Source: Lentisphaerota bacterium (GTDB taxonomy: Bacteria > Verrucomicrobiota > Kiritimatiellia > UBA8416 > VGWI01). From it: a stretch of 64,000 nt of DNA. Every line of letters begins with the position of its first letter. Position 1 is the stretch's first letter. This document shows positions 1 to 64,000 of this stretch, piece by piece. The notes under the pieces were generated by a model, which was not told where the DNA came from, did no database searches, and saw only the letters and a program-made list of their open reading frames with translations. A program made the translations under genes and the position numbers. The DNA lies in contig VGWI01000004.1 in NCBI GenBank assembly GCA_016873655.1, positions 160-64,159 on the forward strand, written 5' to 3'.

Positions 1-1
1 G

Positions 2-3000
2 GCGCCTGGTCCGGGTGAATTGGGCGGGAAGTTGTTCGTGGGGCCGGACGGCACGGAGGGGACATTCTACAGCGCAAGGAACAGCGATCTGCAGAACTCG
101 ACTGCGTTCAGCCGGATTGAGCGTTATCTGCAGTACAAGGTGTATATGATCGGGCAGAGCGACGGAAAGGAGACGCCCTATCTCGATTCGACCGGGGTGA
201 TCGGGACCAGAAGCGTTGCATTCGACAACACCCTCGGCGATTTCGCTGTGGGGGCGGGCCTGAGCGGGGTCGTCTTTGTGCCCGGATCCGAGGAACGCGG
301 TCGGCTGGTTCTGGCCAGGAATTCCAACGGCGGATTCAGGAAGGACGGCTACTACACATCGCGGACCTTCGATGCCGGAATCAGCGTGTTCTGGGACAAG
401 CTGAACTGGATCGGGCCTTCCGAACTGGCTGCCTCCTCGTCCATGCTTGGCCTGTGGCACGTCAACGGTGGATGGGCGGATGCGACCGGCAAGGGCAGGA
501 ACGGCCAGGCCCTGACAAACATGGCCTACTACTCGAAGGCCAAGCTTGGATCGCAGTCGGCGGTGTTTGACGGCGTCTCGACACGGGTATCGCTTCCATT
601 GCCGACGAACAGCATTGGCGCGGTGGAGTTCTGGGTGAACCCGGCCGGTGCGGACGGCGGCCTGATGGACTTCGGCGGCGGGCGCCAGTTCATGGTGCGC
701 GGGCGGATGGCGGCTGTGACGGGTTTCGGGTTCGCGGGACCGCTTGTGTATCTCAACGGCAGGCAGAATGCGAGGCTTCTTGAGCGCGGTTGGAACCACG
801 TTGCCGTCGTGTTCCCCAACGGCTTTGCGGTTTCATCGCCGATAGTTGTCGGGTATGCGGGAGGGCTGTGGTTCAGGGGGATGCTGGACGAGATAGCGAT
901 GTACTCGGTTGCCCTGGACGGCGGTGCGATCAAGTCTCATTTCCTGGCGGGAGGAGGCAGGGCCGCCGGGGCCGCGAAGTTCCAGGTGCGTGCCTCGAAC
1001 ACATTCCCAATCCCTGGCATAGTGCCCTTCGTGGGACCGGGCAACCTCCCGTCAGACTATTTCACAGCTTCCGGTGCGGCACTGCCATCCGAGGTGTGGG
1101 GTAAGCGGTATTTCCAGTACAGATCATTCCTGGAGGGCGATGGAGATGCGACTCCTCACGTGAATTCGGTCAGCATTGAGTACAGCGGCGCCGCTTCCGG
1201 AATCGAGACTGACGGTTCCGCGGCCCAACTCCTGCAGGGAGTGTTCTCCAACACGAAATGGTTGGGCACCGACCAGAGCCCATACGACATAGCGACTGTT
1301 CCGGGCCTTGTGAACATAGACAGTGTTGTTGAGGTGTCAATTGAGGGGCTGTGGCACATGGATGAGACGAACTGGGCTGCGGGTGCTTCAGTTCTGGACT
1401 CCTCCGGAAAGAACCGCAATGGCGACCCGCAGGGCGGGGCATCGCCGAGTCCCGCTGCGAAGGTGGGGACGGCCAGCGGGCTCTTCAACGGGTCGGGTCA
1501 GTATGTGATTCTTCCGTCCGCCGACCTTGCCGGCGATTTCACAGCCGGCGCATGGTTCAGGTCCACGGCAACAGCACGTTCGGCTGTCATGGTCAGGACA
1601 GACGGGGGGTTCATTCTGGAGATCAACGGGAACGGCAGTGCGGCTGTGGCGGGGGCGGCGGCCTTCATCGTCCAACTTCCGGGGAAACGCGCAGTGGCGA
1701 CCTCAGCCGCAGCCAGTTCGCTGAGTGACGGCGCTTGGCACCATATCGCGGGGATCAGGAAGGGCAGAGGGATCTATCTCTACATTGACGGCACACGGGT
1801 TGCATCCGCGTTGTTGGCGTCCGATTTCGGCGGGCTGGGAGTCGGGCAAATGGAGGTTGCGCGCAACCCGGAGACCCCGCCAGGTTACTTCGCCGGGAAC
1901 GTTGATGAAGTCATCCTCTATTCGAGGGCGCTTTCGGACGCGGAAATCGTCGAGAAGACGGCGGTTGGTTTCAACATAAGGAACCAGGTTACATTTGAAA
2001 GCACGGTCTATGATGCGGACGGGCCCGCGATCTGGGAGAGCATCGCGTGGGGCGAGAACGGGCCATTCGGCGACGCTCCGTCCGCTTCCGATCCTGACCT
2101 GATAGGGCTGTGGCGGCTGGATTCCGTCACGCCGGGAGGAGTCGCTGTTGATTCCTCCGCCGCTGCGCAGAACGGAGCGTACTCGGGCAGCGCCGCGGCT
2201 GGAGCGGGCCGGTTCAGCGGCTGCATGAGCCTTTCCGGCGCCGGCGGCGGGGTCACTGTAACCGGGTCCGCGACCCTTGAACCCGAGTTAGTGTCCATTT
2301 CGTTGTGGGTAAACATGACCGACGTTGACAGCCGGGCGCTTATTGAGAAGCGCTCAGGCGGCAACGGATATGCCATCTATACCGACGCTTCGGGTCGGCC
2401 CTCATTCTGGGTGAACGGGAGTTCGTGTACTTGGGCGGGGGGCATGCGGGCTTCGGAATGGACCCATGTTGCCGCTGTCTATGACGGGCAGAGGATCTAT
2501 CTTTATGTGAACGGGAAGCAGGTTGCGGACGGTCTTGCTTCCGGCGATTTCCTCGGAGGCAACCTGCTGATAGGGTCTTCATCATCCGGCTACCAGGGAT
2601 TCACCGGTTTGATTGACGAGGTGGCGGTCTACAAGCGAGCGTTTGTTCCGGAAGAGGCGGCGGATCACGCCAAGATGGGATTTGGGAACATCCGGATCCA
2701 GGCCAGGGCTGGGAACAGCCCGGACCTGTCCGGGGTTGCCTACATAGGCAGGGATGGAACAAGCGGGTCATTCTTTGACGACTCAAACGAGTCCTCGATG
2801 TTCGGCATTGTGCCGCTTGGTCAGTATTTTCAGTTCCGCTACGTCATGACGGTCGAGGACGGGTTGCTGGCCCCGATCTTCAGCGGGGCGGCGATAAAGC
2901 AGTCCGCCTACCCCACAGACAAGCCGTGGGTAGCCCCCGCAGTGGGGCAGGGGCAACTCTTCTATGGGAACCTGCTGGGATTCAACCAGAAGATGGGTAC

Positions 3001-6000
3001 AAACGACAACGATCGCGTGAGGTACCAGATATCAGGCGACGAGGGGGCAAACTGGTACTACTGGAGCGCTTCAAGCTGGAAGAAGTACAGCGTATCCGAT
3101 GGTGAGCCGTGGAATTTCGCAAACGACTACCTGACGACAAGCAACCGCATAGTGACGTTCTACCAGCAGTTATACGCTAAGTCCGGCGGTGTGTTCCGGT
3201 TCCGCGCGATGCTTCGGTCAAACGGCGACGACCAGGTAGCCCTCGATTCTGTCAAGATGGACTACTCTGAAGGCCGCCTTGTCGTTCTGGAGCCGAACGG
3301 GGCCGAAACGAACCAGCGGGCATGGCTGGTTGATTCGCCATACACGGTTAAATGGTCGTGGAGAGGCGTGGTGAGCAACAACCTGAGGCTCCAGTACTCG
3401 CGCGATGGCGGCTCCACGTGGAGTCTCATTGCCAACGGGATACCGAACACAGGTTCCTACTCAAGCTGGTTGACGCCGCCGGCCGCGTCGGAGCAGATGC
3501 TGGTGAAGATATCCGACAACAACAACTCCTCGATCTACGATCAGTCCGACTCCGTCTTTCATCTGAGCGATGCCTTCCAGATCAGGGCGCCCAACGGCGG
3601 CGAGGTCTGGTACAAGTCCGCAACCAACACGATCGTCTGGCGGTCGCCAGGCGCGGCGGCCGCGCGCGGCGCGCTCGTGGACATCCGGTATTCGCACGAC
3701 GGGGTTGATTTCTCACAGATAATCGCCCGCGGCGCTCCCAACGTGCAGGGCTCAAGCAGCAACACGTTCAGGTGGATGATCGAGCCCGGCGTCTTCCCGA
3801 TGCCGCTGCCGTCGGCGAGTGCGCGGATACGCGTTCACGCCTACGACAACACCAACCCGCAGTTCAACGGGCAGGATGACTCCGATCTCCCGTTCACGCT
3901 GGCCGGCATAACCGTCACGGCGCCTGTGCAGGGCGGCTACTACAACAACGGTTCCGACCTTACTCTGCAGTGGGTTTCCCGGCTTGGCGGGCCGAAGGTT
4001 GCGATGGACTTCAGCCGCGACAACGGCGTGACATGGCAGACCAACGTGCTGACGGATGTGGCGAATGTGGACGGGCAAAACACGTACGTGTGGTTCATCA
4101 ATGAGCTGCCGTCCGACACGGCAAGGGTGCGGATAAGGTCTCTTTCTGACAACAGGATATACGGCGTATCCGGCGTCTTCCAGCTTGCGGACGTGAGCGT
4201 TACGTCGCCGTCAGCCGGCGAGAACTGGGAACTGAGGACGCAGAAGACGATCAGGTGGGAGTCTGGCGGCGCGGGCAACCTTGTTGATCTGTACTACTCC
4301 TACGACGACGGGGTCACGTGGACCACGATCGCGTCAAACGTCTTCAATACGGCCAGCAACGAGTACGCGTGGACGGTCCAGCCCTATCCATCCGACAAGG
4401 CGAGGATAAGGGTCGTCTCCCATCTGGACAGGACCAACCTGCTTGATGTCTCGGAACGGTTCAACATTGCCGGTGTCAAGATCGAGTATCCGAACACAAA
4501 GGTGGTCTGGCCAAAGGGTGGGACGGATTCGATTCGCTGGTCATACAACCAGGCAGGTTCACAGGGGGCGATATACACTTCAACTGATGGGGGACTGACA
4601 TGGCAATTGCTCGGTAATCGCGGTCTTGGGAACCGATCCATCAACTGGCAGCCGACGCAGCCGACTGCCCGTGCCATGGCAAGGATAGTATCGCTGGACC
4701 CGCCGGGATGGGCCGTTGCCATGACAGACGACTCGGACGAGTTCTTCACGATAGGCGGCATCACAGTCAACGCACCGACGAACGCCCAGTTGTTCACCGT
4801 GGGCGAGCCGGGGCAGATATCGTGGACTTCAGCCGGTTCCGCCGATTCAGGCGGTGGCGAGTATGCAAGGCTGTACTACACGACCACAGGCGGGGCGACA
4901 TCCAACTTCATCGCCGAAGTCGGGAACAACGAGATTTACCCCGGCAACAACGTCTATACATGGAACATACCTGACACGGTGTCGCCGTCTCTGAACGCGC
5001 AGGTAATGATCAAGGGCGGTCCCTTCACCGGGTTCTCGCCTGTGTTTACGCTGAGGGGCATGCGGATAACCGCTCCGACCGACACATCCATCCTGGACAT
5101 CGGGAAAGTGTCGAAGATCACTTGGAGTTCGGCCGGGCTTGACGAGAACGCCAACGGGTATTTCTTCCTCTCGCTCGACGGCGGGGTGACGTTTGAGCCG
5201 GCGGCGATCAACGCGTCGCCGATCTATGTGGCGAGCGGTTTCTATGACTGGAACATTCCATCAAACTCAACGCCGAGCGTGAGGGCGGTTCTGAAGTTCG
5301 TAGTTCAGAATTCACCCAAACAGTCCGACATCAACTACCAGATCAAGAGCAGGCAGTTCGTCCTGCGCGGTCTGAAGATCAAGGAGCCGAAGACCGGCAG
5401 CATCTGGCGACACGGCAGCACGAACCTGATCCACCTGGTGGCTTCCCGGGCCGGCGACTTCGCGACGTTCTACTATTCATCTGACGGAACATCATACGAC
5501 ACCAAGCCCGGTAACGAAGTGCGCAAGAACTGGCCTCTCTCTGACGGCGACAGCTATGTTCCCTGGACGGTTGAGTTCAGTCGTCTCCCTTCGGCCAATG
5601 CGCGCCTGAAGGCTGTTTCGACGATAGCGACGACCTATTCGGAACCCTTTGCAGTCCACGGCGTGAAGGTCACGAGGCCCACATCGTCCAGCATCTGGGC
5701 TGCGGGAGAGACGAACATCGTGACGTGGACGGGTGTCGGGACGTCCGGATCATATGACGTGTTTGTGGAGAAGCCGGGCGGGCCTACGGTGCAGATCGGC
5801 GTCGGCGTGCCGGGCCCGACGGTGAACTGGCTGGTGGACGGTTCGGTGGTGGGCGAGGGAGTGGTGGTGCGCGTGCGCGACACTTCCGGGCAGTTCGTCG
5901 GCGTGTCGGCGCCGTTCCTGGTTGTTGCGCAACCGACCGTGATCGTTGTGAGCCCCGCATCGAACGACCTGTGGCGCGTTACCGACACCTACAGCGTGAC

Positions 6001-9000
6001 GTGGAGCAAGGGCGGAACGATGAGCAACATCTTCAGGGTGGCTTACTCCCCCTGGCCGTATACCGCAGAGTACGACATCTTCTCCGGGGCCGCCGCCTAT
6101 GATTCGGAGAACAACAGCTACAGCGTGCCGTGGACTGTCCCTGACAGGCTCGGGCTGACCAGGATAATCGTCGAGAACCTGGACAAGCCGGTGATTCGCG
6201 ACGAGTCGGATATCTTCTACATCGTCGGCAGGTTCCAGGTTCTCTTCCCGAACGGAGGGGAGACGAGCCTCTACGCACGGAAGCCCGCCACGGTCAGGTG
6301 GTACACTTGGGGCGGCGTGTCTTCGGTTAATCTCTTCTACTCGATAGACCCGCTCCATGCGGACGATTCGTGGAAGAAGATCAACTCCTCGCCGGTTCCG
6401 GTAACCGGCTACGGGACCGAACCTTCGACGTACACCTGGACCGTGGCAGATGTCGGGACTACGATCAGTTCGGTGCGCCTGCGCGTGGAGCAGGCTGACA
6501 TGGCCGGCGCGCTTGACGACTCCGACGCCGACTTTTCGATCAACTACTACACCATCGTCTGGAACGTTCTCGATCAGCAGAGCGGCGAGCACCTGAACAA
6601 CCTGGTCCTGAGCGAAAGCACGGGCACTTCGCAGTCCGACCTGACCTCGCCGGTGACCCGCAGGTACCCGTACGGCCGCTTTGACTCAATCTGGTCGCGG
6701 CTGTACTTCTACGACTATGTCAGTTTCAACTGGCTGTCCGAGCCTTCGCGCGAGATCACGATCATGATGAAGCGGTCTGACGTGGAGGCCGAGTACAGGG
6801 TCATGGCGAACATCACTTACGAGGGCGGCGCGAACGACACACTCTCGGCCTACGCGTGGCTCGAGAGGGCGGGGCGCGTGATGCTCGACCCGTCGGAGTG
6901 CACGATCCTCATCTACGACAAGAACGGCGTTTCGGTCACCAACCTGGTGAACGCGTTGCCGCAGCCGGAGACGGGCGTGTTCCAGTTCAAGTGGGACCAG
7001 GTAACAAGTGTGCTTGCAAAGGGCGAGACCTACTATGCCCGCGTTGACATCAAGTACTCCCGGGAGACGTTCTCATCCGTCATCACCTACACGCTGCGCA
7101 TCTCGGCCGACCAGGCCGCCATTGACGAGATTTCGGCGGCGCTGGCTGTGGCGGAGACCAACATCACCGGCCGGATCGGCGGGGTGAGCAACGTTGTCCA
7201 GAGTCTGTCGGATGCCCAGGCCATGTTCAGGGCGAGGGTCACGAACCAACTTGACTCCATCTATGTCGGCACGGCGGACATGCGCACGAACCTGTCGGCC
7301 TTTGTCGGGTTGGCGACAGGCAGCCTGGCCCGTATAGAGGGCAGTGTTGACGTGATACTGCCCGGCGTGACGAATATCCGCGCGAGGCTGGCGCCTATCG
7401 AGGAAAACCTGGTGGCAACGCTTGCGCGCATCCTGACGCGGCCCGATTCGGTGGCCTTCGGTTCCACCAACCGCATCCTCTACAAGACCAGGGCCGACGC
7501 TCAGAACGTGACAATATCCATACCCGAGCTCAATCCCCCGTACAACGCGCCGATGACGATGGTGATAGCGGGCATATACGAGAAGGTGCTGATCGCCGAC
7601 TGGGGGACCAACAGCTATCGGGTTGTCTGTTCCGACGACAGGTCCAGCGACAGCATAATACTCAACGTCACCGGCGGGACCCTTGGCGGCATGCCGGGCC
7701 TGTTGAGTTCGATGAGCCACAGCCTCTCTGAAGTCCGCAGCAACGTTACCGAGATGACGACGATCATCCAGGGAATAGAGGGGCTGGACAAGCTCGGGAG
7801 CATAGCCACCAATCTGAATCCGCTCATCGAAGCCCTCGGTTCCGTTCCGTGGGGCGCGCTTTCGAACGTGAGCGACGTGGCCAGCTACCTGCCGGACATC
7901 TACACGACGGTCACAAACACCGATTACGTTGTCCGGAGCATCCAGAACCTGACCAACATCACCGGGATCGCGGACCAGATAACAAACCTCCAATCCGTTG
8001 TCCGCAGCATGCAGGATCTGGCCGACCTGCAGACAAACGTGGCTCTCCTCGTGAACTCGCTTGGCGGAGCCGACCTGTCCCAGCTTGGCAACACAATGTC
8101 CAACGTCGTCAGGGCGGTGGAGGACCTGGGTTCACTCAAGAGCGTGCAGGACCAGATAACCAACCTGACTGCCGCGGTGAGGAGCCTTGATGAACTGGCG
8201 GTTTTGCAGACGAACGTGGCCGCGCTTGCGCGGACGATGGTCGGGGTCAATTTCCAGGACTTCGGCGCCCAGATGACGAACATGGTTGCGGCGATCCAGA
8301 GCATGGGCGAGTTGCGCGACATTCAGGGGCAGATAACAAACCTGGCGTCGGTGGTTCGCGGCATGCAGGACCTGGCGGTGTTGCAGACGAACGTGGCTGC
8401 GCTCGTAACAACGATGAGCGGGGTGAACCTGTCGGTGTTCGGCCGGCAGATGACAAACCTGACGGCCGCGATTCAGAGCATGGGCGATCTGTCGAACGTG
8501 CAGGCCCAGATAACGAACCTGGTCTCCGTGGTGCGGGGGCTGGATGAGCTTGCCGGTTTGCAGACGAATGTCGCGGCCCTGGCGAGGACGATGGTGGGGG
8601 TGGACTTCGACGGTTTTGGCGTCCAGATGACGAACATGGTTGCGGCAATCCAGAGCATGGGCGAGTTGCGCGACATTCAGGGCCAGATCACAAACTTGGC
8701 GTCGGTGGTTCGCGGCATGCAGGACCTGGCGGTGTTGCAGACCAACGTTTCCGCGCTGGTTACCACGATGGGCGGCGTGAACCTCACGGTGTTCGGCCGG
8801 CAGATGACGAACCTTACGGCGGCAATCCAGAGCATGGGCGACTTGTCGAACGTGCAGTCCCAGATAACGAACCTGGTGTCTGTCGTGGAGGGGCTTGATC
8901 AGCTCGCCGCTCTGCAGACCAACGTCGCTTCGCTTGTGAGTTCCATGGGGGCCACCGACCTGGGCGTTCTCGGCCGTCAGATCACCAACATGACTGCGGC

Positions 9001-10282
9001 GATCAGGACAATGCAGGACTTGTCGGTGGTACAGGGGCAGATCACGAACCTGGTGAGCGCGGTCAGGGGGTTGCAGGATCTTGGTGTGATGCAGACGAAC
9101 GTCTCGGATCTCGTGACCATACTGCGCACCGTGGACATGAATGCGCTTGGCCGTCAGATGACGAACCTTGTCAGCGCCATTTCCGGGATGGACCAGATCG
9201 GGGACCTGCAGGCTGAGATAACGAACATGGTGGCCGTGTTGAGCGGGGTGGGCGGTCTGGAGCAGCTCGGAACGAACATCAACCGGCTGACGCAGTCGCT
9301 GTCGGGGTCGGATCTTCCCTACATAATGAAGTCGGTATCCAACACTTGGACAGTGGTGCGCGGGCTTGGCGACCTGTCCGGTCTCGAAACGGACATAGCC
9401 ACGCTCTCGGCGGCGGTCGGCGGAGTTGACCTGCCGCAGATGGAGAGTGACGTGGGTACCGTTCTTGGCCTGGTGCAGGGCCTGGGTGGGCTTGGGGCGC
9501 TTTCCACGAACGTGGCGGCGCTGTCCCAGGGGTTGTCCGGTGTGGACATGGCGGCGATGAACAGAAGCATAGCCGATACGCTCAGCCGGGTGCTTGGGCT
9601 GGAGACTGGAATGAGCAGGGTCCAGTCGGCGGTGGGAGGCATTGATCTCTCGGCAATAGATCTTTCCGCTGTGGAAAGGGTGGAGCGTTTGCTCGGAAGA
9701 TCCGGAAGCACTGACCGGAACACGTTCTTCGGCAGGTTGGCGCAGGTCAGCTCGCAGATGGAAGCGATGGGGCTTGCCTCTTCCGACGCCGCGAAGAAGG
9801 CGCAGTCCGCAAAGTCGGAGGCCGCCAATGCTGCAAGCGGGATAGACGAACTGAAGGCCGCACTCCAGAACATGCAGGGGCTCGATCCGCAGAAGCTGAC
9901 GGCCATTCTTGAACAGGTCCGGAGTTCGCTGGATGCCGCGCAGAAGGGAATCAGCGAGATCCCGAAGGGGCTTGATCCCGCTGCGCTGGAGAGGGCGCTG
10001 GCGGACGCACTGCGCAAATTCAGGCAGCTTGCCGCGCAGGGCGGGTACCCCGAATTCCCGCTGGTGACCGAGTTCGGGAGGGGTGCTCCGTCCGAGCCCG
10101 GCAAGGAACCAGCGAAAGGCGGACCTCCGACGGAAGCTGGCGAGGGGGTCGACATGAAGACCATCGCCAAGCTAAGCCGCGACATGGAGGAGATAGACAG
10201 TTCGGTGCGGCTGATCAAGCGCCTCATCGAGGAGAAGTTCCAGACTCCGGTTGTTGAGTCCAGGCTCATCGGAGTCGAGTAA
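2..10282 (+). CDS. Giant secreted/surface protein, 5'-truncated (>3420 aa): LamG/concanavalin-A-like domains, tandem Ig-like modules, C-terminal helical/coiled-coil repeats
   Basis: Frame is open from window start to TAA at 10280-10282. Three LamG-like units (WxH(V/I)AxV...(L/I)Y(L/I/V)(N/D)G...F.G.(L/V/I)DE(I/V)). About 9-10 modules with PNG(G)E.W...I.W...YS.DGG.TW. 59-aa TN-rich repeats near the C-terminus. Confidence 0.85.
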   Translation, partial: APGPGELGGKLFVGPDGTEGTFYSARNSDLQNSTAFSRIERYLQYKVYMIGQSDGKETPYLDSTGVIGTRSVAFDNTLGDFAVGAGLSGVVFVPGSEERGRLVLARNSNGGFRKDGYYTSRTFDAGISVFWDKLNWIGPSELAASSSMLGLWHVNGGWADATGKGRNGQALTNMAYYSKAKLGSQSAVFDGVSTRVSLPLPTNSIGAVEFWVNPAGADGGLMDFGGGRQFMVRGRMAAVTGFGFAGPLVYLNGRQNARLLERGWNHVAVVFPNGFAVSSPIVVGYAGGLWFRGMLDEIAMYSVALDGGAIKSHFLAGGGRAAGAAKFQVRASNTFPIPGIVPFVGPGNLPSDYFTASGAALPSEVWGKRYFQYRSFLEGDGDATPHVNSVSIEYSGAASGIETDGSAAQLLQGVFSNTKWLGTDQSPYDIATVPGLVNIDSVVEVSIEGLWHMDETNWAAGASVLDSSGKNRNGDPQGGASPSPAAKVGTASGLFNGSGQYVILPSADLAGDFTAGAWFRSTATARSAVMVRTDGGFILEINGNGSAAVAGAAAFIVQLPGKRAVATSAAASSLSDGAWHHIAGIRKGRGIYLYIDGTRVASALLASDFGGLGVGQMEVARNPETPPGYFAGNVDEVILYSRALSDAEIVEKTAVGFNIRNQVTFESTVYDADGPAIWESIAWGENGPFGDAPSASDPDLIGLWRLDSVTPGGVAVDSSAAAQNGAYSGSAAAGAGRFSGCMSLSGAGGGVTVTGSATLEPELVSISLWVNMTDVDSRALIEKRSGGNGYAIYTDASGRPSFWVNGSSCTWAGGMRASEWTHVAAVYDGQRIYLYVNGKQVADGLASGDFLGGNLLIGSSSSGYQGFTGLIDEVAVYKRAFVPEEAADHAKMGFGNIRIQARAGNSPDLSGVAYIGRDGTSGSFFDDSNESSMFGIVPLGQYFQFRYVMTVEDGLLAPIFSGAAIKQSAYPTDKPWVAPAVGQGQLFYGNLLGFNQKMGTNDNDRVRYQISGDEGANWYYWSASSWKKYSVSDGEPWNFANDYLTTSNRIVTFYQQLYAKSGGVFRFRAMLRSNGDDQVALDSVKMDYSEGRLVVLEPNGAETNQRAWLVDSPYTVKWSWRGVVSNNLRLQYSRDGGSTWSLIANGIPNTGSYSSWLTPPAASEQMLVKISDNNNSSIYDQSDSVFHLSDAFQIRAPNGGEVWYKSATNTIVWRSPGAAAARGALVDIRYSHDGVDFSQIIARGAPNVQGSSSNTFRWMIEPGVFPMPLPSASARIRVHAYDNTNPQFNGQDDSDLPFTLAGITVTAPVQGGYYNNGSDLTLQWVSRLGGPKVAMDFSRDNGVTWQTNVLTDVANVDGQNTYVWFINELPSDTARVRIRSLSDNRIYGVSGVFQLADVSVTSPSAGENWELRTQKTIRWESGGAGNLVDLYYSYDDGVTWTTIASNVFNTASNEYAWTVQPYPSDKARIRVVSHLDRTNLLDVSERFNIAGVKIEYPNTKVVWPKGGTDSIRWSYNQAGSQGAIYTSTDGGLTWQLLGNRGLGNRSINWQPTQPTARAMARIVSLDPPGWAVAMTDDSDEFFTIGGITVNAPTNAQLFTVGEPGQISWTSAGSADSGGGEYARLYYTTTGGATSNFIAEVGNNEIYPGNNVYTWNIPDTVSPSLNAQVMIKGGPFTGFSPVFTLRGMRITAPTDTSILDIGKVSKITWSSAGLDENANGYFFLSLDGGVTFEPAAINASPIYVASGFYDWNIPSNSTPSVRAVLKFVVQNSPKQSDINYQIKSRQFVLRGLKIKEPKTGSIWRHGSTNLIHLVASRAGDFATFYYSSDGTSYDTKPGNEVRKNWPLSDGDSYVPWTVEFSRLPSANARLKAVSTIATTYSEPFAVHGVKVTRPTSSSIWAAGETNIVTWTGVGTSGSYDVFVEKPGGPTVQIGVGVPGPTVNWLVDGSVVGEGVVVRVRDTSGQFVGVSAPFLVVAQPTVIVVSPASNDLWRVTDTYSVTWSKGGTMSNIFRVAYSPWPYTAEYDIFSGAAAYDSENNSYSVPWTVPDRLGLTRIIVENLDKPVIRDESDIFYIVGRFQVLFPNGGETSLYARKPATVRWYTWGGVSSVNLFYSIDPLHADDSWKKINSSPVPVTGYGTEPSTYTWTVADVGTTISSVRLRVEQADMAGALDDSDADFSINYYTIVWNVLDQQSGEHLNNLVLSESTGTSQSDLTSPVTRRYPYGRFDSIWSRLYFYDYVSFNWLSEPSREITIMMKRSDVEAEYRVMANITYEGGANDTLSAYAWLERAGRVMLDPSECTILIYDKNGVSVTNLVNALPQPETGVFQFKWDQVTSVLAKGETYYARVDIKYSRETFSSVITYTLRISADQAAIDEISAALAVAETNITGRIGGVSNVVQSLSDAQAMFRARVTNQLDSIYVGTADMRTNLSAFVGLATGSLARIEGSVDVILPGVTNIRARLAPIEENLVATLARILTRPDSVAFGSTNRILYKTRADAQNVTISIPELNPPYNAPMTMVIAGIYEKVLIADWGTNSYRVVCSDDRSSDSIILNVTGGTLGGMPGLLSSMSHSLSEVRSNVTEMTTIIQGIEGLDKLGSIATNLNPLIEALGSVPWGALSNVSDVASYLPDIYTTVTNTDYVVRSIQNLTNITGIADQITNLQSVVRSMQDLADLQTNVALLVNSLGGADLSQLGNTMSNVVRAVEDLGSLKSVQDQITNLTAAVRSLDELAVLQTNVAALARTMVGVNFQDFGAQMTNMVAAIQSMGELRDIQGQITNLASVVRGMQDLAVLQTNVAALVTTMSGVNLSVFGRQMTNLTAAIQSMGDLSNVQAQITNLVSVVRGLDELAGLQTNVAALARTMVGVDFDGFGVQMTNMVAAIQSMGELRDIQGQITNLASVVRGMQDLAVLQTNVSALVTTMGGVNLTVFGRQMTNLTAAIQSMGDLSNVQSQITNLVSVVEGLDQLAALQTNVASLVSSMGATDLGVLGRQITNMTAAIRTMQDLSVVQGQITNLVSAVRGLQDLGVMQTNVSDLVTILRTVDMNALGRQMTNLVSAISGMDQIGDLQAEITNMVAVLSGVGGLEQLGTNINRLTQSLSGSDLPYIMKSVSNTWTVVRGLGDLSGLETDIATLSAAVGGVDLPQMESDVGTVLGLVQGLGGLGALSTNVAALSQGLSGVDMAAMNRSIADTLSRVLGLETGMSRVQSAVGGIDLSAIDLSAVERVERLLGRSGSTDRNTFFGRLAQVSSQMEAMGLASSDAAKKAQSAKSEAANAASGIDELKAALQNMQGLDPQKLTAILEQVRSSLDAAQKGISEIPKGLDPAALERALADALRKFRQLAAQGGYPEFPLVTEFGRGAPSEPGKEPAKGGPPTEAGEGVDMKTIAKLSRDMEEIDSSVRLIKRLIEEKFQTPVVESRLIGVE
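7960..9300 (+). repeat. Intragenic tandem repeat, 59-aa (177 bp) unit with a higher-order 118-aa (354 bp) near-identical duplication
   Basis: QMTNMVAAIQSMGELRDIQGQITNLASVVRGMQDLAVLQTNV... begins at 8270 and again at 8624 (offset 354 bp) with near-identical DNA; about 6-7 progressively diverged units. Boundaries approximate. Confidence 0.85.
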
Positions 10283-10359
10283 CGGCCGATCACGCCGTGC
10301 ATCGGGGCTTTTTCAATTGCGGTGTCGCCATGCGTGCCGGTAGCATCCTTCACAGTCCA

Positions 10360-11676
10360 ATGATGAATACGCCAGTCATACCGTGCGTTCGACAGTTGGC
10401 GTGCATGTTCTCCTGCGTATTGTTTCTTGCCGCCTGGGGCATGCCGGCTTCGGGAGCCACGGTCAGGTTGCGCATCACGGTTGTCAATCCCCGCGAGACG
10501 AACCAGGTTGCCGATGTGCGTGCCAATCTCCCCGCTCGTGTGGGAACGAATGATGTTGTCAGCTGGGGCGGGCTCGACTGGGGCTACGACACCAGGAACG
10601 ACATCTACTATGTGCACAAGAAGGTCGAACTGGGCCCCAAAGAGGGCAGGGTGTTCGATATCGACATCCGTGATATATGGACGATCGAACCGGGCGAGAT
10701 AGACGGCATCAATCGGCATGCGGGGGCTCTTGTGGACAAGCTTCGCGGCGCGGAGGTCCACGCAACCGCAACCGAGTTGCAGAAGCTCATAGAGAAGAAC
10801 CTTGCCGACATTCTGGAGCGGCAGGACAAGTTCGCGATCGGGCCGGGGGTGGAGGCCATACAGCACATCAATGCCTACGAGACCAACCTGGGCATGCTCA
10901 GGCGGGTCAAGAGGGACGTGGGGATGATAGAGAACCTTGTGCTGGGGACAGGGCAGGACATAGGGGAGATGGTCGGAGAGAGCAAGCTCCTCGCGAAACC
11001 GGAACGGGGCGAAGATTCGGAACCCGCTGAATACAAGACGGCCATCATGGAATTCACGGTGGTCAACCCTTCGGTATCCGAGAAGAAACAGGCCGTTGTA
11101 CGCGAGAGCCTTCCGGAAGAGGTGAAGATATACGATGTACTGGAAGCCGGAGAGCTCGAAGTCGGTGCGGACTACAACACCGGGATGTGCTACGTCTACA
11201 AGGAAGGGATAGACCTGGCGCCCGGCGAGAAGAAGACATTCCGCGTGACGATAAGGGACAAGTGGGATGTCAACGGGCCGAGGGTGGCATCCCTGATTGC
11301 CTCGGCCAGCAACCTGCTTTACAGGGTGGAGGTCCGGGGGCGTTACAAGGGCGTGGAGGAAGCGATATCCGGAGTTCTTGGCGGGCTTCTTGAGATAAGG
11401 GGTGAAGAGGGGCCGACGGCCGTGAATGACGCGTATGTCGCATTCTTTCGTGAGCAGACCGCAAGGGTTGACATTCTGGAGCAGAAACTCAGGCGCGTTG
11501 AGGCCGCTTTGCGGCCGATAGAGCGGAAGTCCAAGTGGGGTTTTGCGGTCCAGGCGCCCAGCAAGAAGACCACATGGCTCATCATCTACATAGTCCTTGG
11601 CTTCCTGGGTTTCTTCAGTGTACTTTTCTTCCTGAGGTGGTACGGAAAGAGCAAGAGTGAGAAACTGGGCCTGTGA
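10360..11676 (+). CDS. Exported protein with an internally duplicated domain and a C-terminal transmembrane anchor (start uncertain, 10297-10384)
   Basis: Signal-peptide-like N-terminus (...FLAAWGMPASG). Two copies of TVVNP...LP..V...D(V)...G.L..G.D......Y(Y)V.K...L.P.E...F...IRD.W. C-terminal WLIIYIVLGFLGFFSVLFFL followed by basic tail RWYGKSK. Confidence 0.75.
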   Translation: MMNTPVIPCVRQLACMFSCVLFLAAWGMPASGATVRLRITVVNPRETNQVADVRANLPARVGTNDVVSWGGLDWGYDTRNDIYYVHKKVELGPKEGRVFDIDIRDIWTIEPGEIDGINRHAGALVDKLRGAEVHATATELQKLIEKNLADILERQDKFAIGPGVEAIQHINAYETNLGMLRRVKRDVGMIENLVLGTGQDIGEMVGESKLLAKPERGEDSEPAEYKTAIMEFTVVNPSVSEKKQAVVRESLPEEVKIYDVLEAGELEVGADYNTGMCYVYKEGIDLAPGEKKTFRVTIRDKWDVNGPRVASLIASASNLLYRVEVRGRYKGVEEAISGVLGGLLEIRGEEGPTAVNDAYVAFFREQTARVDILEQKLRRVEAALRPIERKSKWGFAVQAPSKKTTWLIIYIVLGFLGFFSVLFFLRWYGKSKSEKLGL

Positions 11677-11779
11677 GGCCGTTTCTCAGCAGTCTTGCCG
11701 CTGCCGCGAGCCGTACTTCCATCCGTCGGTCTTCCGGCGCGGGGTCTTCACAGTGTCTTTTTGACGGGGGAGATGTGGT

Positions 11780-13243
11780 ATGCCGTTGAAGATCAACCCG
11801 ATAAAGCTCATCGAGCACGGGGTTGTTGCGGAGATCCGGCAGGATGTCGTGCACGTGACCGGGCTGACCAACTGCATGAACGGGCAGTTGGTGAACATCG
11901 GGGTTTCGGCGCAGGGGGTGATTGTCGGGTTTGACCCGGACTACGTGCTCGTGCTTGTTGTCCGCGAGGGCGCCCCGATCAAGCCCGGTGACGCCGTAAT
12001 CACGACCATAGACCAGTTCCGTGTTCCTGTCGGGGAACGTTTCATCGGCCGGAGGCTGAACGCCCTGGCAGAGCCGGCGGACAACGGCGGTCCGATACGC
12101 GAGGATGGCGCCAACCCGATCTTCGGAGCTGCGCCGGGCGTGCTCGAACGGGTTCCGCTGGCGCAGGTTCTCGAAACCGGCACGAAGATAATCGACATGA
12201 CTTTGCCGATAGGAATGGGGCAGCGCATGTTGATCATCGGCGACCGCACCACCGGCAAGACTACCGTCGGGGTCGATGCGATCATGAACCAGAAGGGCAA
12301 GGACGTGGTCTGCATCTACTGCTGCATAGGCAAGGCGGAGGCGGCGCTTGCCAAGGTGACGGAGTCTTTCGACAAGGGGCGCGTCTGGGACTACGGAATG
12401 ATCGTTGCGGCAACCGCTTCGGACCCGATGGGGCAGCAGTATCTGGCCCCGTACGTGGCGTGCAGTCTCGGCGAGTACTTCATGTACACGAAGGGGCGCG
12501 ACGTCCTCGTTGTTTTCGACGATTTCACGAAGCACGCGTGGGCTTACCGCCAGATATCTCTGTTGCTGGAGCGAGCGCCGGGCCGTGACGCGTATCCCGG
12601 CGATATATTCTATATACACTCCCAGCTTGTTGAGCGCGCGGGGAAGCTCAACGCGGCACGCGGCGGCGGGTCCATGACGCACCTGCCCATTGTCGAGACG
12701 CTGCAGGGCGACGTCGCAGGCTATATTCCATCCAACATCATTTCCATGACCGACGGACAGGTGTACATGAATTCCCTGCTGTTCGGCGAGGGATTCAAGC
12801 CGGCAATTGACATGGGGCTTTCTGTCTCGAGGATCGGCAGCAAGGTTCAATGGAAAGCGATGAAGAAGCTTAGCGGAATGCTCAAGCTTGAGTATGTGCG
12901 ATACAAGGAACTTGAGAAGCTTACCCGGATCAAGGCCGGAGTGTCGGGTGAGGTCGAAAGGCGTTTGAATCGCGGCAAGGTTCTTGAAGAAGTCCTGAAG
13001 CAGGACGCGAACGAGCCGGTTGCGATGGAGGACGAAGTCATGATCCTCTACGCGCTTGAGCGCGGGCTGCTGGACAAGGCCGATCCTCCGCAGGTGAGGG
13101 GAATCCTGGCTGAGTTCATACGCCGGGTAAGGACGAGGCACCCCACGCTGCCGGCGGAACTGTCCCAGAAGAAGGAACTGACCGAGCCGATCAAGGAGGC
13201 GCTCAACAATGAGCTTGCGGGGCTCTCCCATACCGCTGTTTAA
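11780..13243 (+). CDS. atpA: F1-ATPase alpha-like subunit, paralogue 1 (arginine finger intact)
   Basis: Walker A GDRTTGKTT, DDFTKHAWAYRQISLLL.R.PGRDAYPGDIFY, IISMTDGQ, SVSRIG; GGAG RBS upstream. Confidence 0.92.
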   Translation: MPLKINPIKLIEHGVVAEIRQDVVHVTGLTNCMNGQLVNIGVSAQGVIVGFDPDYVLVLVVREGAPIKPGDAVITTIDQFRVPVGERFIGRRLNALAEPADNGGPIREDGANPIFGAAPGVLERVPLAQVLETGTKIIDMTLPIGMGQRMLIIGDRTTGKTTVGVDAIMNQKGKDVVCIYCCIGKAEAALAKVTESFDKGRVWDYGMIVAATASDPMGQQYLAPYVACSLGEYFMYTKGRDVLVVFDDFTKHAWAYRQISLLLERAPGRDAYPGDIFYIHSQLVERAGKLNAARGGGSMTHLPIVETLQGDVAGYIPSNIISMTDGQVYMNSLLFGEGFKPAIDMGLSVSRIGSKVQWKAMKKLSGMLKLEYVRYKELEKLTRIKAGVSGEVERRLNRGKVLEEVLKQDANEPVAMEDEVMILYALERGLLDKADPPQVRGILAEFIRRVRTRHPTLPAELSQKKELTEPIKEALNNELAGLSHTAV

Positions 13244-14696
13244 GATCAAGGTCCAGGAAAAGGGCCGGATCAAGGACATCAAGGAGATAATTGTCCGCAT
13301 AGATGGTCTTCCGACGTGTCTGAACGGCCAGATCGTTGACCTCGGTGAAGGGGTCAAGGGAATCGTGATGGGATACGACGAGCAGGAGGTCCTTGCCCTT
13401 GTGCTTGGCGATCCGGGCAAGCTCAGGATGGGCCGGGAGGTGGCGGGAGTCAGTGAGCCGTTCCAAATCCCGGTCAGTGATGCAGTGATAGGCCGGATGG
13501 TTTCGGCGCTCGGGTATCCGTGTGACCAGGGGCAGCCGGTCGAGCCGGAGTCATTTGCGCCCGTATTCAAGGACTCGCCGCCGATCACGCACAGGGATCC
13601 GGTTACGCAGTTTCTGCCAACCGGCACGAAGATGGTGGATATCTTCATCCCCATCGCCAAGGGTCAGCGGCAGTTGATTCTCGGCGACAGGATGACCGGC
13701 AAGACGGTCATAGCGCTGGATGCCATCATAAATCAGGTCGGGCGGAACGTGATCTGCATCTTCTGCTGCGTCGGGAAGTCTGTCTCTTCTCTGCAGAAGG
13801 CCATGTCGATTCTGCACGACAACGATGCGTTGTCCTACACGGCGGTGATAGTCGCAACCGACAGTTCGCCGGTGGGTGAGCAGTACATAGTTCCGTTTGC
13901 GGCTGCCTCCATGGCGGAGCATTTCGCGGCCAAGGGGCGTGACGTGCTCGTGGTGTTTGATGACCTTACCAAGCATGCGTGGGCCTATCGCCAGCTCTCG
14001 TTGCTCCTGGACAGGCCGCCAGGCCGTGAGGCGTATCCCGGCGACATATTCTATGTGCAGACTCAGCTCATGGAGCGGGCTGGTCAGTTCAATGCGGAGC
14101 ACGGCGGCGGGTCAATCACCTACCTGGGGATCGCGGAGACGTTGCAGGGCGACCTTACAGGTTATATCCCGTCCAACCTGGCCTCCATGTGTGACGGGCA
14201 GGTATGCATGAGCAGCACCATCTTCGCGGAGGGATTCCGCCCGGCGGTCGATATCTCGCTTTCTCTGTCGATCGTCGGCGGAAGAGCCCAGCCGCCGGTT
14301 CTCAAGAAGCTGAGTCGCGACATACGGGCTGACTACGCGAGATATTCTGAAGTGGTGAAACTGAGCAGGATGGGGTCCGGCCTGTCCGAAGAGGCCGAGA
14401 AGACGATCAAGAAGGGCGAAGCGATAGTCTCGATTCTGCAGCAGGGGCAGCACGCTCCTGTTTCGCTTTCGGAGGAAGTGTTCCTTCTGTATGCCCTGCA
14501 CGCCGGCATGCTTGCGCCTCTGGACCGCGAGGAGAAGACGCGCTTCACGAAGGGGATCGCCGGGTTCGCGGCAGAGAGAATGCCCGGGCTCGCGTCGCGG
14601 ATTGAAGCTGAAGCAGAGCTCACTCCGGAAATCGAGGAGAGTCTGAGGAGTCTGCTGGAGGCCTATTTCGGCCGGAAGCCTGGCGGGGGCGGGTGA
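13209..14696 (+). CDS. atpA: F1-ATPase alpha-like subunit, paralogue 2 (arginine finger replaced by Ile)
   Basis: Walker A GDRMTGKTV, DDLTKHAWAYRQLSLLL.RPPGREAYPGDIFY; SLSIVG where canonical alpha has SVSRVG; overlaps paralogue 1 by 35 bp. Confidence 0.9.
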   Translation: MSLRGSPIPLFKIKVQEKGRIKDIKEIIVRIDGLPTCLNGQIVDLGEGVKGIVMGYDEQEVLALVLGDPGKLRMGREVAGVSEPFQIPVSDAVIGRMVSALGYPCDQGQPVEPESFAPVFKDSPPITHRDPVTQFLPTGTKMVDIFIPIAKGQRQLILGDRMTGKTVIALDAIINQVGRNVICIFCCVGKSVSSLQKAMSILHDNDALSYTAVIVATDSSPVGEQYIVPFAAASMAEHFAAKGRDVLVVFDDLTKHAWAYRQLSLLLDRPPGREAYPGDIFYVQTQLMERAGQFNAEHGGGSITYLGIAETLQGDLTGYIPSNLASMCDGQVCMSSTIFAEGFRPAVDISLSLSIVGGRAQPPVLKKLSRDIRADYARYSEVVKLSRMGSGLSEEAEKTIKKGEAIVSILQQGQHAPVSLSEEVFLLYALHAGMLAPLDREEKTRFTKGIAGFAAERMPGLASRIEAEAELTPEIEESLRSLLEAYFGRKPGGGG

Positions 14697-14920
14697 AACT
14701 GACGATCTTGAATCCCAAGCACGTGATTTTCGAGGGCGACGCGTCGAGCGTGTTCCTGCCTGGCGATCTCGCGGAGTTTGAGATACTGGACCATCACGCT
14801 CCGATTGTGAGCCTGCTTGTCAAGGGCGAGATAGTGGTGGACTGGCACCGCAGGATACCCATACGGCAGGGGATGGTCAGGTTCGACAGGAACGAGTGCA
14901 TGGCTCTGGTAGAGGAATAG
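14693..14920 (+). CDS. atpC: F1 epsilon-like subunit, N-terminal beta-sandwich only (75 aa)
   Basis: MKLTILNPKHVIFEG...V.LPG..AEFEIL.HHAPIVSLL.KG matches the epsilon N-domain; GTGA overlap with the alpha2 stop. Confidence 0.85.
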   Translation: MKLTILNPKHVIFEGDASSVFLPGDLAEFEILDHHAPIVSLLVKGEIVVDWHRRIPIRQGMVRFDRNECMALVEE

Positions 14921-14944
14921 ACCGTCTGCGCCTGGAGGGCGGGC

Positions 14945-15160
14945 ATGGACAAGTTCGTAATATTTCTGGTGATGTTCGTGACGATTATCGGCCCATCGGC
15001 CGTGATAGCGGCCATCGGGTACGCGAGCATACGGGCGCTGGGGCGCAACCCCTCGGCTGCAAACAAGATACTGCAGGCCATGATTGTCGCCCTGGTATTT
15101 GCCGAGGCGATAGCGGTGGTTGCTTTGCTCATACTGTTCCAGTTGTTTGCTGGAACATAG
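14945..15160 (+). CDS. atpE: Fo subunit c-like proteolipid (71 aa)
   Basis: Two hydrophobic helices, RNP loop, conserved carboxylate in VFAEAIA; GGAGG RBS. Confidence 0.88.
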   Translation: MDKFVIFLVMFVTIIGPSAVIAAIGYASIRALGRNPSAANKILQAMIVALVFAEAIAVVALLILFQLFAGT

Positions 15161-15213
15161 GTGAATAGGCAGCCCGGGCGAACGGCCGGGGCCGCCGCAT
15201 GGAGGCGGGGAGC

Positions 15214-15960
15214 ATGCGAGAAATCATACGAATACTGATGCCGGTGGCGCTGACTTATGTGGCTGCGACAGCGCTGATGGTGTTCGCCATAAGGCGTCTG
15301 CTGCTGGGGGATACGCGCAGGGCAATGGCCAAGATCCGTGAAGTCGAAGGCGAGGTGCGCCGGAAGGAGGAGCGGATCAGGGCCGAAATCGCCGAGCACG
15401 AGCGTGACTTCGAGGCGAGAAAGATCGAGGCCCAGGAATCCATGGAGCGGCAGCGCAAGGAATCCGAGAAAGAGATGGCCAAGGCAAGAGAAAAAGCCCT
15501 GGCTGATGCCCGCAAGGAAGGTGAGCGCATAATCGATCAGGCGAGGAAGAACGAAGAGAAGCTGAGACAGCAGATAGCCCAGGACATGGAAGAGAAGGCC
15601 GTGGAATACGGCGGCAGGATATTTAAGCTTGTTTTCAGCGAGGAAATGAACGTCGAGCTCAATCGCAAGTTCATTGAGGAACTGTTGAACGCCCTTGATG
15701 AGGTGGACAGCTCAAGCATCACCGTGGATGCGGACGATGCCGTGTTCAAGAGCAGTCATCCACTTGAGGAAGAGCAGAAGGAACGGCTGAAGGAGCTCCT
15801 GAAGAACAAGTTCGGGGCTGACGTGGAGATCAACGAGACAATTGACGAAGCGCTGCTGGCCGGTCTTTCGTTCAAGCTGGGCAGTCTTGAGATAGATGGC
15901 AGCCTGCTGAGCCGGTACCATGAGGCGGTTTCGGAAGTGAAGAAGGGTATAGGCACCTGA
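15214..15960 (+). CDS. atpF: Fo subunit b fused to a delta/OSCP C-terminal-like domain
   Basis: One N-terminal TM helix, long charged coiled coil, C-terminal S.HPL...Q...L...L...FG......IDE.LLAG....LGS.EIDGSL typical of the delta C-terminus. Confidence 0.8.
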   Translation: MREIIRILMPVALTYVAATALMVFAIRRLLLGDTRRAMAKIREVEGEVRRKEERIRAEIAEHERDFEARKIEAQESMERQRKESEKEMAKAREKALADARKEGERIIDQARKNEEKLRQQIAQDMEEKAVEYGGRIFKLVFSEEMNVELNRKFIEELLNALDEVDSSSITVDADDAVFKSSHPLEEEQKERLKELLKNKFGADVEINETIDEALLAGLSFKLGSLEIDGSLLSRYHEAVSEVKKGIGT

Positions 15961-16013
15961 CATGGCGCTGCCGGCCGTCAGGCGGCCGTTGATTTCGGTT
16001 TGAGGCATGCCGG

Positions 16014-16949
16014 ATGCAACTTAGCGAACTCCGCAAGGAACTGAAGTTCAACCGCGAACTTGTGCAGCTCATTGAGACGCTCAAGAATATCGCGGCTGCC
16101 CAGTATCACCTGATGGAGAAGGAAAAGGAGCGGTTCGACCGCTTCATGGGTGCTTTTGCGGGTTTCTTCCGGGTCGTCAACCTTGTTGAGACGGCCAATC
16201 CGCTGGTGCGGTCGGCGTCGGACACGCTGGGGCTGGTCGTGATCACTTCCGATTCCGGGTTCATGGGCGGGCTTAACCAGGGAGTGATACGGGCTGCCCT
16301 TGCAGCGCAGGGCGAGACGCCTGACGAGAAGACGGCGCTTGTCGTTGTGGGGGAGAAGGGGCAGACGGCCTTCGCAGACATGGGCAGGGCTTTCAGGTTC
16401 TTTCCGGGAATAAGCCAGGAGACGATCTACGAGCAGGCTGTGGAGATAAAGGACCACATAGTGGAAGAGGTGCTTGCCGGCAGGATGGGCAGAGTTCTTC
16501 TGGCGTATCCGAAGCCCCTGTCCTTTTCGGCTCAGGACATAGACGTGATCAGGGTGCTGCCGTGCGGAGACCTGATATCCGTCGAGGATGAGCCCGGGGA
16601 AGGAGCGCAGGCCTCGACGACATTGCGCGGATTCATGCAGGAGTCGCTTGGGGTGATCGTGGAGTCGTCTTTCGCCGACATGGCGCAGTACCTGGCAAGC
16701 ACGTGGGTTACAAGCAAGCTTTACGAGGTGTTCGAGGACAGCAAGCTCGCGGAATTTTCCGCGAGGGCCATGCATCTCGAGGGAAGTTTCCAGAAGCTTG
16801 AGGAACAGTTGAAGAAGGTGCGGCACCAGACTTTCAAGGCCTCGCATGAGAAGATCGACAAGGGCATGCGCGAGAGCTTCGGCGCCAAGAAGGGGATGAA
16901 GAGAAGACGCAGGGGTGCAACGCAGCCGCAGGCTGCGGCTGACGCCTAG
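16014..16949 (+). CDS. atpG: Divergent F1 gamma subunit
   Basis: N-terminal helix ending NIAAAQY; VITSDSGFMGGLN (canonical SDRGLCG.FN); AEFSARAM (canonical SE..ARM); C-terminal helix. Confidence 0.85.
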   Translation: MQLSELRKELKFNRELVQLIETLKNIAAAQYHLMEKEKERFDRFMGAFAGFFRVVNLVETANPLVRSASDTLGLVVITSDSGFMGGLNQGVIRAALAAQGETPDEKTALVVVGEKGQTAFADMGRAFRFFPGISQETIYEQAVEIKDHIVEEVLAGRMGRVLLAYPKPLSFSAQDIDVIRVLPCGDLISVEDEPGEGAQASTTLRGFMQESLGVIVESSFADMAQYLASTWVTSKLYEVFEDSKLAEFSARAMHLEGSFQKLEEQLKKVRHQTFKASHEKIDKGMRESFGAKKGMKRRRRGATQPQAAADA

Positions 16950-18383
<1,434 letters not shown>

Positions 18384-18424
18384 GCTTTTCTCCGGTTGCG
18401 TGACCGGGGCCGCGGCATCTGAAT

Positions 18425-20059
18425 ATGAACAAGCTGGGACAACGCCTTGAGGCGGATGGGCTGCTCTCCGCGGAGCGTTTCGAGGAGGCGGCGGCACGGG
18501 CCAAGGAAAGCCGGCGGCCGCTTCCTGACGTGCTCCGGGATGACAGCTACGTTGCCGAGGGGCCTCTGCTCAGCGCTCTCGGCAAGGTCTACGGGCTTCA
18601 GGTCGTTGATCTTGACGACGACACGCCGGTTGACCAGTCCGCCGTGAGATCCATCCCGCCGAGGCTCGCAACCCACTACTGCGCCATGCCGATGAAACTG
18701 GAAGACGGGGTCATAACGCTGGCGGTCTCCAGCCTTTCCGACATGGCTGTCGTTGATGATCTTGAGACCAACCTGGGCTTGAGGGTCGATCGGGTTCTTG
18801 CCACCCGGGCTGGCATCCAGCGTGCGATAAGGCGGCACTACGGAGTCGGCGCAGGCACGGTCGAACGCATACTCGGAGAGGACAGGCCGGGCGAGGCGTC
18901 CCATATGGAGACGTCGCATGATCTGGAACTCATGGCCGAGGATGCGTCGGTTGTCCGCCTTGTCAACCAGATCCTGCAGGACGCCATACGGGACAGGGCA
19001 ACCGACATACACCTGGAAAGCTACAGAGACGAGATGCTCTGTCGCAGGCGGATAGACGGCGTCCTGCAGGAGACGAGTTTGCCGCGAAGCATCCGGCAGC
19101 TCTATCCTGCCATGGTGTCCCGGATCAAGCTGATGTCCGGACTCGACATAGTCGAAAGACGTCTGCCCCAGGACGGGAGAGCCCGTGTCAACATGGGGCG
19201 TGAAGAGTTCGACCTGCGGGTCTCCATAGTCCCGGCAGTGCACGGGGAGGACATCGTCATAAGGGTCCTGCCGACACGGTCGATGCTCAACCTGGGCGAT
19301 CTCGGGTTTTCCGGGGCGCACAGGGCGGAGTTGGAGAAGTACATAGCGATGCCGCACGGCATCGTCTTTGTGACCGGTCCGACTGGAAGCGGGAAGAGCA
19401 CCACTCTCTACGCATGCCTCAACCGGCTGAACACTCGCGACCACAAAATTATCACCATCGAGGACCCAGTCGAATATGAAGTGAGAGGGGTAACGCAGAC
19501 GCAGGTCAATCCGAAGATAGGTCTCACCTTCGCCCGGGCGCTGAGAAGCATGTTGAGACACGATCCGGACGTCATGATGGTTGGCGAGGTGCGTGACCGT
19601 GAAACGGCGGATATTGCAGTACAGACGGCCATGACGGGACACCTGGTGCTCAGCACTCTCCACACGAACGATGCTGCCGGGGCTGCGGTGCGTCTGATGG
19701 ATATGGGCGTTGATCCTTACCTGATAACTTCGACGGTTCTGGTGTTCATCGCGCAGCGGTTGGTACGGGTGATCTGCCCGGAGTGCAGGGAGGCGGTTCG
19801 GGAAGCGGGGATTACGAGGTATCGTGGAGCCGGCTGCAAGACATGCGGACGGAGCGGGTACTTCGGCCGTGCTGCTGTTGCCGAGTTTCTCCCGATGCTT
19901 CCGGCCATCGCGGGCCTGATCATGGGCAAGGCATCCGCACGTGAAATACGAGCGAAGGCGGATGAGCTTGGGATGCAGACTCTTCTGCAGGACGGTCTGC
20001 GGAAGGTTGAGGACGGTATCACGACCGAGCAGGAGGTCTTCCGCGTTATCGTAGCGTAG
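18425..20059 (+). CDS. gspE: Type II secretion/type IV pilus assembly ATPase (GspE/PulE/PilB family)
   Basis: ATDIHLE, ERRLPQDGR, GPTGSGKSTT, TIEDPVEY, LRHDPDVMMVGEVRD, TGHLVLSTLHTND, CPEC...CKTC zinc motif. Confidence 0.95.
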   Translation: MNKLGQRLEADGLLSAERFEEAAARAKESRRPLPDVLRDDSYVAEGPLLSALGKVYGLQVVDLDDDTPVDQSAVRSIPPRLATHYCAMPMKLEDGVITLAVSSLSDMAVVDDLETNLGLRVDRVLATRAGIQRAIRRHYGVGAGTVERILGEDRPGEASHMETSHDLELMAEDASVVRLVNQILQDAIRDRATDIHLESYRDEMLCRRRIDGVLQETSLPRSIRQLYPAMVSRIKLMSGLDIVERRLPQDGRARVNMGREEFDLRVSIVPAVHGEDIVIRVLPTRSMLNLGDLGFSGAHRAELEKYIAMPHGIVFVTGPTGSGKSTTLYACLNRLNTRDHKIITIEDPVEYEVRGVTQTQVNPKIGLTFARALRSMLRHDPDVMMVGEVRDRETADIAVQTAMTGHLVLSTLHTNDAAGAAVRLMDMGVDPYLITSTVLVFIAQRLVRVICPECREAVREAGITRYRGAGCKTCGRSGYFGRAAVAEFLPMLPAIAGLIMGKASAREIRAKADELGMQTLLQDGLRKVEDGITTEQEVFRVIVA

Positions 20060-20082
20060 GACCGAGGTTCCGGCAGGCTGCC

Positions 20083-21297
20083 ATGCCGCACTACAGATAC
20101 ACAGCCAAGGATGGTCCGGACCGGATTGTTTCAGGATCCGTCAGGGCTGAATCCAGACAGGACGCCGTAGCGAAGGTTGACGCCATGGGGTACAGTCCCG
20201 TATCCGTCGCCGAGGCGGCGGAGGATGGCGGGCCGGCCCGGGACACGGCGGCGGCCGGGCGCCGGCCTTCGCGGAGCAGCGTTACTCTCTTCACCCGGCA
20301 GCTTGCGAGCCTTCTGCGGTCAGGTGTTCCGATTCTCAGGGCGCTGCGCACCATATCGGAACAGAGCGAGGATGCCCGGATGAAGGCTGTAGTCCTGGCG
20401 CTGGAGTCCAGTGTCCGCGACGGCAGAAGCATTTCGGATGCGATGTCGGAGCATGGCAGATCGTTCTCCGACTTCTACGTCAACATGGTCAGGACAGGTG
20501 AAGGCGGCGGCGTGCTGGATGTCGTGCTCTCGCGCCTGGCCGACGCCAGGGAGGCCGAGGATGACCTTCGAAGGCATGTTCAGTCGGCGTTGGCGTATCC
20601 TCTCCTTGTTGCCGCAGCCGGCTGTGTCACTGTGTTTGTTCTTCTGGCATTCTTCCTGCCGAGAATGGCCGAACTGTTCAGCAGCTATCGCCAGCTTCCC
20701 TTTGCCACGCGCGCGTTGATAGCCGTGAGCGGCGCGGTTTCCCGATGGTGGCCGGTGGTCTTGCTGCTGGCCGTCTTCGTGTTCGCCGTGCTCAAGAGGC
20801 TTGCATCGGTTGACAGGGGGCGGATGGTGATGGACAGGTTGAAGCTGAGGGTGCCCTTCTTCGGTCACGTGATCAGGGACTCCGACGTGGCCAGGTTCGC
20901 CCGCACTCTGGCGCTGTTGCTTGACAGCGGGGTAAAGGTGGACAAGGCGATGGACCTGTGCGCGGGCACCGTGCGCAACGCTGTTCTTGAGGCCGGGGTT
21001 CGCGGCGCGCGTGACGCGACCGTCAGAAGGGGGCTTCCTTTCTCAGACGGCATTCGCGGAGCCGAAGGCTTTCCTCTTTTTGTCGCCAACATGGCTGCCG
21101 TTGGCGAGGAGGGCGGACGGCTCGACGAAGCACTCCTGGAGGTGGCAAGTTACTACGAGAAAAGGGTCGCTCAGCAGACCCGTATCGCCGCAAGTCTCAT
21201 CGAGCCGGCAATGATACTTGCAGTCGGAGCCGTTGTGGGTTTCATAGTGGCCGCGATGTTGCTGCCGGTGTTCGAGATAGGAACGACGCTGAAATAG
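20083..21297 (+). CDS. gspF: Type II secretion system inner-membrane platform protein F (GspF/PilC family)
   Basis: FTRQLASLLRSGVPILRAL, GEGGG.LD.VL.RLA, ALAYP, GEEGGRLDE.L, LIEP...LLPVF; three TM segments. Confidence 0.95.
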   Translation: MPHYRYTAKDGPDRIVSGSVRAESRQDAVAKVDAMGYSPVSVAEAAEDGGPARDTAAAGRRPSRSSVTLFTRQLASLLRSGVPILRALRTISEQSEDARMKAVVLALESSVRDGRSISDAMSEHGRSFSDFYVNMVRTGEGGGVLDVVLSRLADAREAEDDLRRHVQSALAYPLLVAAAGCVTVFVLLAFFLPRMAELFSSYRQLPFATRALIAVSGAVSRWWPVVLLLAVFVFAVLKRLASVDRGRMVMDRLKLRVPFFGHVIRDSDVARFARTLALLLDSGVKVDKAMDLCAGTVRNAVLEAGVRGARDATVRRGLPFSDGIRGAEGFPLFVANMAAVGEEGGRLDEALLEVASYYEKRVAQQTRIAASLIEPAMILAVGAVVGFIVAAMLLPVFEIGTTLK

Positions 21298-21383
21298 GCG
21301 TTCAACAGGCTTTGGGGTTTACTTGGCGTGCACAGCCGCGTAGATTCAGGCAGGGGCAGGCGCGTAGATGCGGGGAGGCAGCG

Positions 21384-21797
21384 ATGACTCAGTCGAGGCC
21401 GGATTCAGGTTTCACACTGATCGAAATACTCGTGGTGGTCATCATTCTCGCTGCTCTGGCTGGTATGGTGCTCCCGCGGGTGATCCCGAGGGCAGACGAG
21501 GCCAGGCGCGACATCGCGCGCGGGGAGATAGCCGGGATATCGACTGCCCTGAACTTCTTCCGGCTGGACGTGGGGCGGTATCCAAGCACGGAGGAGGGTC
21601 TCGCGGCCCTTATGGCGTCCCCGTCAGGCAGCAGCCGGTGGAAGGGCCCGTACCTGGAGAAGCGGCCTGACGATCCTTGGAGCAAGCCCTACGCGTACAG
21701 GTATCCGGGGTCCCATAACCCTTCGGGTTTCGATGTGTGGTCTCTCGGACCGGACGGGCAGGAAGCCACTCAGGACGATGTCGGCAACTGGGAGTGA
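21384..21797 (+). CDS. gspG: Major pseudopilin GspG
   Basis: G|FTLIE prepilin motif, F.LDVGRYPSTEEGL.AL, WKGPYL, DPW..PY.Y..PG, SLGPDG...DD.GNW; GGAGG RBS. Confidence 0.93.
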   Translation: MTQSRPDSGFTLIEILVVVIILAALAGMVLPRVIPRADEARRDIARGEIAGISTALNFFRLDVGRYPSTEEGLAALMASPSGSSRWKGPYLEKRPDDPWSKPYAYRYPGSHNPSGFDVWSLGPDGQEATQDDVGNWE

Positions 21798-22285
21798 CCG
21801 GCGCAACAGTGACCGTGACACTGACTTCGGGACGGGCGAGTATCCTCTCATTTCATGCCTTTCGCGGGGCCGTGAGCCCTGCGTTCAGGGCGTCGGCCGG
21901 GCGAAATGGCTCCGGTTTCACGCTTGTGGAAGTTCTTGTTGCCGTGGCGGTTGTTTCGGTGGGGCTTGTTCTGGTTCTTCGCGCCATGAACGCTTCCCTT
22001 GCGGCGATGGAAGCCGTAAGGAGTTCCTCAATCGCCGGACATCTGACCGTCGAACGTGCTGGAGCTCTGCGAATTGCGGCATCGAGCGGCACAAGCATTT
22101 CCCTGATGTCCGGATCTGAAGACATCGAATCCACTCTCGACGGTCTGAAGTGGCGGCGCCAGACGGATCTGGAGACCGAGATAAACGGCGGGTCCAACGC
22201 GCTGTTTGTGGTCAGAGTAAGGCTGGGACGTGCGGACTCGGACAGGGAATACGAGAGGCGCTTCTATGTCGGCGGAGCGAAATAG
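21794..22285 (+). CDS. Minor pseudopilin (GspI-like), start uncertain
   Basis: G|FTLVEVLVAVAVV N-methylation motif; GTGA overlap with the gspG stop (alternative GTG at 21872). Confidence 0.75.
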   Translation: MTGATVTVTLTSGRASILSFHAFRGAVSPAFRASAGRNGSGFTLVEVLVAVAVVSVGLVLVLRAMNASLAAMEAVRSSSIAGHLTVERAGALRIAASSGTSISLMSGSEDIESTLDGLKWRRQTDLETEINGGSNALFVVRVRLGRADSDREYERRFYVGGAK

Positions 22286-22853
22286 CACGTTCCTGAGTCA
22301 ATCGCAGGGCTTCACTCTTGTAGAAGTTCTTGTGGCGGTTTGCATAGTCGGAGTTCTCGGCGGGGCGATTGGCGCGGGGATCGTGGCGGGTGTGAACGTG
22401 TGGGACAGAGCCAGAACTGAAACTCTGCTTGCCACCGATGTGTTTCCTCGACTCGCCGTCGTGGAGAATGACGTGGCCAACATGGTGCAATTCTCGGAAC
22501 TTCCGTTCGCAGGGGCGCCTGACAGCATAGTTTTCCCTCTTCTGGTCTCGACGGGAGAAGGTTTGGACGGTCCATCCCTTGGCGGGGTCAGCTACAGGTA
22601 CGACCGGGTCAGGGGGATTCTCCGGCGGAGAATCTGGAGTATGCCTGGGCAGGAACCCGAAGAAGGCGCAACCGAGGCCGTATTCACCGGGATCGACTCC
22701 TGCACTTTCGAGTACTACGCCCTTTCAGGTGCGGAATACATGTGGAAACAGGCCACCACCAACACGCCGCTTGCGGTCAGGTTAACGATCTTCCCGGCGG
22801 CGCTCGGGACGAGTCTGGAGAAGGTGATGCCCGTGCCGGCAGCCAGGCGCTGA
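22266..22853 (+). CDS. Minor pseudopilin (GspJ-like)
   Basis: G|FTLVEVLVAVCIV motif; C-terminal P.AVRLTI pattern typical of GspJ. Confidence 0.8.
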   Translation: MSAERNSTFLSQSQGFTLVEVLVAVCIVGVLGGAIGAGIVAGVNVWDRARTETLLATDVFPRLAVVENDVANMVQFSELPFAGAPDSIVFPLLVSTGEGLDGPSLGGVSYRYDRVRGILRRRIWSMPGQEPEEGATEAVFTGIDSCTFEYYALSGAEYMWKQATTNTPLAVRLTIFPAALGTSLEKVMPVPAARR

Positions 22854-22870
22854 TGGGCGGGGGTGGACAC

Positions 22871-23614
22871 ATGAGCGAATGTGCAAATAGGGGCGGCAGC
22901 GTGCTTGTCTTGGCGCTGTGGGCGGTCTTCCTGATCGTCTCGCTGGCCATTGCGGCAGGGAATGTGGTCTCGTCCGCGCTGGGCGCCGCCGGCAGGCTGC
23001 GCAGCAGGCAGGTTTCCCGCGAGCTTGCGGAGTCGGCCGTGGAGCGGGCATGGGGCGCGATCGCGGTTTCCACGAATGACGCGACGCTGCAGGATATGCC
23101 CGGTCTGTTCATGGACAACGGAGAGTTGGGCGGAGGGAAGTTCTCCGTGCAGCATCTTGCGGTCGATCCCACGGGTGCGGTGGTTACCAACCACGGAGTC
23201 GCGGCGATGTCTCAGAGATTGAACCTGAACAGGGCAGGCAAGGGCGAACTTGCCGCTTTGCTGCGGGAGAAAGGTGAGTTGACGGAAGTGGAGGCGTCGT
23301 CACTGGCTGACGTGATTATCGAGTGCAGGTCAGGGAGGAATGGCAGGTTGACAGTTTTGCATGGAACTGGGTACGCTCCCAACAACAGATACTGCTGCCG
23401 CACAAAGCGTTTTCAGTTCGTGGAAGAGTTGCTGCTGCTTGATGAGGTGGCATCAAGGCCAGGCCTCTATTCGGTTATCGCGCCGTTTCTGACAGTGTTC
23501 GGCAAGGGATGCTACGGGGGAACGGCCGTAGGGGTGTCCGAAGACGGCGACGTGACTCGTATTTCGTTTGTCGTGGATCGCGCCGGCAGAAGGCTCTATT
23601 GGCATGAATACTGA
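22871..23614 (+). CDS. Minor pseudopilin (GspK-like)
   Basis: RGG|SVLVLALW (no Glu5, as in GspK/PilX), LAESAVE.A, RLNLN.A, F..VEELLL, PFLTVFG. Confidence 0.8.
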   Translation: MSECANRGGSVLVLALWAVFLIVSLAIAAGNVVSSALGAAGRLRSRQVSRELAESAVERAWGAIAVSTNDATLQDMPGLFMDNGELGGGKFSVQHLAVDPTGAVVTNHGVAAMSQRLNLNRAGKGELAALLREKGELTEVEASSLADVIIECRSGRNGRLTVLHGTGYAPNNRYCCRTKRFQFVEELLLLDEVASRPGLYSVIAPFLTVFGKGCYGGTAVGVSEDGDVTRISFVVDRAGRRLYWHEY

Positions 23615-23689
23615 TTCTGGCTCGTCGGCAAGCCGGCTTGCATGGCATTGCTGAGAGTTGGGTCGGTGTGGGGAATTGGCCGAAGACAG

Positions 23690-25099
23690 ATGAAGAAGAC
23701 CGTCACCGGGGTCCTTGAAATAGGGCCCGACACACTGAAGCTCGCCAGGGTTGAGAAGGGCAGGGCGGGGCAAGAAATCCGCGCCGCCCGTGTTGTGCCG
23801 CTTGCCGGGGCTGATGACGCAGCGGGGCGGGCCAGGAGTGCTTTCAGGGATCTCCGGCTCAGCGGACACAGGCTCATGGGCGCTGTCTCTCGACAGATAG
23901 TCAACGTGAGACTCCTCGAACTGCCGTCCACCGACCGAAGCGAAATATCCGACATGGTGGATCTGCAGATAGGGAAGCACACCCCGTATTCAAAGGATGA
24001 GATAGTCTCCGGATACAAAGTCATATGCGGCTCACGGGAGGGGTACAGCCGCGTCATGGTTGCGATAGTCCAGTTGCCGATTCTGAGGCAGCGATACCAC
24101 TTTCTGGACGAGGCCGGCATAGACCCGGACTCGATGACAGTCAGTACCGAGGGGCTCCTCGCCCTTTGCGCGCGGGCGGTCAAGGCTGGCGAGCCGGGGA
24201 CGCTTACGGCGGTTCTGGATGTTGACACGGTTCACTCAGAGCTGCTGGTGCTTTCAGGTTCTGACCCTGTTTTCAACCGGGTTATCATGGCGGGGGCGGG
24301 GGCGCCGGGCGCGGAGGACTTTCGTGCGCGTGTCGCGCTTGAGATGCAGCGTTCCATAGAGGCAAGCCAGGGCGAAGTGCCCGGACGGGCATTGTCGCGT
24401 GTGCTGCTGACGGGCGCGGGCGCCCATGATAAGGAACTGGCTAAAGTGATCGGCGAGCGGCTCGGAGTGAGGTGTGAGGGTTTGGACCTGCTTGACGGGC
24501 GCGGAGGTCCGGCCGTAAAGGACGCTGCTTCGAATGCATCCTTCAGCGCTGTCGCAGGTTTGGCCGAGATTGAAGGCGGGCCGGCATTCGAGCTTGCCCC
24601 GGACACTGTGAGGGCGAAGCGATCTCTGGCCGCAAAGGCCCGAGCTCTTGCCGCGATGGCCGTCCTTGCGGCCTGGGCACTGGCTTCGTTTTCGGTCTAC
24701 TGTGTTGTCAGTTGGATGCTGGCCGGATCCCGTGCTGCAGCGGTTTCGGAGGAGATGGCTGCGTTGGAGCCCGACGTGCGCAGGTTGGAGCGTATGAGGG
24801 AGATTGTTTCTCTTGTCATGGCGAGGCAGGGCGATGCCGGCATGCCTGTAGCTCTTCTTGCCGTGATACAGGGAGCGATTCCGGACGAGGTCCGTGTATC
24901 GTCCCTGGATATGAATCTTCCCGGGGAAAGCGTTCAGATACAGGCCAATGCGGCAAACACCAGACAGATAAGGGAGTTTGAAGAAGCCCTGCGGGCCTCC
25001 AATCTCTTTTCGGCGGTCAGGGAGAACAGGACGTCGATGGACCAGGGATCCCGGCGATGGGTGTTCGATCTGTCGTGCGATCTGGAGGTGCCTCGGTGA
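23690..25099 (+). CDS. PilM-like actin-fold domain fused to a PilN/GspL-like periplasmic domain
   Basis: N-terminal GVLEIG...KLA, LELPS.D..EI..MV.LQ....PY, VLLTGAGA; one TM helix followed by I...IPDEV.V..L domain. Confidence 0.78.
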   Translation: MKKTVTGVLEIGPDTLKLARVEKGRAGQEIRAARVVPLAGADDAAGRARSAFRDLRLSGHRLMGAVSRQIVNVRLLELPSTDRSEISDMVDLQIGKHTPYSKDEIVSGYKVICGSREGYSRVMVAIVQLPILRQRYHFLDEAGIDPDSMTVSTEGLLALCARAVKAGEPGTLTAVLDVDTVHSELLVLSGSDPVFNRVIMAGAGAPGAEDFRARVALEMQRSIEASQGEVPGRALSRVLLTGAGAHDKELAKVIGERLGVRCEGLDLLDGRGGPAVKDAASNASFSAVAGLAEIEGGPAFELAPDTVRAKRSLAAKARALAAMAVLAAWALASFSVYCVVSWMLAGSRAAAVSEEMAALEPDVRRLERMREIVSLVMARQGDAGMPVALLAVIQGAIPDEVRVSSLDMNLPGESVQIQANAANTRQIREFEEALRASNLFSAVRENRTSMDQGSRRWVFDLSCDLEVPR

Positions 25100-25656
25100 T
25101 TCTCGATCGTTTCAGGCAGCTTGGCGGGCGTGAGCAGGTGGCGATAGCCGCGGCGTGTCTCGCGGCCCTGTTCTGGATGGCAGACGTTCTGGTCTTCGGA
25201 CCTTTGTGGAAGCGCACATCCGATCTGAAGGCGCTCGCAGAAGTGGAGCGGGGGAAACTTGAGTACGCCAGGACAGTGCTGGCTGGCGCGGAAGGCACCG
25301 CCGAAGCGTATGACGAGGTCCGGGAGATGGTGGGGAGAGCCCTGTCGCCTGACGAGGCTACTGCACAGATGGTCGGCGAGATTGATGAAATCGCCGCTTC
25401 CACAGGCGTAGCGATTTCCCGCAGGCAGCCACGATCGCCCCGCAAGTTTTCGTACTGCGAGGAGCATGCGTTGGATGTTGCTGATTTTACGGCAACGGGC
25501 GGACAGTTGGCCGCTTTTCTCCACGGCATTCAGCAGTCGCGTGGTCTGCTGCGCGTTGCCCACATGAAAGTGTCCGTCGAAAAGGGAGAGAGCGGCCGTC
25601 TGAAGGGTGCCATGGTGATCACCAAGCTGGTTGCACCCGAAAATCCAGGCGGATGA
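25096..25656 (+). CDS. PilO/GspM-like assembly platform protein
   Basis: L..REQ + TM helix, coiled coil, L..FL..I...GLLRV..M.V; GTGA overlap with upstream stop and GGAGG RBS. Confidence 0.7.
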   Translation: MILDRFRQLGGREQVAIAAACLAALFWMADVLVFGPLWKRTSDLKALAEVERGKLEYARTVLAGAEGTAEAYDEVREMVGRALSPDEATAQMVGEIDEIAASTGVAISRRQPRSPRKFSYCEEHALDVADFTATGGQLAAFLHGIQQSRGLLRVAHMKVSVEKGESGRLKGAMVITKLVAPENPGG

Positions 25657-25714
25657 CCATCGGGGAACGCGTGGCAGTCGCGCCGTACTGTCCGCATGCG
25701 GGGTCAGGATCGAA

Positions 25715-27142
25715 ATGGACGACAGAAAGCCCCTTGACGCCGAGTTCATCAAGGACCCGGGAAGAAGCGCTGAGCCGTCTGCCGCCGGTTCCGGGTCGCT
25801 TCCCAGGCTCATGGATCCGGTCATCACCATGGGCGCCGTGCAGCGTTATGTCGAACAGGAGCGCATGCGGAGCCGGCGACTGTTCGTTTGGACTGGGACC
25901 GTATTCCTGTTCATACTGCTGTTCGTTCTCACAACTTTCATAGCGATCGGCCTGTTCGTTGTCAGGCATACGAAGCGAAGCCGCGAGGAGATAGATGAGG
26001 TGCGGTTACAGACGGCGGTTTACTCCGCCGAGGTCCTGTCGCTCTCGAACGTCGTGGTTCAGGCTGACGGCAGATCTCAGCAACTGGGCAGCGAGTTGCG
26101 GGAGAGGGAAGCCTCGAGGCATCGCGACAGGGGACTTCTGCAGTCGGACCTGAGGCGCTTCAGCGCGTGGGTCAATGAGAGGGATGCCGCCGGATCGGCT
26201 GTGCTGCAGTCAGTTATCGGCAGAATGGAGAGGCTCGATGCCGAGGCAGTAGCGCGGCAGGAAGAGGTGGCATCCCTGAGGGAGCAGAATGCAGCGTTGC
26301 TTCTTGCTGTTGCCCAAGGAGGGGGGAGCGCCGTCTCTGTCGCGAACGCTCCGACAGGCGATCGTGCCGATCTGGCTGCCGGTCCCGTAACGGATGTCTC
26401 GGCGTCCGCAGTCAATATGGACGGAACTCTGCAGGAAACGGCGCGGACGCATGACGGTGCTGCCTCTGCCCTGCGGTCACCATCCTACTCCACGGCAAAA
26501 GGCACTGTTTCGGTGGTCACCTTCCCCAACGGAGACAGGTACGAAGGCGGGTTGAAGGGCGGACTGTTTGAGGGTTGGGGGGTTTACTACCGCGCGAACG
26601 GCGATCGTTACGAGGGCGAATTCCGGGGCGACATGAAGAACGGCAACGGTACCATCCACTATGCGAACGGCGACATCTACACAGGCCAGTTCGAGGACGA
26701 CCGTAAACAGGGGCGGGGGAGCTACACTTACAGGGACGGCAACAGGTATGTCGGTGATTTCTTTGGAGATGCTCTCCACGGGAGCGGGATCATGGTGCAC
26801 GCGAATGGAAACCAGTACACCGGTGAGTTCAAGAACGGCGCGAAGCACGGCAGGGGTACGTTTACCTACGGGAACGGAGATTCTTACACAGGACAGTTTG
26901 CAGAAGATGCAAGAAACGGCAGCGGAACGTACGTATTTGCGAACGGAGACAAGTACGTCGGCGAGTTCAAGTCAGACCGCAGGGAGGGCCTTGGCCGGTA
27001 CATCTATGCCAACGGGGAAGAGTACGAGGGTGAGTTCTTGAACGGCATGAAGCACGGTCAAGGCGTATGTCGGTACCCTAACGGTCAGGAAATCAAGGTG
27101 TTGTGGAAGAACGACCGCTTCGTCGGCGTTGTCGAGAACTGA
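25715..27142 (+). CDS. Single-TM coiled-coil protein with C-terminal MORN repeats
   Basis: TM LFVWTGTVFLFILLFVLTTFIAIGLFVV; about 8 copies of the 23-aa YxGxFxxxxxxGxGxxxxxNG repeat. Confidence 0.88.
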   Translation: MDDRKPLDAEFIKDPGRSAEPSAAGSGSLPRLMDPVITMGAVQRYVEQERMRSRRLFVWTGTVFLFILLFVLTTFIAIGLFVVRHTKRSREEIDEVRLQTAVYSAEVLSLSNVVVQADGRSQQLGSELREREASRHRDRGLLQSDLRRFSAWVNERDAAGSAVLQSVIGRMERLDAEAVARQEEVASLREQNAALLLAVAQGGGSAVSVANAPTGDRADLAAGPVTDVSASAVNMDGTLQETARTHDGAASALRSPSYSTAKGTVSVVTFPNGDRYEGGLKGGLFEGWGVYYRANGDRYEGEFRGDMKNGNGTIHYANGDIYTGQFEDDRKQGRGSYTYRDGNRYVGDFFGDALHGSGIMVHANGNQYTGEFKNGAKHGRGTFTYGNGDSYTGQFAEDARNGSGTYVFANGDKYVGEFKSDRREGLGRYIYANGEEYEGEFLNGMKHGQGVCRYPNGQEIKVLWKNDRFVGVVEN

Positions 27143-27378
27143 TGACGCGGCATGCTGCCGATCGGAGTGCAAAGTGGTGAAATGCAGCCGATTAGCCGCT
27201 GGATTCCTGTGTGGGCCAGCTGTGGTGTCAGGATGTCGCGAATGCCTCGGAATCGATTCGGGATCCGTTTTGGGTTGACTTGCGGCGTAGCTACGTGCGA
27301 CACTAGTGCCGTGATGAGGGATGGAAAGAGGCATTGAGACGATCAAGAAAACAGCGTGTTCGGGATGCAGGTGAGACC

Positions 27379-28698
27379 ATGAAGCACACAAGTATCGCAT
27401 TTCTGGTGTCGCTGGTGGCGCTTCTTCCGGCCGTTTCGGCCTTGGCGGTAACTGCGCTGCCATTTTCTGATGAATTCGAAACGCACCCCTCCGGTGCATT
27501 TGCCGGTAACGCTGCGTGGACTGCGGCAGGTGTCGAGATCGTGGCTCCGGCGCTGCAGAAGACGAAATCTGCAAAGATAACGGATGGTTCCCTTACGTTC
27601 AACGCGGACACGTCAGGGGACTACACGAACGTGTGGATGCACTTCTACTGCAAGGCGGCCTTGTCGTCTGTTGAGCCGACTGTCACCGCCACGGGGAAGA
27701 CCGTTGCGTGTTCGTTCTACGTCAACAGCCAGAGTCGCCTCAGGGCGTTCTCTTCCAACTCGTGGCAGACAGTGGTGGCCTCGGGATTCCCGACAAGTCG
27801 CGTGGGCATGGCGATACACGCTGATTTCAAGAACAAGACGTGGGACATCTACTGCACTTACGGCTCAGTGGATTCGAAACTGACTAAACTCAACGTGACT
27901 CCGCTTCGTTTCAACTGGAATTACACCGGCAACGAATTCAGCAACATGACGGTGCAATCGGAGTCCCCCTCGTATCTCGACTATGTCGTTGCACGTTCCG
28001 GGGTCAGGGCGGTAACGCCGGGCTCCTCGGCTTCTCCCACGAATATGCTCATGCAGATTGTAACAATGACCGCCGACACGCCCATGATACTGGGGTTGAT
28101 CGGGAACGACTTTCCCGACGGGGATAACACACTCGAAGGAAGCACCTTTGCCAATTTCCTGAAGTCGATCCTGATAACCGACGACGTGATCAAGGTCTGG
28201 ACGACAGATGCGACGTACGACGTGTTCACGCTCAAATCGGACGGGACATGGAATTCGAACGGAGCAAACCCGGCGGACGTGAAGATTACCCCGGGAATGG
28301 CCGTGTGGATAGTTCCGAAGACTTCGCGCACGGCTTTCAACCTGGGTGCCTACAGTCCGGACAAGGCAGTTCCTTCGACGACGATCCGCGGCACTAACTA
28401 CAACAACAAGGGGTGGAACCAACTCGCGTGGACGCGGCCATTCGCTTCAAGGGCGGACCAGAGCGCTGATGCGTGGGGATTCAATACAATAGCCCAGGCA
28501 GGTGACAGGCTGTATTTGGAGGACCAGGCGAGTCCCGGCAGTTGGTACTACCTGACGTGGAACGCGAGCCAGCAGAAGTGGATTGACAACAGGACCGGTG
28601 CCCCGGCTACGGTAACCATGACGCCGAGTCAGGCGTTCTGGGTTCGTCGCTGGAACAGTACGGCGGAAAACAGTTGGGTTTCCAACCAGGCCGAATGA
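27379..28698 (+). CDS. Secreted hypothetical protein (module gene A, copy 1)
   Basis: Signal peptide MKHTSIAFLVSLVALLPAVSALA; paralogous to 38741-40042. Confidence 0.8.
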   Translation: MKHTSIAFLVSLVALLPAVSALAVTALPFSDEFETHPSGAFAGNAAWTAAGVEIVAPALQKTKSAKITDGSLTFNADTSGDYTNVWMHFYCKAALSSVEPTVTATGKTVACSFYVNSQSRLRAFSSNSWQTVVASGFPTSRVGMAIHADFKNKTWDIYCTYGSVDSKLTKLNVTPLRFNWNYTGNEFSNMTVQSESPSYLDYVVARSGVRAVTPGSSASPTNMLMQIVTMTADTPMILGLIGNDFPDGDNTLEGSTFANFLKSILITDDVIKVWTTDATYDVFTLKSDGTWNSNGANPADVKITPGMAVWIVPKTSRTAFNLGAYSPDKAVPSTTIRGTNYNNKGWNQLAWTRPFASRADQSADAWGFNTIAQAGDRLYLEDQASPGSWYYLTWNASQQKWIDNRTGAPATVTMTPSQAFWVRRWNSTAENSWVSNQAE

Positions 28699-29750
28699 AG
28701 AGGGATACTGAAATGGAAACAACCGGCTCAAATCTGGACGCAACGAAATCTGGTGTTGTTCTTTTGCTCGCCATGGGCCTCCTTCTGGCTGCCGAAGGCG
28801 TGGCGGGGGCTTCCGTTGACGTTGAGGCGTCAGAGTGGGACGAGATCCCTGACTACAGCGGCTCCTCGACCTACGTCAATGGAGCGAGCGAACTCGTGGT
28901 TACGTTCAGCAGTTGGAACGGCGGTTCAGTGCCATTGGAGGACCGGGTGGCATCGGTCGCTGCGGATGAGTACGTTCCGAATAGCGCGTTTCACGGGGAC
29001 CTGCTGGCAGCCGAAGCGCGCGGGCTCAAGTTCAGGATAACAAGCGCTGGTGACGTGCTGAAGTACGCGCGCATTGTTCTGGTCGGTGCCACGAGTCAGA
29101 GATCGTGGCTGTACAACATTCAGGTTCCACCGGGTCAGACCGTGACGAACGTGATTCCTCTGGACTACGCTCTCTGGATATACAACAGCAGTACCAAGCC
29201 GGCCTATACGGCGTGGCTCCAGGACATTCATGACGTCTCAAGCATAAAAGTCTACCTGCAGCCGACGACGGCCGCCGCTCAGAGCTTCACAGTTGGGGAT
29301 TTCTACCTCTACGGCGACAATGGGGTTATCGGCGCTCCGGCGCAGTTGACGCCCGGCCAGCGCGGCGCGTTGCTGGAGCGGTATGGCGTACAGCAGTTTG
29401 AGAACGTGGTAGCGGATAAAGGTGTCGATACCGACTTGGATGGCATGAACGACTACCAGGAAATCATCGTCGGAACAGGATGGAAGGACGCGAACCAGAC
29501 ATTCGAGTCGGCCATTGATTCGTCCGGTGCGGGGTTGAGCATCACATGGCCATGCAACGGCGAGAGTGTCTACAACCTGAGCCGGGCAGAGGACATCAAG
29601 GGCACGTTCGTGAACGTACAGGTCGGGGGCCAGGTGGATCTTATACCGACCGATCAGGAGGTCGCTCAGGGGGCGATGACCCGCAGCGATCCGCTCGCGA
29701 CGGGACCGGGACCGTATTACTACAGGGTTGTCCGCAAGGGAAATCGCTAG
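28695..29750 (+). CDS. Secreted hypothetical protein with a DxDxDG Ca-binding loop (module gene B, copy 1)
   Basis: Signal peptide; DTDLDGMNDYQE; C-terminal ITWPC...YYYRVVRK; paralogous to 40051-41034. Confidence 0.78.
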   Translation: MKRDTEMETTGSNLDATKSGVVLLLAMGLLLAAEGVAGASVDVEASEWDEIPDYSGSSTYVNGASELVVTFSSWNGGSVPLEDRVASVAADEYVPNSAFHGDLLAAEARGLKFRITSAGDVLKYARIVLVGATSQRSWLYNIQVPPGQTVTNVIPLDYALWIYNSSTKPAYTAWLQDIHDVSSIKVYLQPTTAAAQSFTVGDFYLYGDNGVIGAPAQLTPGQRGALLERYGVQQFENVVADKGVDTDLDGMNDYQEIIVGTGWKDANQTFESAIDSSGAGLSITWPCNGESVYNLSRAEDIKGTFVNVQVGGQVDLIPTDQEVAQGAMTRSDPLATGPGPYYYRVVRKGNR

Positions 29751-29776
29751 GTTGGCAAGCCGTGTTTGCGGGAGAT

Positions 29777-30550
29777 ATGAACATGAGAAGGCCCATACAA
29801 ATCGCCGCGTTGATGGCTGCGGCGTGTCTGATTGCGTGGAGTGTGCATGCTGTTCCGCTGGTAACCGAACAGGGCGGCACGATGTCGGGGTGGGACGCCG
29901 AGGAATTTGGTGGTGGCGCACCGTATCTGACGCCCGATCCGCCTACCGCAGTTGGTGACATCCACGGCACCGGGACTGCTGGTCTGCAGATGACAGGTCC
30001 CAACAGCCCGCAAGGGACCTATGAGGATCGCGTTTTTAACACCACGACGCTTGCAGGGGACTGGTCGAACATTGGGGGTGGGCAGGTTCGATCGATCAGG
30101 ATGGACTTTTTCTCGGACACCCACAATTTTGGCACCTATGATGGAACCACAGACGCGCCTCAACAGCTCTCGATCTACTGGCTGGGACAGTCAGGGGCGA
30201 TGTGGGCACTAACGGTTGTGCCCTATGGAAACTGGGACTCTCTCTATGCGGACCTGCATTCGGACGAAGCTTGGATAGACCTGAATGGTCTGTTCTCCGA
30301 CACCGACCCTGAGTTCGGGCAGGACATGTCGAATACTGTGGCTGAAGTCGGTATAAGGCTTGCGTATCGGCCAGGCTATGACGGCGCGCGTTTCGGAATA
30401 GGTAGTTTCTCGTTGGATAGCGAGTACTACGCAGTTCCTGAGCCGCGGACCTATGCGGTTTTGGGCATGGCGGTGCTGTCATTGGGAGTCACGTTCAGGC
30501 GCCGCATAGGCGAGAAGATGGGCGCGTTTGTTTCGTCGCTGAAGAGTTGA
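29777..30550 (+). CDS. PEP-CTERM protein (module gene C, copy 1)
   Basis: Signal peptide; AVPEP + hydrophobic helix + RRR. Confidence 0.88.
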   Translation: MNMRRPIQIAALMAAACLIAWSVHAVPLVTEQGGTMSGWDAEEFGGGAPYLTPDPPTAVGDIHGTGTAGLQMTGPNSPQGTYEDRVFNTTTLAGDWSNIGGGQVRSIRMDFFSDTHNFGTYDGTTDAPQQLSIYWLGQSGAMWALTVVPYGNWDSLYADLHSDEAWIDLNGLFSDTDPEFGQDMSNTVAEVGIRLAYRPGYDGARFGIGSFSLDSEYYAVPEPRTYAVLGMAVLSLGVTFRRRIGEKMGAFVSSLKS

Positions 30551-30581
30551 CACGGAAGCGAGCAGGAAAAGAATCCTCGGG

Positions 30582-30619
30582 AAGGCGGTCTTGCGCTTGT
30601 GAGGCCGCCTTTCTTATTT
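30582..30619 (+). terminator. Rho-independent terminator after the PEP-CTERM gene
   Basis: AAGGCGGTCTTGC-gctt-GTGAGGCCGCCTT followed by TCTTATTT. Confidence 0.6.
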
Positions 30620-30653
30620 GCCGGGGGGATCGCGGCACAAGGGAGAAGGGGCC

Positions 30654-31676
30654 ATGAAGGCTGCAATAGCGGGCTACTCTCAGTCAGGCAAGAAGACGCT
30701 TTTCACACTCCTTACAGGGCGGAAACTCCACGCAGCGGCAAAGCCGGGCGAGGCCGTTGAGGGGCGGGCGGCAGTTCGCGATCCGCGTGTGGACAGGATA
30801 GCGGGCATAGTCAGGCCCGCAAAGACCACCTACGCCGAAACGGTGCTTCAGCTCTGCCCTGATGCCGGGGAAGGCGCGTCCCGCGACTGGGTCGATCCGG
30901 CCAGGCGCTGCGACCTCGTGTGCTTCCTGGTCAGGGCTTTCAGCGACGGCAGCGTATACCACCCGAAGGGAAGCGTTGATCCTGTCAGGGACAGGCGTGA
31001 GCTTCAGGCTGAGCTGCTGCTGGCGGACTTGGAGATGGTTGAGACGAGGCTCGACCGGATGTCGAAAGAGAAGCGGGCCGGTCTCACTTCCTCGCAGAAG
31101 GCAGAGGAGCATGTTCTAACCCGCTGCAAGAGTGCCCTTGAGGACGAGAAGCCGGCTTCAGCGCTTAACCTCGACTCCCACGAGGTGGCGTCTGTTCGCA
31201 GCCTGGGATTGCTTACTCTGAAGCCGGTTCTCTGGATACTCAACGTCGATGAAGATGACCTGGCCGAGAAGGGGGATGAGATAAGGATTTCGTGCAGGAT
31301 CGAAGAAGAGATCGCAGAGATGGATGGCGCAGAAGAGCGCCGGGAGTACCTTTCCGCGCTGGGTCTGAAGGAACCGGGCATAGACAGGTTCAATGCCCGC
31401 GCCTACGATGCGCTTGGGTACATGTCCTTCTACACAATGGGCGAGGACGAAGTGCGGGCATGGACGATTCGCAAGGGGGCGCTTGCGCCGGAGGCCGCGG
31501 GCAGGATACACAGCGACATTGAGCGCGGTTTCATCCGTGCCGAGGTGATCAAATACGATGACCTTGTCGCCCTGGGGTCAGAGAAGGCAGTGCGTGAGCA
31601 CGGCAAAGTGATGCTAAAAGGCAAGGATTACGCTATACAGGACGGAGACATCTGCTCGTTCCTGTTCAACGTCTGA
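30654..31676 (+). CDS. YchF/Obg-like ATPase homologue (divergent N-terminal G domain, C-terminal TGS/DUF933)
   Basis: V.DPRVD, ELLLADL, LLTLKP, NVDE, EVRAWTI, AAG.IHSD.ERGFIRAEV, GKDY.IQDGD; atypical P-loop GYSQSGKKT. Confidence 0.88.
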   Translation: MKAAIAGYSQSGKKTLFTLLTGRKLHAAAKPGEAVEGRAAVRDPRVDRIAGIVRPAKTTYAETVLQLCPDAGEGASRDWVDPARRCDLVCFLVRAFSDGSVYHPKGSVDPVRDRRELQAELLLADLEMVETRLDRMSKEKRAGLTSSQKAEEHVLTRCKSALEDEKPASALNLDSHEVASVRSLGLLTLKPVLWILNVDEDDLAEKGDEIRISCRIEEEIAEMDGAEERREYLSALGLKEPGIDRFNARAYDALGYMSFYTMGEDEVRAWTIRKGALAPEAAGRIHSDIERGFIRAEVIKYDDLVALGSEKAVREHGKVMLKGKDYAIQDGDICSFLFNV

Positions 31677-31697
31677 CCCGACACGTTCTCGAGTGGC

Positions 31698-32717
31698 TCA
31701 ATCCTCTGATGGAGCCGGTGGTTTGTAGGCGCCGTATTCAATCTTTCCGGACGTCCTGATTTCCTGGAAGAAGTCGCGTGCGGCTTCGTCTCTTTTCCGC
31801 CGCTGAAGGGTCTCCCTTATTTCTCCGTCTGTCATCTCCTTGGCTGCGGCGCGTCCCGTCACCTGGATTATGTGATAGCCAAACGGCGTTTCGACGACTT
31901 CTCCGATTGCATTTTCCTCCTGAGAGAACGCGGCGTCTTCGAATGCCTTGACCATTCGACCCCTGGGGAATTCTCCCAGGTCCCCTCCGCGGGCTTTGCT
32001 GGGGCAGTCGGAATGTTCCGATGCAAGCTTCGCGAAATCAGCGCCGTCAACGAGTTCCTTCCGAATGCCTTCGGTCTTTTCCCTGGCCGCCGTGCGTGAT
32101 TCCTCCGGATCGTCCGGCTTGGATGCGATGAGTATGTGCCTGGCTTTCACAGTCTGGGGTCTATCCAGGCTTCCCTTGCTGTCGGCACGCGCGGCGGCCA
32201 CTTCGGCGTCCGTTACGGAGACCCGGTTGGACAGAGCCTGTGAAAGGAGCTTCTCTACTCTGAGCCCTGTGCGCAGTTCCTGCATCATGCGCTCTTTCCC
32301 CACGGGGCTTTCGTTCATGATCTGGTCAACGGTCTTCCCCGGGGGGAGCCGCGTCGCGATCTTCGCTAGGGCGTCTTCTTCCTCTGCCTTCGAAACGCCC
32401 AAGTTCAGGCGGTCCGCTTCGTCCGTGAGGAGGGTTTTCATGATGTACTGGTCCACGATGAAATCGAACATTCGCTTCCTGATGGCATTCACCTCCTCGG
32501 CAGGCGTGTCCGGGCGCAGGGCCAGCATGCGGAGGTTCGTTTCTTTCTCCGCTTCGGATCGGAGAAGCTTGTGGCCGTTGACGGTGACCAGAACGTCATC
32601 CTGATTCGCCTTGCCTGTGTCGGAAGTGCCGCCTGAAGGAGAAGTCGGATCCTCGGAACTGCGTCCGCAACCAGCCGTTAAGAGCGCGGCAATGACGAGA
32701 GTCGAGAACAGTTTCAT
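31698..32717 (-). CDS. PpiC-type peptidyl-prolyl isomerase lipoprotein (PrsA/SurA-like)
   Basis: Lipobox LTAG|C; ARHILI, F..LA...SDCPS...[20 protein letters not shown]. Confidence 0.9.
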
Positions 32718-33529
32718 CGTTGTCCTTCCTCCACGCGCCTTTGCCCGGCCAGTGAGCACAGCTCGTAGGTGAGCTGCCTGCCCCGGATCGGGGAATGCGC
32801 GTGCAATTCGATGAATGTACCCATTACGCGGCGGATTTCAAGAAGACGATTCCGCGGGTGTTCGAGAGCCCGGGTGTCAGGGTGCTGGCTGCCGGCGCGA
32901 AGCCAATGCCTGATTGTGTTCACGGAGTGCAGGGACAATGTGTCAGCGGCAGCGGGAAGGTGTGCATCGCAGGCGTTGCAGACGACCCCGCCTCTCACGC
33001 TGTCGAACCTTATGGGAGCGTTCGGGGCGACCGGGGAATCCAGCTTGTGCCCGCAGGATGCGCAGGACTCCACGCCGGGCGTCCATCCTGCTGACTTCAT
33101 GCACAAGGTCTCGAAACGGCACAGAATCGGTATTGGCGGAAGGCCTGATGCCAGTGCGTCAAGCGAGGAGTTCAACACACCGTACATTTCCCGGTCAGGA
33201 GAACCCGGGGCGCCGACGGCCATGGACAGCGCGCAGACGTATGAAGCCGCGCAGTATGCACGCCAGTCATGCCTCAGCTCAGTGCGGGTCTTGATGGGCG
33301 CTATACTCCTGGCTATGTGAGTTCCGCTTCGTTCGCGCTCGTAGTACAGGAGTTCGCAGGACTGGAACAGGTCGTACTGCCCGAAGAATTCACTTTTCGG
33401 ACGGCGGGCGCCCTTGACAAGCGTCGACATCTGGCCGCGGTCGGGCGTAAGCCATGCAACGAAATGCGAAGTGTTCGAGTGACGGGAGATCCTGAGCGCA
33501 ACGGCTTCGGTGCGGAATATGGAGCTCAT
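32714..33529 (-). CDS. recO: DNA repair protein RecO
   Basis: TEAVALR....NTS..V..LT...G....VKGARR; CxxC...CxxC zinc motif. Confidence 0.85.
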
Positions 33530-34020
33530 TGATTGCGTTTCCGGGGTCTCAAGCGCACGATCGGCGTGATCAGCCCTGATGCATCGGCATCTCGCAGCCA
33601 GCGCAATTCTCTGCGCCTCATCCTGGTTTGGTGTGGCCGGGTCGAGTCATCCTGTCCATGGAGGTGATCGCATCCGTGAGCCAGATACAGAGCGAGTTCC
33701 CGGTCTGGGCTCCATCCTATACGGCGTGCCTGCTCAACCGCGCGTTCGGCATTGATCATTATCTCACCTGCAGGCCCTTCAGTGTCTCCGGGGAACGTGC
33801 TGTAACGCACGGCTATCACATCGGTCGGTCGGTCATGTCCCAGCATCGCTGAATTTGCTGCTGAGATCCTGGCGTCGTCCGCAACGGAGACGGCGAGGGT
33901 GCTCCATGACAATGTCTTGTCCAGGTAGTGCGCCCGTTTCATCAGATACCGGCCCAGGCGCACGAGGGGCCGCCTGTCGATGCCGATCACGTGCTGAAGA
34001 TTGAGCACTTCAACATTCAT
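33526..34020 (-). CDS. ybeY: rRNA maturation endonuclease YbeY
   Basis: PTDVI, GEI.I, ELALYLAHGCDHLHGQDD (HxxxHxxGxD motif). Confidence 0.85.
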   Translation of the reverse strand: MNVEVLNLQHVIGIDRRPLVRLGRYLMKRAHYLDKTLSWSTLAVSVADDARISAANSAMLGHDRPTDVIAVRYSTFPGDTEGPAGEIMINAERAVEQARRIGWSPDRELALYLAHGCDHLHGQDDSTRPHQTRMRRRELRWLRDADASGLITPIVRLRPRKRNQ

Positions 34021-34208
34021 TGCCACTCCATGGCGCATTCTATCCGCCGAAGGTCTCCGCTTACAGTTCATTCGCTCTCGTGGGTGCCTGGGCCGTCGAT
34101 GGGCCGTCGGTGGCGGGCTGTGGCAGGGAGTGTGCCGACGTGAGCGGCTGGAGTATCGCGTGGTGCGGCTTGCGCCATGGGACCTCCGGGCGCTATTGTC
34201 CACCTTGC

Positions 34209-35312
34209 ATGAAGAGCGTGCACATTCTTGTTGGCGACGAGTTTCTCTGTGATGCAAGGGCGAGAGAGCTGCTTGCGCCATTGGCTGGCGGAGGGGACGG
34301 GTCTCTTTGTATCGAGAAGATTGATGGCAGGGCGGAGAAGGCCGATGCTGCTGCGGCTTCGCTTTCAGCCTGCCTGGCGGCGGTGCGGACAGTCGGTTTC
34401 TTCGGGCAGGGAAAGGGCACATGGCTGCAAAGCGCTTCGTTTCTCGGGGCTTCCAGCAGGGCATCATCCCAGGAAGTAAAGTCACTGTGCGAGGCTCTTG
34501 CTGCTGAGATCAAGGCAGGGCTCTTGCCCGGGCATGTTCTTGTCATAACGGCTCCCGCGATAGACAAGCGACAGTCGTTCTTCAAGTCGGTAGAGAAGCT
34601 TGCGGATGTGGAGATTCTCGGTATCGCCGAAAGACAGGGCGGAGTCGGCAAGGCCACTCATGATGTTGTCGCCGGGGTCCTTTCCGATGCAGGGGTTCGG
34701 CCCGGTCCCGGCGTTGTCCAGTTGCTTTCTGAGCGCACGGGGAGTGACATGCGCACGGTCGTCTCAGAGGTCGAGAAACTGGCGCTCTACGCGGGGGGCG
34801 GAGGGCGCATTTCAGTCGAGGATGTGGAACTGCTCGTTCCTGTCTCCCGTGAGCTGCCGGCATGGGATCTTGCGGATGCTTTCGGGCGCCGCGACCTGCG
34901 AAGGTCGCTCCTGCTGCTGAGGCAGTTGATGTTCCAGGGCGCGGAGCCGATGCTCCTTCTTTCAGCGCTGCGCGGCAGAGTCAGGGACCTCGCGGTGTTG
35001 CGGGAGGCGCTGGACAGGAACTGGGCGCACCTTTCGTCGGGAGGCAGGGGGGCGGTGCTGTGGCGTGAATGGCCCGAATCCGCATCTGCGGCGTTTGATG
35101 ACGGGCTGGTGAAGGATCCACGGTCCATTCACCCGTACAGGGCACTGCTGCTGTGTGAACAGGCGAAGAGTTTCACGGAGCATGAACTCATCGTGGCCAG
35201 GAGGATACTGGTCAACTGCTGCCGTTTGCTGTTGTCTTCTTCCCGTTGTCAGCCGGGGTGGATTCTCGAGATGGCGCTGCTTCGCATTCTAGCGCCCAGT
35301 CGCGCCAAGTGA
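34209..35312 (+). CDS. holA: DNA polymerase III delta subunit
   Basis: ILVGDEF, GFFG, DKR..FFK, E.EKL.LY, I..EDV..LV, WDL.DA. Confidence 0.8.
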   Translation: MKSVHILVGDEFLCDARARELLAPLAGGGDGSLCIEKIDGRAEKADAAAASLSACLAAVRTVGFFGQGKGTWLQSASFLGASSRASSQEVKSLCEALAAEIKAGLLPGHVLVITAPAIDKRQSFFKSVEKLADVEILGIAERQGGVGKATHDVVAGVLSDAGVRPGPGVVQLLSERTGSDMRTVVSEVEKLALYAGGGGRISVEDVELLVPVSRELPAWDLADAFGRRDLRRSLLLLRQLMFQGAEPMLLLSALRGRVRDLAVLREALDRNWAHLSSGGRGAVLWREWPESASAAFDDGLVKDPRSIHPYRALLLCEQAKSFTEHELIVARRILVNCCRLLLSSSRCQPGWILEMALLRILAPSRAK

Positions 35313-35418
35313 TCAAGGCGATCAGCTGACACGCGGCAGAGGCGAACCAAGAGCTGGGATTGCGCTGCGCCAGAGCGAAACGTTGCCGAAGTGTTCATTC
35401 GGTGAAGAAGCCAGTTGC

Positions 35419-35447
35419 TTGACACGAGAGCCCCGGCGTTGCATTAT
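35419..35447 (+). promoter_or_regulatory. Sigma70-type promoter for tRNA-Thr
   Basis: TTGACA-17 bp-CATTAT just upstream of the tRNA. Confidence 0.7.
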
Positions 35448-35464
35448 CGCGCGCCTTGTTCCGG

Positions 35465-35540
35465 GCCAACGTAGCTCAGTCGGTAGAGCAGCTCACTCGT
35501 AATGAGCAGGTCCTCGGTTCGATTCCGAGCGTTGGCTCCA
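35465..35540 (+). tRNA. tRNA-Thr(CGT)
   Basis: GCCAACG/CGTTGGC acceptor stem, GCTCA-CTCGTAA-TGAGC anticodon arm, GGTTCGATTCC T-loop, encoded CCA. Confidence 0.95.
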
Positions 35541-35623
35541 ACTCAGACCGGCCGGTCGTGCATCCATCAAGGAACGTAGCGTCTGTTCCTGAAACCGCCT
35601 CGGTCCCCCGGTCAGGTCCAGAC

Positions 35624-35655
35624 AAAAGGAAAGGGGCGCCTTTCGCGGCGCCCCT
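35624..35655 (-). terminator. Rho-independent terminator of ilvC
   Basis: AGGGGCGCC/GGCGCCCCT 9-bp stem followed by a T-rich tract on the minus strand. Confidence 0.7.
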
Positions 35656-35686
35656 CCCGGTGTCAACGCTATCCGAATGTATGGCG

Positions 35687-36787
35687 TCAGTTCGACCGCC
35701 TGCCGGAGATGCCCTTTGTTGCCTTGGTAATGGCCTTGGCCTTCTCGTGGGGACGAAGGGATCTGACGGCCTTTCCCGCAAGCCACATCTCTGAGTTGCC
35801 CATCGTGGACAGCTCGGAGTCGAGCTTCTTCCGGTAGTCCTTTCCTCCGCACGCAGTGATGACGCGCCTTGTTTCCTTGCCTGACTTGACGGCGGCGTAC
35901 AGCTGCTTGAAGACCGGCATCGCCGCCTTCTTGAAGCGTGGCTTCCAGTCGAGAGCGCCGCGCTGTGCCGTGGCCGAGCAGTTCGAGAACATCCAGTCCA
36001 TGCCGTTCTCGTCAACCAGGCGTATGAGACTCTGGGTGAGTTCCTCAACGGTCTCGTTGAATGCCTCGCTGGGAGAGTGGCCGTTGCGTCGGAGCGTATC
36101 GTACTGCGCCTCCATAACGCCCGCCAGGGCGCCCATGAGTATTCCCCTCTCGCCGGTGAGGTCGCTGAACACTTCGTGCTCGAAAGACGTCGGGAAGAGG
36201 TAGCCGGAACCTATTCCGATGCCGACGGCAAGGCAGCGTTCTTCAGCGCGGCCGGTTGCATCCTGGAACACGGCATAGCTCGAATTGATGCCGGCGCCAG
36301 AAAGGAAGTTGCGGCGGACCGAGGTGCCGGACCCCTTCGGGGCCACAAGGATGACATCCACGTCGGCAGGCGGCACTACGCCCGTCTGGTCCTTGTAGAC
36401 GATTGAGAAGCCGTGCGAGAAATACAGGGCATCGCCAGTCTTCAGGTGCTTGCGGATTGATGGCCAGATGACACGCTGGGCCGCATCCGTTACGAGCATC
36501 TGGATGATGGTTCCGCGCTCTGCCGCCTCTTCGATATCGAAGAGTGTTTTCCCCGGGACCCATCCATCGCGAAGCGCCCTGTTCCAGTCCTGCTTGAAGG
36601 CCTTCGACTGTCCGATGATGACGTTCAGGCCGTTCTCCTTCATGTTCAACGCTTGTGCGGGGCCCTGAACGCCGTAGCCGATGACGGCTATAGTTTCTCC
36701 GCGAAGAATTCTGCGCGCCTTTGAGAGGCTGAACTCCTTGCGCGTGACAACGTCTTCCTTGGTCCCACCGAAGTCAATCTTGGCCAT
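35687..36787 (-). CDS. ilvC: Ketol-acid reductoisomerase
   Basis: IGYGVQG.AQALN, FSHGF, VAPKG.G, SDL.GERG.LMG, EAFNETVEE, CS.TA.RG. Confidence 0.95.
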   Translation of the reverse strand: MAKIDFGGTKEDVVTRKEFSLSKARRILRGETIAVIGYGVQGPAQALNMKENGLNVIIGQSKAFKQDWNRALRDGWVPGKTLFDIEEAAERGTIIQMLVTDAAQRVIWPSIRKHLKTGDALYFSHGFSIVYKDQTGVVPPADVDVILVAPKGSGTSVRRNFLSGAGINSSYAVFQDATGRAEERCLAVGIGIGSGYLFPTSFEHEVFSDLTGERGILMGALAGVMEAQYDTLRRNGHSPSEAFNETVEELTQSLIRLVDENGMDWMFSNCSATAQRGALDWKPRFKKAAMPVFKQLYAAVKSGKETRRVITACGGKDYRKKLDSELSTMGNSEMWLAGKAVRSLRPHEKAKAITKATKGISGRRSN

Positions 36788-37661
36788 GGCTTTTCTCCTT
36801 GAGTTCGCGCGTTGCCGCTGCCGGGAGAGAACCCGGCAGACGCGCGAACGGGCATAATAGGCCTGGCAGGCGTTCCGTCAAGTTCTGCCTCACCAGGCGC
36901 GTGCTCAATCTTCCGGCATCCCGGTCTCAAAGCGATGTTGATGGCAGGTCCCTGAAGAGCGCGCCGACAACGCGGCCGCTGACGGCAATGCCGGCACAGG
37001 AGCCGGTGTAGTTGCCTTTCATGGTGTCGCTCTGCAGTTCAAGTTCGAGCGAGAACGACGCCGGCGCCGGCGTTCTGCCTGTTATGTCGGTTCCGACTCG
37101 CAGGAGTATCTTTAGCCTGGCGTTTCCGCCAAGCAGTTCCTCGGGAACAAGCCCCCCCAGAATCCCGTCACCGTAGACGACAGGGCCCCACTTGCCCTCA
37201 CGCACCACCAATCCTACATGGTATGGACGTGCGGGAGACCACGGGTCCGGAGCTGAGTTCTCCCTTCTTCGGTGAGGTAAGCTCGCTCGCCCTGGCCGAT
37301 GCCCCCTCAAGGCGCACGAAGACCTGATTATTCAGCGGCGGCAGAGACGGGTCGGGGGGCTTGTCAGACTCCGCCGCTATCGAGGGCGCGAGGGCATTGA
37401 TCAGCATCAGCGGGAATGCGTGACGGATCTGCCGCGATCAGCCGCTTCTTTATCGCCTTGAAGTCGGAAGGCGTCTTTACGGGGAAGTAGATGTACACGT
37501 CCATGCTTGTCCGGTGTCTCCCCGTTTCATGGGCGAAAAAAGTCATCCATGGGCACCCATGCAATCAAGCCCCATGCCTGCCGGACGGAGCTCTGTCGGG
37601 GGCGAAAGGTGTTGATAGGCGGGCGATGAAGTGGTAGCGCGTGTCGCGGGCGGGCGAGAAG

Positions 37662-38288
37662 ATGAAGATAACGGTAATAAGCGACTCACTCACCAACGAC
37701 GAGCCGGAGAACTGGCTCAGCCTTCTTCCGGATATGGCGCCGGGAATCACAGTGGCGGCCAACGCCCACGGCGGATGGACGACGCACAGCTTCTTCAAGG
37801 AGAAGTTCCGCGATGCGGCCTTTACCCGGGTCGAACCGGATACTGACGTCTTCATCCTGTTGGTGGGGTCAAACAACATTTTCGAGGACTTCGGCGGATC
37901 CGATGAGGCGGTGCGGCTTGCCGTTGCCGGCGTGGAGCGCATTGCGGGCCGGGCGCTTGCCCTCGCGCCCCGGGCGGGTGTGCTTCTCGCAGCGCCGCCG
38001 AATGTCGCGCTGGCGAACGTGCAGTTCCAGATGACAACGCCGCCGCGACGCATTCTCCCGGAGACGCCTTTCTTCCTCGCGGAACTGGGAGCGGAGTACC
38101 AGCGATTGGCCGGGCGGCGGGGATGGATGTTCGTGAACCTGTTCCCATTGCTGGAGGACGTTGATTTTGCAGACGCCGCACACCCGAATCCGGCGGGAAA
38201 CAGGAAGATAGCGGCTGCGGTCTTGAAGACACTCATCGAAGGGGGCTGCATTGGGGGCGACGGGTCACTTGCGGAGGTCAGGGAATGA
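37662..38288 (+). CDS. SGNH/GDSL hydrolase family protein
   Basis: SDSLT block I, GWTT, GSNN block III, DAAHPN block V. Confidence 0.82.
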   Translation: MKITVISDSLTNDEPENWLSLLPDMAPGITVAANAHGGWTTHSFFKEKFRDAAFTRVEPDTDVFILLVGSNNIFEDFGGSDEAVRLAVAGVERIAGRALALAPRAGVLLAAPPNVALANVQFQMTTPPRRILPETPFFLAELGAEYQRLAGRRGWMFVNLFPLLEDVDFADAAHPNPAGNRKIAAAVLKTLIEGGCIGGDGSLAEVRE

Positions 38289-38289
38289 C

Positions 38290-38610
38290 AGTGGGCTTGA
38301 AACCGGTGCGGTGTGGCGTCTCGTGAGTACGGCCGCGGGATGGAAGGAGACAGGCGGATCGGAAACGATCGAGCTGGAATGTGACTCGGGCCGCATTGTC
38401 ATAGAGGACCTCAAGGGCGGCTCGCTGCTGATGGAAACGGCCGGCGGTATCACGCGCGAGTCGACAGGCGGGTTGCCCTCAATTCACTGGGGGCAGGTCG
38501 AGAACTTCGCGAAGCATCTTGTCTCCGGAGGCCGGCTTGCGTGCGACGGGCGCGAAGGGCGCAGGTCTGCGGTGGTTCTTGACTTCATTTCCATTCTTTC
38601 TGAAAATTGA
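38290..38610 (+). pseudogene. Probable C-terminal remnant of a Gfo/Idh/MocA oxidoreductase
   Basis: IEL....GRI...DL..G...HW.QVENF........CDGREG.RS..VLD resembles the Gfo C-terminus; no Rossmann N-terminus or clear start. Confidence 0.4.
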
Positions 38611-38740
38611 GTGGGGGTGGGGGTGCCCACGATCACCCCTCAGGAACGCGACGGTGCCAGATCCGGGCATCTCGGGTTGTTGGCATAGCTCAAAAAAAAG
38701 AGTGGCAGTTTCTTGTCGGGGTGCTAGAATGCCCTCAATC

Positions 38741-40042
38741 ATGATCAGAATGGCGCAGCTCTCAAACGTGCCTGCACGCATCTGCAGGATCGCTTCGGCT
38801 GCCGCAGCGCTCGTTTCATTGTGTGCGGCGGCAGCGTCTGGAGCCGAGGCGCTTGTGCCGTATTCCACCGGCTTTGAAGGCGGCAGTCTCGGTGCTGAAT
38901 GGTCCGTGTCGGGGTCCGGGTCAGCGTCTGTTCAGGTTGGGAAAGGCGTGCAGGGCAACAGGGGTTGTGCGATCGCCGACTGCAAGCTGAATCTTGCGGT
39001 GACGAACGCGCCGGCGGTCGGTTCCAACGTCTGGGTGCGTGTGTTCGTCAAGCCGGTTCCCGTGGACGAGACAATTGCCCCCACTCCGGCGACGAACGCC
39101 GTAGCGGCTTTCTACATCAGTCAGTCCGGCGTCCTCAAGGCGGTTGCCACGAATTCCTACAAGGATGTCGCCTCCGGGATGCCTACGAACGTATGGATGG
39201 GTTTCGCCGTGCATCTTGACTACGGGGCCCAGGCTTATGACCTGTATCAGCTCCCGACAAACAGCGCCTACGGTGCCCCGATGCAGAGGCTCAATCCCGC
39301 GCCCCTTGCCTTCTACACGGGAGCAACTCACCGCAGCACGCTCCAGCAGGTTGCCATAGAAAGTTCGTCCACCGGCTATGTTGACGCCGTCGCGATCGGA
39401 GTGGAGACAGGGATGCTCTCCGTTGCTCAGTATGTCAGGATAGACGATCGGCCGGCAGGGAAGTCAACCATGACAGCACCGCCTCCTTATGAATATTCCG
39501 GCTCGGCGGCGACGATGGCAGGCCGGCTGGGCGACGATATGAAACGCGGTTCGGCGGACGGGGATGTGGTCAGGTTCCTCACGACAAACGGATGGAAGAA
39601 CTCGCAGCTCAACGTCGGCGCATGGCAGGTGCCGAACGATGTTGAGATACCTCACGGGCAGTCGGTGCTGATCGACCGCCGTGCAAACTCCAGAGACTCC
39701 GTCGCGTTCTATCCGTACAACACGGCACCCACGAATGCCGTACAGATGATCTTCGATGATGGAACCCCGGTCAAATTGGGCTGGAACAATCTGGTATGGC
39801 CGGCGGCTCTTGGCGAGCGCGGACAGAGCGACGGTGCCGGGTGGCATTTCGATGCTGCGGCAAACGGTGACAAGCTTTGGATCTACAGGGACGGGCAGTA
39901 CGTCGTCCTGAAGTACGACAGTGGCGACGGGAAATGGAAGGAAATCGGCGTAAGGACGGAATCGGCCGTGAAGCTGCGGCCGGGCGAAACGTTCTGGTAC
40001 AAGCGGGTGGCAAGCACCTATCCGTGGAACCCGTCCAATTGA
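38741..40042 (+). CDS. Secreted hypothetical protein (module gene A, copy 2)
   Basis: Signal peptide ending AEA; paralogous to 27379-28698; TGcTAGAAT extended -10-like element at 38722-38730. Confidence 0.8.
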   Translation: MIRMAQLSNVPARICRIASAAAALVSLCAAAASGAEALVPYSTGFEGGSLGAEWSVSGSGSASVQVGKGVQGNRGCAIADCKLNLAVTNAPAVGSNVWVRVFVKPVPVDETIAPTPATNAVAAFYISQSGVLKAVATNSYKDVASGMPTNVWMGFAVHLDYGAQAYDLYQLPTNSAYGAPMQRLNPAPLAFYTGATHRSTLQQVAIESSSTGYVDAVAIGVETGMLSVAQYVRIDDRPAGKSTMTAPPPYEYSGSAATMAGRLGDDMKRGSADGDVVRFLTTNGWKNSQLNVGAWQVPNDVEIPHGQSVLIDRRANSRDSVAFYPYNTAPTNAVQMIFDDGTPVKLGWNNLVWPAALGERGQSDGAGWHFDAAANGDKLWIYRDGQYVVLKYDSGDGKWKEIGVRTESAVKLRPGETFWYKRVASTYPWNPSN

Positions 40043-40050
40043 GGTCATAC

Positions 40051-41034
40051 ATGGGCAGGCTTGAAAGAGTTCTGGTTGCGCTGTCTGTGGGGGCACTGGT
40101 GGCAGGTGCCGCGTCGGGCGCTGTCACAGGCGTTGACGCCACTTCTGTTTCGAGCGTTGATGTTACGGGGCAGGCCGTTATCCAGCAGGGCGTGGACGGC
40201 TTGGTTACGGTTACATTCTCGGACCAGTCCCAGAATCTTGTTTTTGCGCCTCCGGCCTACAATGGCGTCATGCTTGCGATAGGTGAGACGATTGCGGGCG
40301 GCTCGCTGGTGGGAAACTATGTCGGGGCCGGGGTCGAGGGAGTCTCGTTCGTTGTGGAGTGCACCGGCCCGGCAGTGCCCGTTGTCGCGTGGATCAAGAC
40401 GAAGTCCGGCAGGTACTGGTATAACTCCGGGGTCCGAACATCACCCGCTGCGAGTGTTACCAATCGCCTCGCGCTCGGACTGGATTCCGGCTGGACGCGA
40501 GCCGAGGCCGGCAGCGTAAGCCTTGCCGCCCTTTGGCCGGGCGAGCTGGAGACGGTTACAGCTTTGGGGTTCAACATAGGGCAGGAAGGTGTTGCCTCGC
40601 AGAGCGTGCTCGTCAAGGACGTCCGGCTCTACGGGGAAGGGTTCATGACCGAGGTGGCGATTGTCAGCCGTGTCCGTGAACATTTTGGCGAGAACGTGAC
40701 GGCCGTTGAGGAATTGAGTGTCGCTCTTCAGGAAAAGGACTCGGATGCCGATGGCGTGACTGACCTTGAGGACGTGATTGCCGGCAGGGAAGTCAAGTTC
40801 CTCGCGGAGGTCAAGCGGGCCGGGGCTGCTCTGCAGCGTGGTGTTTTGCTCCGCTGGCCGTGCGTCAAAGGTCACAAGTACACAGTGGAGCGGGCCGACG
40901 GCGGTGGCTTGAGTGATGAGGACGACTTCTCTCCAATCCACACGGTAGTGGCTCCGCACAGTGAATATCTGGAATATGAGGATGTTGGGGCAACGGGGGT
41001 CGGGCTTTACCATTACCGCGTGGTCAAAGAGTGA
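40051..41034 (+). CDS. Secreted hypothetical protein with a DxDxDG loop (module gene B, copy 2)
   Basis: Signal peptide; DSDADGVTDLED; LRWPC...YHYRVVKE; GAGG RBS. Confidence 0.8.
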   Translation: MGRLERVLVALSVGALVAGAASGAVTGVDATSVSSVDVTGQAVIQQGVDGLVTVTFSDQSQNLVFAPPAYNGVMLAIGETIAGGSLVGNYVGAGVEGVSFVVECTGPAVPVVAWIKTKSGRYWYNSGVRTSPAASVTNRLALGLDSGWTRAEAGSVSLAALWPGELETVTALGFNIGQEGVASQSVLVKDVRLYGEGFMTEVAIVSRVREHFGENVTAVEELSVALQEKDSDADGVTDLEDVIAGREVKFLAEVKRAGAALQRGVLLRWPCVKGHKYTVERADGGGLSDEDDFSPIHTVVAPHSEYLEYEDVGATGVGLYHYRVVKE

Positions 41035-41047
41035 TCCGGGAGTAAGG

Positions 41048-41794
41048 ATGGAACTCGGAACTGGAAAACTGACACTGGCGGCCGCGTTTGCTGCAGTCCT
41101 TCTGCATGCCGCAGCAGCCCGCGCCAACCTGACCGCGGCGGACACTTTCTCCAGCGATGCGGAGGGCTGGTCGTCGCGGGATAGCGCAGGAGCCGGAACC
41201 TACGAGAACGTGGTTCAGGGTGACCGTGGCGGGCGGCTTGGTGTGCTTTTGTTCGGCCTTCAGAGCTGGGGAGGGACGATTCCCGACCAGGAGTTCATCG
41301 GAGAGGCTTACGGAGACGGCGAGGACGACCTGATCGTTGCGATCACGAACGGCGGCCAGTCGGTGTTTTTCGATTTCTACTCTGATGCCGGCGACAACGG
41401 CGGCGGGGAAGTGGCGCCGGCTGCGCTATATCTCTACTTCTGGAGCGACGGCGGGACCCTGTGGTACTACGACGTGCTATCCAACGGGACAATACCTTCT
41501 TCGGCGGGATGGACGACGTACTCGGTTGACCTTGACTACGATGCGGGATGGGACACTGACGGCGGCGGAGATGCGACTTCATTCGCAGCCGACCTCGCCA
41601 CTTGCACGGAGTTTGGAGTGTGGATCGTTTATCAGGACTGGGACGGGCAGGAGTATGCGGTGGACAACTTCGAAGTGTACGACGTACCTGTCTCAGAAGT
41701 CCCCGAGCCCGGCACCGTAGCGCTTCTGTTCACGGGGGTTGCGGTTCTCTGCGGGCGTATCAGACGGCGTCGCCGCGATCGTTTTTGCGCATAG
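41048..41794 (+). CDS. PEP-CTERM protein (module gene C, copy 2)
   Basis: Signal peptide; EVPEP + hydrophobic helix + RRRRR. Confidence 0.9.
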   Translation: MELGTGKLTLAAAFAAVLLHAAAARANLTAADTFSSDAEGWSSRDSAGAGTYENVVQGDRGGRLGVLLFGLQSWGGTIPDQEFIGEAYGDGEDDLIVAITNGGQSVFFDFYSDAGDNGGGEVAPAALYLYFWSDGGTLWYYDVLSNGTIPSSAGWTTYSVDLDYDAGWDTDGGGDATSFAADLATCTEFGVWIVYQDWDGQEYAVDNFEVYDVPVSEVPEPGTVALLFTGVAVLCGRIRRRRRDRFCA

Positions 41795-42600
41795 AGTCAG
41801 TTACCTCACCTTCCTGTTTTTTTCCGTTCAATCCCAGTGTGGCCGTGCCTTGTGCGTGCTGCGCGGCTCCTATGTCCACCGGACAACTGCGCAGGGGCGC
41901 CATCCGGGGGCTGCAGATGAAGCGCGCCGCGATCGGATTTCGCATCCCTTACTCCTTTGAATGCTCCGCCTTGCGGGTATAGGGCACCGCGGAGCTTTGT
42001 CGCCGGTTTCATCGCGCGGAAGGACAGGACAGACAGGGATGAGGTGCTGATGACTGCGATCTGCCGGACTTGTATCGCCGTTTTCCTGGGCTGGTGTTGT
42101 CGTTCAAGCCGGTTTTGCGGCAGCGCCACACACCGTCGTCAACATTACTGGCAGGAACTACTCGAACGAGGTGTTCCGTCTGCCCGACATGAAGTTCACA
42201 GCAGAGGTGAGGCTGATGGCTGAAGGCGTCGAGGTCCCTTTTCTTGCCGATGAGGTGGAAGGACGCGTCGACGTGTACACGAGGGGGACCTTGGGCCCCG
42301 GGCGTAAATCGATGGCAGGAGCAAATGTATAACCGCGTGTTTTTCCACAACGCAGGGATGCCGTATGCGAACATGGACGGCTATGAAAGGGTGATTGCCT
42401 TCAAGACTTCCCCTGCGGCCGATGTTGCGATGGGCCAAGACTGCCCGTTCGCGGCTCCTCCGGCGAGTTCATCACAGTGCTGATTCCGAGGCGGCCGGTT
42501 CCGACTGAACAGGTAGCGGCTGGCGAATCGACGCCTGTGCAACGTTTTGAGACTGGCGCTTTGCCCCTGGTGAAGGCGATACTGGGCGCAGTCGCTGTTG

Positions 42601-42864
42601 ATGGAGGCTAAGTCGTGTTTTCGGGGGGGCATAGACGACGATGATTCGGCCGAGTACGTGTCCGTTGTCAGGGGAAAGAAGAAGGTTCTTTCCCTGTCCG
42701 GGGCTGATGTGGACATGGACAGGTTCCAAGGCGACATCGTCCTATTTGTGCCCGATGCGGGTTACCCGTTCGGCGAGATACCGGCATGGCTGGTCCGTCA
42801 GCGCATGAAAGTTCCGGAGTGGGCGCCCAAATGGGCAAAGGAAGTCCGCGGACGGAAACAGTAG
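42601..42864 (+). CDS. Small hypothetical protein or gene remnant
   Basis: Short ORF with plausible codon usage ending 9 bp before the MBOAT gene; no recognisable motif. Confidence 0.35.
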   Translation: MEAKSCFRGGIDDDDSAEYVSVVRGKKKVLSLSGADVDMDRFQGDIVLFVPDAGYPFGEIPAWLVRQRMKVPEWAPKWAKEVRGRKQ

Positions 42865-42873
42865 TCTGCCGAG

Positions 42874-44331
42874 ATGCTGTTCAACTCGTTTGAGTTCATC
42901 TTCGTCTTTCTCCCGCTGACAGTCGCGGTCTACGCGGTGCTGTCGCGAGCGGGCTGGGAGAACGCGTCCCGCAACTGGCTTGTTGCGGCTTCCGTGTTTT
43001 TCTACGGCTGGTGGGACTGGCGGTACGTCCCGATCATCCTGGTTTCCGTGCTGCTTAACTTCCACTGGAGCCGCCGCATGTCGATTCCCGCCCGCCCGGT
43101 GCCCGAGCGGCGGGCGATGCTGGCTGTCGGTGTGGCGCTCAACCTGAGCGTTCTGGCCTTCTTCAAGTACACCGACTTTCTCATCTTCAATCTCAACGCC
43201 GCTGCAGGGACATCTTACCCGTTCCTTCGCCTGGCTCTGCCGCTGGCGATAAGCTTCTTCACGTTCCAGCAGATTGCCTACCTGGTTGATTCTTACCGTG
43301 GCCGCGTTACGGAGACGCGGCTGCGTGATTACATGCTGTTTGTAACCTTCTTTCCCCAACTGATAGCTGGTCCGATAGTGCATCACTCGGAAATGCTGCC
43401 GCAGTTCAGGGATCCATCACGGCACAGGATCATCCCCGACAACTGGGCGCGCGGCCTGTTCATCTTTCTGGTCGGTCTCTTCAAGAAGACGGTTGTGGCG
43501 GACAGGTGCGGCGAATGGGTCTCGGCGGGCTTTGATGATGCCGCATGCCTCACGTTCATCGAGGCATGGGCAGCGTCGCTCGCTTACACGTTTCAGATAT
43601 ACTTCGACTTCAGCGCATACTGCGACATGGCTACCGGGGCGGCTCTTTTCTTCAACATCGAACTGCCTGTGAACTTCGATTCTCCCTACAAGTCCAGAGG
43701 CATCAACGAGTTCTGGAGACGCTGGCACATGACGCTCGGCAGGTGCATGAGGGACTACGTCTATGTCCCCCTGGGCGGGAGCCGAAACGGCAGGGCAAGA
43801 ACCGCCGTCAACCTTGTGATCACTTTCGTCGTCGGCGGGCTATGGCATGGTGCGGCGTGGACGTTTCTCCTATGGGGATTCCTGCACGGGGTTGCTGCGT
43901 CGATCCAGAGGGAGTGGAGCAGCCGGTTCAGACCTCTGCCCAGGCGGGTGTCCTGGGCTGTTACCTTTCTCTTTGTCCATGTAACATGGGTGTTTTTCAG
44001 GGCAAGAGCATGGGGCGACGCGGTGAAGGTCCTGAAAGGAATGGTTGGCGGGTCAGGCTTTGTCCTGCCGGGACCGGCGGCCTCGGCGCTTGGCCTGCCG
44101 TCCTCAATGGCGTCCCTGACCTCGCGCTTCCCCAACATGCCGATGCTTGATTCAGACGCGGGACTCACGTTGGGAGTGTGCATGGCCTCGGTGCTGTTCC
44201 TTCCCAACGCACTGTGCCTCCACCGCCATATCGCCCTGAACAAGCGCTGGGCACTTGCGGCATGCATGGCCGGGCTGTGGGCGTTGTTCAGCATCAACAG
44301 GCCGACAGAGTTTCTGTACTTCAATTTCTGA
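42874..44331 (+). CDS. MBOAT family O-acyltransferase (AlgI/DltB-like)
   Basis: MLFNSFEF, LPLAISFFTFQ, FFPQLIAGPI, QIYFDFS.Y, FWRRWHMTL, GLWHGA (catalytic His), EFLYFNF. Confidence 0.95.
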   Translation: MLFNSFEFIFVFLPLTVAVYAVLSRAGWENASRNWLVAASVFFYGWWDWRYVPIILVSVLLNFHWSRRMSIPARPVPERRAMLAVGVALNLSVLAFFKYTDFLIFNLNAAAGTSYPFLRLALPLAISFFTFQQIAYLVDSYRGRVTETRLRDYMLFVTFFPQLIAGPIVHHSEMLPQFRDPSRHRIIPDNWARGLFIFLVGLFKKTVVADRCGEWVSAGFDDAACLTFIEAWAASLAYTFQIYFDFSAYCDMATGAALFFNIELPVNFDSPYKSRGINEFWRRWHMTLGRCMRDYVYVPLGGSRNGRARTAVNLVITFVVGGLWHGAAWTFLLWGFLHGVAASIQREWSSRFRPLPRRVSWAVTFLFVHVTWVFFRARAWGDAVKVLKGMVGGSGFVLPGPAASALGLPSSMASLTSRFPNMPMLDSDAGLTLGVCMASVLFLPNALCLHRHIALNKRWALAACMAGLWALFSINRPTEFLYFNF

Positions 44332-44356
44332 CGCAGGGGATGGAACAGGGGGCAGT

Positions 44357-45316
44357 ATGAAGATAGTGGTTCTGGACGGGTACACATTGAATCCCGGCGA
44401 CCTTTCGTGGGCGTCACTTGAATCGTTGGGCGAGTGTCGCGTGTACGACAGGACTTCCGACTCGGATGTTGTTGCGCGTTCGGCCGGGACTCCGATCCTG
44501 TTGACGAACAAGACCGTTATATCGGGTTCTATTCTTCAACAGCTTCCCGACTGCCGCTATATCGGGGTTCTGGCCACGGGCTATAACGTTGTTGACCTGA
44601 AGTCTGCCGAAGACCGCGGAATAACCGTGACCAATGCGCCGGCATACAGCACAGCCTCGGTTGTTCAGATGGTTTTCGCCCACATGCTCAACCTGATGAA
44701 CGCGGTCGCGTTGCACGCTGAATCAGTCAGGAGCGGAGCCTGGAGCACCAGCATAGACTTCGCCTACCAGTTGACGCCTCAGACCGAGCTCTCAGGCAAG
44801 ACGCTGGGAATCATAGGCTTCGGCCGGATAGGACGCGCGGTATGCGCCGCAGCCAAGGCTTTTGGAATGAAGGTTGTTGCGCACGGGCGAAGTGTTGATG
44901 TGATACGTTTCGGCGCGGATGAAGCGATGTCCGTGGACGAAGTGTTCTCGGCGGCGGATGTGTTGACGCTGCATTGTCCTCTCACGCCGGAGACCGCAAG
45001 CCTGGTTAACGCGCGGCGGCTTGCCCTTATGAAGCCGACCGCATTCGTCATCAACACAAGCCGCGGTCCCGTCGTTGACGAGGCGGCTCTGGCTGATGCG
45101 TTGAACTCCGGTCGCTTGGCGGGCGCCGGTCTGGACGTTTTGTCAACCGAGCCGCCTGCTGCCGACAACCCGCTGCTGGCGGCGAAGAACTGCCATATAA
45201 CTCCCCACATGGCCTGGGCCACCCGCGAAGCGAGGCAGCGGCTGATGAACATCGTCGCGGGCAACGTCCGGGCGTTCCTGGCCGGAAAGCCCGAGAACGT
45301 GGTCAAACCCGTGTAG
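44357..45316 (+). CDS. D-2-hydroxyacid dehydrogenase (glycerate dehydrogenase-like)
   Basis: MKIVVLDGYTLNPGDLSW, GFGRIG, LHCPLT, INTSRG, LDVL..EPP, TPH.AW. Confidence 0.93.
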   Translation: MKIVVLDGYTLNPGDLSWASLESLGECRVYDRTSDSDVVARSAGTPILLTNKTVISGSILQQLPDCRYIGVLATGYNVVDLKSAEDRGITVTNAPAYSTASVVQMVFAHMLNLMNAVALHAESVRSGAWSTSIDFAYQLTPQTELSGKTLGIIGFGRIGRAVCAAAKAFGMKVVAHGRSVDVIRFGADEAMSVDEVFSAADVLTLHCPLTPETASLVNARRLALMKPTAFVINTSRGPVVDEAALADALNSGRLAGAGLDVLSTEPPAADNPLLAAKNCHITPHMAWATREARQRLMNIVAGNVRAFLAGKPENVVKPV

Positions 45317-45433
45317 AGGGTGGCGCAACGGGAGTTGCGTGAAAGGCTTTGTTCGGGCAGTGACGGATGGCATACGCTTTCCCGCTCCGGGTTTGAACTC
45401 AGGTCCGTGCGGACAGTTCCACGGGAGGAAACG

Positions 45434-46429
45434 ATGAAGCTGTGCATGGTCGGGTGTCGCGGTCATTTCGGGTACGTTCTGAACGATCTGCCTCTGCTTC
45501 CCAACGTATCCGTTGTCGGGGTGTCCGCCGGGACTCCGGAAGACAAGCCCACAGCGCTGATTGAAGGCGCGCGCAAGGCAGGACACGAGCCTGAAGTCTT
45601 CGACGACTACAGGGAGATGCTGGACAGGCAACGACCGGATGTTGTGTGCGTGGACGGTCCTTACGAGAGACACGCGGAGATGTGTGTGGAAGCGTTCCGC
45701 CGTGGAATCCACGTTTTTTGCGAGAAACCGGTCGCATTGACGATGGAGGATCTGTCCGCCGTCGAGAACGCCTGGCGCGAGTCGGGGCGGCAGTTTGCCG
45801 GAATGATGGGGCTGCGCTACGACCCGGCTGTCTACGCCGCGTGGACCATTGTGAAGTCAGGCGCGATAGGCGATGTCAGGCTGGTTGATACCCGCAAGTC
45901 ATACCGGCTTGGAGAGCGACCCGGCTTCTACCGGAAGCGCGCGACCTATGGCGGCACGATTCCGTGGGTGGGAAGCCATGCGTTTGACTGGATAGCGTGG
46001 TTCTCGGGGCGGCGGTTCCAGACCGTCTGCGCGAGGCACAGCACGGCAGCCAATCGCGGCCATGGCGATCTGGAGGCGACGGCCCTTTGCCTGTTTACCC
46101 TCGAAGGAGATGTCCTGGCTTCGGCCAGCATCGACTATCTTCGCCCTTCAAACGCCCCAACGCACGGTGATGACCGTATCCGCGCTGTCGGCACGCGAGG
46201 TGTCGTTGAAGTGAGGGGCGGGTCCGTCCATTTGATAAACGGCGAGGAAGCCGGCGAGCGCGCCATGCCCGCGGCGTGCGACAGGAGCATCTTCAGGGAC
46301 TTCGCGGGCCAGATCGCCGGCGGTCCCGCGGGCCTTGTTTCCGGCGAAGAGACGATCGAACTCGCGCGCATATCTCTTCTGGCCCTTCGTTCTGCGGACG
46401 AGGGCCGGATCGTTTCCTGCACGGCCTGA
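45434..46429 (+). CDS. Gfo/Idh/MocA family oxidoreductase
   Basis: N-terminal Rossmann fold, HVFCEKPVA, GAIG, GG.....GSH.FD. Confidence 0.9.
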   Translation: MKLCMVGCRGHFGYVLNDLPLLPNVSVVGVSAGTPEDKPTALIEGARKAGHEPEVFDDYREMLDRQRPDVVCVDGPYERHAEMCVEAFRRGIHVFCEKPVALTMEDLSAVENAWRESGRQFAGMMGLRYDPAVYAAWTIVKSGAIGDVRLVDTRKSYRLGERPGFYRKRATYGGTIPWVGSHAFDWIAWFSGRRFQTVCARHSTAANRGHGDLEATALCLFTLEGDVLASASIDYLRPSNAPTHGDDRIRAVGTRGVVEVRGGSVHLINGEEAGERAMPAACDRSIFRDFAGQIAGGPAGLVSGEETIELARISLLALRSADEGRIVSCTA

Positions 46430-46444
46430 AAAGAGGAGTGCCGG

Positions 46445-46722
46445 ATGAAGCGCAAAGTTAAACCGACACTGGTGTCGAGATACTCTACTACACTTCGCAC
46501 GCGTCGCCTTCCCATATCGGGCCCGTGATCAGGTATGACTTCGAGGAAGCCGCCATCACCTTCGAGGAAAGCAGGCACGGCCGGCTTGTCGTCAGGTTCA
46601 GGGACGGGCGGATCAAGGACTACGGCAATCCCAGCGTGCACCACTGGGAGAAGACATGGCAGTGCGTTGAGGCGGTCGGCACGGGGGCATCGCCTGCGAT
46701 GCCGCGGTGGCGGTTCCGCTGA
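46445..46722 (+). pseudogene. Probable internally deleted oxidoreductase remnant
   Basis: GAGGAG RBS + ATG at 46445 gives only a short ORF; the overlapping frame 46525-46722 resembles an oxidoreductase C-terminal segment. Confidence 0.3.
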
Positions 46723-46742
46723 CCCTTGCCGTGAACGGCGCG

Positions 46743-47513
46743 CTACAGACGCTGAAGGGTCATTCCTCCGTCAACGTTGATGACCTGGCCGGTCGAGTAG
46801 GCCAGGTCGCCGCGCGCGAGCATGGCCACCGCGCGCCCGATATCGTCGGGCCGGCCCCATCGCGGCTGGACCATCAGGCCCTGCGCGATGAGACGGTCGT
46901 ACTTCTCCTTAACAGCCGCGGTCATGTCGGTCTCGATCACGCCCGGGCGTATTTCGAACACGCCTATCCCGAACTCGCCCAAGCGCGCCGCCCACAGGCG
47001 CGTGGCCATGCTTACCCCCGCCTTGGAAACGCAGTACTCGCCGCGGTTCGGTGATGCTACTTCGGCCGAAACGGAGGATATATTCACTACGCACCCGGTG
47101 AACGACGGGTCCGCTTTGCGCTGATCCACCATCCAGCGCGCGACCGCCTGGGTCAGGAAATAGGGGCCCTGCAGGTTGATCCGCATCACCCACTCGTAGC
47201 TTTCCTCCGTTGCGTCAAGCATGTCGGCCCGCACTTTCGGCGCAACGCCGGCGTTGTTCACCAGCAGATCAAGCCGGCCGAATTTCGAGCGGATCGCGGA
47301 TATCATTTCCGCTCTTGGCTTCGCGTCGGTCACATCGGCCCGGCAATAGAGAACATCGGCCCCGGCGGCGCTCAGTTCCGACACGGCCGGCTCAACTGCG
47401 TCGGCGGGATGAACGTCGTTGATTGCCAGGTTCCATCCCTCGGCCGCAAGGCAGCGGGCGATCCCGAGGCCTATTCCCCTGCCTGCGCCGGTTACCAGAG
47501 CGAGCTTATTCAC
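46743..47513 (-). CDS. Short-chain dehydrogenase/reductase (3-ketoacyl-ACP reductase-like)
   Basis: TGAGRGIG, NNAG, NISS, YCVSK (YxxxK), PG.I.TDM, VDGG. Confidence 0.93.
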   Translation of the reverse strand: MNKLALVTGAGRGIGLGIARCLAAEGWNLAINDVHPADAVEPAVSELSAAGADVLYCRADVTDAKPRAEMISAIRSKFGRLDLLVNNAGVAPKVRADMLDATEESYEWVMRINLQGPYFLTQAVARWMVDQRKADPSFTGCVVNISSVSAEVASPNRGEYCVSKAGVSMATRLWAARLGEFGIGVFEIRPGVIETDMTAAVKEKYDRLIAQGLMVQPRWGRPDDIGRAVAMLARGDLAYSTGQVINVDGGMTLQRL

Positions 47514-50164
47514 TGTTTCGCCTTCCTTTCTGCGGCCGGCGCGCGCATCGCAAGGTCCATTTCACCAGCCGCCTTCATCGCTTCGGCGATTCCGCGCACC
47601 GCCGTGGTGCCGCCGTTGACAAGGTCGCCGGCCGCGAAGACGCGGCTGTTGCTCGTGCGGAATGAGCCCGGTTTTACGGCCAGGAGGCCGGAATCCGTGA
47701 ATTCCAGGCCGGCCAACGCCTCGCGCACGCGGACGGAGACGCCTTGGCCGGTGGCCTCAACTGCGAGCCCCACATCCAGGATGCTTTCGCTGCCGGCAAC
47801 AACAGACGGCCTGCGCCGTCCGGATACATCGGGATCAAGAAGCTCGGTCCGCGCGATCCGCAGGCCCTGGAGCTGTCCTGAACCGTCGGTCACGTAACCC
47901 ACCGGCTGGGTCAGTACCAGCAGATGCACGCCGCGGGCGATCAGGCGGTCTCGTTCGTCCGGCCAAGCCGGCATTTCCGCGAAGGACCGCCGGTACAGCA
48001 GGTACACGTCCCGCGCGCCGAGGCGGCAGGCTTCCGTGGCGGCATCTATGGCGGTGTTTCCGCCGCCTATCACCGCAACCCGGCCTGGAATGTTCTTGAA
48101 AGCGCCCGACTTGGATTCCTTCAGAAACTCGATCGCGCCAACGACTCCTCCGGGTCTGCCGGCCGGATTGGGCTCAGCCATGCCGACTGCCAGCATCACG
48201 GAGTCGAACTCGGCTGTCAGCGCCTCAAGCCGGACGGACACGCCAAGGGTCATGCCATAGCGGATCTCGATGCGGCCGGCCGCAACAGCGGGCGCCAGGA
48301 TCGCGCCGATCTCTTCCTCCGGGTCCGAGAGTCTTTCGCCGGGAATCGCCTCAGCCGGAACGCCGCCGAGCCTGTTTCCGCGTTCGAAGAGGACCACCGT
48401 ATGGCCAAGCTCGAGAAGCCTCACCGCGCATGCCACGCCGGCGGGGCCTCCGCCGACTACCGCCGCCCGCCGGCCAGATGTTTTCGCGGGCAGGCGGACG
48501 CCGGTTAGCCCCTGGAGCCGCGCCAGCCGGCTTGTGACAAGCTGAATATCCCGTATGGGGATGGGGTTCCTGCAGAACACATCTTCGATGCAGGACCCCT
48601 CGCACTGCACTTCGGCGGGGCAGACGAAACCGCACATTTCCGGCAGCAGATTTGACATGCGCAGGATGTTGTATGCCCCGGCAATGTCGCCGTCGGCGAA
48701 GGCGCGAAGGAACGACGGTATCTCGATATGGGCCGGACATCCGGCCGCACAGGTCGGTTCTTCGCACTCACGGCACCTGCCCGCTTCCGCGCGCAACCTG
48801 TCCACAGCGAACCTGCGCGCCAGCCGGTACTGAGGCCCGTAGACATCCGAATCCCTGACGACGCACCCGGTCTTTCCTCCGTCGCGCATGATCTGGGTGC
48901 AGGCCGAACAGGTGACGCAACACTTCGCTGGATCCATCTTCCCCGACTGAAGAACGTCTCTTACGCAGTCAGGGTAGGCGAACGCGCCCCGGCCTACCCC
49001 CAGCAGCGCCGCTCCGCCCGAACGGATCACCGCCGCTGCGACGTTCGGCATGAACTGGCGCAGCCACGAGTAGCCGGACCCAACCACGGGCACCCCGGGC
49101 ATGCTCCGCTGAACTGCCGCGGTGATATCCAGAAAACGTTTCAGTCCGGTCAGCGGATGCTCTTCCGGCACAGGCGCGCCGTAGACGGGGAAGTCGAAGG
49201 GCCGTCCGTAGTGCGGGTTGAAGTAAGGGTTGCCGATCGAGACGTTCAGCAGCGGAGCGCCTGCGGCGGCAAGGCCTTCCGCGAGCTTCAGCGGCTCGGA
49301 AAGGTCAGGGGTGAGGCTGCCGTCGGTCTTCATCCCGAACCCGTAGGGGTGGGGGATGGCGTCGAACGCATTCATCCGGGTCGTGGCAAAGATCCCGCCG
49401 GTTTCGGCGCCGATGCGGCCCGCGGTTTCAAGAAGGAACCTGGCGCGGTTCTCGAAGGATCCGCCGTATCGGCCTTCTCTCGTGTGGGAGGCGAGCAGTT
49501 CCGAGACCAGGTATCGGTGACAGCTCTTTACGTCCACCCCGTCCACCCCGGCGGCTTCCGCAAGCCGCGCTGCGTTCACGTAGGCGTCCTGCAGACGGTC
49601 GAGTTCGCCATCGCTGATCAGCGGATAGTCTTTCGGCAGCCTGTGGATCGGGTCAAGGACCGGACTGTGGTGCGCGATGATCGGACGCGGTATGCCGTGC
49701 GGCTTGCTGTAGCGACCCGAATGGGTCAACTGGATGATGATGACGACATCGTGACCGAACGCCGCGCGCGCGGTCTTCCTGATGGAGGAAACGAGGCGCG
49801 CGAACATGCCTGCGCTGCCGTCGTGCAGATAGAACTGGCCCGGGTTTGAGCGCGCCTCGGCGGCGACCGCGGTCGCCTCAATCCATATTGTCCCGAATCC
49901 GCCCTCAGCATAGCGTCTGTAGCGCCTGAAACTCAGTTCTCCCGGCGCGCCGTCGGCGTCGGCGTCAAAACCTTCCATGGGCTGGACCAGGAATCGGTTC
50001 GGCATCTTGACTTTGCCGACCGGCACCGGTTCCGCAAGCACCGAAACATCGTCCGAAACCGGGAGGTCGAGCCCGAGCGTGGCGGCTGCTGACCGGAGTT
50101 CCTCGATCGAGCGGATGTGGAACCGGCGGTGCTGTTTCTGTTCTGGTTGTGAAGTTGTGGTCAT
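47510..50164 (-). CDS. Fusion: Old Yellow Enzyme-type flavin oxidoreductase + GltD/PreT-like Fe-S flavoprotein
   Basis: NR..VQPMEG.D, QLTHSGR, DGVDVK.CHRYL, YGGSFENR.RF; CxxCxxC linker; CRECEEPTC...CP, CG.VCP...QCEG.C, GGGPAG, GGGNTA.D, YRR, FAAGD. Confidence 0.88.
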   Translation of the reverse strand: MTTTSQPEQKQHRRFHIRSIEELRSAAATLGLDLPVSDDVSVLAEPVPVGKVKMPNRFLVQPMEGFDADADGAPGELSFRRYRRYAEGGFGTIWIEATAVAAEARSNPGQFYLHDGSAGMFARLVSSIRKTARAAFGHDVVIIIQLTHSGRYSKPHGIPRPIIAHHSPVLDPIHRLPKDYPLISDGELDRLQDAYVNAARLAEAAGVDGVDVKSCHRYLVSELLASHTREGRYGGSFENRARFLLETAGRIGAETGGIFATTRMNAFDAIPHPYGFGMKTDGSLTPDLSEPLKLAEGLAAAGAPLLNVSIGNPYFNPHYGRPFDFPVYGAPVPEEHPLTGLKRFLDITAAVQRSMPGVPVVGSGYSWLRQFMPNVAAAVIRSGGAALLGVGRGAFAYPDCVRDVLQSGKMDPAKCCVTCSACTQIMRDGGKTGCVVRDSDVYGPQYRLARRFAVDRLRAEAGRCRECEEPTCAAGCPAHIEIPSFLRAFADGDIAGAYNILRMSNLLPEMCGFVCPAEVQCEGSCIEDVFCRNPIPIRDIQLVTSRLARLQGLTGVRLPAKTSGRRAAVVGGGPAGVACAVRLLELGHTVVLFERGNRLGGVPAEAIPGERLSDPEEEIGAILAPAVAAGRIEIRYGMTLGVSVRLEALTAEFDSVMLAVGMAEPNPAGRPGGVVGAIEFLKESKSGAFKNIPGRVAVIGGGNTAIDAATEACRLGARDVYLLYRRSFAEMPAWPDERDRLIARGVHLLVLTQPVGYVTDGSGQLQGLRIARTELLDPDVSGRRRPSVVAGSESILDVGLAVEATGQGVSVRVREALAGLEFTDSGLLAVKPGSFRTSNSRVFAAGDLVNGGTTAVRGIAEAMKAAGEMDLAMRAPAAERKAKQ

Positions 50165-50235
50165 TGCAGTCAACTGGCGGGGCATTATAATGGCCGCCCG
50201 ACCGATTTCAACAACACAGCCCGGGGAGGAGCGCA

Positions 50236-50865
50236 ATGGATCGAATTGCCAGGACAAGGATTGTACCCGCCGCCACAGTGGAGAACACCGACCAGGCCCT
50301 GAAACTGGCCGGCGCGCTGATGGATGGCGGTCTGGATATCGTTGAATTCACGTTCAGAACCGAGGCAGCCGGGAAGGCGATCGCCGCGGTGGCGCGGGAG
50401 TTCCCTGACATGCTCGTGGGGGCCGGGACTGTTCTCAATGAAGACCAGGTTCGCCGGTCTGTTGACGCCGGGGCCGGGTTTGCGGTTGCTCCGGGACTGA
50501 ATCCCAAGGTTGCTGAGTTGGCCAGGCGGATGGGGCTTTCCTTCATCCCGGGCGTCGCTACGCCGACGGAGATCGAGGCGGCGATGGCGCTCGGTATCAA
50601 GCTCCTGAAGTTCTTTCCTGCCGAGAACCTGGGCGGAATGAAGATGCTGAGCGCACTTTCCGGGCCTTACGGGCACACTGGCATCAAGTTTCTGCCCACC
50701 GGCGGAATCGGGGCTTCGAACGCCAGGGACTACCTCGCTTTGCCCATAGTCGCTGCCGTTGGCGGTTCCTGGATGGTCGCAAAGGAACTGGTCAAGGCTG
50801 GCGACTGGGCGAAAATAACGGCCCTTTCACGCGATGCGGTTGCGATGGTCGCGGCGTTGCGATAG
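50236..50865 (+). CDS. eda: KDPG/KHG aldolase
   Basis: EFTFRT, GAGTV, PGVATPTE, KFFPAE, PTGGI, VGGSW. Confidence 0.93.
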   Translation: MDRIARTRIVPAATVENTDQALKLAGALMDGGLDIVEFTFRTEAAGKAIAAVAREFPDMLVGAGTVLNEDQVRRSVDAGAGFAVAPGLNPKVAELARRMGLSFIPGVATPTEIEAAMALGIKLLKFFPAENLGGMKMLSALSGPYGHTGIKFLPTGGIGASNARDYLALPIVAAVGGSWMVAKELVKAGDWAKITALSRDAVAMVAALR

Positions 50866-50939
50866 GGCGATGCAGGAAGAACAGCGGCAGGATGCCCGCG
50901 CCAGAGTCGGCATTCTGCCGGGGCGGCGTTCGCCGTCTG

Positions 50940-51107
50940 TCAGCCCCTGGACTCTTCCCGGTTCCGCCTCTTGAGGTCTCCCGCCGCGATGCGGTCCTTG
51001 TTCAGGTCGGCGACGGCGACGACCAGGCCCCCGGGATGTTACGCGAACTGCTTGACGTGCCCCTTGCCCATGCCAAGGCCGATTACGGCGACCTTCAGTT
51101 TCTCCAT
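50940..51107 (-). pseudogene. Gfo/Idh/MocA N-terminal remnant with an in-frame stop
   Basis: MEKLKVAVIGLGMGKGHVKQFA*HPGGLVVAVADLNKDRI...: the Rossmann start reads through TAA at 51039-51041 and then ends abruptly. Confidence 0.7.
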
Positions 51108-51187
51108 GTTCCAGCCTTTCGGAATGAACGCGCCCCGCCTCTTGCCGGCGGCAATGGGGAGTGAAAGTAGTTTATTAGTACCGATAT

Positions 51188-51655
51188 TCAAGAGCGAACC
51201 GGCGCGGCCGGCGGCTCGAGCAGTATGGTGCGGCCATGGCCGTCCGGCGGCACGGAGAAGCGGATTCTGACGGCCGAAGCCGGGATCAGGTCGCCGGCCC
51301 GCTCGGCCCATTCAATCGCGGTGACGCCGCTCGAAAAGATGTACTCCTCCAGGCCAAGCGCGAGCGCCTCGTCGGGACTGGAGATGCGATAGAGGTCCAC
51401 ATGGTACAGCGGGCGTCCGGGGCCGCGATACTCGTTGGCTATAGTGAATGTGGGGCTCGTGACAAGCCTTCCAATGCCCAGCGCCCTTGCGAGTCCCTGC
51501 GTGAAGCATGTTTTGCCGCTGCCGAGGTCGCCGGAGAGCGCCACCACGAGCGGCCCGGTCATCCGGGTCACGAGCAGCGATGCAAGCGCATGCGTCGTGG
51601 AAGTGTCAGGGCTGAGGAACGGCTGGTTCCACGGTATCTGCGCCGGACGTGTCAT
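51188..51655 (-). CDS. tsaE: tRNA threonylcarbamoyladenosine biosynthesis ATPase TsaE
   Basis: GDLGSGKT, SPTFTI, H.DLYR, IEWAE. Confidence 0.93.
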   Translation of the reverse strand: MTRPAQIPWNQPFLSPDTSTTHALASLLVTRMTGPLVVALSGDLGSGKTCFTQGLARALGIGRLVTSPTFTIANEYRGPGRPLYHVDLYRISSPDEALALGLEEYIFSSGVTAIEWAERAGDLIPASAVRIRFSVPPDGHGRTILLEPPAAPVRS

Positions 51656-52614
51656 GGCCTGTCGCCTCTCCGGAAATGATCGAAATGGGAACAACCGGGA
51701 ACGGGTGTGCTGCCGCCTTTGCCGGAAAGGATCAGGTTTCCCTTGTTGGCGGTAATGCGTCCGATGCGGGTGCAAGGCAGGCTGAACATGGCGTGCCAGC
51801 GGGCGTCGAAAGCGTCGGCCTCTTCCGCGGGCAAAGTGAACAGAAGCTCGAAATCCTCTCCGTCGTGGAGCGCGTGCTCGACCGGCGAGAGTCCATCGGC
51901 GGCCTGCGCGGCGGCGGGAGAAACGGGAATCAAGTCCTGCTCGATCACCGCCCCGACGCCGCTCATCTCGAGTATATGCATCATGTCCCGCGCAAGGCCG
52001 TCGCTGACGTCTATCGCGGAGGTGACGATTCCGGACTCCCGCAGCCAGATGCCTTCCCTGACGCGCGGTTCGAAGGAGAGATGGCGGCCGGCGATGCTGC
52101 ATCCCAGTGAGCCGGTCACATAGACGGCATCGCCCGTCCCGGCGCCGGACCGGAGCAGCGCGCGCCCGGCGGGCACGCGTCCAACGGCGAAGATGTGCAG
52201 GGCAAGGTCCGATGAGCGCGCCGTATCGCCGCCCACAATGGCGAGTCCGTGGCGCGCGGCAAGGCCGGCGGCGCCGTCGTAGACCGCTTCCACGAATGCT
52301 GCTGGCGTATCCGGCGGCGCGGAAAGATCAATCAACGCCCAGTCCGGTTCCGCACCCATCGCGGCAAGATCGCTCAGGGCGCGGCCGGCAACCTTGTGGC
52401 CAACCGACCGGGGATCGGAGTCGGGCAGGAAGTGGGTTCCCTGTATCACCGCGTCGGAGGTCAGCACGAGATCGAACGCGGAGTCTGGCGTCGGCCTAAC
52501 GACAGCGGCATCGTCGCCGATGCCGGTCACGACGCCGCGGGCCGGACCGAGCCTGCCGGCAAGGCGGCGGATAAGTTCGAGTTCTCCTACGTCGGCGAGA
52601 AGACCTTTACTCAT
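51652..52614 (-). CDS. thiL: Thiamine-monophosphate kinase
   Basis: GIGDDAA, THF, SDLAAMGA.P, GGDT, IDVSDGL, GEDFELLFT. Confidence 0.93.
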   Translation of the reverse strand: MSKGLLADVGELELIRRLAGRLGPARGVVTGIGDDAAVVRPTPDSAFDLVLTSDAVIQGTHFLPDSDPRSVGHKVAGRALSDLAAMGAEPDWALIDLSAPPDTPAAFVEAVYDGAAGLAARHGLAIVGGDTARSSDLALHIFAVGRVPAGRALLRSGAGTGDAVYVTGSLGCSIAGRHLSFEPRVREGIWLRESGIVTSAIDVSDGLARDMMHILEMSGVGAVIEQDLIPVSPAAAQAADGLSPVEHALHDGEDFELLFTLPAEEADAFDARWHAMFSLPCTRIGRITANKGNLILSGKGGSTPVPGCSHFDHFRRGDRP

Positions 52615-53698
52615 GACGGGTGGTATTGTCCAGACGCGGCAGCGTCGGGGCAAGCAGGTTCCGCAGTTCTGACTCGGCGTCGCGTGCAGTGAACCGTGCC
52701 ACCCTCTCGCACTGTCCGCGCAGCACGGAACGGCGCAGCGGTGTCTCGCCGGCCAGCAGCCCCATCATTTCCGCAACGGCGGCGAAGTCCTTCTTCCTGA
52801 AGATGACCCCGGCACCGTCCATCGTTTCCGGCACCGCCCCGGCCTCGAAAGCGAGAACCGGCACGCCCGCCTTCATCGCTTCAAGCAGCGGGATACAGAA
52901 GCCTTCGTGTTCGCTCATGCAGACAAAGACCGACGCCGCGGCGTAGCATGCGTTGAGTTCCTCCTGCGGGATCGAGCCGGTGAAGAGCACGTTGCCGATG
53001 CCGGCCTCGCGGGCGGCCGCCCTGACATAGGCCGCGTACCTCTCGGTTCCGGCGTAGGAACCGGCGTGCACCAGGCGGGCGTCGGGGTCAACGAAACGCT
53101 GGAAGAAGGCGAACGCGGTGATGACATCCTCGATCTTCTTGTTCGGCGCGCCTCTTCCGACGAACAGGACATTGGTGCGGCCGTCGGCGAGGGCGCGGAG
53201 CATGCCGGGGGAGGTGCGGTCGAGACTCTCGAGTTCCAGGGCCAGGGGGAACACGCTCACGTCTCCGTAGCCCATCTCCCGGAGTTCGGCGGCGTTGAAG
53301 GCGCTGTCCGCAAGAACGATGTGCGCCGCGCCGGAGAGGGCGCACGCCTGGCGGCGTCCGAGCTCGAGGTTGGCCGCTGTTGACTGGTTGATCAGTCTGA
53401 AGAAGGACGATGGCGTTATGTTGTGGTAGAGGAGCACACGCCGGCAGGGCAGGACCTGGAACAGGTCGTTGGCGGGCGATCCGATTGACAGATGCAGAAG
53501 TGCGATGTCTTCCGGCGCGCATCGCAGGCCGGCGAGATCGCGGGCATCGCCCCTGAGCTCAGGCAGTATCCGGCGGGTCTCGCAGTAGATATCGGAGGCG
53601 AATCCCCAGCGCCGGAACATATCGCGCAGCACGCGCGCCTCGTTGCTGATGGCATCGCTCTTCGCGTAACCTGCCACGAGCTGGTGAATCGAAGGCAT
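52607..53698 (-). CDS. Glycosyltransferase family 4
   Basis: YHNITP, FVGR.APNK, SEHEGFCIPLLEAM. Confidence 0.9.
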   Translation of the reverse strand: MPSIHQLVAGYAKSDAISNEARVLRDMFRRWGFASDIYCETRRILPELRGDARDLAGLRCAPEDIALLHLSIGSPANDLFQVLPCRRVLLYHNITPSSFFRLINQSTAANLELGRRQACALSGAAHIVLADSAFNAAELREMGYGDVSVFPLALELESLDRTSPGMLRALADGRTNVLFVGRGAPNKKIEDVITAFAFFQRFVDPDARLVHAGSYAGTERYAAYVRAAAREAGIGNVLFTGSIPQEELNACYAAASVFVCMSEHEGFCIPLLEAMKAGVPVLAFEAGAVPETMDGAGVIFRKKDFAAVAEMMGLLAGETPLRRSVLRGQCERVARFTARDAESELRNLLAPTLPRLDNTTRHE

Positions 53699-53727
53699 AG
53701 TCAACGGCTCTCCGGCCTCCGGCGTCC

Positions 53728-55182
53728 TCACCGCGCTTCCGCGCCGCAGCCGTGTGTCGCGGACGGCCGCGACGCTTCGCCGGCAAGCTTCTCGCGTACA
53801 TTATCGTCGGTGGGATCGGCGGCAAGACTCTTCTTCCAGCATTCGGCGGCATCTTCCCTCCTGCCGAGTGCATCGTAGACGTCGCCGAGGTGGTCAAGGA
53901 CCACCGGATCCTCCGGCAGCAGCGCGGCCGCCTTCAGCATCAGCTCGAGGGCCTCCCCGAACTTGCCCTCCCGGTAAGCCACCCATGCGAGCGTGTCCAC
54001 GTATGCCCCGTTTGCCGGTTCGAGTTCGAGTGCGTGTTCCACGAGCCTCCTTGCTTCTCCAAGGTTGATGCCGGCGTCGGCCCACATGTAGGCGAGGTAG
54101 TTCAGAATGGCGTGGTCGTCAGGGTACTTCTCCAGCCCGCGCCGGAACACCTCCTCGGCCTGGCGGTGTTCTCCGGCCTGTTCGCATGCGGAACCGAAGT
54201 GGAGGTAGAAAGCACTGGTGAGTGGCTTTTCCGGTGATGAGGCGGCGACCTGTTCGGCCAGCCGGAACGATTCCACCGCTTCCTCAAGTTTGCCGTCCTG
54301 CATCTGGAAAACGGCCACCGAGAGCAGAATCGTCTGGTCGCCGGGCATGCGGGCGAGGGCGCGGGACAGGGTGCCGGCTGCCTTGTCCCGGTCGGTCCCG
54401 CGCTGGAGCAGGGCGAGGTTGACGAAGGCGTCTGGCCTTGGCGCGGCGCTGCGGGTGACAGTGTCGAGATGGCGGATTGCCGCATCCTTGTCGCCCATAT
54501 CCTCGTAAAGCCCGGCCAGGAGCATCCTGATATCGTTTTCGTTTTCGGGCGAGTCGGGCAGAAGAAACTCAAAGCACGCCGCGGCCCGGCTAATCTCCCT
54601 CGCGGAAACGAAGTCGGCCGCCATCCTGTAGCAGAATGAGACCAGAGTTTGCGGGTTGGATGCCTTCTTCCGGCCGTCAGAAATCGCTTCCAGCGCTTCC
54701 TGGTCGCGTTTCGCTGAGAAGAGGACGCGGACAAGCTGAATGTGCAGAACATCGTACTGCGGTGCGATCTCGACCGCTTTCCGGTAGTGCCTTACCGCGT
54801 CGTCCGTTCTGCCGGCGGCCTCGCATGCGACTGCCAGATCCGCGCGCGCAAGGCTTCGCGGTTCGCGTTTGCAGGCTTGTTCGAGGAGGCTGATCGCCTC
54901 GTCCATCCTGCCGGTGCGCAAGAGCGCGGCAGCCGCCCTTGCCGTCACACGGTAGGCGTCCGGGTCCAGCTCGTGAGCTCGGACCAGCATGTCGGCTGCG
55001 TCGTCCGACTGCAACCCGCCGTCCGCTTCCCTGACCGCCGCGGTTGCGTAGAGGGCGAGCGCCCTCGCCGTTGCGAGTTCGGAATCGTCAAGCCGCGGGG
55101 AGGTCCGGCGCATGGAAGCGCACGAAGCTGCCAGGGCTGCAATGAAAACAAGAACCGGCGTGCAATGGGCGAGCCGGGACAC
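53728..55182 (-). CDS. TPR-repeat (lipo)protein
   Basis: Possible lipobox LAAS|C; many TPR helices; LNYLAY.WA, AYVDTLAW, DHLGD.Y. Start placed at GTG 55182 because a small gene occupies 55226-55315. Confidence 0.85.
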   Translation of the reverse strand: MSRLAHCTPVLVFIAALAASCASMRRTSPRLDDSELATARALALYATAAVREADGGLQSDDAADMLVRAHELDPDAYRVTARAAAALLRTGRMDEAISLLEQACKREPRSLARADLAVACEAAGRTDDAVRHYRKAVEIAPQYDVLHIQLVRVLFSAKRDQEALEAISDGRKKASNPQTLVSFCYRMAADFVSAREISRAAACFEFLLPDSPENENDIRMLLAGLYEDMGDKDAAIRHLDTVTRSAAPRPDAFVNLALLQRGTDRDKAAGTLSRALARMPGDQTILLSVAVFQMQDGKLEEAVESFRLAEQVAASSPEKPLTSAFYLHFGSACEQAGEHRQAEEVFRRGLEKYPDDHAILNYLAYMWADAGINLGEARRLVEHALELEPANGAYVDTLAWVAYREGKFGEALELMLKAAALLPEDPVVLDHLGDVYDALGRREDAAECWKKSLAADPTDDNVREKLAGEASRPSATHGCGAEAR

Positions 55183-55225
55183 GGGAACCCGAGTGCCGCG
55201 CCATGCATGCGGCGCGGCGCGGGCT

Positions 55226-55315
55226 CTACTTGTTCTTGTGACGCAAAGCACGCTGCCGTTTCCGGTACTTGTGCTTGGACATCTTCTTCGTGCGCTTCTT
55301 CTTGATGCTGCCCAC
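55226..55315 (-). CDS. Small basic protein of the bS22/AURKAIP1/COX24 (mS38-like) family, 29 aa
   Basis: GTG-start MGSIKKKRTKKMSKHKYRKRQRALRHKNK* with a strong AAGGAGG RBS; below the ORF-track length cutoff. Confidence 0.85.
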   Translation of the reverse strand: MGSIKKKRTKKMSKHKYRKRQRALRHKNK

Positions 55316-55363
55316 GGCGTATCCCTCCTTGTTGGTCCTGTGCCCGTGCCGGCGTGTGCCGGC

Positions 55364-56236
55364 CTAAGCGATTATCTTGTTGATCGGCAGTTCGACGATC
55401 CCTTCCGCGCCGACTTCCTTGAGCCGCGGAATTATCTCCCTTACCGTATTCTCGTCTATAACGGTCTCGACCGCCACCCAATCGCCCTGCGCAAGGCCGC
55501 TGACAGTCGGCGCGTGCAGGGACGGGAGCATGTCCGTCACCCTGCCCACGAGCCCCGTCGGTACGTTCATCTTCAGCAGGACCTTGTGCTCGGCGGCGAG
55601 CGCGCCCTTGAGCAGGAGAGCCAGACGCTCGATCTTGCAGCGCTTCCACTGGTCAGCCCATGCCGCCCGGCCCGCGATCATCCGCGTGGTTGACTGCAGG
55701 ACTTCCTCCACGATGCGGAGCTTGTTCGCGCGCAGGGATGAACCGGTTTCGGTAAGTTCCACGATCGCGTCAACCAGATCCGGCGCCTTCGCCTCGGTGG
55801 CGCCCCAAGAGAATTCGATGTCGGCAGTCACGCCTCGCTCTTCGAGGAAGCGGCGGGTAAGGCCGACGGCCTCGGTTGCTATGCGCTTGCCCTGCAGGTC
55901 TTCCACGCGGCGGATGGCAGAATCTTCCGGCACGGCAAGAACCCATCGGACGGGGCGGAAGCCCTGCTTGGCATAGAGCAGCTCGCAGACCTCGTGCACG
56001 TCGGACCCGTTCTCCACCACCCAGTCATGTCCGGTGATGCCGGCGTCGAGGACGCCGAGTTCGACATAGCGGCTTATCTCCTGCGCCCGCAGAAGCCTTG
56101 CCTCTATCTCGGGATCATCCACGTCCGGCGCGTAGGACCGCGATGTGGCCTTAACGGTGTAGCCGGCCTTCTGCATTATTGCGAAGGTCGTTTCCTGGAG
56201 GCTGCCCTTGGGCAGGCCTAGAACAAGCTTCTTCAT
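55364..56236 (-). CDS. hisG: ATP phosphoribosyltransferase (long form)
   Basis: LPKGSL, RAQEI, DAGITG.D, SWGATE, ETGSSL..N.L, C-terminal regulatory domain P....PTV. Confidence 0.95.
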   Translation of the reverse strand: MKKLVLGLPKGSLQETTFAIMQKAGYTVKATSRSYAPDVDDPEIEARLLRAQEISRYVELGVLDAGITGHDWVVENGSDVHEVCELLYAKQGFRPVRWVLAVPEDSAIRRVEDLQGKRIATEAVGLTRRFLEERGVTADIEFSWGATEAKAPDLVDAIVELTETGSSLRANKLRIVEEVLQSTTRMIAGRAAWADQWKRCKIERLALLLKGALAAEHKVLLKMNVPTGLVGRVTDMLPSLHAPTVSGLAQGDWVAVETVIDENTVREIIPRLKEVGAEGIVELPINKIIA

Positions 56237-56332
56237 CTTCCCCCTGCATTCCTTCCAGTGAATTGGAGCGGCGACATTATGCAGATTCCGGCCTGTTAGT
56301 CCACCCGTAATGCGGGCCGGCATGGGGAACAG

Positions 56333-56456
56333 TGATGTCTTCCTGTAGCCTCGGCACGCCAGCCTTCGCTTGCTGTTGAGACGGCGAGCTACGGCTCGGC
56401 ACGCCAGGGCCGCGTTGCCGAGGGGAGGGGCGCGCCCCTGCGTGGCGCGGCTACAG
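56333..56456. repeat. ~124 bp GTAG-type REP doublet (REPIN/BIME-like), copy 1
   Basis: Near-identical to 60242-60364; ends in GGCGCGCCCCTGCGTGGCGCGGCTACAG (reverse: GTAG + CGCGCC..GGCGCG hairpin). Confidence 0.8.
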
Positions 56457-56471
56457 ATAGGGAATCAAGAC

Positions 56472-56548
56472 TGGTGGGCGATACAGGACTCGAACCTGTG
56501 ACATTCACGGTGTAAACGTGACGCTCTAACCAACTGAGCTAATCGCCC
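56472..56548 (-). tRNA. tRNA-Val(TAC)
   Basis: GGGCGAT/ATCGCCC acceptor stem, TCACG-TTTACAC-CGTGA anticodon arm, GGTTCGAGTCC T-loop, encoded CCA. Confidence 0.95.
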
Positions 56549-56561
56549 CGGGAATGCGCGG

Positions 56562-56590
56562 AGAATACACGAGCCGGTCAGCCCCTTCAA
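56562..56590 (-). promoter_or_regulatory. Sigma70-type promoter for tRNA-Val
   Basis: TTGAAG-17 bp-TATTCT on the minus strand. Confidence 0.6.
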
Positions 56591-56660
56591 GAGTTGCGGC
56601 GTGGCGAACCGATCTGTTACGTTGCGCCCATTCGCAGGCTGCGGGAAGGCCGGGAAAATC

Positions 56661-57302
56661 ATGACTTCGACGGGAACGGATTCGAGACTGAAGCTGGCTG
56701 TGCTGGGGTCAGGGCGGGGCACGAATCTGCAATCAATCATGGACGCCTGCGCGGGAGGCGCGATTCCCGTCCAAGTGGTCTGCGTGCTCTCCGACGTGAA
56801 GGATGCATACATTCTCGAGAGAGCCCGGCATGGCGGAATACCGGCGGAATTCGTGGATGCCGGGCCTTTTCGGACGAAACTCGAGGGGGCGGGTGAGAAG
56901 CGCTACATTGAGCGGTTGCGTCACTACGGGGCGGAGGCTGTGGCGCTGGCGGGCTTCATGCGTATCGTGAAGCGTGGGTTGCTGGATGCTTTCCGGGGCA
57001 GGATACTGAACATACACCCCGCCCTTCTGCCTGCGTTCCCGGGGCTGGAGTCATGGAAACAGGCGCTTGACTACGGGGCCAAGGTGGCGGGCTGCACGGT
57101 GCATCTTGTGGACGAGGGGACAGACACCGGACCGATAGTTGTGCAGCGCGCCGTGCCGGTTCTTGAAGACGACACACCCGAAACGCTTCACGCCCGCATA
57201 CAGGAACAGGAACACATCGCATACCCGGAGGCCCTTCGCGCTCTTGCCTCGCGCCGGGTCAGAATCGAAGGAAGGCGCGTGCGGATGGGACAGAAGGCCT
57301 GA
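56661..57302 (+). CDS. purN: Phosphoribosylglycinamide formyltransferase
   Basis: SGRGTNLQ, LAGFMRI, LNIHP.LLP.FPG, GCTVH.V....DTGPI, EH..YP. Confidence 0.95.
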   Translation: MTSTGTDSRLKLAVLGSGRGTNLQSIMDACAGGAIPVQVVCVLSDVKDAYILERARHGGIPAEFVDAGPFRTKLEGAGEKRYIERLRHYGAEAVALAGFMRIVKRGLLDAFRGRILNIHPALLPAFPGLESWKQALDYGAKVAGCTVHLVDEGTDTGPIVVQRAVPVLEDDTPETLHARIQEQEHIAYPEALRALASRRVRIEGRRVRMGQKA

Positions 57303-57449
57303 GCGACGGAATCAGCGCTGAGATTCTGTGTGGGTTGCGGTGGTCGTGGAATGTCACGCCACAATGGGACGCTCAATAGGTCCACGGATCGCTCTTCCTG
57401 CCCTCGCTTCACCGGCCTTCGTCCGCTGACGCAGGACTACGCCGCGGGT

Positions 57450-57504
57450 TGGAGCCGGGGCGACTGCGCCCCGGTTCTTCCGGCCTGAGGTCGGGCTGGC
57501 TCCA
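57450..57504. repeat. Palindromic intergenic repeat, family 2, copy 1
   Basis: TGGAGCCGGGGCG...CGCCCCGGTTCT.CCGGCC.G.GGTCGGGC.GGCTCCA; related copies at 60152-60186, 60445-60500 and 62173-62227. Confidence 0.7.
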
Positions 57505-57535
57505 GGAGGTCGTCGCGCTTTGGCGCGGCGGAAGG

Positions 57536-58525
57536 TCAGTCCCGTTCCGGGTCGGGGCCGGTGCTTTCCGCCAGCCAGGCTTCTTCCGATTCGTGGACGC
57601 AGCCGGGGTTGCGGCAGTACTTCACGCGCCTGTCGTATCGGATGGAAATGAACGCCCTGCGGCATGCCCTGCAACGGCGCACGTGCGGACGGGCCACGAT
57701 AAGGCGCTTCAGCAGCGGGAGCGAATTCGCGCCGTCCGGCGGGAATTCGGCCTGATCGAACTCGGGTTCGGCGAGCCTCTCGCCGGCGATCGGCTTCATC
57801 CATTCAGAGCAATCCCAGCCCAGCATCTCCTGCAATCTGGCGATGTCGGGCGCGAAGGAGCGAAGCAGCCGCGCGCGGGTTTGGGGCGGCACCGGATCGT
57901 AGTTCTGGGAGAAAATGCTGCGGGGCTCAGGCATGTGCGCGCCGACATCCACTTCCAGGAACCCGTAAACGCGGCGCAGGACGTCGTGGTGCCGTCGCTG
58001 CAGGTCTTCGTTCTTGATGCAGAGAACCTGCGATTCAGGGAATACCGACAGGATACGTTCGATCTGAGGCGCGTAGAACCCCCGGTCAACGTAGGAGTGT
58101 ACGCGGTCCGGGAACGGCCAGACCGCGCGGCGACGGTCCTTCTCGATCCCGATTGCCTGTTCGAACGGCAGTTTCTCCGCGCCGCGCTTGAGTTCCATCT
58201 GGTAGTGCGACCACGCGCGGTCAACCGGGTTGCGCAACAGGATGATGAGCTTCATTTCGGGGTTGTAGGCGTGAATGCGCCGGGCCGTTGCCGGCCAGTA
58301 TGAGTAGGCGGGGGTTGTTTCGCCCGCGAAGCGTTTGCCGTCCATGTCGAAGCACCGGTGATAGATATCGAATGGAGGGGTCTTCCTGGCGAAGAACTCC
58401 TCGTGGTCGAAGAAATGGGTCTCGCGCTTGCGCGAGAGGGCGAGTTCCGGATGGCCGCGCAGGAACCCGGTAAGCGCCGTCGTGCCGCCTTTCTGGACTC
58501 CGGCTATGCAGAAGGCCGTTTTCAC
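57536..58525 (-). CDS. Sulfotransferase with a C-terminal Cys-cluster extension
   Basis: 5'-PSB GVQKGGTT, ETHFFD, 3'-PB LRNPVDRAWSHY, RGFY; tail CRAC...CRNPGC. Confidence 0.88.
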   Translation of the reverse strand: MKTAFCIAGVQKGGTTALTGFLRGHPELALSRKRETHFFDHEEFFARKTPPFDIYHRCFDMDGKRFAGETTPAYSYWPATARRIHAYNPEMKLIILLRNPVDRAWSHYQMELKRGAEKLPFEQAIGIEKDRRRAVWPFPDRVHSYVDRGFYAPQIERILSVFPESQVLCIKNEDLQRRHHDVLRRVYGFLEVDVGAHMPEPRSIFSQNYDPVPPQTRARLLRSFAPDIARLQEMLGWDCSEWMKPIAGERLAEPEFDQAEFPPDGANSLPLLKRLIVARPHVRRCRACRRAFISIRYDRRVKYCRNPGCVHESEEAWLAESTGPDPERD

Positions 58526-59640
58526 CGCGGCGATTCTCCGGGCTCTGCAAGAAGTGATGCCAGGTCCAGACTCTCAACCAGGCCGCGCAGGCGGGAGACC
58601 GCTTCGGCGGCCTGTGTTCCGGTGCGGATGGAGGACGATCCATCAGCCACGGCGGCGAGGATCGAGTCGCTCACCGCCGGGGAGAAGTGGGTGAGGTCTT
58701 TGTAGTTCGAGAAGTCGCATACCACGGATGCGTCGGCCTGAAAATCGAAGACACTGATGTTGGGGTGCGATATGAGCTCGGAGATCAGGAACGCCTTGAA
58801 CGCAAGGACGTCCTCAAGCCAGCCCTTTCGCCGCATGTCTTCCCAGGCAAGAATGGAGTAAGGAGGAAAGAAGACCGCGATATGGACATCCGACGACCGG
58901 TTGAGGAGCGGTCGGACGAAGCGTCGGTAGTTCCTTTTCAGAGCGTCCAGGCTGTGGGTTTCCGGCCTGTAGGAACGGTGGAAGGTGCCGCGCCGCCATT
59001 CAGCGAGAACCTGTTCGCGTCCGTATGTGTAGCGCCCGCCGGAAAACGCGAGGTTGTCCCAGTCAAAGTGCTCAGGCCACAGCCCGAACGCCCGGCCTAT
59101 CAGCGTCTTGACCGAGAGAACGGCGGCATCCGGGTCAAGGAGGTATCGGTAGTCGTCCCACGGCGTGTTGTTGTACAGGTGGGCCGGCATCCGGCTCAGT
59201 CCTGTATCATTGTCAGAAAACGAGTACACGTCCACGCCCCAGATGATTCGCCGGACCGTCGGCGCCGCAAGGGCAAGAGAGAGGATCGAGGCCTGTTCCT
59301 CGATGGTTGCTCCGTTCACGGCAACGTTGGCGGCCATGCCCGGGGAAGAAGCCTCAATCTGCGACGGACGTATGTCGCGCACCATGGATGTGCCTACAAC
59401 GACTGTTTCGCACGGACGGTGAGAGAGGAGTCCGGGGATTATGGATCGGATTGAGCGGAGGGTGCCCTTCAGGTAAGGCGGGCGACCGTGCCGTCCGTCG
59501 CGGTAGTGGAGGAGGGGGTCCACCGCAAAATTGAGCGCTGCTGCGGCGGCCGCCGTACCGAAGGTTACGGCCAGAACAATCGAGAACCACTTGCCGGGCG
59601 GCATGGCTTGCCGCACTTCCGAGCCGCAGTCAGGCGTCAT
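58522..59640 (-). CDS. Membrane-anchored SGNH-like protein (putative MBOAT partner, DltD/AlgJ-like role)
   Basis: N-terminal TM + N..VDP, GTS nucleophile-like motif, FFPPYS, YKD.TH (DxxH). Confidence 0.7.
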   Translation of the reverse strand: MTPDCGSEVRQAMPPGKWFSIVLAVTFGTAAAAAALNFAVDPLLHYRDGRHGRPPYLKGTLRSIRSIIPGLLSHRPCETVVVGTSMVRDIRPSQIEASSPGMAANVAVNGATIEEQASILSLALAAPTVRRIIWGVDVYSFSDNDTGLSRMPAHLYNNTPWDDYRYLLDPDAAVLSVKTLIGRAFGLWPEHFDWDNLAFSGGRYTYGREQVLAEWRRGTFHRSYRPETHSLDALKRNYRRFVRPLLNRSSDVHIAVFFPPYSILAWEDMRRKGWLEDVLAFKAFLISELISHPNISVFDFQADASVVCDFSNYKDLTHFSPAVSDSILAAVADGSSSIRTGTQAAEAVSRLRGLVESLDLASLLAEPGESPR

Positions 59641-60017
59641 TCGTAAACGGTCCAGTTGGACACGGCGGGGCCGGCGGGGCCGTTGGTCATGACAAGTTTG
59701 CTGCGCACGACGGTGATGTCAAAGAGCGACGAAGCGCCCGTCCCTATTGTTTCCTCGTAAATCCATACCTCGCTCGCGACGGCTTCGCTCTTGATCGGTT
59801 CCTTCCTGGTCGGGGTGCCCCAGCACAGTCCGGCTTCCATCGTATTCATGCCTGCCACAAGACGGCCGGACTTCACGGCTTCCTTGATCTCTTCCGGCCG
59901 GTCCTTGTGCGTCCTGCCGTACCAGGACCGCATGCAGTTCCGGTATGTCTCGGCAGGGGTTGTGGCGCAGCCGGCCATGAAGAGCATTGCGAGGCCAATC
60001 AGCAAGGCGATTCTCAT
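59637..60017 (-). CDS. Small lipoprotein (SmpA/BamE-like GM...WG.P...W.Y pattern)
   Basis: Lipobox MAG|C; GGAA RBS; ATGA overlap with the downstream gene. Confidence 0.75.
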   Translation of the reverse strand: MRIALLIGLAMLFMAGCATTPAETYRNCMRSWYGRTHKDRPEEIKEAVKSGRLVAGMNTMEAGLCWGTPTRKEPIKSEAVASEVWIYEETIGTGASSLFDITVVRSKLVMTNGPAGPAVSNWTVYE

Positions 60018-60151
60018 AGGTTCCTCCCCTACGGGCATGACTTCAACGCGGTGCATTCGTCGTGCGGCAAGGAAACCGTGTGCGGCGTCATGGGGCAAGC
60101 AAATAGTGACCTTCCTCACCGGCGACGCAGGCCCGCCTGCAACCTGCCCGT

Positions 60152-60500
60152 AGTGGTTCTCCCGGCCCGGGGTCGGGCCGGCTCCAGTTGGTCGAGGTGA
60201 TCGCGGGTTGGAGGGGCGCAGGTCTCTGTGACCGATCGGGCTGATGTCTTCCTGTAACCGCGGCGCGCCAGCCTTCGCTTGCTGTTGACGCGGCGAGCAA
60301 CGTCTCGTCACGCAGGGCCGCGTTGCCGAGGGGAGGGGCGCGCCCCTGCGTGGCGCGGCTACAGGACTGCAGGTCAATCTGTCGGGGATGGCAAAACGGC
60401 GCGCCCCTGCGTGGCGCGGCTACAGAACCCGGTGGGGCGCGGGTTGGAGCGCGGGGCGACCGTGCAGTGGTTCTCCCGGCCCGGGGTCGGGCCGGCTCCA
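60152..60500. repeat. Mosaic repeat cluster: family-2 repeats (60152-60186, 60445-60500) flanking a REP doublet (60242-60364) and a single REP (60398-60425)
   Basis: Direct sequence matches to 56333-56456 and 57450-57504. Confidence 0.8.
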
Positions 60501-60760
60501 TCTGGGAGCGTGGCGACCACGCGGTGCCTTGGAGATGCCGTGCCACCCGAAGGCGGGGGGCTGATACATTTCTTTTACACTTCTGTCATGCGTGGGTGAC
60601 AAGCCGTCTCGCTCGCTGTGTTTCAGTGACGCCGATGAAAGGGAGAGGCGTCCATGGCAACAGTGATGGCGACGCAGCCCAATCCGCGGTGGCGGCAGGA
60701 CGCCGATCCGGGTACATTCCACGCGGGGTACGGGCGCGGGCGCTGAAGGGGAGGTGTCCG

Positions 60761-62110
60761 ATGAGTACGGTGTTGAAGAGAGTGGCGGTTGCCGGTCTGG
60801 TTCTGCTTGCGGCGGGCGCCGAGGCGGCGAAGACGAAGTCCGCGGACAGCAGCGTGGTGAAGTGCACGGTTGAACTGGACCGGGCATTGCTGACGGCCGG
60901 ACGGACGCACAAGGCGGTGGTCAGGATATCGCTGGACGCGGACCAGGTTGTGAGGGCGGGTGAGCGTGCGCCTGTGAACCTGGCGGTTGTGCTGGACCGG
61001 TCGGGGTCCATGGGCGGCGAGAAGCTGGAGAAGGCCAAGGAAGCCGCAATTGAAGCGCTGCGCCGACTGGATGGGCGGGATATCTTCTCTCTCGTGGTCT
61101 ACGAAAGCAACGTGGAGACGGTTGTGCCGGCGCAGAGCGCGGCGAATACCGAGTGGATTGAGGCTCGGATCAGGAGCATTCGCACCGGCGGCAGCACGGC
61201 GCTGTTCGGCGGGGTAAGCCAGGGCGCCGCCGAAGTCCGCAAAAACCTCGACAAGGAATACGTCAACAGGGTGATTCTGCTCTCCGACGGACTGGCAAAC
61301 GTCGGGCCGAGATCGCCTGAGGACCTCGGGCGGCTTGGAACTGGCCTGATGAAGGAGGGGATATCCGTAACGACAGTTGGTGTCGGAAAAGACTACAACG
61401 AGGACCTGATGGCGAGGCTTGCGCAGAACAGCGACGGCAACACGTACTTCGCGGAATCGAGCCGTGACCTGCCCCGCATATTCAAGGCTGAACTTGGCGA
61501 CGTCCTCAGCGTTGTGGCCAGGGACGTGAACCTGATCATCGAATGCCCCGAAGGAGTGAGGCCCGTCGGCGTGATAGGGCGGGACGTTTCCGTGCGCGGC
61601 CGGACGGTTGAGGTGGCCCTGAACCAGCTCTACGGCGGCCAGAAGAAGTTCGCGCTGCTGGAGGTGGAGATACCGTCCGGTGCGGCCGGCGAAAGCAGGC
61701 CGGTGGCATCCGCGATGGTGCGGTATGAGAATCTTGTGAACCAGAAGCGTGAAGAATCGTCGGCCAGCGTCGAGGTGAGTTTCACGGCGGTGGTCGAGGA
61801 GGCGGAAAAGTCGGTGAACGCGGAGGTGAAGAAAGACGTTGAACTGAATCTCGCCGCCAGGGCGCAGGATGACGCCATCACTCTGGCCGACCAGGGCAAG
61901 GCGGGAGAGGCCGCCCAGGCCCTCAGGCAGGCTGCCGAAAGCCTGAAGAAGACGGCAGAGAAGCTGGACGACAGTGAGCTGGCGGAAAAGGCCCAGGAGG
62001 CCGAGAAGCAGGCAGCCGCTATCGAGGCCAACAGCGGGATGACGAGGGAGCAGAGAAAGACACTGAGGGCGGATTCGTACAGGACATACAACCAGCAGTC
62101 CGCCCAGTAG
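60761..62110 (+). CDS. Secreted von Willebrand factor A domain protein (YfbK-like)
   Basis: Signal peptide ending AEA; MIDAS DRSGSM, GGST, LLSDG.AN.G, YNEDLM..LA....G; GGAGG RBS. Confidence 0.9.
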   Translation: MSTVLKRVAVAGLVLLAAGAEAAKTKSADSSVVKCTVELDRALLTAGRTHKAVVRISLDADQVVRAGERAPVNLAVVLDRSGSMGGEKLEKAKEAAIEALRRLDGRDIFSLVVYESNVETVVPAQSAANTEWIEARIRSIRTGGSTALFGGVSQGAAEVRKNLDKEYVNRVILLSDGLANVGPRSPEDLGRLGTGLMKEGISVTTVGVGKDYNEDLMARLAQNSDGNTYFAESSRDLPRIFKAELGDVLSVVARDVNLIIECPEGVRPVGVIGRDVSVRGRTVEVALNQLYGGQKKFALLEVEIPSGAAGESRPVASAMVRYENLVNQKREESSASVEVSFTAVVEEAEKSVNAEVKKDVELNLAARAQDDAITLADQGKAGEAAQALRQAAESLKKTAEKLDDSELAEKAQEAEKQAAAIEANSGMTREQRKTLRADSYRTYNQQSAQ

Positions 62111-62172
62111 GTCCGGCGGTGGCGACGTGATCGCGGTGGGGGTGGCCGCTCTTGGGCCGGCGCGGGGGGGGC

Positions 62173-62227
62173 TGGGGCCGGGGCGGTCGCGCCCCGGTTC
62201 TCCCGGCCCGGGGTCGGGCCGGATCCA
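62173..62227. repeat. Palindromic intergenic repeat, family 2
   Basis: GGGGCCGGGGCGGTCGCGCCCCGGTTCTCCCGGCCCGGGGTCGGGCCGGATCCA. Confidence 0.7.
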
Positions 62228-62325
62228 GGGAAAAACATCCGGCGCGGTAAACTCGCCGGGGCAGGGATGGGTCGCGGGAAGGCGCCGCGGACTCGCAGGC
62301 TCTGCAGCGCGCAAGGAGGAACGGC

Positions 62326-63909
62326 GTGGGGAAGAGGGCGATAGTTGTTTACTGGCTGATGCTGCTTCTCCCGGCTGCGGCGTTGGCCGTGTGGGCTCTT
62401 TTCATGCTTCGGCACGAAGAGGAGCGCGCGGCGGGGCAGGTTGTAGCGGCGGCGCGCCTGAGGGCCGATGCCGGGGCCGACGCGCTACGGTGGCAGGTGG
62501 CCATTGCCCAGTCCGAGCTGTCTGGCCTGATGAATTCCGCCCCGGCCGGAGGTGAGGCCGCGTATCTGCTTGAACTGCGGAAGAGGCATGCGCTTGTCAG
62601 GAACGTGTTTATCTGGGACGAGGAATCCGGCCTTTTGTATCCGCGGCCGGGCGAATGCAGCGGGGAAGAGTCCAGGTTCATCGCGCGTTACGATGCGCTG
62701 TTTTCGGGGCGTGATTCGTGGGATGCCGGAGAGAAAGGCGCGAAGGCCGACACCGTGGGCCGGAATGCCGGCGGGTGGCTTTCCTGGTTCGAGGAGAACC
62801 GCCTGTACATGCTGGGGTGGAAGCGCTCCGGCGGGACGGTTTTCGGGATCGAGTTGGACTGGCCGGTGCTCCTGTCGAGGCTTGTTGCAGCCTTCCCTCA
62901 GCCTGGAGAGGGGTGGACATGGGAACTGGTTGACGGAGCGGGGTTCCCGATGCACAGGGCAGGCGGGGACGGAGAAGAAGCGAATGCGCCGGCCGCTGAC
63001 ATCGTGGTGACGCTGGACCCGGAGATGCCCCACTGGCGGCTTGTGGCTGGAGCCGGGCCAGGCGCATTCGCTTCTAGGTCGGGTGGGGTCATGGTCGTCG
63101 GCGGTCTTATGGTGGCGATTCTCGGGGTGTCCATTGTGCTGGGAGGAGGGCTTCTTGCCTGGCAGGCGTGGCTGCAGCGCAGGGATGCCATGAGAAAGAC
63201 CAGTTTCGTGTCGAACGTGTCGCACGAGCTCAAGACCCCGTTGACGGCCATACGGATGTATTCCGAGCTGCTGAGCGAAGGTCGCGTGAAGGAAGAGGAG
63301 AAGAGAAGGCGGTACCTCGATGTTATTTCCCAGGAGAGCATGCGGCTCACGAGGCTGGTCAACAACGTTCTGGATTTCAGCCGTCTTGAGCAGGGGAGAA
63401 AGACCTATTCACCGGAGAACATCGATGTGTGTGAGGCCGCCGGAAGACTGATGCGCGAGCACGAGTGGCGACTGAGGGACGCCGGAATGGAGCCGCGATG
63501 GGACGTGAGTGGGGCTGCCATGCGTGTGCGCTTTGACCGTGACGCACTGGAGCAGATATTGCTGAACCTGCTGGACAACGCCGTAAAATACGCGGCGGCG
63601 GGCGGCGAGTTCGTTCTGTCGGTGACCAGAGAGGGCGATTCGGTGTTCCTGAGGGCGATGGACCGTGGACCGGGCGTTTCCCGCCAGCACAGGGGAAGGC
63701 TGTTTGAAAAGTTCTTCCGTGGAGACGCGTCGCTTTCGGCGCCGAATGCGGGGTGCGGGCTGGGTTTGAGCATAGCCCGTCAGCTTGCACGCGACCTTGG
63801 CGGCGATGTCAAGTATGAGCCCCGCGAAGGCGGCGGCAGTTGTTTTGCGCTCGTAATGCCCGTCGCGACGGGTGAGGAAGGAAAAGTGACGGGGGGGCCG
63901 GCAGCGTGA
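62326..63909 (+). CDS. Sensor histidine kinase
   Basis: Two TM helices; H-box SHELKTPL, N-box NLLDNAVKY, G1 DRGPG, F-box FEKF, G2 GCGLGL. Confidence 0.95.
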   Translation: MGKRAIVVYWLMLLLPAAALAVWALFMLRHEEERAAGQVVAAARLRADAGADALRWQVAIAQSELSGLMNSAPAGGEAAYLLELRKRHALVRNVFIWDEESGLLYPRPGECSGEESRFIARYDALFSGRDSWDAGEKGAKADTVGRNAGGWLSWFEENRLYMLGWKRSGGTVFGIELDWPVLLSRLVAAFPQPGEGWTWELVDGAGFPMHRAGGDGEEANAPAADIVVTLDPEMPHWRLVAGAGPGAFASRSGGVMVVGGLMVAILGVSIVLGGGLLAWQAWLQRRDAMRKTSFVSNVSHELKTPLTAIRMYSELLSEGRVKEEEKRRRYLDVISQESMRLTRLVNNVLDFSRLEQGRKTYSPENIDVCEAAGRLMREHEWRLRDAGMEPRWDVSGAAMRVRFDRDALEQILLNLLDNAVKYAAAGGEFVLSVTREGDSVFLRAMDRGPGVSRQHRGRLFEKFFRGDASLSAPNAGCGLGLSIARQLARDLGGDVKYEPREGGGSCFALVMPVATGEEGKVTGGPAA

Positions 63910-64000
63910 GCAAGGTGCGCGTACTGGTTGCCGAGGATGACACGAATATCAGGGACGGCCTCGTGGACACGTTGGTCAGCGACGGGTACGAGGTCGATGC
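63906..64000 (+). CDS. Response regulator receiver domain, truncated by the window end
   Basis: GTGA overlap with the kinase stop; MSKVRVLVAEDDTNIRDGLVDTLVSDGYEV. Confidence 0.85.
   Translation, partial: MSKVRVLVAEDDTNIRDGLVDTLVSDGYEVD

Follow-up and report, generated by a model that had tools for sequence, protein, structure and literature searches.

Background

F-type ATPase genes that lie inside a secretion-like operon raise the question whether the encoded enzyme conserves energy or performs mechanical work at the cell envelope. Such an arrangement is found at positions 2–27142 of the window analysed here, a stretch of 64,000 nt of contig VGWI01000004.1 from a Lentisphaerota bacterium. 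A preliminary description of this DNA had proposed a novel ATP-hydrolysing machine and had pointed to similar clusters in Omnitrophota. This was correct: for that phylum, genes of non-respiratory ("symbiotic") F-type ATPases adjacent to clusters for type-4a pili have been described (Seymour et al. 2023, Nat Microbiol, PMC10066038). According to the passages of that paper considered here, 56 of 111 Velamenicoccia species possess a second F-type ATPase beside pilus/secretion genes, the two gene sets locate at most 10 kb apart on 57 of 66 contigs, these genomes frequently contain giant ORFs, and the α-subunit is stated to cluster with Mycoplasma types 2 and 3; these passages mention neither Kiritimatiell- and Lentisphaer- names nor subunit a or the c-ring. 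On this basis, the kind of system has been known for Omnitrophota since 2023, and the claim of novelty is confined to the form with two α-subunits in Kiritimatiellia/Lentisphaeria-like (PVC) bacteria, a variant that was not found in the published literature searched.

Results and discussion

Organization of the gene cluster

Eighteen co-directional genes on the + strand were detected (ORFs, Pfam, NCBIfam) in the order LamG giant, p459, α1, α2, ε, c, b-δ, γ and β, followed 3' of β by GspE, GspF, GspG, three I/J/K-like ORFs, GspL-like, GspM and a MORN-repeat protein. The order and places given in the preliminary description were thereby reproduced, and its count of 17 genes was raised by one, as the I/J/K-like block comprises three ORFs. 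Intergenic distances from the giant to the MORN gene range from −112 to +103 nt, those between β and gspE (41 nt) and between gspE and gspF (23 nt) matching the earlier values exactly; a gap of 191 nt follows the MORN gene. All frames of the atp-like genes are intact, and the whole set is one transcription-sized block and a predicted operon. For comparison, 80 related loci were fetched (denominators vary by gene), among which the same gene order was found again, an arrangement far beyond chance.

The first gene (2–10282) codes for a large secreted or surface-type protein with two stretches of Laminin_G_3 (Pfam, 1e-51), C-terminal helical repeats that end in a conserved motif, and weak Pfam matches to Kre9 and BNR; a TM scan revealed no C-terminal TM helix. 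Its frame runs on unbroken to contig base 1, and the 5' end is therefore cut: the gene is large as had been described, its ORF comprising at least 3479 codons up to the contig end. A complete homologue (genome G301) spans 3247 codons from the first ATG and has a signal-peptide-like N-terminus. Similar giant genes were detected 5' of p459 in 21 of 31 loci (tblastn), and a long ORF, open at the locus edge, lies directly 5' of p459 in 20 of 29, in agreement with the proposed linkage of the giant gene.

The product of the adjacent gene, p459 (10297–11676; TM scan, AF2 model and conserved position), belongs to no Pfam or NCBIfam family. It starts with a signal peptide, continues with two units of a beta-sandwich plus three-helix bundle, and ends in a TM helix followed by a short basic tail (AF2 model: pLDDT 88, pTM 0.75). 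In 43 of 46 loci its gene precedes those of the ATPase; p459 is a conserved periplasmic partner anchored in the inner membrane. Its look-alikes in the Atlas are unnamed clusters, most commonly from Omnitrophota.

A catalytic head with two α-subunits

The β-subunit (16980–18383; TIGR01039, 534.4 bits above the cut-off of 463) has a bacterial F1 β as closest solved relative (464 bits). The catalytic motifs (Walker A, GERxREG, Walker B Asp) are intact in 80 of 80 sequences, and identities of 54–85 % are retained across loci titled with several phyla (69–85 % in those titled Kiritimatiellae, Lentisphaerae or Verrucomicrobia; 46 % to the housekeeping β), suggesting strong selection on β.

Two α-subunits are encoded, as had been noted before. 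The first, α1 (11780–13243; PF00006, 7.6e-70; TIGR00962, 516.8 bits above the cut-off of 484), retains the arginine finger, the motif SVSRIG being present in 62 of 62 members of the α1 group. The second, α2 (13209–14696), overlaps α1 by 35 nt, shares 44–46 % identity with it and remains below the same cut-off (466.3 versus 484 bits). Alignment to a solved α revealed Ile at the arginine-finger site (SVSRVG to SLSIVG), an exchange found in 48 of 48 orthologues, which form a clade of SH-aLRT 100. Fixation to this extent would be a sign of selection rather than of decay.

Stalk, ring and the missing subunit a

The ε-subunit (14693–14920; PF02823, 4.1e-11, profile positions 1–78 of 80) consists of the N-terminal beta-sandwich only (75 aa) and is devoid of the C-terminal domain; across the family, ε measures 44–100 aa with a median of 76 aa (n = 67). 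The C-terminal domain of ε inhibits hydrolysis. Together with the intact β motifs, the short ε suggests an enzyme built to hydrolyse ATP. The b- and δ-subunits are fused (15199–15960; PF00213, 1.8e-10, residues 88–239; weak NCBIfam matches to δ and b), the product displaying one TM helix (12–30), a coiled coil and an OSCP-like C-terminus. The γ-subunit (16014–16949; PF00231, 1.3e-29) is divergent (TIGR01146, 78.9 bits below the cut-off of 194) and was found in 73 of 73 loci.

The c-subunit (14945–15160), a 71-aa helical hairpin with two TM helices and retained Glu, yields weak NCBIfam subunit C matches only (at most 24 bits) and reaches no Pfam model at E ≤ 0.01, PF00137 included, with which the housekeeping c scores 67.6 bits. 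At the carboxylate position, the 69 c genes encode E (52), Q (10), M (5), G (1) or A (1), i.e. the carboxylate is lost in 17 genes of several lineages, the rest of c being conserved among PVC loci; one locus (L068) has a second c copy with Glu. These exchanges suggest that the ring is not built to move ions.

Consistent with the preliminary description, the cluster has no subunit a, with gaps of at most 103 nt between its genes. The subunit was likewise not seen in the clusters of L068 and L084, and no PF00119 match was obtained in or near any cluster examined. The sole PF00119 match of the genome (3.08 Mb, 94 % complete) is at C13:24635–25270, followed by its own c gene, and in four of five relatives the sole match adjoins the housekeeping α.

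The cluster could nevertheless encode an ion-translocating ATPase or synthase with a channel partner unrecognised by sequence search, candidates being GspF, the housekeeping AtpB and the TM helices of p459 and b-δ. The retained Glu (52 of 69, the window included), β and α1 scoring above the equivalog cut-offs of the NCBIfam models for F0F1 ATP synthase, and the presence of a housekeeping atpB would agree with this; the loss of the carboxylate in the other 17 c genes, the poor fit of the window c to PF00137, the lack of PF00119 matches at the clusters and the single atpB always accompanying housekeeping genes would not. In addition, genome G260 (93 % complete) possesses the linked β, and neither a PF00119 match nor a housekeeping β was found in it. 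An ion-translocating role is accordingly considered improbable, and that of an energy-conserving synthase, already rejected in the preliminary description, is well countered at the sequence level by the missing subunit a, the lost carboxylates and the short ε.

Two loci (L079, L080) contain b-δ, α, γ and β only, c, ε and gspE being unmatched by tblastn, and these genes come directly after those for a T2SSC-like protein, a secretin and a TPR protein. The c-ring is thus not indispensable to every member. This reduced set points to another possibility, a non-rotary export or unfolding ATPase comparable to FliI-FliJ of type III export. Its F1-like head would serve to activate an export gate, to load it or to pass on the very large substrate, c and b-δ being mere membrane anchors. 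F1-like ATPases do serve T3SS secretion, weak T3SS_ATPase_C and FliI/SctN matches occur in both α-subunits and β, and the dead interface of α2 (48 of 48) is more in keeping with a non-processive switch than with a motor. However, the FliI/SctN models score only about 150–180 bits, far below the F1 α/β models (466–534 bits), and parts required solely for ring coupling are kept, namely the N-terminal domain of ε in 64 of 68 and c in 65 of 69 loci; c is even the most conserved protein of the block (76–96 % identity among PVC loci). An export ATPase therefore appears unlikely, if somewhat less so than an ion-translocating enzyme.

Secretion-like genes and MORN protein

The genes 3' of β begin with a GspE-type assembly ATPase carrying an MshEN-type N-terminal domain (18425–20059; PF00437, 1.7e-128; PF05157), which stays below the cut-offs for GspE (TIGR02533, 538 versus 630 bits) and PilB (521 versus 676 bits). 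The platform protein GspF (20083–21297; PF00482, 5.2e-60, two stretches) likewise misses its equivalog cut-off (TIGR02120, 338 versus 424 bits), while the major pseudopilin GspG (21312–21797; PF08334, 5.6e-34) passes that of TIGR01710 (145.5 versus 88.85 bits). Minor pseudopilins are represented by a GspI-like protein (21737–22285; TIGR01707, 32 bits below the cut-off of 44), whose N_methyl motif lies at residues 56–81, the actual start probably being located 3' of that of the ORF, and by a GspJ-like protein (22230–22853) with N_methyl motif and weak matches to PF11612 (T2SSJ) and TIGR01711. The membrane-anchored p290 (22742–23614; N-terminal TM helix) occupies the position of GspK in T2SS operons; it has no Pfam or NCBIfam match and is conserved in relatives at 25–36 % identity.

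The two subsequent genes had been designated PilM/N and PilO. Both are present, their naming requiring revision: the first product (23642–25099; weak matches to PF11104, PF05137, TIGR01175 and the Amuc_1101 family) has a GspL architecture with PilM-like cytoplasmic domain, TM helix (338–356) and PilN-like periplasmic part, and is encoded in 44 of 47 loci; the second (25057–25656) matches GspM weakly (PF04612; NF040576, 37 bits below the cut-off of 60). The block closes with a MORN-repeat protein (25631–27142; PF02493, 1.5e-45; TM helix at residues 93–111).

GspE, F, G and the I-, J-, L- and M-like genes thus follow the usual order of a T2SS. In contrast to a T2SS, the block has no genes for GspC, GspD, GspH or a prepilin peptidase, and an F-type ATPase is inserted 5' of gspE; the window itself starts inside the large gene. 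No secretin was detected within the window, the eight secretin matches of the genome being located on other contigs.

Conservation, phylogeny and distribution

The linked genes are not the only atp genes of the genome. Housekeeping F1 genes (α-γ-β, 41–46 % identical to the linked copies) locate on contig C2 and atpB-atpE on C13, and V/A-type genes are also present. The linked α-subunits including α2 fall into a single clade (33 rows; branch length 0.53; SH-aLRT 100) and do not branch within the housekeeping α-subunits of three genomes (G000, G143, G158), a FastTree run being in agreement. Linkage to the secretion-like genes, whose absence from related clusters would have refuted the preliminary description, proved conserved: gspE lies at most 1.5 kb 3' of β in 69 of 71 loci, and gspF (60 of 65) and gspG (52 of 57) accompany it. 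Among 301 sampled genomes of the phylum, orthologues of β (at least 70 % identity) and GspE (57–62 %) co-occur in the same seven; an eighth (G173) yielded weaker matches for the two proteins.

This patchy spread, together with γ, ε, c and δ scoring far below family cut-offs, could be taken to indicate a decaying or purely regulatory remnant, the genes then being linked by common descent from a single mobile island and not by a joint function. Such an origin is very improbable in view of the uniformly intact frames, the invariant catalytic motifs of β across titled phyla, the fixed α2 substitution, and an order and adjacency maintained in 69 of 71 loci despite divergence down to 54 %.

Proposed function

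The most probable reading, to which we assign a likelihood of roughly 60 %, is that of an accessory, channel-less F-type ATPase acting as an ATP-hydrolysing mechanical module for the secretion/pilus-like apparatus, uncoupled from ion flow; this second ATPase would probably burn ATP for mechanical work at the cell envelope. ATP hydrolysis by the α1/α2/β head would turn, or at least cycle, γ-ε and the c-ring against the b-δ stalk. As subunit a is missing, the motion would not be coupled to ion flow and would instead perform mechanical work on the envelope apparatus encoded alongside, with the GspF/L/M platform and p459 as putative recipients and, through them, the large protein. By its missing arginine finger, α2 may silence the bordering catalytic site and render the head asymmetric. 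We infer the direction of hydrolysis, the rotation and the recipient of the work from gene content and conservation; a rotary motor dedicated to the giant protein, as originally suggested, is likewise putative.

Some observations speak against a mechanical module. With Glu retained in most c genes, some ion-linked role would still be conceivable; machines of this type are usually driven by GspE already; and a finger-less α2 should cripple ordinary three-site rotary catalysis and hence fits poorly with a fast continuous motor. The two loci lacking matches for c, ε and gspE (L079, L080) and the lack of a secretin in the window likewise count against it.

Relation to known systems

Like canonical F1Fo, the system has β and α1 above the equivalog cut-offs, homologues of γ, ε, c, b and δ, and bacterial F1 subunits as best solved relatives. 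It differs in the missing subunit a, the two α-subunits forming part of a separate clade, the truncated ε, the fusion of b and δ, a c carboxylate dispensable in its family, and the location inside a secretion operon.

N-ATPases retain subunit a and an ion-binding c. With them the cluster shares a rearranged order and its status as second F-type operon beside a housekeeping one; the order is nevertheless distinct from atpDCQRBEFAG, as had been claimed, subunit a is absent, and the alternate models are missed (β 491/752, α1 467 and α2 474/750.5, b 43/225, γ 25/282 bits).

The Mycoplasma F1-like clusters are not known to contain c, ε and b-δ, all of which the window system retains. Common to types 2 and 3 (gliding G1-ATPase, MSC_0618/0619 family) and the present system are F1-derived α, β and γ and a putative non-energy-conserving use, and the G1-ATPase β (9io5_A) matches the window β with 341.7 bits. 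However, the NCBIfam exception models are missed (MMOB1670 415/850, MSC_0618 386/570, MMOB1660 387/600, MSC_0619 293/520 bits), and canonical F1 models score higher (β 534, α1 517).

In type IX secretion and gliding, the proton-gradient-driven rotary motor GldLM-PorLM is combined with a secretion machine and the giant adhesin SprB. The triad of motor, secretion machine and very large surface protein is analogous only, the proteins being unrelated; a match to PorLM (7sat_B, Z 8.6) was rejected as a generic three-helix match within the noise range for helical bundles.

Closest are the Omnitrophota loci: among the related loci, those titled Omnitrophota have α-subunits that fall into one clade with α1 and α2 of the window, and they share p459, ε, c, b-δ, γ, β and gspE with it. 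The present host, in contrast, is a lake-water PVC bacterium, and the nearest loci are titled Kiritimatiellae or Lentisphaerae. Where a type-4a pilus is named for Omnitrophota in the passages of PMC10066038 considered, the major pseudopilin here passes the GspG model within an E-F-G-I-J-K-L-M order. The window has two α-subunits, one of them without arginine finger, whereas a single α occurs in 14 loci, all titled Omnitrophota, Planctomycetes, Ratteibacteria or uncultured bacterium, plus three Kiritimatiellales loci. The gene order also differs, the window block being closed by the MORN gene, which is found in 29 of 44 loci and absent from all counted loci with Omnitrophota/Planctomycetes-type titles.

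Organization of the gene block

The block (positions 2–27142 of the window, which spans 160–64159 of contig C4) comprises 18 genes, all located on the + strand with intergenic gaps of −112 to +103 nt, in a genome assembly of 3.08 Mb (243 contigs, 94 % complete, 60 % G+C). It opens with a large ORF of at least 3479 codons (2–10282) that harbours two stretches of Laminin_G_3 and, towards its C-terminus, helical repeats; it is cut at its 5′ end, since the frame runs open up to contig position 1. Downstream follow p459, a protein without family match possessing a signal peptide, a C-terminal transmembrane (TM) helix and a basic tail, and then the genes for an F-type ATPase in the order alpha1, alpha2, epsilon (75 aa), c hairpin (71 aa), b-delta fusion, gamma and beta. 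The remainder codes for GspE with an MshEN-type N-terminal domain, GspF, GspG, GspI-like and GspJ-like pseudopilins, the anchored protein p290 (without known family), GspL-like and GspM-like proteins and a membrane-anchored MORN protein. The distances noted in the preliminary description, 41 nt from beta to gspE and 23 nt from gspE to gspF, are exact. Behind the MORN gene lies a gap of 191 nt, and YchF at 30618 is a housekeeping gene.

A scan of positions 9800–29700 yielded one promoter-like site (4.7 in shuffled sequences) and 22 terminator-like sites (13.9 in shuffled sequences), none of them convincing, and indicated no operon boundary. Between b-delta and gamma, which are 53 nt apart, lies a terminator-like hairpin (15972–15988; 7 pairs, 6 of them G-C) with a T-rich tail that could act in attenuation or RNA processing. 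The stretch 14600–20100 is listed in 10 DNA datasets (nine lake-water or freshwater metagenomes and one sediment metagenome); no RNA dataset is listed.

Three genes without assignment (p454, p358 and p334; 27334–30550) that have signal or TM N-termini follow the block, and a paralogous trio (25–30 % identical) is found about 11 kb further downstream at about 38500–41800. Weak PEP-CTERM/flocculation PepA matches were obtained for p334, and p454-like genes are located after gspM in two related loci (L029 and L032).

Distinction from the ATP synthase of the cell

A genome-wide profile search detected PF00006 in ten places. Housekeeping alpha and beta genes enclosing a gamma gene are located on another contig (C2), their products sharing 41–43 % and 46 % identity with the alphas and the beta of the block, respectively, and V/A-type pairs are present on contigs C16 and C49/C178. 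The sole match to subunit a (PF00119) in the genome (contig C13, 24635–25270) is followed by its own c gene. On the contig of the block (C4) no PF00119 match was found, and the gaps within the block (at most 103 nt) offer neither room nor an ORF for it. The atp genes of the block are hence not the only ones of this genome, a question that the preliminary description had raised.

Alpha1, alpha2 and a third, housekeeping alpha co-occur in each of five relatives carrying the cluster, and in four of them the only subunit a adjoins the housekeeping alpha. In the fifth (G260, 93 % complete), which belongs to the same taxonomic order as the present genome and possesses the linked beta (76 %) and GspE (60 %), neither subunit a nor a housekeeping F1 beta was found; energy conservation in this organism may depend on other ATPases. 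Judged from gene content, the F-type ATPase of the block is not the ATP synthase of the cell.

The phylogeny of the alpha subunits agrees with this separation. In a quick IQ-TREE analysis (LG+C20 PMSF, 61 rows, rooted on two betas; 25 of 70 representatives kept, the long or unplaced P0138, P0061 and P0086 left out), all linked alphas together with all alpha2 form a single 33-row clade (SH-aLRT 100, branch length 0.53), outside of which are placed the housekeeping alphas of the present genome and of two other sampled genomes (G143, G158) as well as 20 of the 25 unnamed representatives. The cluster thus does not branch within housekeeping F-ATPases, as its proposed dedicated role had implied. 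A FastTree of 125 rows, which still contained three wrong-frame ‘housekeeping’ rows removed for the 61-row tree, agrees with this result. Alpha2 and the alpha1 of loci titled Kiritimatiellae, Lentisphaerae, Verrucomicrobia and the like (PVC loci) each constitute one clade (100 in both cases), the tree leaving the branching order of the four sub-clades within the linked alphas unresolved. The single-alpha Kiritimatiellales loci L056 and L066 nest within alpha1 (98), and alpha2 was therefore lost secondarily there.

Conservation of the cluster across relatives

Scanning with the beta protein, one genome per species, yielded 233 pattern matches and 105 confirmed relatives, the best 80 of which were kept as loci. 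Beta identity amounts to 69–85 % in records titled Kiritimatiellae, Lentisphaerae, Victivallales or Verrucomicrobia, and to 54–63 % in those titled Omnitrophota, Planctomycetes or Ratteibacteria. Among these best 80 of 105 relatives, counting only loci with enough flank, an alpha is present in 58/58, gamma in 73/73, b-delta in 66/71, c in 65/69, epsilon in 64/68 and p459 in 43/46. The secretion genes are similarly retained: gspE lies at most 1.5 kb after beta in 69/71 loci, gspF is found in 60/65, gspG in 52/57 and a GspL-like gene in 44/47. MORN occurs in 29/44 loci, all counted loci titled Omnitrophota or Planctomycetes being among the misses. The block is real and strongly conserved, and the linkage of the ATPase to gspE, gspF and gspG on which the preliminary description depended holds across homologous clusters. 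As to the giant gene that it also joined to the apparatus, 21 of 31 loci have a similar gene ahead of p459, and a long ORF open at the locus edge (at least 846 codons) occupies this place in 20 of 29; the giant gene is therefore a frequent, but not a universal, neighbour.

In the two loci without gspE (L079 and L080), the ATPase set consists of b-delta, alpha, gamma and beta only. In L080 (titled Ratteibacteria; 3218–11383) these are preceded by a T2SSC-like gene, a secretin and a TPR coiled-coil protein, and no match to c, epsilon, p459 or gspE was obtained in this locus; an IS200-like transposase is located downstream. Among 301 genomes sampled evenly from the phylum, a beta orthologue (at least 70 % identity) and a GspE orthologue (57–62 %) are found in the same seven genomes, adjoining each other wherever contigs permit. 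One further genome (G173) has weaker matches to both, and all remaining GspE matches in this sample are at most 49 % identical. Other contigs of the present genome hold eight secretin matches and at least eight further GspE-like genes (30–45 % identical).

Subunits, conserved residues and proposed function

Among the canonical NCBIfam models, beta (TIGR01039, 534.4 vs cut-off 462.85) and alpha1 (TIGR00962, 516.8 vs 484.45) pass, whereas alpha2 (466.3), gamma (78.9 vs 194.45), epsilon (36.6 vs 67.25), delta (33.5 vs 57.5) and c (at most 24.1 vs 85–135) miss the equivalog cut-offs. In beta, the catalytic motifs Walker A and GERxREG and the Asp of Walker B are kept in 80/80 loci, next to which the reading of the ATPase as a mere remnant is hardly plausible, the divergence of its smaller subunits from canonical models notwithstanding. 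Alignment to a solved alpha revealed SLSIVG in alpha2 where alphas read SVSRVG, the Arg of which we take to be the catalytic arginine finger. This Arg is retained in 62/62 members of the alpha1 group and Ile occupies its place in 48/48 members of the alpha2 group, P-loops being kept in both.

Subunit c is 76–96 % identical among PVC loci. Its ion-binding carboxylate, invariant in canonical F1Fo ATP synthases, is replaced in 17 of 69 genes of the block family (E 52, Q 10, M 5, G 1, A 1). The c of the block itself keeps Glu, as would a cryptic ion-coupled enzyme, a quite unlikely reading with subunit a absent from the block and the carboxylate dispensable in its relatives. Two loci (L068, L070) carry two tandem c genes, the first of those in L068 having Gly at the carboxylate position. 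Epsilon has a median length of 76 aa (n=67) and thus consists of the beta-sandwich only.

Taken together, the conservation of the hydrolytic and head-to-ring parts, the absence or dispensability of the parts for ion flow and the loss of the inhibitory part of epsilon argue for an ATP-consuming mechanical module, a reading to which we assign a probability of roughly 60 %. Its output would be delivered to the co-inherited secretion/pilus-like apparatus and p459, the rotation, its direction and the receiving partner all being presumed. Alpha2 would silence the catalytic site that it borders, rendering the module an asymmetric, perhaps stepwise, device in two-alpha lineages. An export-gate ATPase of the FliI kind is a rival reading, unlikely given that most loci retain c and epsilon, the parts that join the head to a ring.

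Envelope partners

The structural model of p459 (pLDDT 88, pTM 0.75) displays two repeats, each pairing a beta-sandwich with a three-helix bundle, and the TM helix behind them. Searching the PDB with the whole model (Foldseek) retrieved nothing at E ≤0.001, and a wide VIA-align search retrieved only generic three-helix bundles with Z ≤10.4, i.e. within the stated noise range for helical models. The first beta-sandwich alone (pLDDT 90) matched CBM3b/mannosidase sandwiches with a best Foldseek E of 0.097, and no informative relative was found. Prediction of a complex between p459 (residues 48–422) and the C-terminal 380 residues of the large protein, run without controls, gave scores of 0.00, 0.38 and 0.01 relative to a mark of 0.32. 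Co-variation of the c carboxylate with a conserved Arg at the end of the p459 TM helix was considered, since this Arg is missing from the Omnitrophota group in which c has Q, and was rejected as a signal because the Arg is retained in those PVC loci that have Q or M.

Homologues of p459 with 677–737 aa, apparently extended by a cytoplasmic GGDEF-type C-terminus, are encoded in five loci titled Omnitrophota or Planctomycetales (L068, L070, L072, L073 and L078); in L068 (region 2713–7391) this domain is visible. Residues 3–143 of GspE (positions 18425–18850) resemble the region of NfrB that binds c-di-GMP (E 7.9e-10), and the score of this N-terminus with an MshE-related c-di-GMP motif model is below the cut-off (19.3 vs 38 bits). 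The resemblance to MshEN/NfrB may serve as a lead to c-di-GMP control, nothing more.

Neither secretin GspD nor GspC was detected at positions 2–31676 or elsewhere on the contig, which breaks off within the large gene. In G301, a genome with a complete large-gene homologue of 3247 codons (locus L019), a secretin is located about 13.5 kb upstream of the latter, accompanied by a TPR protein (contig C6; L105, 4641–8361). The intervening region of G301 codes for a two-component system, an ABC/Wzt transporter, a sulfotransferase, a methyltransferase and a glycosyltransferase.

A more specific proposal, possible yet doubtful, is that of a new class of envelope motor: a channel-less, ATP-driven F-type rotor, the c-ring of which would turn p459 as a periplasmic shaft or cage and thereby move, extrude or tension the LamG adhesin together with the pseudopilus. 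The single conserved C-terminal helix of p459 would then sit on or in the c-ring; V-ATPase rings hold accessory helices. Such a motor would be the counterpart, powered by ATP, of the gliding-secretion machinery GldLM/SprB, which is proton-driven, with alpha2 providing a built-in asymmetry and a defined resting position for the rotor.

Comparison with known systems

Beta and alpha1 meet the models of the canonical F1Fo ATP synthase, from which the block differs in having no subunit a. N-ATPases have the gene order atpDCQRBEFAG, which includes atpB. The order alpha1-alpha2-epsilon-c-b/delta-gamma-beta of the block, without a, differs from it, as the preliminary description held, and the N-ATPase models were missed by beta (TIGR03305, 491.2 vs cut-off 752), alpha1 and alpha2 (TIGR03324, 466.6 and 473.9 vs 750.5), b (TIGR03321, 42.8 vs 224.7) and gamma (TIGR03323, 24.8 vs 282.35). 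Models for the Mycoplasma type 2/3 ATPases were likewise missed (NF045858, 415.2 vs 850; NF045863, 387.5 vs 600; NF045934, 386.2 vs 570; NF045936, 293.4 vs 520). With respect to type II secretion systems (T2SS), GspG passes TIGR01710 (145.5 vs 88.85 bits), whereas GspE (538.2 vs 630.25; PilB model, 520.8 vs 675.65) and GspF (338.1 vs 424) remain below equivalog level and pass the Pfam T2SSE and T2SSF domains.

The closest precedent is found in Omnitrophota, many of which, according to passages of Seymour et al. 2023 (PMC10066038), carry a non-respiratory F-type ATPase adjoining type-4a pilus clusters and also giant ORFs, the non-respiratory alpha branching with Mycoplasma type 2/3 alphas. These passages, to which supplements may add, mention neither Kiritimatiell- or Lentisphaer- names nor subunit a or a c-ring. 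ATPase and pilus genes are reported there as less than 10 kb apart on 57 of 66 contigs, and the block shares this proximity: gspE starts 41 nt after beta here and follows it at no more than 1.5 kb in 69 of 71 loci. Alphas of Omnitrophota-titled loci (L068, L073, L075, L081, L084 and L086) belong to the 33-row clade with alpha1 and alpha2, apart from respiratory alphas. T2SS-like loci beside giant genes are described in passages of West-Roberts et al. 2023 (bioRxiv 10.1101/2023.11.21.568195) that mention no F-type ATPase. Literature searches for the two-alpha form of PVC bacteria found nothing in print. The kind of cluster has thus been noted in print but not characterised; new are the PVC host, the duplicated crippled alpha and the MORN partner.

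Implications

F-type ATPases serve as the textbook example of chemiosmotic coupling. If the proposed function is true, their rotor would have been put to mechanical use in Gram-negative envelopes, beyond Mycoplasma, in a widely conserved form that keeps c-ring, stalks and catalytic head, is devoid of the channel subunit and is wired to secretion/pilus genes. This would also bear on the handling of very large surface proteins, and alpha2, in which the arginine finger is invariably lost, offers a natural experiment on asymmetric F1 heads. Since beta and alpha1 pass ‘F0F1 ATP synthase’ models, such genomes are scored as carrying respiratory ATP synthase genes, which are possibly not used in this way. 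An Omnitrophota preprint from 2026 reports alpha/beta in 125 of 176 genomes and gamma in 30 of 176, a low count that the divergent gamma observed here would predict. One of the related loci (L033) is titled as a Victivallis vadensis MAG, and a cultivable carrier may therefore exist.

What the first reader, a model, noticed from the sequence alone, without database searches (positions are those of the whole stretch)
11780..14696. Two tandem F1-alpha paralogues; the second has lost the arginine finger
Seen: alpha1 has SVSRIG (AGG at 12830) while alpha2 has SLSIVG (ATC at 14271) at the equivalent position, and the VISITDG loop is IISMTDG versus LASMCDG. Both keep Walker A and share derived features (KHAWAYR, Gln in place of Arg in HSRLLER, GYIPSN), pointing to an old duplication within this system. 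Established: the alpha arginine finger (E. coli alpha-R376) completes the beta catalytic site in trans and is needed for turnover. Inference: a hetero-hexamer mixing alpha1 and alpha2 would have one or two crippled sites, giving an asymmetric or ratchet-like motor, or alpha2 is a regulatory or docking subunit.
Basis: partly seen in the sequence, partly recalled or inferred. Interest (0 to 1): 0.88.

Follow-up and report, generated by a model that had tools for sequence, protein, structure and literature searches.

The report
Finger-less second alpha in pilus-linked F-ATPase
A secretion/pilus-linked F-type rotary ATPase in a lake bacterium carries two alpha subunit genes side by side, and the second has lost, in every relative seen, the arginine that normally switches on ATP splitting in the neighbouring subunit, which points to a naturally lopsided rotary motor.

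Summary
Alpha1 (11780-13243) has Arg351 (AGG 12830) at the arginine-finger position. Alpha2 (13209-14696) has Ile355 (ATC 14271).

The loss is fixed, not a quirk. All 14 tandem-alpha loci and all 206 alpha2-type database proteins have Ile or Val there, and none has Arg. Alpha1, 54 single-alpha relatives and canonical alphas all keep Arg. Alpha2 is intact everywhere, models as an F1 alpha (TM about 0.88), keeps its Walker motifs, and shows purifying selection similar to the neighbouring genes.

These are not housekeeping ATP synthase genes, which lie elsewhere in the genome alongside a V-type set. They belong to a third F-type operon: alpha1, alpha2, short epsilon, c, b/delta, gamma, beta. No subunit a was found. 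The operon sits between a giant surface protein and a GspE/F/G type II secretion or type IV pilus cluster.

The single-alpha form of this pilus-linked ATPase was already reported in Omnitrophota (Seymour 2023). I found no report of the two-alpha form, which occurs in Lentisphaerae, Kiritimatiellae and Verrucomicrobiota.

The mixed alpha1/alpha2 head with a crippled catalytic site remains an inference.

Verdict: real, a new variant of a known kind, interest about 0.7.

The parts
2..10282 (+). Giant ORF, more than 3426 aa and open at the 5' end. A surface or adhesin-like protein lying directly upstream of the operon.
   Evidence: ORF. Laminin_G_3 E 8.6e-52, plus Laminin_G_2, Kre9_KNH and BNR. 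Giant ORFs also lie upstream in many related loci.
10297..11676 (+). p459: an exported protein with a C-terminal membrane helix. It consists of two copies of a beta-sandwich plus helices. In single-alpha loci it corresponds to the C-terminal end of the giant ORF.
   Evidence: sequence; no Pfam family; p459-type matches fall at the 3' ends of giant ORFs in group B. AF2 pLDDT 80.2; no PDB fold match at E <= 0.001.
11780..13243 (+). Alpha1: an F-type alpha subunit with the arginine finger intact.
   Evidence: TIGR00962 score 516.8 against a cut-off of 484.45. R in 12 of 12 orthologues.
12830..12832 (+). AGG codon, Arg351 of alpha1. This is the arginine finger.
13193..13198 (+). AGGAGG Shine-Dalgarno-like site for alpha2, lying inside the 3' end of alpha1 and 10 nt before the ATG.
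   Evidence: The alpha2 ORF overlaps the end of alpha1 in 14 of 14 tandem loci.
13209..14696 (+). Alpha2: an F-type alpha paralogue without the arginine finger.
14190..14192 (+). Cys328 codon of alpha2. It replaces the Thr of the VISITDG-type loop and is specific to alpha2.
   Evidence: C in 14 of 14 alpha2, T in all alpha1, single and canonical alphas. C328 invariant. C in 201 of 206.
14271..14273 (+). ATC codon, Ile355 of alpha2, at the arginine-finger position.
14693..14920 (+). Short epsilon subunit of 75 aa, beta-sandwich domain only. Its GTG start overlaps the alpha2 stop.
   Evidence: ATP-synt_DE_N E 9.7e-11.
14945..15160 (+). c-like subunit of 71 aa, a two-helix hairpin with a GRNPSAA loop and a Glu in helix 2.
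15199..15960 (+). b/delta-like stalk subunit: N-terminal membrane helix, coiled coil, and a delta (OSCP)-like C-terminal end.
   Evidence: OSCP E 1.8e-10..
16014..16949 (+). Gamma subunit.
   Evidence: ATP-synt E 1.3e-29.
16980..18383 (+). Beta subunit with catalytic motifs intact: [22 protein letters not shown] and PADDLTDP.
   Evidence: TIGR01039 score 534.4 against a cut-off of 462.85..
18425..20059 (+). GspE/PilB-type secretion or pilus ATPase.
   Evidence: T2SSE E 1.7e-128, plus MshEN.
20083..21297 (+). GspF/PilC-type platform protein.
   Evidence: T2SSF E 5.2e-60.
21312..25656 (+). GspG-like major pseudopilin, two further N-methyl pseudopilins (one GspJ-like), an unassigned 290-aa ORF, a PilM/PilN-like protein and a GspM-like protein.

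Best explanation
**Shown.**
- Alpha2 is a real, conserved alpha-subunit paralogue kept by purifying selection. It has replaced the trans-acting catalytic arginine with Ile (rarely Val).
- It keeps its own nucleotide-binding motifs.
- It belongs to a third F-type ATPase of this genome: alpha1, alpha2, epsilon, c, b/delta, gamma, beta. No subunit a was found. The operon lies between a giant surface protein and a GspE/F/G secretion-pilus cluster.

**Inferred.**
- The complex works as an ATP-driven motor, not a synthase.
- Alpha1 and alpha2 are co-translated from overlapping genes and assemble with beta into one mixed (alpha1/alpha2)3-beta3 head.
- Each beta site bordered by alpha2 lacks its arginine finger, so it binds nucleotide but hydrolyses orders of magnitude more slowly.
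- Three alpha positions cannot be shared evenly by two alphas, so the head is built asymmetric. It has one or two slow or locked sites.
- Those sites would give the rotor a defined resting or indexing position, or a brake, relative to the stator.
- Alpha2 is probably also the alpha that the unusual b/delta stalk recognises.
For: **Real and conserved.**
- Finger residue I or V in 14 of 14 tandem loci and in 206 of 206 alpha2-type proteins.
- Every alpha2-type ORF examined in the 14 tandem loci is open and full length.
- dN/dS is about 0.185, like gamma and GspE.
- The AF2 model matches F1 alpha chains at TM 0.86-0.89.
- Walker A Lys is present in 206 of 206 and the Walker B DD in 206 of 206.

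**Few, focused changes.** Only 8 positions are conserved in alpha2 yet differ from residues shared by alpha1 and single alphas. The canonical consensus carries the same residue as alpha1 and single alphas at seven of these eight positions. They include R355I and T328C in the VISITDG-type loop. That this loop faces the catalytic interface is recalled knowledge.

**No compensation seen.**
- No basic residue specific to alpha2 is gained in the nucleotide-binding domain. The +4 Arg/Lys is shared with alphas that keep the finger.
- Beta's catalytic motifs are unchanged.

**Co-expression.** An AGGAGG site sits before the alpha2 ATG inside alpha1. The genes overlap in 14 of 14 loci. Alpha1 and alpha2 always occur together in those loci.

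**Motor rather than synthase.**
- A subunit-a HMM finds it in 13 of 13 canonical loci and in 0 of 68 system loci. The genome's only PF00119 hit is on another contig, next to the housekeeping genes.
- The c-subunit carboxylate is missing in 12 of 59 system c subunits and in 0 of 11 canonical ones.

**Effect of losing the finger.** 10^3-10^4-fold slower rotation and about half the torque (PMC5380711, passages).

**Weak lead for stalk docking.**
- Alpha2's N-terminal barrel is more conserved than alpha1's, 47 against 36 of 95 positions.
- F11 and K12 of its longer N-terminal tail are nearly fixed.
- In a partial Mantel test alpha2 co-varies with b/delta (r 0.47, p 0.034) and epsilon (r 0.49, p 0.049). 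Alpha1 co-varies with beta (r 0.57, p 0.015) and gamma (r 0.56, p 0.027).
Against: - There is no direct evidence on stoichiometry or on alpha2 being in the ring. No biochemistry, structure or expression data exist.
- The 54 single-alpha loci examined show no second alpha, so alpha2 is an elaboration, not a requirement.
- The Mantel p-values come from 9 related taxa and 9 uncorrected tests. None would survive correction.
- The crown basic residues that looked specific to alpha2 in 14 loci are only partly conserved in the larger set: position 76 is K/R in 93 of 206 and position 18 is K in 135 of 206.
- I could not inspect a residue-level structural superposition, so a compensating residue reaching the site from elsewhere is not excluded.
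- Subunit a was sought only within about 10 kb of each locus and, genome-wide, only in the window's own 94%-complete genome.
Confidence: 0.5

Rival explanations
1. There are two kinds of head. Alpha1 and alpha2 do not mix. Alpha1(3)beta(3) is the active motor. Alpha2(3)beta(3) is a nearly inactive nucleotide-binding head, used as a holding, sensing or structural unit, possibly paired with the active one.
For: - Alpha2 keeps the alpha fold and its own nucleotide motifs.
- Three positions cannot be split evenly between two alphas, so homo-typic heads are the simplest symmetric solution.
- Paired F1-like heads are known from the Mycoplasma mobile gliding machinery (recalled, not read here).
Against: - Only one gamma, one epsilon, one b/delta and one c gene are in the operon.
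- The genes are translationally coupled and always co-occur.
- An all-alpha2 head would be almost inert by the mutant data.
Confidence: 0.15
2. Alpha2 has left the ring. It is a pseudo-enzyme adaptor that docks the F1-like head to another part of the machine, such as the b/delta stalk, GspE or the giant protein's anchor.
For: - The N-terminal domain and tail are strongly conserved.
- Alpha2 co-varies with b/delta and epsilon rather than with beta and gamma (weak).
- It has lost two basic residues that alpha1 and single alphas keep in the C-terminal domain.
Against: - The nucleotide-binding domain is as conserved as alpha1's, 144 against 153 of 265 positions.
- The Ser of the catalytic-interface loop is kept in 205 of 206.
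- The whole-length fold matches ring alphas.
- Only 8 specific substitutions occur at otherwise conserved sites. That is too few for a protein that changed partners.
Confidence: 0.12
3. The site stays fast. Another residue of alpha2, beta or a partner takes over the role of the finger, so the head is functionally symmetric and alpha2 differs from alpha1 for other reasons.
For: - F1 catalysis is robust to point mutations.
- Alpha2 has a fixed set of co-substitutions that might reshape the site: S123, D218, Q284/T285 and C328.
Against: - No basic residue specific to alpha2 is gained in the nucleotide-binding domain.
- The nearby +4 Arg/Lys is shared with alphas that keep the finger.
- Beta shows no new basic residue in its catalytic motifs in two-alpha loci compared with single-alpha loci.
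- The replacement is hydrophobic (I or V) in 206 of 206.
Confidence: 0.1
4. Alpha2 is a decaying or neutral duplicate.
For: - Alpha2 evolves somewhat faster than alpha1, with median pairwise identity 0.58 against 0.66.
- It falls below the atpA equivalog cut-off.
Against: - It is intact in 14 of 14 loci and is represented by 206 alpha2-type database proteins of 439-573 aa.
- dN/dS is about 0.185.
- 113 positions are invariant among the 14 loci.
- The finger replacement itself is fixed.
Confidence: 0.02

Closest known systems
[quoted passage not shown] 2023, Nat Microbiol, PMC10066038; passages read)
   Same: - The same gene module appears in the 54 single-alpha loci fetched here, including Ca. 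Velamenicoccus archaeovorus (L062): giant ORF or p459 end, epsilon, c, b/delta, alpha, gamma, beta, GspE, GspF.
- The window's alphas fall in the same clade as those alphas, apart from canonical alphas (support 100).
   Different: - The window type has two tandem alphas moved to the front of the operon, one without the finger.
- It occurs in Lentisphaerae, Victivallales, Kiritimatiellae and Verrucomicrobiota records, not Omnitrophota.
- The passages read mention neither two alphas, the lack of subunit a, nor loss of the c-ring carboxylate.
- The paper's supplements could not be opened.
Canonical bacterial F1Fo ATP synthase alpha subunit (AtpA, TIGR00962)
   Same: - Three-domain fold and Walker A/B motifs.
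- 35-41% identity to solved alphas.
- Alpha1 passes the atpA equivalog cut-off.
   Different: - Alpha2 lacks the finger and scores below the cut-off, 466.3 against 484.45.
- Both alphas start 8-16 alignment columns later than canonical alphas.
- The operon has no subunit a.
- The cell has a separate housekeeping F1Fo.
Mycoplasma type 2/type 3 F1-like ATPases (MMOB1660/1670 gliding motor; MSC_0618/0619)
   Same: F1-like alpha/beta pairs used for something other than ATP synthesis, encoded next to surface machinery. This is the comparison made by Seymour et al..
   Different: - Scores to these families are far below cut-off and below the scores to canonical atpA: alpha1 387.5 against 600 and 293.4 against 520.
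- This system keeps c, b/delta, gamma and epsilon genes.
- No tree with Mycoplasma sequences was built here.
N-ATPase (alternate F1Fo; TIGR03324/03305/03321)
   Same: A second, divergent F-type operon beside the housekeeping one. It has a b subunit with a delta-like end, matching TIGR03321 at 42.8 bits.
   Different: - Scores lie far below cut-offs: alpha 466.6-473.9 against 750.5 and beta 491.2 against 752.
- N-ATPases are ion pumps with a subunit a (recalled). None is found here.
Hetero-oligomeric P-loop rings with degenerate subunits, including F1 alpha itself as a non-catalytic paralogue of beta, and AAA+ hetero-hexamers with inactive arginine fingers (recalled knowledge)
   Same: A duplicated ring subunit loses a catalytic element but stays under selection as a structural or regulatory ring member.
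   Different: Here the degeneration affects the trans-acting finger of the already non-catalytic alpha. It would therefore silence a neighbouring beta site and break the three-fold symmetry of an F1 head.

Membership tests
F-type ATPase alpha subunit (AtpA) | N-terminal barrel, P-loop nucleotide-binding domain and C-terminal helical domain | tested here: met
   - Pfam ATP-synt_ab E 7.6e-70 and 7.4e-67, and ATP-synt_ab_C E 7.2e-27 and 1.7e-22. The N-terminal barrel family scores below its cut-off.
- PDB alphas match at E down to 3.9e-120.
- The alpha2 model matches F1 alpha chains at TM 0.86-0.89.
F-type ATPase alpha subunit (AtpA) | Walker A GDRxTGKT and Walker B aspartates (the alpha's own nucleotide site) | tested here: met
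   - Alpha1 GDRTTGKT and alpha2 GDRMTGKT.
- K165 in 206 of 206 and D251/D252 in 206 of 206 alpha2-type proteins.
F-type ATPase alpha subunit (AtpA) | Trans-acting arginine finger in the ...SVSRVG... motif | tested here: not met
   - Alpha2: Ile355, with I or V in 206 of 206 and R in 0.
- Alpha1 meets this feature: R351, and R in 12 of 12 orthologues.
F-type ATPase alpha subunit (AtpA) | Score at or above the NCBIfam equivalog cut-off (TIGR00962, 484.45 bits) | tested here: not met
   Alpha2 scores 466.3 and alpha1 scores 516.8, so alpha1 passes. Both fall below the PRK13343 cut-off of 554, at 513.8 and 524.1.
F1Fo ATP synthase (the complex) | Subunit a (PF00119) providing the ion path beside the c-ring | tested here: not met
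   - An HMM built from canonical subunit a finds it in 13 of 13 canonical loci and in 0 of 68 system loci at E <= 10.
- The genome's only PF00119 match is on contig C13 with the housekeeping genes.
- The limits are about 10 kb of flank per locus and a genome that is 94% complete.
F1Fo ATP synthase (the complex) | Conserved ion-binding carboxylate in c-subunit helix 2 | tested here: inconclusive
   It is present in the window (FAE). It is absent in 2 of 14 two-alpha loci and in 10 of 45 single-alpha loci, and present in 11 of 11 canonical c subunits.
Pilus-linked 'symbiotic' F-type ATPase (Seymour et al. 2023) | F-type ATPase genes within 10 kb of type IV pilus or type II secretion genes | tested here: met
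   - In the window GspE starts 42 nt after beta ends.
- The same adjacency appears in the related loci that reach that far.
Pilus-linked 'symbiotic' F-type ATPase (Seymour et al. 2023) | Alpha in a clade distinct from respiratory alphas | tested here: met
   The 51 system alphas separate from 8 canonical alphas with support 100. This was a quick tree, and 29 single-alpha and 6 canonical rows were left out.
Mycoplasma type 2/3 F1-like ATPase | NCBIfam cut-offs for MMOB1660 (600) and MSC_0619 (520) alpha families | tested here: not met
   Alpha1 scores 387.5 and 293.4. Alpha2 scores 373.8 and 281.2.
N-ATPase (alternate F1Fo) | NCBIfam cut-offs TIGR03324 (750.5) and TIGR03305 (752) | tested here: not met
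   Alpha1 scores 466.6, alpha2 473.9 and beta 491.2.

The most novel reading that the evidence does not exclude
The two-alpha operon encodes a naturally asymmetric rotary motor. One defined alpha position, fixed by the b/delta stalk, is held by finger-less alpha2. The F1 head then has a built-in slow or locked catalytic site that parks or indexes the rotor. This ATP-driven c-ring motor has no subunit a and does not depend on protons. It mechanically drives or gates the adjoining GspE/F pilus or secretion machine and the membrane-anchored giant adhesin.
Probability: 0.25. Interest if true: 0.9.

Novelty: new variant of a known kind. Interest (0 to 1): 0.7.

Why it matters
- Every F1, V1 or A1 head I know of uses three identical non-catalytic subunits (recalled knowledge). 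Asymmetry in F1 has otherwise been made in the laboratory with hybrid mutants (recalled knowledge).
- A natural alpha paralogue without the arginine finger, fixed in all 206 alpha2-type proteins retrieved and always co-encoded with an intact alpha in the 14 tandem loci examined, would be the first evolved case of a symmetry-broken F1 head.
- It would give a direct way to ask what a permanently slow site does to a rotary motor.
- The context adds a second open question. What does an F-type rotor do with a c-ring but no subunit a, and often no ion-binding carboxylate, next to a secretion or pilus ATPase and a giant surface protein?
- The genes are compact and soluble-head subunits are easy to express, so stoichiometry, ATPase rate and rotation can be tested directly.

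Tried and rejected
- **Earlier findings.** No earlier notes were used.
- **Expression.** No RNA holder was listed for the stretch, so nothing can be said about expression. Contigs of four DNA runs were laid only to check the sequence.
- **Alpha2 with the b/delta head.** Complex prediction with alpha2 and b/delta residues 130-253 gave 'no answer' at score 0.07 against a mark of 0.32. This is not evidence either way. A hexamer could not be sent because of the 1000-residue limit.
- **GGRAQ as a substitute finger.** Rejected as an alpha2-specific compensation. The +4 Lys/Arg is shared by alpha1 (12 of 12) and single alphas (54 of 54).
- **Basic patch on the alpha2 crown.** K12, K18, K71 and R76 looked specific in 14 loci. 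Only K12 holds up in 206 proteins, so I dropped this as an argument.
- **Apparent alpha-gamma and beta-GspE fusion ORFs in L032, and alpha-gamma in L053**. In L032 the joins are runs of X from N in the record, so they are artefacts and not gene fusions. L053 was not opened.
- **p459.** The fold model is good (pLDDT 80.2), but Foldseek against the PDB gave nothing at E <= 0.001. Pfam and NCBIfam gave nothing.
- **Evolutionary rate co-variation**. This is suggestive only: 9 taxa, 9 tests, uncorrected.
- **dN/dS**. dS is above 1 and often not computable, so the values are rough.
- **Representative search**.
  - Of the 150 best representatives, 141 have Arg.
  - The two clean exceptions are alpha2-type: P0132 with Ile and P0135 with Thr.
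  - Two further rows have gaps at that column.
  - The other five non-Arg rows are fragments or misaligned tails.
- **Phylum sample**.
  - Among 150 other genomes, an alpha2-type match was found in one (G122, with alpha1 beside it).
  - An alpha1-type match alone was found in its congener G143.
  - It was not found in the others searched.
- **Literature.**
  - Two searches returned no papers.
  - Three searches returned nothing relevant.
  - No paper on two alphas or on finger loss in this system turned up in these searches or in the passages read from Seymour 2023, West-Roberts 2023 and a 2026 Omnitrophota preprint.
  - Supplements are closed. Supplementary Fig. 13 and Table 8 of PMC10066038 may bear on this.

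Full report
**What is in the window**

On the + strand the region reads as follows.
- A giant ORF open at its 5' end (2-10282, more than 3426 aa).
- A 459-aa exported protein with a C-terminal membrane helix (10297-11676).
- Alpha1 (11780-13243) and alpha2 (13209-14696).
- A 75-aa epsilon with the beta-sandwich domain only (14693-14920).
- A 71-aa c-like hairpin (14945-15160).
- A b/delta-like stalk protein (15199-15960).
- Gamma (16014-16949) and beta (16980-18383).
- GspE, GspF, a GspG-like pseudopilin, further pseudopilins, a PilM/N-like protein and a GspM-like protein.

**Checking the observation**

Both alpha ORFs are full F-type alphas by Pfam and by comparison with solved structures (best E 3.9e-120). 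They are 44% identical to each other.

Alpha1 has ...GLSVSRIGSK..., with AGG at 12830 as Arg351. Alpha2 has ...SLSLSIVGGR..., with ATC at 14271 as Ile355. HMMER's alignment to solved alphas places the Ile under the Arg of SVSRVGG. Contigs of four other lake-water runs cover the Ile codon with no difference.

**Is the loss conserved?**

A scan of one-genome-per-species contigs with alpha2 returned 80 loci. I annotated them by BLAST with the window's proteins. They fall into three groups.
- **Two-alpha loci.** Thirteen loci (L001-L012, L056) have the window's gene order with two tandem alphas. Their record titles name Lentisphaerae, Victivallales, Kiritimatiellae, Verrucomicrobiota, 'PVC group' or just 'bacterium'.
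- **Single-alpha loci.** Fifty-four loci (L013-L055, L057-L067) are mostly Omnitrophota, with some labelled Planctomycetia, Nitrospirota and others. They include Ca. Velamenicoccus archaeovorus. They have the same module with one alpha, in the order giant ORF, epsilon, c, b/delta, alpha, gamma, beta, GspE, GspF.
- **Canonical loci.** Thirteen loci (L068-L080) are ordinary ATP synthase operons.

The finger column reads as follows.

| Group | Finger residue |
|---|---|
| alpha2 | I in 13 of 14, V in 1 of 14 |
| alpha1 (full length; the two cut by contig ends were left out) | R in 12 of 12 |
| single alphas | R in 54 of 54 |
| canonical alphas, including the genome's own | R in 14 of 14 |

Two searches of the 5.8-billion-protein collection extended this.
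- The first used the window's alpha2. It returned 120 proteins.
- The second used the most basal alpha2, from L011. It returned 87 new proteins.
- One of the 87 is a 38%-identical canonical alpha with Arg.
- The remaining 206 are alpha2-type: Ile in 199, Val in 7 and Arg in none.

This set includes the window's own protein and overlaps the loci, so it is not an independent count.

Among the 150 best representatives of 50%-identity clusters, 141 have Arg. The two clean exceptions are alpha2-type: P0132 has Ile and P0135 has Thr. Two further rows have gaps at that column, and the other five non-Arg rows are fragments or misaligned tails.

**Selection and origin**

Alpha2 is open and full length in all 14 loci, with 113 invariant positions. 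Rough NG86 dN/dS values are given below. dS is saturated, so these are only rough values.

| Gene | dN/dS |
|---|---|
| alpha2 | 0.185 |
| alpha1 | 0.156 |
| beta | 0.123 |
| gamma | 0.19 |
| GspE | 0.178 |

The tree had 59 rows: all 12 alpha1, all 14 alpha2, 25 of 54 single alphas and 8 of 14 canonical alphas.
- System alphas form one clade against canonical alphas (support 100).
- Alpha1 (support 99) and alpha2 (support 100) are each one clade on long stems.
- Their position among the single alphas is unresolved.
- Holding alpha1 and alpha2 together gives a slightly better likelihood (+4.5) and is not rejected (p-AU 0.606).
- The two sub-trees share pairings, for example L002 with L056, and L008, L009 and L011 lie toward the base of both sub-trees.

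I read this as one old duplication followed by joint inheritance. Acquisition of the second alpha by transfer from another lineage is not excluded.

**What changed in alpha2**

Only eight positions are conserved in alpha2 yet differ from a residue shared by alpha1 and single alphas. The canonical consensus carries the same residue as alpha1 and single alphas at seven of these eight positions. They are A123S, V126I, A218D, H284Q, S285T, T328C, R355I and T386S.

In the 206-protein set these hold as follows.

| Residue | Count of 206 |
|---|---|
| S123 | 203 |
| D218 | 206 |
| Q284 | 193 |
| T285 | 200 |
| C328 | 201 |

T328C lies two residues after the conserved Ser of the VISITDG-type loop. By my recollection of bovine F1 (alpha-S344 and alpha-R373), that loop borders the catalytic site together with the finger. 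I could not map the other changes without coordinates.

Alpha2's own nucleotide site looks intact: Walker A Lys in 206 of 206 and Walker B DD in 206 of 206.

I found no compensating change.
- No basic residue specific to alpha2 appears in the nucleotide-binding domain.
- The Arg/Lys four residues after the finger position is shared by alpha1 and all single alphas.
- Beta keeps its catalytic motifs and shows no new basic residue in them in two-alpha loci.

The alpha2 AlphaFold model (pLDDT 78.7) matches alpha chains of many F1 structures at TM 0.86-0.89.

**What system this is**

The genome is an assembly of 3.08 Mb in 243 contigs, 94% complete. It has a housekeeping F1Fo, with subunits a, b and delta on contig C13 and alpha, gamma and beta on C2. 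It also has a V/A-type ATPase on C16. The window's operon is therefore a third rotary ATPase.

The operon lacks subunit a. A subunit-a HMM finds it in 13 of 13 canonical loci and in 0 of 68 system loci. The c-like subunit is the best-conserved protein of the module, at 80-91% identity among two-alpha loci. Even so, the helix-2 carboxylate is replaced in 12 of 59 system c subunits, by Q, A, S, M or F, and in 0 of 11 canonical ones.

Other departures from canonical subunits:
- System alphas start 8-16 alignment columns later than canonical alphas. By recollection this is the region that binds delta.
- The stalk protein matches only the C-terminal end of delta.
- Epsilon lacks its C-terminal helices.

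Together these argue for an ATP-consuming motor that is not tied to an ion gradient.

Seymour et al. 2023 (PMC10066038, passages read) already reported a non-respiratory 'symbiotic' F-type ATPase next to type-4a pilus clusters in Omnitrophota, and proposed a role in attachment and surface motility. The passages I read mention neither a second alpha, the missing subunit a, nor the c-ring carboxylate. Their supplements were not available.

By NCBIfam scores the window's alphas are closer to canonical atpA than to the Mycoplasma type 2/3 or N-ATPase families, and pass none of those families' cut-offs.

**How it most likely works**

The following is shown.
- The two alphas are co-encoded with overlapping reading frames, and a strong ribosome-binding site for alpha2 lies inside alpha1.
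- They always occur together.
- There is one gene each for gamma, epsilon, b/delta and c.

The following is established from the literature. Removing the alpha finger slows F1 rotation 10^3-10^4-fold and halves the torque, but does not abolish direction (PMC5380711, passages).

The following is inferred.
- Alpha1 and alpha2 share the three alpha positions of one head.
- Every beta site bordered by alpha2 is then slow or locked.
- Because two alphas cannot fill three positions evenly, the head is asymmetric by construction.
- This gives a preferred rotor angle, or a brake.

Weak support that alpha2 is the stalk-facing alpha comes from three observations.
- Its N-terminal domain is the more conserved one, 47 against 36 of 95 positions.
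- Its longer N-terminal tail has a nearly fixed Phe-Lys.
- In a partial Mantel test on 9 loci alpha2 co-varies with b/delta and epsilon, and alpha1 with beta and gamma. The p-values are 0.015-0.049, uncorrected for 9 tests, and the taxa are related.

The rivals are separate alpha2-only heads, alpha2 as an adaptor outside the ring, a compensated fast site, and a neutral duplicate. They are listed separately with their evidence. Only the last is clearly rejected.

**Limits**
- There are no expression, biochemical or structural data.
- Stoichiometry is unknown.
- I had no residue-level structural superposition.
- Subunit a was sought only near the loci and in one genome.
- The tree was a quick search on a subset of rows.

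**Verdict**

The system as a kind has been reported. The two-alpha, finger-less variant appears to be new.

Noticed in passing
window 14945-15160; c-like ORFs of L001-L067: The helix-2 carboxylate of the c-like subunit is replaced by Q, A, S, M or F in 12 of 59 pilus-linked systems: 2 of 14 two-alpha loci and 10 of 45 single-alpha loci. It is present in 11 of 11 canonical c subunits. The c protein is nonetheless the best-conserved gene of the module, at 80-91% identity among two-alpha loci.
   Followed up: partly
window 10297-21297; loci L001-L067: No subunit a gene lies in or near any of the 68 pilus-linked F-type operons. The same HMM finds it in 13 of 13 canonical operons. The genome's only PF00119 hit is G000:C13:24635-25270.
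   Followed up: yes
G000 contigs C2 (about 57.9-62 kb), C13 (about 24.5-26.7 kb), C16 (about 16.5-23.7 kb): The same genome carries a housekeeping F1Fo split over two contigs and a V/A-type ATPase. The window's operon is therefore its third rotary ATPase set.
   Followed up: partly
window 10297-11676: p459 is a signal or N-terminal hydrophobic segment, then two repeats of a beta-sandwich plus three long helices, then a C-terminal membrane helix (AF2 pLDDT 80.2). It has no Pfam or NCBIfam family and no PDB fold match at E <= 0.001. In single-alpha loci the matching sequence is the C-terminal end of the giant ORF.
   Followed up: partly
window 2-10282: A giant ORF of more than 3426 aa, cut at the window start, with Laminin_G_3 (ConA-like lectin), Laminin_G_2, Kre9_KNH and BNR matches. 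It lies directly upstream of the ATPase operon, as do the giant ORFs of Omnitrophota loci.
   Followed up: no
window 14693-14920: Epsilon is only 75 aa. It has the beta-sandwich domain and lacks the C-terminal helical domain that inhibits ATP hydrolysis in many bacteria (that role is recalled). Its GTG start overlaps the alpha2 stop codon.
   Followed up: no
window 16980-18383 and beta genes of two-alpha loci: Beta of two-alpha loci has a short deletion of about five columns after ...HERIK, relative to single-alpha and canonical betas. It has GGAGCGKT where most single-alpha betas have GGAxxGKS.
   Followed up: no
window 25631-27142: A 503-aa protein with six MORN repeats (E 1.5e-45) follows the GspM-like gene. 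It has no counterpart in the flanks of the related loci.
   Followed up: no
L032:4050-9408; L053:3706-6165; L020:3378-5585; L035:4083-6314: There are very long 'alpha-gamma', 'beta-GspE' and long beta ORFs. In L032 the joins are runs of N read as X, so they are artefacts. L053, L020 and L035 were not opened.
   Followed up: partly
G122:C283:723-3597; G143:C131:4613-6040: In a sample of 150 other genomes of the phylum, the tandem alpha pair turned up in only one genus: G122 with both alphas, and G143 with an alpha1-type match only. The distribution is therefore patchy among the species genomes held.
   Followed up: no

Follow-up and report, generated by a model that had tools for sequence, protein, structure and literature searches.

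Can a bacterial membrane keep a c-ring when the subunit against which it turns is missing? The question is raised by a 64,000-nucleotide stretch of a Lentisphaerota bacterium contig (the window), in which genes for an F-type-like ATPase lie inside a secretion operon and every ATP synthase subunit except a could be assigned by Pfam and NCBIfam. Based on genome sequences and models, from which all inferences on this cluster are drawn, the reading we favour, on an even balance of probability, is that the locus codes for an ATP-hydrolysing F1 motor whose c-ring would be an ion-uncoupled rotor or anchor serving the adjacent envelope machinery.

An F-type gene set within a secretion operon

The ATPase genes follow the order alpha-alpha-epsilon-c-b/delta-gamma-beta, and code for a full F-type-like set of two alpha-like proteins (A1 and A2), epsilon, c, a b-delta fusion, gamma and a beta-like protein (B); these and the neighbouring genes described below all lie on the forward strand. 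The region at 14693-16014 had been described in the initial annotation as holding c and b. Both are present, but ORF calls and Pfam place the epsilon N-terminal domain in the same region, and the b subunit is fused to a delta C-terminal domain. Of the reported gaps of 24, 53 and 53 bp, the 24 nt between epsilon and c and the 53 nt between b-delta and gamma stand, while the gap between c and b-delta is 53 nt when measured to the second ATG (15214) and 38 nt when measured to the first (15199), either of which may be the b-delta start codon.

Upstream of the ATPase genes are those for a giant envelope protein and for X459, a membrane-anchored periplasmic protein. The giant protein (2-10282; at least 3426 aa, its 5' end being cut by the start of the window and contig) carries LamG, BNR and Ig-like domains in Pfam (PF13385, 175.7 bits; PF02210, PF10342 and PF02012). 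X459 (10330-11676) matched no Pfam or NCBIfam family. In its AF2 model (pLDDT 90.7), an N-terminal helix, signal or anchor, is followed by a unit of one 7-strand beta sandwich and one 3-helix bundle that occurs twice, and then by a conserved TM helix at the C-terminus; a Foldseek search of the PDB with the model returned no match at E<=1e-3. Five residues (W416, F425, L426, S430 and W437), all in or beside the TM helix, are invariant among 54 sequences. X459 is coded in 32 of 41 genomes and in 55 loci always lies directly upstream of A1, with a homologue of the giant protein upstream of X459 in 32 loci. In a divergent relative (G212), a single protein of 1193 aa joins an N-terminal part like the giant protein to a C-terminal part like X459, which argues that the two proteins are tied together.

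Downstream of the ATPase genes lies a T2SS-like set. It begins with a GspE/PilB-type ATPase with an MshEN N-terminal domain (18425-20059; PF00437, 428.9 bits; PF05157, 62.6 bits) and a GspF/PilC platform protein (20083-21297; PF00482, 201.3 bits). The remaining genes, at 21312-25656, have an order common to related loci and code for pseudopilins (GspG, one N-methyl protein and a GspJ-like protein), a 290-aa single-TM protein, a GspL-like PilM/PilN fusion and GspM (PF08334, 116.9 bits; PF07963, PF11612, PF05137, PF11104 and PF04612). Matches to T2SSE, T2SSF, T2SSG, N_methyl and PilN reached the Pfam gathering scores and those to T2SSM, PilM_2 and T2SSJ fell under them; in NCBIfam, GspE (538.2 of 630.25) and GspF (338.1 of 424) were both under the equivalog cut-offs. 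No secretin (PF00263) was found on the contig (C4), and eight matches occur elsewhere in the genome.

The cluster belongs to a group of uncultured PVC bacteria: of 41 genomes from the same taxonomic order, 35 have it, and it also occurs in other orders of the class. GspE orthologues (54-64% identity) and the cluster gamma are found in one and the same set of 35 genomes. In G212, the ATPase genes sit between regulator genes with neither a T2SS nor an X459 gene adjacent, so a physical link to the T2SS-like machine is not required in every member of the family.

Head, rotor and stalk

A1 (11780-13243), which carries a P-loop and an arginine finger, matches PF00006 (235 bits) and PF00306, and scored above the cut-off of the F1 alpha model TIGR00962 (516.8 bits vs 484.45); its SVSRIG motif, with the arginine finger, is kept in 64 of 64 sequences. 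The second alpha-like protein, A2 (13209-14696; PF00006, 225 bits), fell under the same cut-off (466.3 bits). A2 is 44% identical to A1, is absent from three loci, and has Ile or Val at the arginine-finger position (SLS[IV][IV]GGR in 67 of 67 sequences), so a head containing it may not turn like a normal F1. The catalytic beta-like protein B (16980-18383) exceeds the cut-off of TIGR01039 (534.4 bits vs 462.85) and keeps its P-loop and GERIREG in 74 of 74 sequences. In the PDB, F1 alpha and beta subunits are the closest matches to A1, A2 and B (E 1e-120 to 1e-138; A1 with F1 alpha at 2.7e-134), and the N-termini of A1 and A2 are 10-18 residues shorter than that of F1 alpha.

The genome codes for three such motors, namely the cluster enzyme, a housekeeping F1Fo and a V/A-type enzyme. 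In phylogenetic trees, B forms a clade of its own (SH-aLRT 99) on a long stem, separate from the housekeeping beta, and A1 and A2 are sisters relative to the housekeeping alpha. The gamma-like central stalk (16014-16949; PF00231, 104.2 bits) is 55-69% identical among orthologues and ~26% identical to the housekeeping gamma of the same genome. Judged by these sequence comparisons, the cluster ATPase is a separate, old paralogue lineage.

Epsilon (14693-14920; 75 aa; PF02823, 43.2 bits) consists of the N-terminal beta-sandwich domain only, covering profile positions 1-78 of 80, and the C-terminal helical domain is absent; its median length is 76 aa (n = 80 orthologues). Since beta is intact and epsilon lacks the inhibitory C-terminal domain, the cluster enzyme is predicted to hydrolyse ATP. 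In the b-delta fusion (15199-15960; 253 aa; PF00213 (OSCP/delta), 41.6 bits), a single TM helix and one long stalk helix precede a delta/OSCP part of which only the C-terminal domain is present; the AF2 model (pLDDT 89.9) has a helix at residues 4-145 and an alpha/beta domain at 181-251. The N-terminal delta bundle that holds the alpha N-tails in F-type enzymes is missing. In Foldseek searches, the last 65-74 residues matched delta/OSCP C-terminal domains (rmsd 1.2-2.5 A), and the protein as a whole resembled V-type subunit E.

Several of these features could also be accounted for by a head that does not turn, as in the FliI-FliJ-FliH complex of flagella and the T3SS, and that serves the secretion machine by docking, unfolding or gate activation, with the c-ring and b-delta only tethering it to the membrane. 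The position of the genes in a secretion-system operon fits this alternative, as does the architecture of b-delta, which resembles FliH or V-type subunit E in having a long helix and a delta-like C-terminal domain but no delta N-terminal domain. The short N-termini of both alpha-like proteins point the same way, and the absence of an arginine finger from A2 would break three-fold turning. We nevertheless regard it as unlikely: the rotor contacts (gamma, the epsilon N-terminal domain and the c loop) are kept and highly conserved, models of FliI and SctN scored 152-180 bits against cut-offs of ~600, the T2SS part already has GspE as its ATPase, and a ring of c-subunits would be a costly tether.

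A conserved subunit c without subunit a

Subunit a provides the half-channels and the essential arginine of an ATP synthase. No gene for it was found in the cluster by Pfam, by a scan for TM segments with a simple hydropathy window, or by a scan of the gaps. The initial annotation had noted no polytopic, subunit-a-like ORF between 10.3 and 20 kb, and this extends further, GspF being the sole polytopic ORF from 10.3 to 32 kb. Across related loci, no gap of at least 450 nt between the X459 and GspE genes contained an ORF with more than one hydrophobic segment. The single match to PF00119 in the whole genome lies on another contig (C13:24635-25270), beside the housekeeping c; a control search with this profile gave matches in 9 of 14 reference genomes. 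PF00119 and the cluster occur together in 25 genomes, on the same contig in 0 of 25, and the cluster contigs without PF00119 include ones of 197 kb and 397 kb. Hence the additional divergent atpB that had been named as an alternative was not found on any cluster contig by profile search of the whole genome and related loci, and the proposal of an Fo sector without subunit a in cis is upheld. In 82 of 83 distinct related loci, the genes are arranged alike and subunit a is likewise missing within the reach of the contigs, so the lack is not due to chance.

No PF00119 match was obtained in 10 of the 35 cluster-bearing genomes (G010, G014, G017, G021, G022, G024, G033, G034, G036 and G037; completeness 72-93%, with five at 90-93%), and in these the sole TIGR01039 match is the B of the cluster, with no housekeeping beta. 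Because every genome used is a MAG or a SAG (63-97% complete), absence of subunit a here means two missing markers in genomes that are not closed. Both members of each of two families (f23 and f25) are among the ten. An atpB supplied in trans, as had been suggested, is therefore no general answer.

Subunit c (14945-15160; 71 aa; PF00137, 25.9 bits vs a cut-off of 24) forms one helical hairpin, in which Glu54 (15104-15106) occupies the ion-binding position. In alignments, its GRNPSAA loop is invariant, its outer helix nearly so, and the mean column identity of c is 85%. The carboxylate, by contrast, is not invariant as in F-type enzymes: among 63 distinct orthologues, position 54 is Glu in 54, Met in 5 and Gln in 4, and it is Gly in G212. 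At least seven changes are needed on a B+gamma tree of 66 loci, and the clusters concerned are otherwise intact with one c gene only. In the single-hairpin housekeeping c of the same order, Glu was present in 28 of 28 counted. Because the carboxylate has been replaced at least seven times while the rest of c remains ~85% identical, these alignments suggest that the c-ring probably does not work as an ion turbine, in agreement with the initial proposal that it is uncoupled from ions. Glu54 is kept in 86% of orthologues, which is above expectation for a neutral membrane-buried site, and may still matter in most lineages.

This retention of Glu54 is consistent with an enzyme that still translocates ions, in which another cluster protein, such as a GspF trimer or the TM helix of X459, would supply the half-channels and stator in place of subunit a. 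The near-invariant outer helix of c fits a protein partner, the TM helix of X459 is strongly conserved, and the accessible text of the PulF paper describes Tyr-Pro and Glu-Pro channel pairs and puts forward a proton or sodium conductance for GspF-family trimers; the cluster GspF keeps these pairs (Y171-P172 and E373-P374). However, the channel residues are common to all GspF/PilC proteins rather than specific to the cluster, whose GspF looks ordinary, and nine orthologues from at least seven lineages, together with G212, lack the carboxylate in intact clusters. A co-evolution analysis of c against its neighbours, advised in the initial annotation, was run on carboxylate loss: no residue of any cluster protein changed together with it, and no conserved charged residue of X459, b-delta or GspF was lost alongside. 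Ion translocation by such a route is thus improbable. That both enzymes share the housekeeping atpB product is more doubtful by far, for although the genome has one atpB (on C13) and 25 of 35 cluster-bearing relatives also have one, the ten genomes without PF00119 or a housekeeping beta (with f23 and f25 wholly among them), the carboxylate losses, and an alignment between cluster and housekeeping c that spans 36 residues only (42% identity) all speak against it.

Possible working and relation to known systems

The cluster is kept in genomes without any F-type subunit a, and its c can lose the carboxylate. For the favoured ATP-hydrolysing, ion-uncoupled motor, we envisage a head of A1, A2 and B, a rotor of gamma, epsilon and the c-ring, and a single stalk made of b and the delta C-terminal domain, with no subunit a. 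ATP hydrolysed by this head would turn the c-ring, or twist against it, while the ring carries no ions and serves as a lipid-embedded rotor or anchor, and the work would be delivered to X459 and the giant protein and/or to the T2SS-like platform. The output of such a motor is probably mechanical work and not ion transport; we infer rotation, a load and a stator anchor by analogy. In a more speculative and, in our estimation, unlikely extension, the cluster would code for a new kind of envelope machine, in which an F1/c-ring motor driven by ATP with no need of an ion gradient turns or cranks both an apparatus resembling a type IV filament and a giant, inner-membrane-anchored, adhesin-like protein. 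Such a machine would be the diderm equivalent of the gliding motor of Mycoplasma mobile, in which an F1-like ATPase is combined with giant 'leg' proteins, and an ATP-powered analogue of the archaellum and of the T9SS/gliding GldLM rotary motor; its c-ring would be the first known case of an Fo rotor put to use purely as a mechanical shaft.

To our knowledge, the only role known for F-type c-rings is that of an ion turbine paired with subunit a, and our literature search found no description of a system like this one. Here a natural and widely conserved c-ring, ~85% identical across orders, occurs without subunit a and with an expendable carboxylate, which suggests a second, non-ionic job of the Fo rotor. 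The recruitments of ATP-synthase modules that we know of so far are the T3SS ATPase and the mycoplasma Type 2 and Type 3 ATPases; the present one would be the first in diderm bacteria and the first with a type II/type IV filament system. The cluster therefore offers an object for studying how rotary ATPases are rewired, whether two different ATPases can drive a T2SS-like machine, and what role the many giant genes have in Lentisphaerota and Kiritimatiellota.

With canonical F1Fo, the cluster shares alpha- and beta-type subunits, gamma, the epsilon N-terminal domain, a c hairpin whose loop is of the R-N/Q-P type, and a b helix anchored in the membrane. It differs in lacking subunit a, the delta N-terminal domain and the epsilon C-terminal domain, in its short alpha N-tails, in having two alpha paralogues (one without an arginine finger), in a c carboxylate that is not invariant, and in its gene order and secretion-operon setting.

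N-ATPase operons include atpQ, atpR and subunit a, and their c-subunits hold a full Na+ site. In the cluster there is no room for atpQ/atpR or subunit a, all ORFs from X459 to GspE being assigned, and all four alt_F1F0 models that gave matches remained under their cut-offs (466.6 of 750.5, 491.2 of 752, 24.8 of 282.35 and 42.8 of 224.7). The two are alike in being an additional F-type set next to the housekeeping enzyme, without a separate delta gene and with a b of ~250 aa, and b-delta matches the N-ATPase model TIGR03321 over positions 47-235 of 246. A missing delta and an extended b are described for N-ATPases in the accessible part of PMC4154653.

FliH-FliI-FliJ likewise places an ATP-synthase-derived head, a stalk and a b/delta-like tether in a secretion machine, according to the available portion of bioRxiv 10.1101/2021.01.01.425057. 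Unlike it, the cluster codes for true alpha and beta subunits in a head of the hetero-hexamer type, and also for an epsilon and a c-ring; its partner is type II rather than type III.

The mycoplasma Type 2 (gliding G1-ATPase) and Type 3 ('F1-like X0') sets have, in the accessible text of PMC12994834, F1-like alpha, beta, gamma and epsilon without subunit a and a non-bioenergetic function in the envelope; they work with large surface proteins, and are encoded with a large signal-peptide protein that has C-terminal TM segments. The models for MMOB1660/MMOB1670 and MSC_0618/MSC_0619 stayed under their cut-offs (387.5 of 600, 415.2 of 850, 293.4 of 520 and 386.2 of 570), and a hydropathy scan of the cluster found no ORF for a 12-TM X0 protein. 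As far as that text describes them, X459 and the giant protein share the layout of the large mycoplasma proteins, whereas the cluster differs in keeping c and b-delta, in its two alpha paralogues, in the absence of the 12-TM protein, in its diderm PVC host and in its tie to a T2SS-like machine.

Gene content of the cluster and architecture of the ATPase

All large ORFs called between positions 2 and 27142 lie on the forward strand, separated by short gaps or overlapping. The first encodes the giant protein (2–10282; at least 3426 aa, truncated at the 5′ end), for which Pfam searches returned LamG, BNR and Ig-like domains, and the second encodes X459, a membrane-anchored periplasmic protein assigned to no Pfam family (start at 10297 or 10330, end at 11676). 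These are followed by A1 (11780–13243) and A2 (13209–14696), each with an ATP-synt_ab nucleotide-binding domain and an alpha/beta-family C-terminal domain (Pfam), and both of the alpha type by PDB matches. Pfam further identified an epsilon made up of the N-domain only (14693–14920, 75 aa), subunit c (14945–15160, 71 aa), a b-delta protein with one transmembrane (TM) helix and a delta/OSCP match (15199–15960, 253 aa), gamma (16014–16949), the beta-type subunit B (16980–18383), GspE (18425–20059) and GspF (20083–21297). On the same strand after GspF lie GspG, two more N-methyl proteins, a 290-aa protein, a PilM/PilN-type GspL, GspM and a MORN-repeat protein.

The initial annotation had read 14693–16014 as c and b, with gaps of 24, 53 and 53 nt. 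Subunit c is indeed present, and the gaps hold with a b-delta start at the second ATG (15214), but not with one at 15199, which leaves 38 nt; because epsilon and a b-delta fusion lie inside this span, it is not c and b alone. The same annotation had seen no polytopic ORF resembling subunit a, and this was borne out by a hydropathy scan, in which GspF was the sole polytopic ORF of the cluster. Scans of 9800–27500 gave one promoter-like site (4.6 expected) and 21 terminator-like hairpins (12.3 expected), none of them convincing, so the operon structure is read only from common direction and short gaps. Between the b-delta and gamma genes there is a G+C-rich hairpin of seven pairs (15972–15988) with a T-rich tail after it; this could be where transcription partly terminates or the transcript is processed, which would set how many membrane subunits are made per head subunit.

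The catalytic beta and the rotor contacts of the ATPase are intact. Subunit B carries the P-loop and GERIREG in 74/74 sequences, and the arginine finger of A1 (SVSRIG) is kept in 64/64, with Ile or Val at the equivalent position of A2 in 67/67. B and A1 scored above the NCBIfam cut-offs for atpD and atpA, respectively, and the N-ATPase, mycoplasma and FliI models all fell below their cut-offs for the cluster proteins. Since A1 and A2 start 10–18 residues after F1 alpha starts, the delta-binding tail is absent. In the b-delta model (pLDDT 89.9), one helix (4–145) is followed by a second, short one and then by an alpha/beta domain (181–251); only this final domain matches delta/OSCP (rmsd 1.2–2.5 Å over 65–74 residues), and taken whole the protein is similar to V-type subunit E. 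The delta N-domain and its binding tails have therefore gone together. Epsilon, whose median length is 76 aa, lacks its C-terminal domain.

Relative to their housekeeping counterparts, B is 46% identical to beta, and A1 and A2 are 43% and 40% identical to alpha; A1 and A2 share 44% identity. In a beta tree from a quick search, in which long branches were flagged, the cluster B sequences and that of the divergent genome G212 fell into a single long-stemmed clade (SH-aLRT 99), distinct from the two clades of housekeeping sequences from the same order; in the same tree work, A1 and A2 grouped against housekeeping alpha.

Distribution, conserved order and a divergent form

Gamma orthologues (55–69% identity) were found in 35 of the 41 genomes of the same order, including 18 of the 21 of high quality. 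A GspE orthologue (54–64% identity) was present in exactly these 35 genomes, the other six having paralogues only (43–44%); as the genomes are related and not independent, this co-presence does not amount to a statistical test. X459 was found in 32/41. Across 401 sampled genomes of the phylum, 12 gave a strong gamma match, the window's own included: five in its order, six in other orders of the class (families f43, f45 and f50) and one divergent (G212, family f26). The remaining 14 matches were housekeeping gammas, with E about 1e-9. A gamma was recorded in 24 of the 27 families holding these genomes, strong matches being counted by hand and the family count not firm. A scan of species-representative genomes yielded 91 relatives, from which 80 loci were kept, all from MAGs or SAGs and labelled Lentisphaerota (29), Kiritimatiellota (17), Verrucomicrobiota (16) or unlabelled (18). 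Contigs that carry the gamma number more than 500.

The order giant protein, X459, A1, A2, epsilon, c, b-delta, gamma, B, GspE, GspF, GspG ... GspL, GspM was the same in 10/10 loci of different families and in 4/4 loci of other orders, one of which ends at a contig edge. As far as contigs extend, 82 of 83 loci distinct by gamma sequence are collinear, the exception being G212; an apparent inversion in locus L029 was an ORF-calling artefact. The widest gaps over the 83 loci (epsilon–c, 188 nt; c–b-delta, 289 nt; b-delta–gamma, 381 nt) leave no room for a subunit a gene, and none of the gaps of at least 450 nt between the X459 and GspE genes contained an ORF with more than one hydrophobic segment. 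Over the ten same-order and four other-order loci, the best conserved cluster protein is c (80–91% identity), and B is 69–82% identical, which rules out a decaying relic. The cluster ATPase is thus a distinct and conserved F-type paralogue without subunit a, whose genes are tightly linked to those of X459, of the giant protein and of a single, particular T2SS-like system.

Some loci carry additional sequence. In L095, an otherwise compact cluster, insertions of 825 nt and 1118 nt lie between gamma and B and between GspE and GspF; these hold small ORFs (102–141 aa) with no hydrophobic segment and may represent a small mobile or toxin-antitoxin-like element. A stretch with the recurring start ...EWQVIKGKHF... 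is found in related loci (for example L013:14904–15677 and L018:15215–16027) and is lacking in the window, where the gap is 21298–21311.

The divergent ATPase of G212 lies on two contigs (L114, G212:C82, and L128, G212:C112). Histidine-kinase and response-regulator genes precede epsilon, b-delta, A1, A2, gamma and B, and a second epsilon lies with c in convergent orientation behind a sigma-54-type regulator; the two epsilon genes encode 67 and 84 aa. Histidine-kinase/response-regulator genes are found on both flanks, one of the sigma-54 type, and no T2SS, X459 or subunit a gene was found next to these ATPase genes. This layout indicates that the ATPase without subunit a is a module of its own, one that became part of the T2SS-like cluster in the larger branch.

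Absence of subunit a and loss of the c-subunit carboxylate

A profile search of the whole genome for subunit a (PF00119), as the initial annotation had proposed, gave a sole match (C13:24635–25270), which adjoins the housekeeping c; the housekeeping alpha, gamma and beta lie on contig C2 and a V/A-type set on C16. PF00119 matched in 27 of the 41 genomes of the order. Cluster and match occur together in 25 genomes, never on one contig, even where the cluster contig reaches 197 kb or 397 kb. The suggestion that atpB is supplied in trans is disfavoured by ten cluster-bearing genomes, 72–93% complete MAGs, which lack both PF00119 and a housekeeping beta (G010, G014, G017, G021, G022, G024, G033, G034, G036 and G037). 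Their sole TIGR01039 (atpD) match is the cluster B, at 483–571 bits (housekeeping betas, 655–845 bits), and they carry V-type-like c matches instead. Because two independent housekeeping F1Fo markers are gone together, chance loss through incompleteness is unlikely, with the caveat that these are MAGs. Nor was a divergent atpB, which the initial annotation had considered upstream of the giant gene, present within 20 kb to either side of the G016 and G008 clusters, where the only polytopic ORFs encode a 7TMR-HD protein downstream of each cluster and, upstream of the G008 cluster, a GT2 glycosyltransferase. The ATPase is independent of any atpB.

Among 63 distinct c orthologues, the loop G33-R-N-P-S-A-A39 is invariant and the second helix mostly 95–100% conserved. 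At position 54, where the ion-binding carboxylate sits, 54 of them have Glu, five Met and four Gln; in all other respects the clusters of the nine variant loci are normal. These states require at least seven changes on a B and gamma tree of 66 loci, and the G212 c has Gly at the carboxylate position. As a control, Glu was kept in 28/28 single-hairpin housekeeping c subunits from the same order (our count). From what is established for F-type c-rings, loss of the carboxylate in a ring of one type of hairpin leaves no ion site whatever. The carboxylate of the cluster c is dispensable, though Glu54 is kept in 86% of lineages.

Another protein acting as stator had also been suggested. A co-variation scan of 13 cluster proteins (including X459, A1, A2, epsilon, b-delta, gamma, B, GspE, GspF, GspG, GspL and GspM) found no column that changes with carboxylate loss, and no candidate stator Arg or Lys; the best column had changed in 5/9 carboxylate-less loci, by conservative substitutions. 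A complex prediction of four c subunits with X459 residues 390–448 (score 0.00) carries no weight either way.

Two side observations concern A2 and c. Loci L033 (G037:C39), L051 and L056 have no A2 gene, with epsilon directly after A1, and no A2 orthologue elsewhere in their genomes (best match A1 itself, 42–43% identity). They carry Met, Gln and Gln, respectively, at the c carboxylate and form two separate lineages on the tree; A2 loss and Glu54 loss may be linked, on two events only. In a relative, a separate F-type/N-type operon (L129, G005:C59:29821–33012) encodes a fused multi-hairpin c whose earlier hairpins lack Glu and whose last hairpin has retained it within an E-S-T motif; adjoining this gene is one for a single-hairpin c that also carries the motif.

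Putative envelope partners and parallels with known systems

The X459 model (pLDDT 90.7) opens with a signal/anchor helix, continues with a unit of one beta sandwich and one three-helix bundle that occurs twice, and closes with a conserved C-terminal TM helix. A Foldseek search of the PDB returned nothing at E ≤ 1e-3, and a wide VIA-align search gave only generic three-helix-bundle matches (Z ≤ 9.9; residues 115–216 and 309–401); as the beta sandwiches were barely tested, we assign no fold. An X459 profile matched 991 representative proteins at E ≤ 1e-3. Three repeats are present in many of them, and some of the matches form the C-terminal part of proteins of 1167–2029 aa; X459-like modules are a large uncharacterised envelope-anchor family. 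The C-terminal 400 residues are X459-like in L162:8216–11797 (G212:C28, 1193 aa) and L163:8420–13138 (G029:C6, 1572 aa). In the 1193-aa G212 protein, a giant-like N-terminal part is joined to the X459-like part, which argues that the giant protein and X459 cooperate.

GspF keeps the Tyr-Pro and Glu-Pro pairs that, in a paper on PulF, are assigned to a trimeric ion channel (PMC10790770). The GspE N-terminus (18425–18850) matches the MshEN domain (PF05157, 62.6 bits) and, weakly, an MshE-related c-di-GMP-binding motif (NF053729, 19.3 bits; cut-off 38), and the machine may be under c-di-GMP control. The window's genome (3.1 Mb) has eight secretin matches and, at E ≤ 1e-60, eight GspE-family matches (4–12 GspE-family matches in relatives), which points to many putative type IV filament-type systems.

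Going by the genes, the ATPase would burn ATP to move an ion-free rotor, whose work would be handed to the envelope machine. Full-text literature searches turned up no paper on an F-type ATPase without subunit a in a T2SS cluster or in Lentisphaerota/Kiritimatiellota, and the accessible part of PMC4154653 does not mention these phyla. Functionally, the nearest parallels are found in mycoplasmas, whose Type 2 and Type 3 F1-like ATPases, according to PMC12994834, also have no subunit a, share their gene sets with a signal-peptide protein bearing C-terminal TM segments, and power large surface proteins or the MIB–MIP system. A further parallel is the flagellar FliH–FliI–FliJ complex. The cluster ATPase would belong to the known class of F1-like ATPases recruited to a non-bioenergetic machine, and is unusual in having kept its c-ring.
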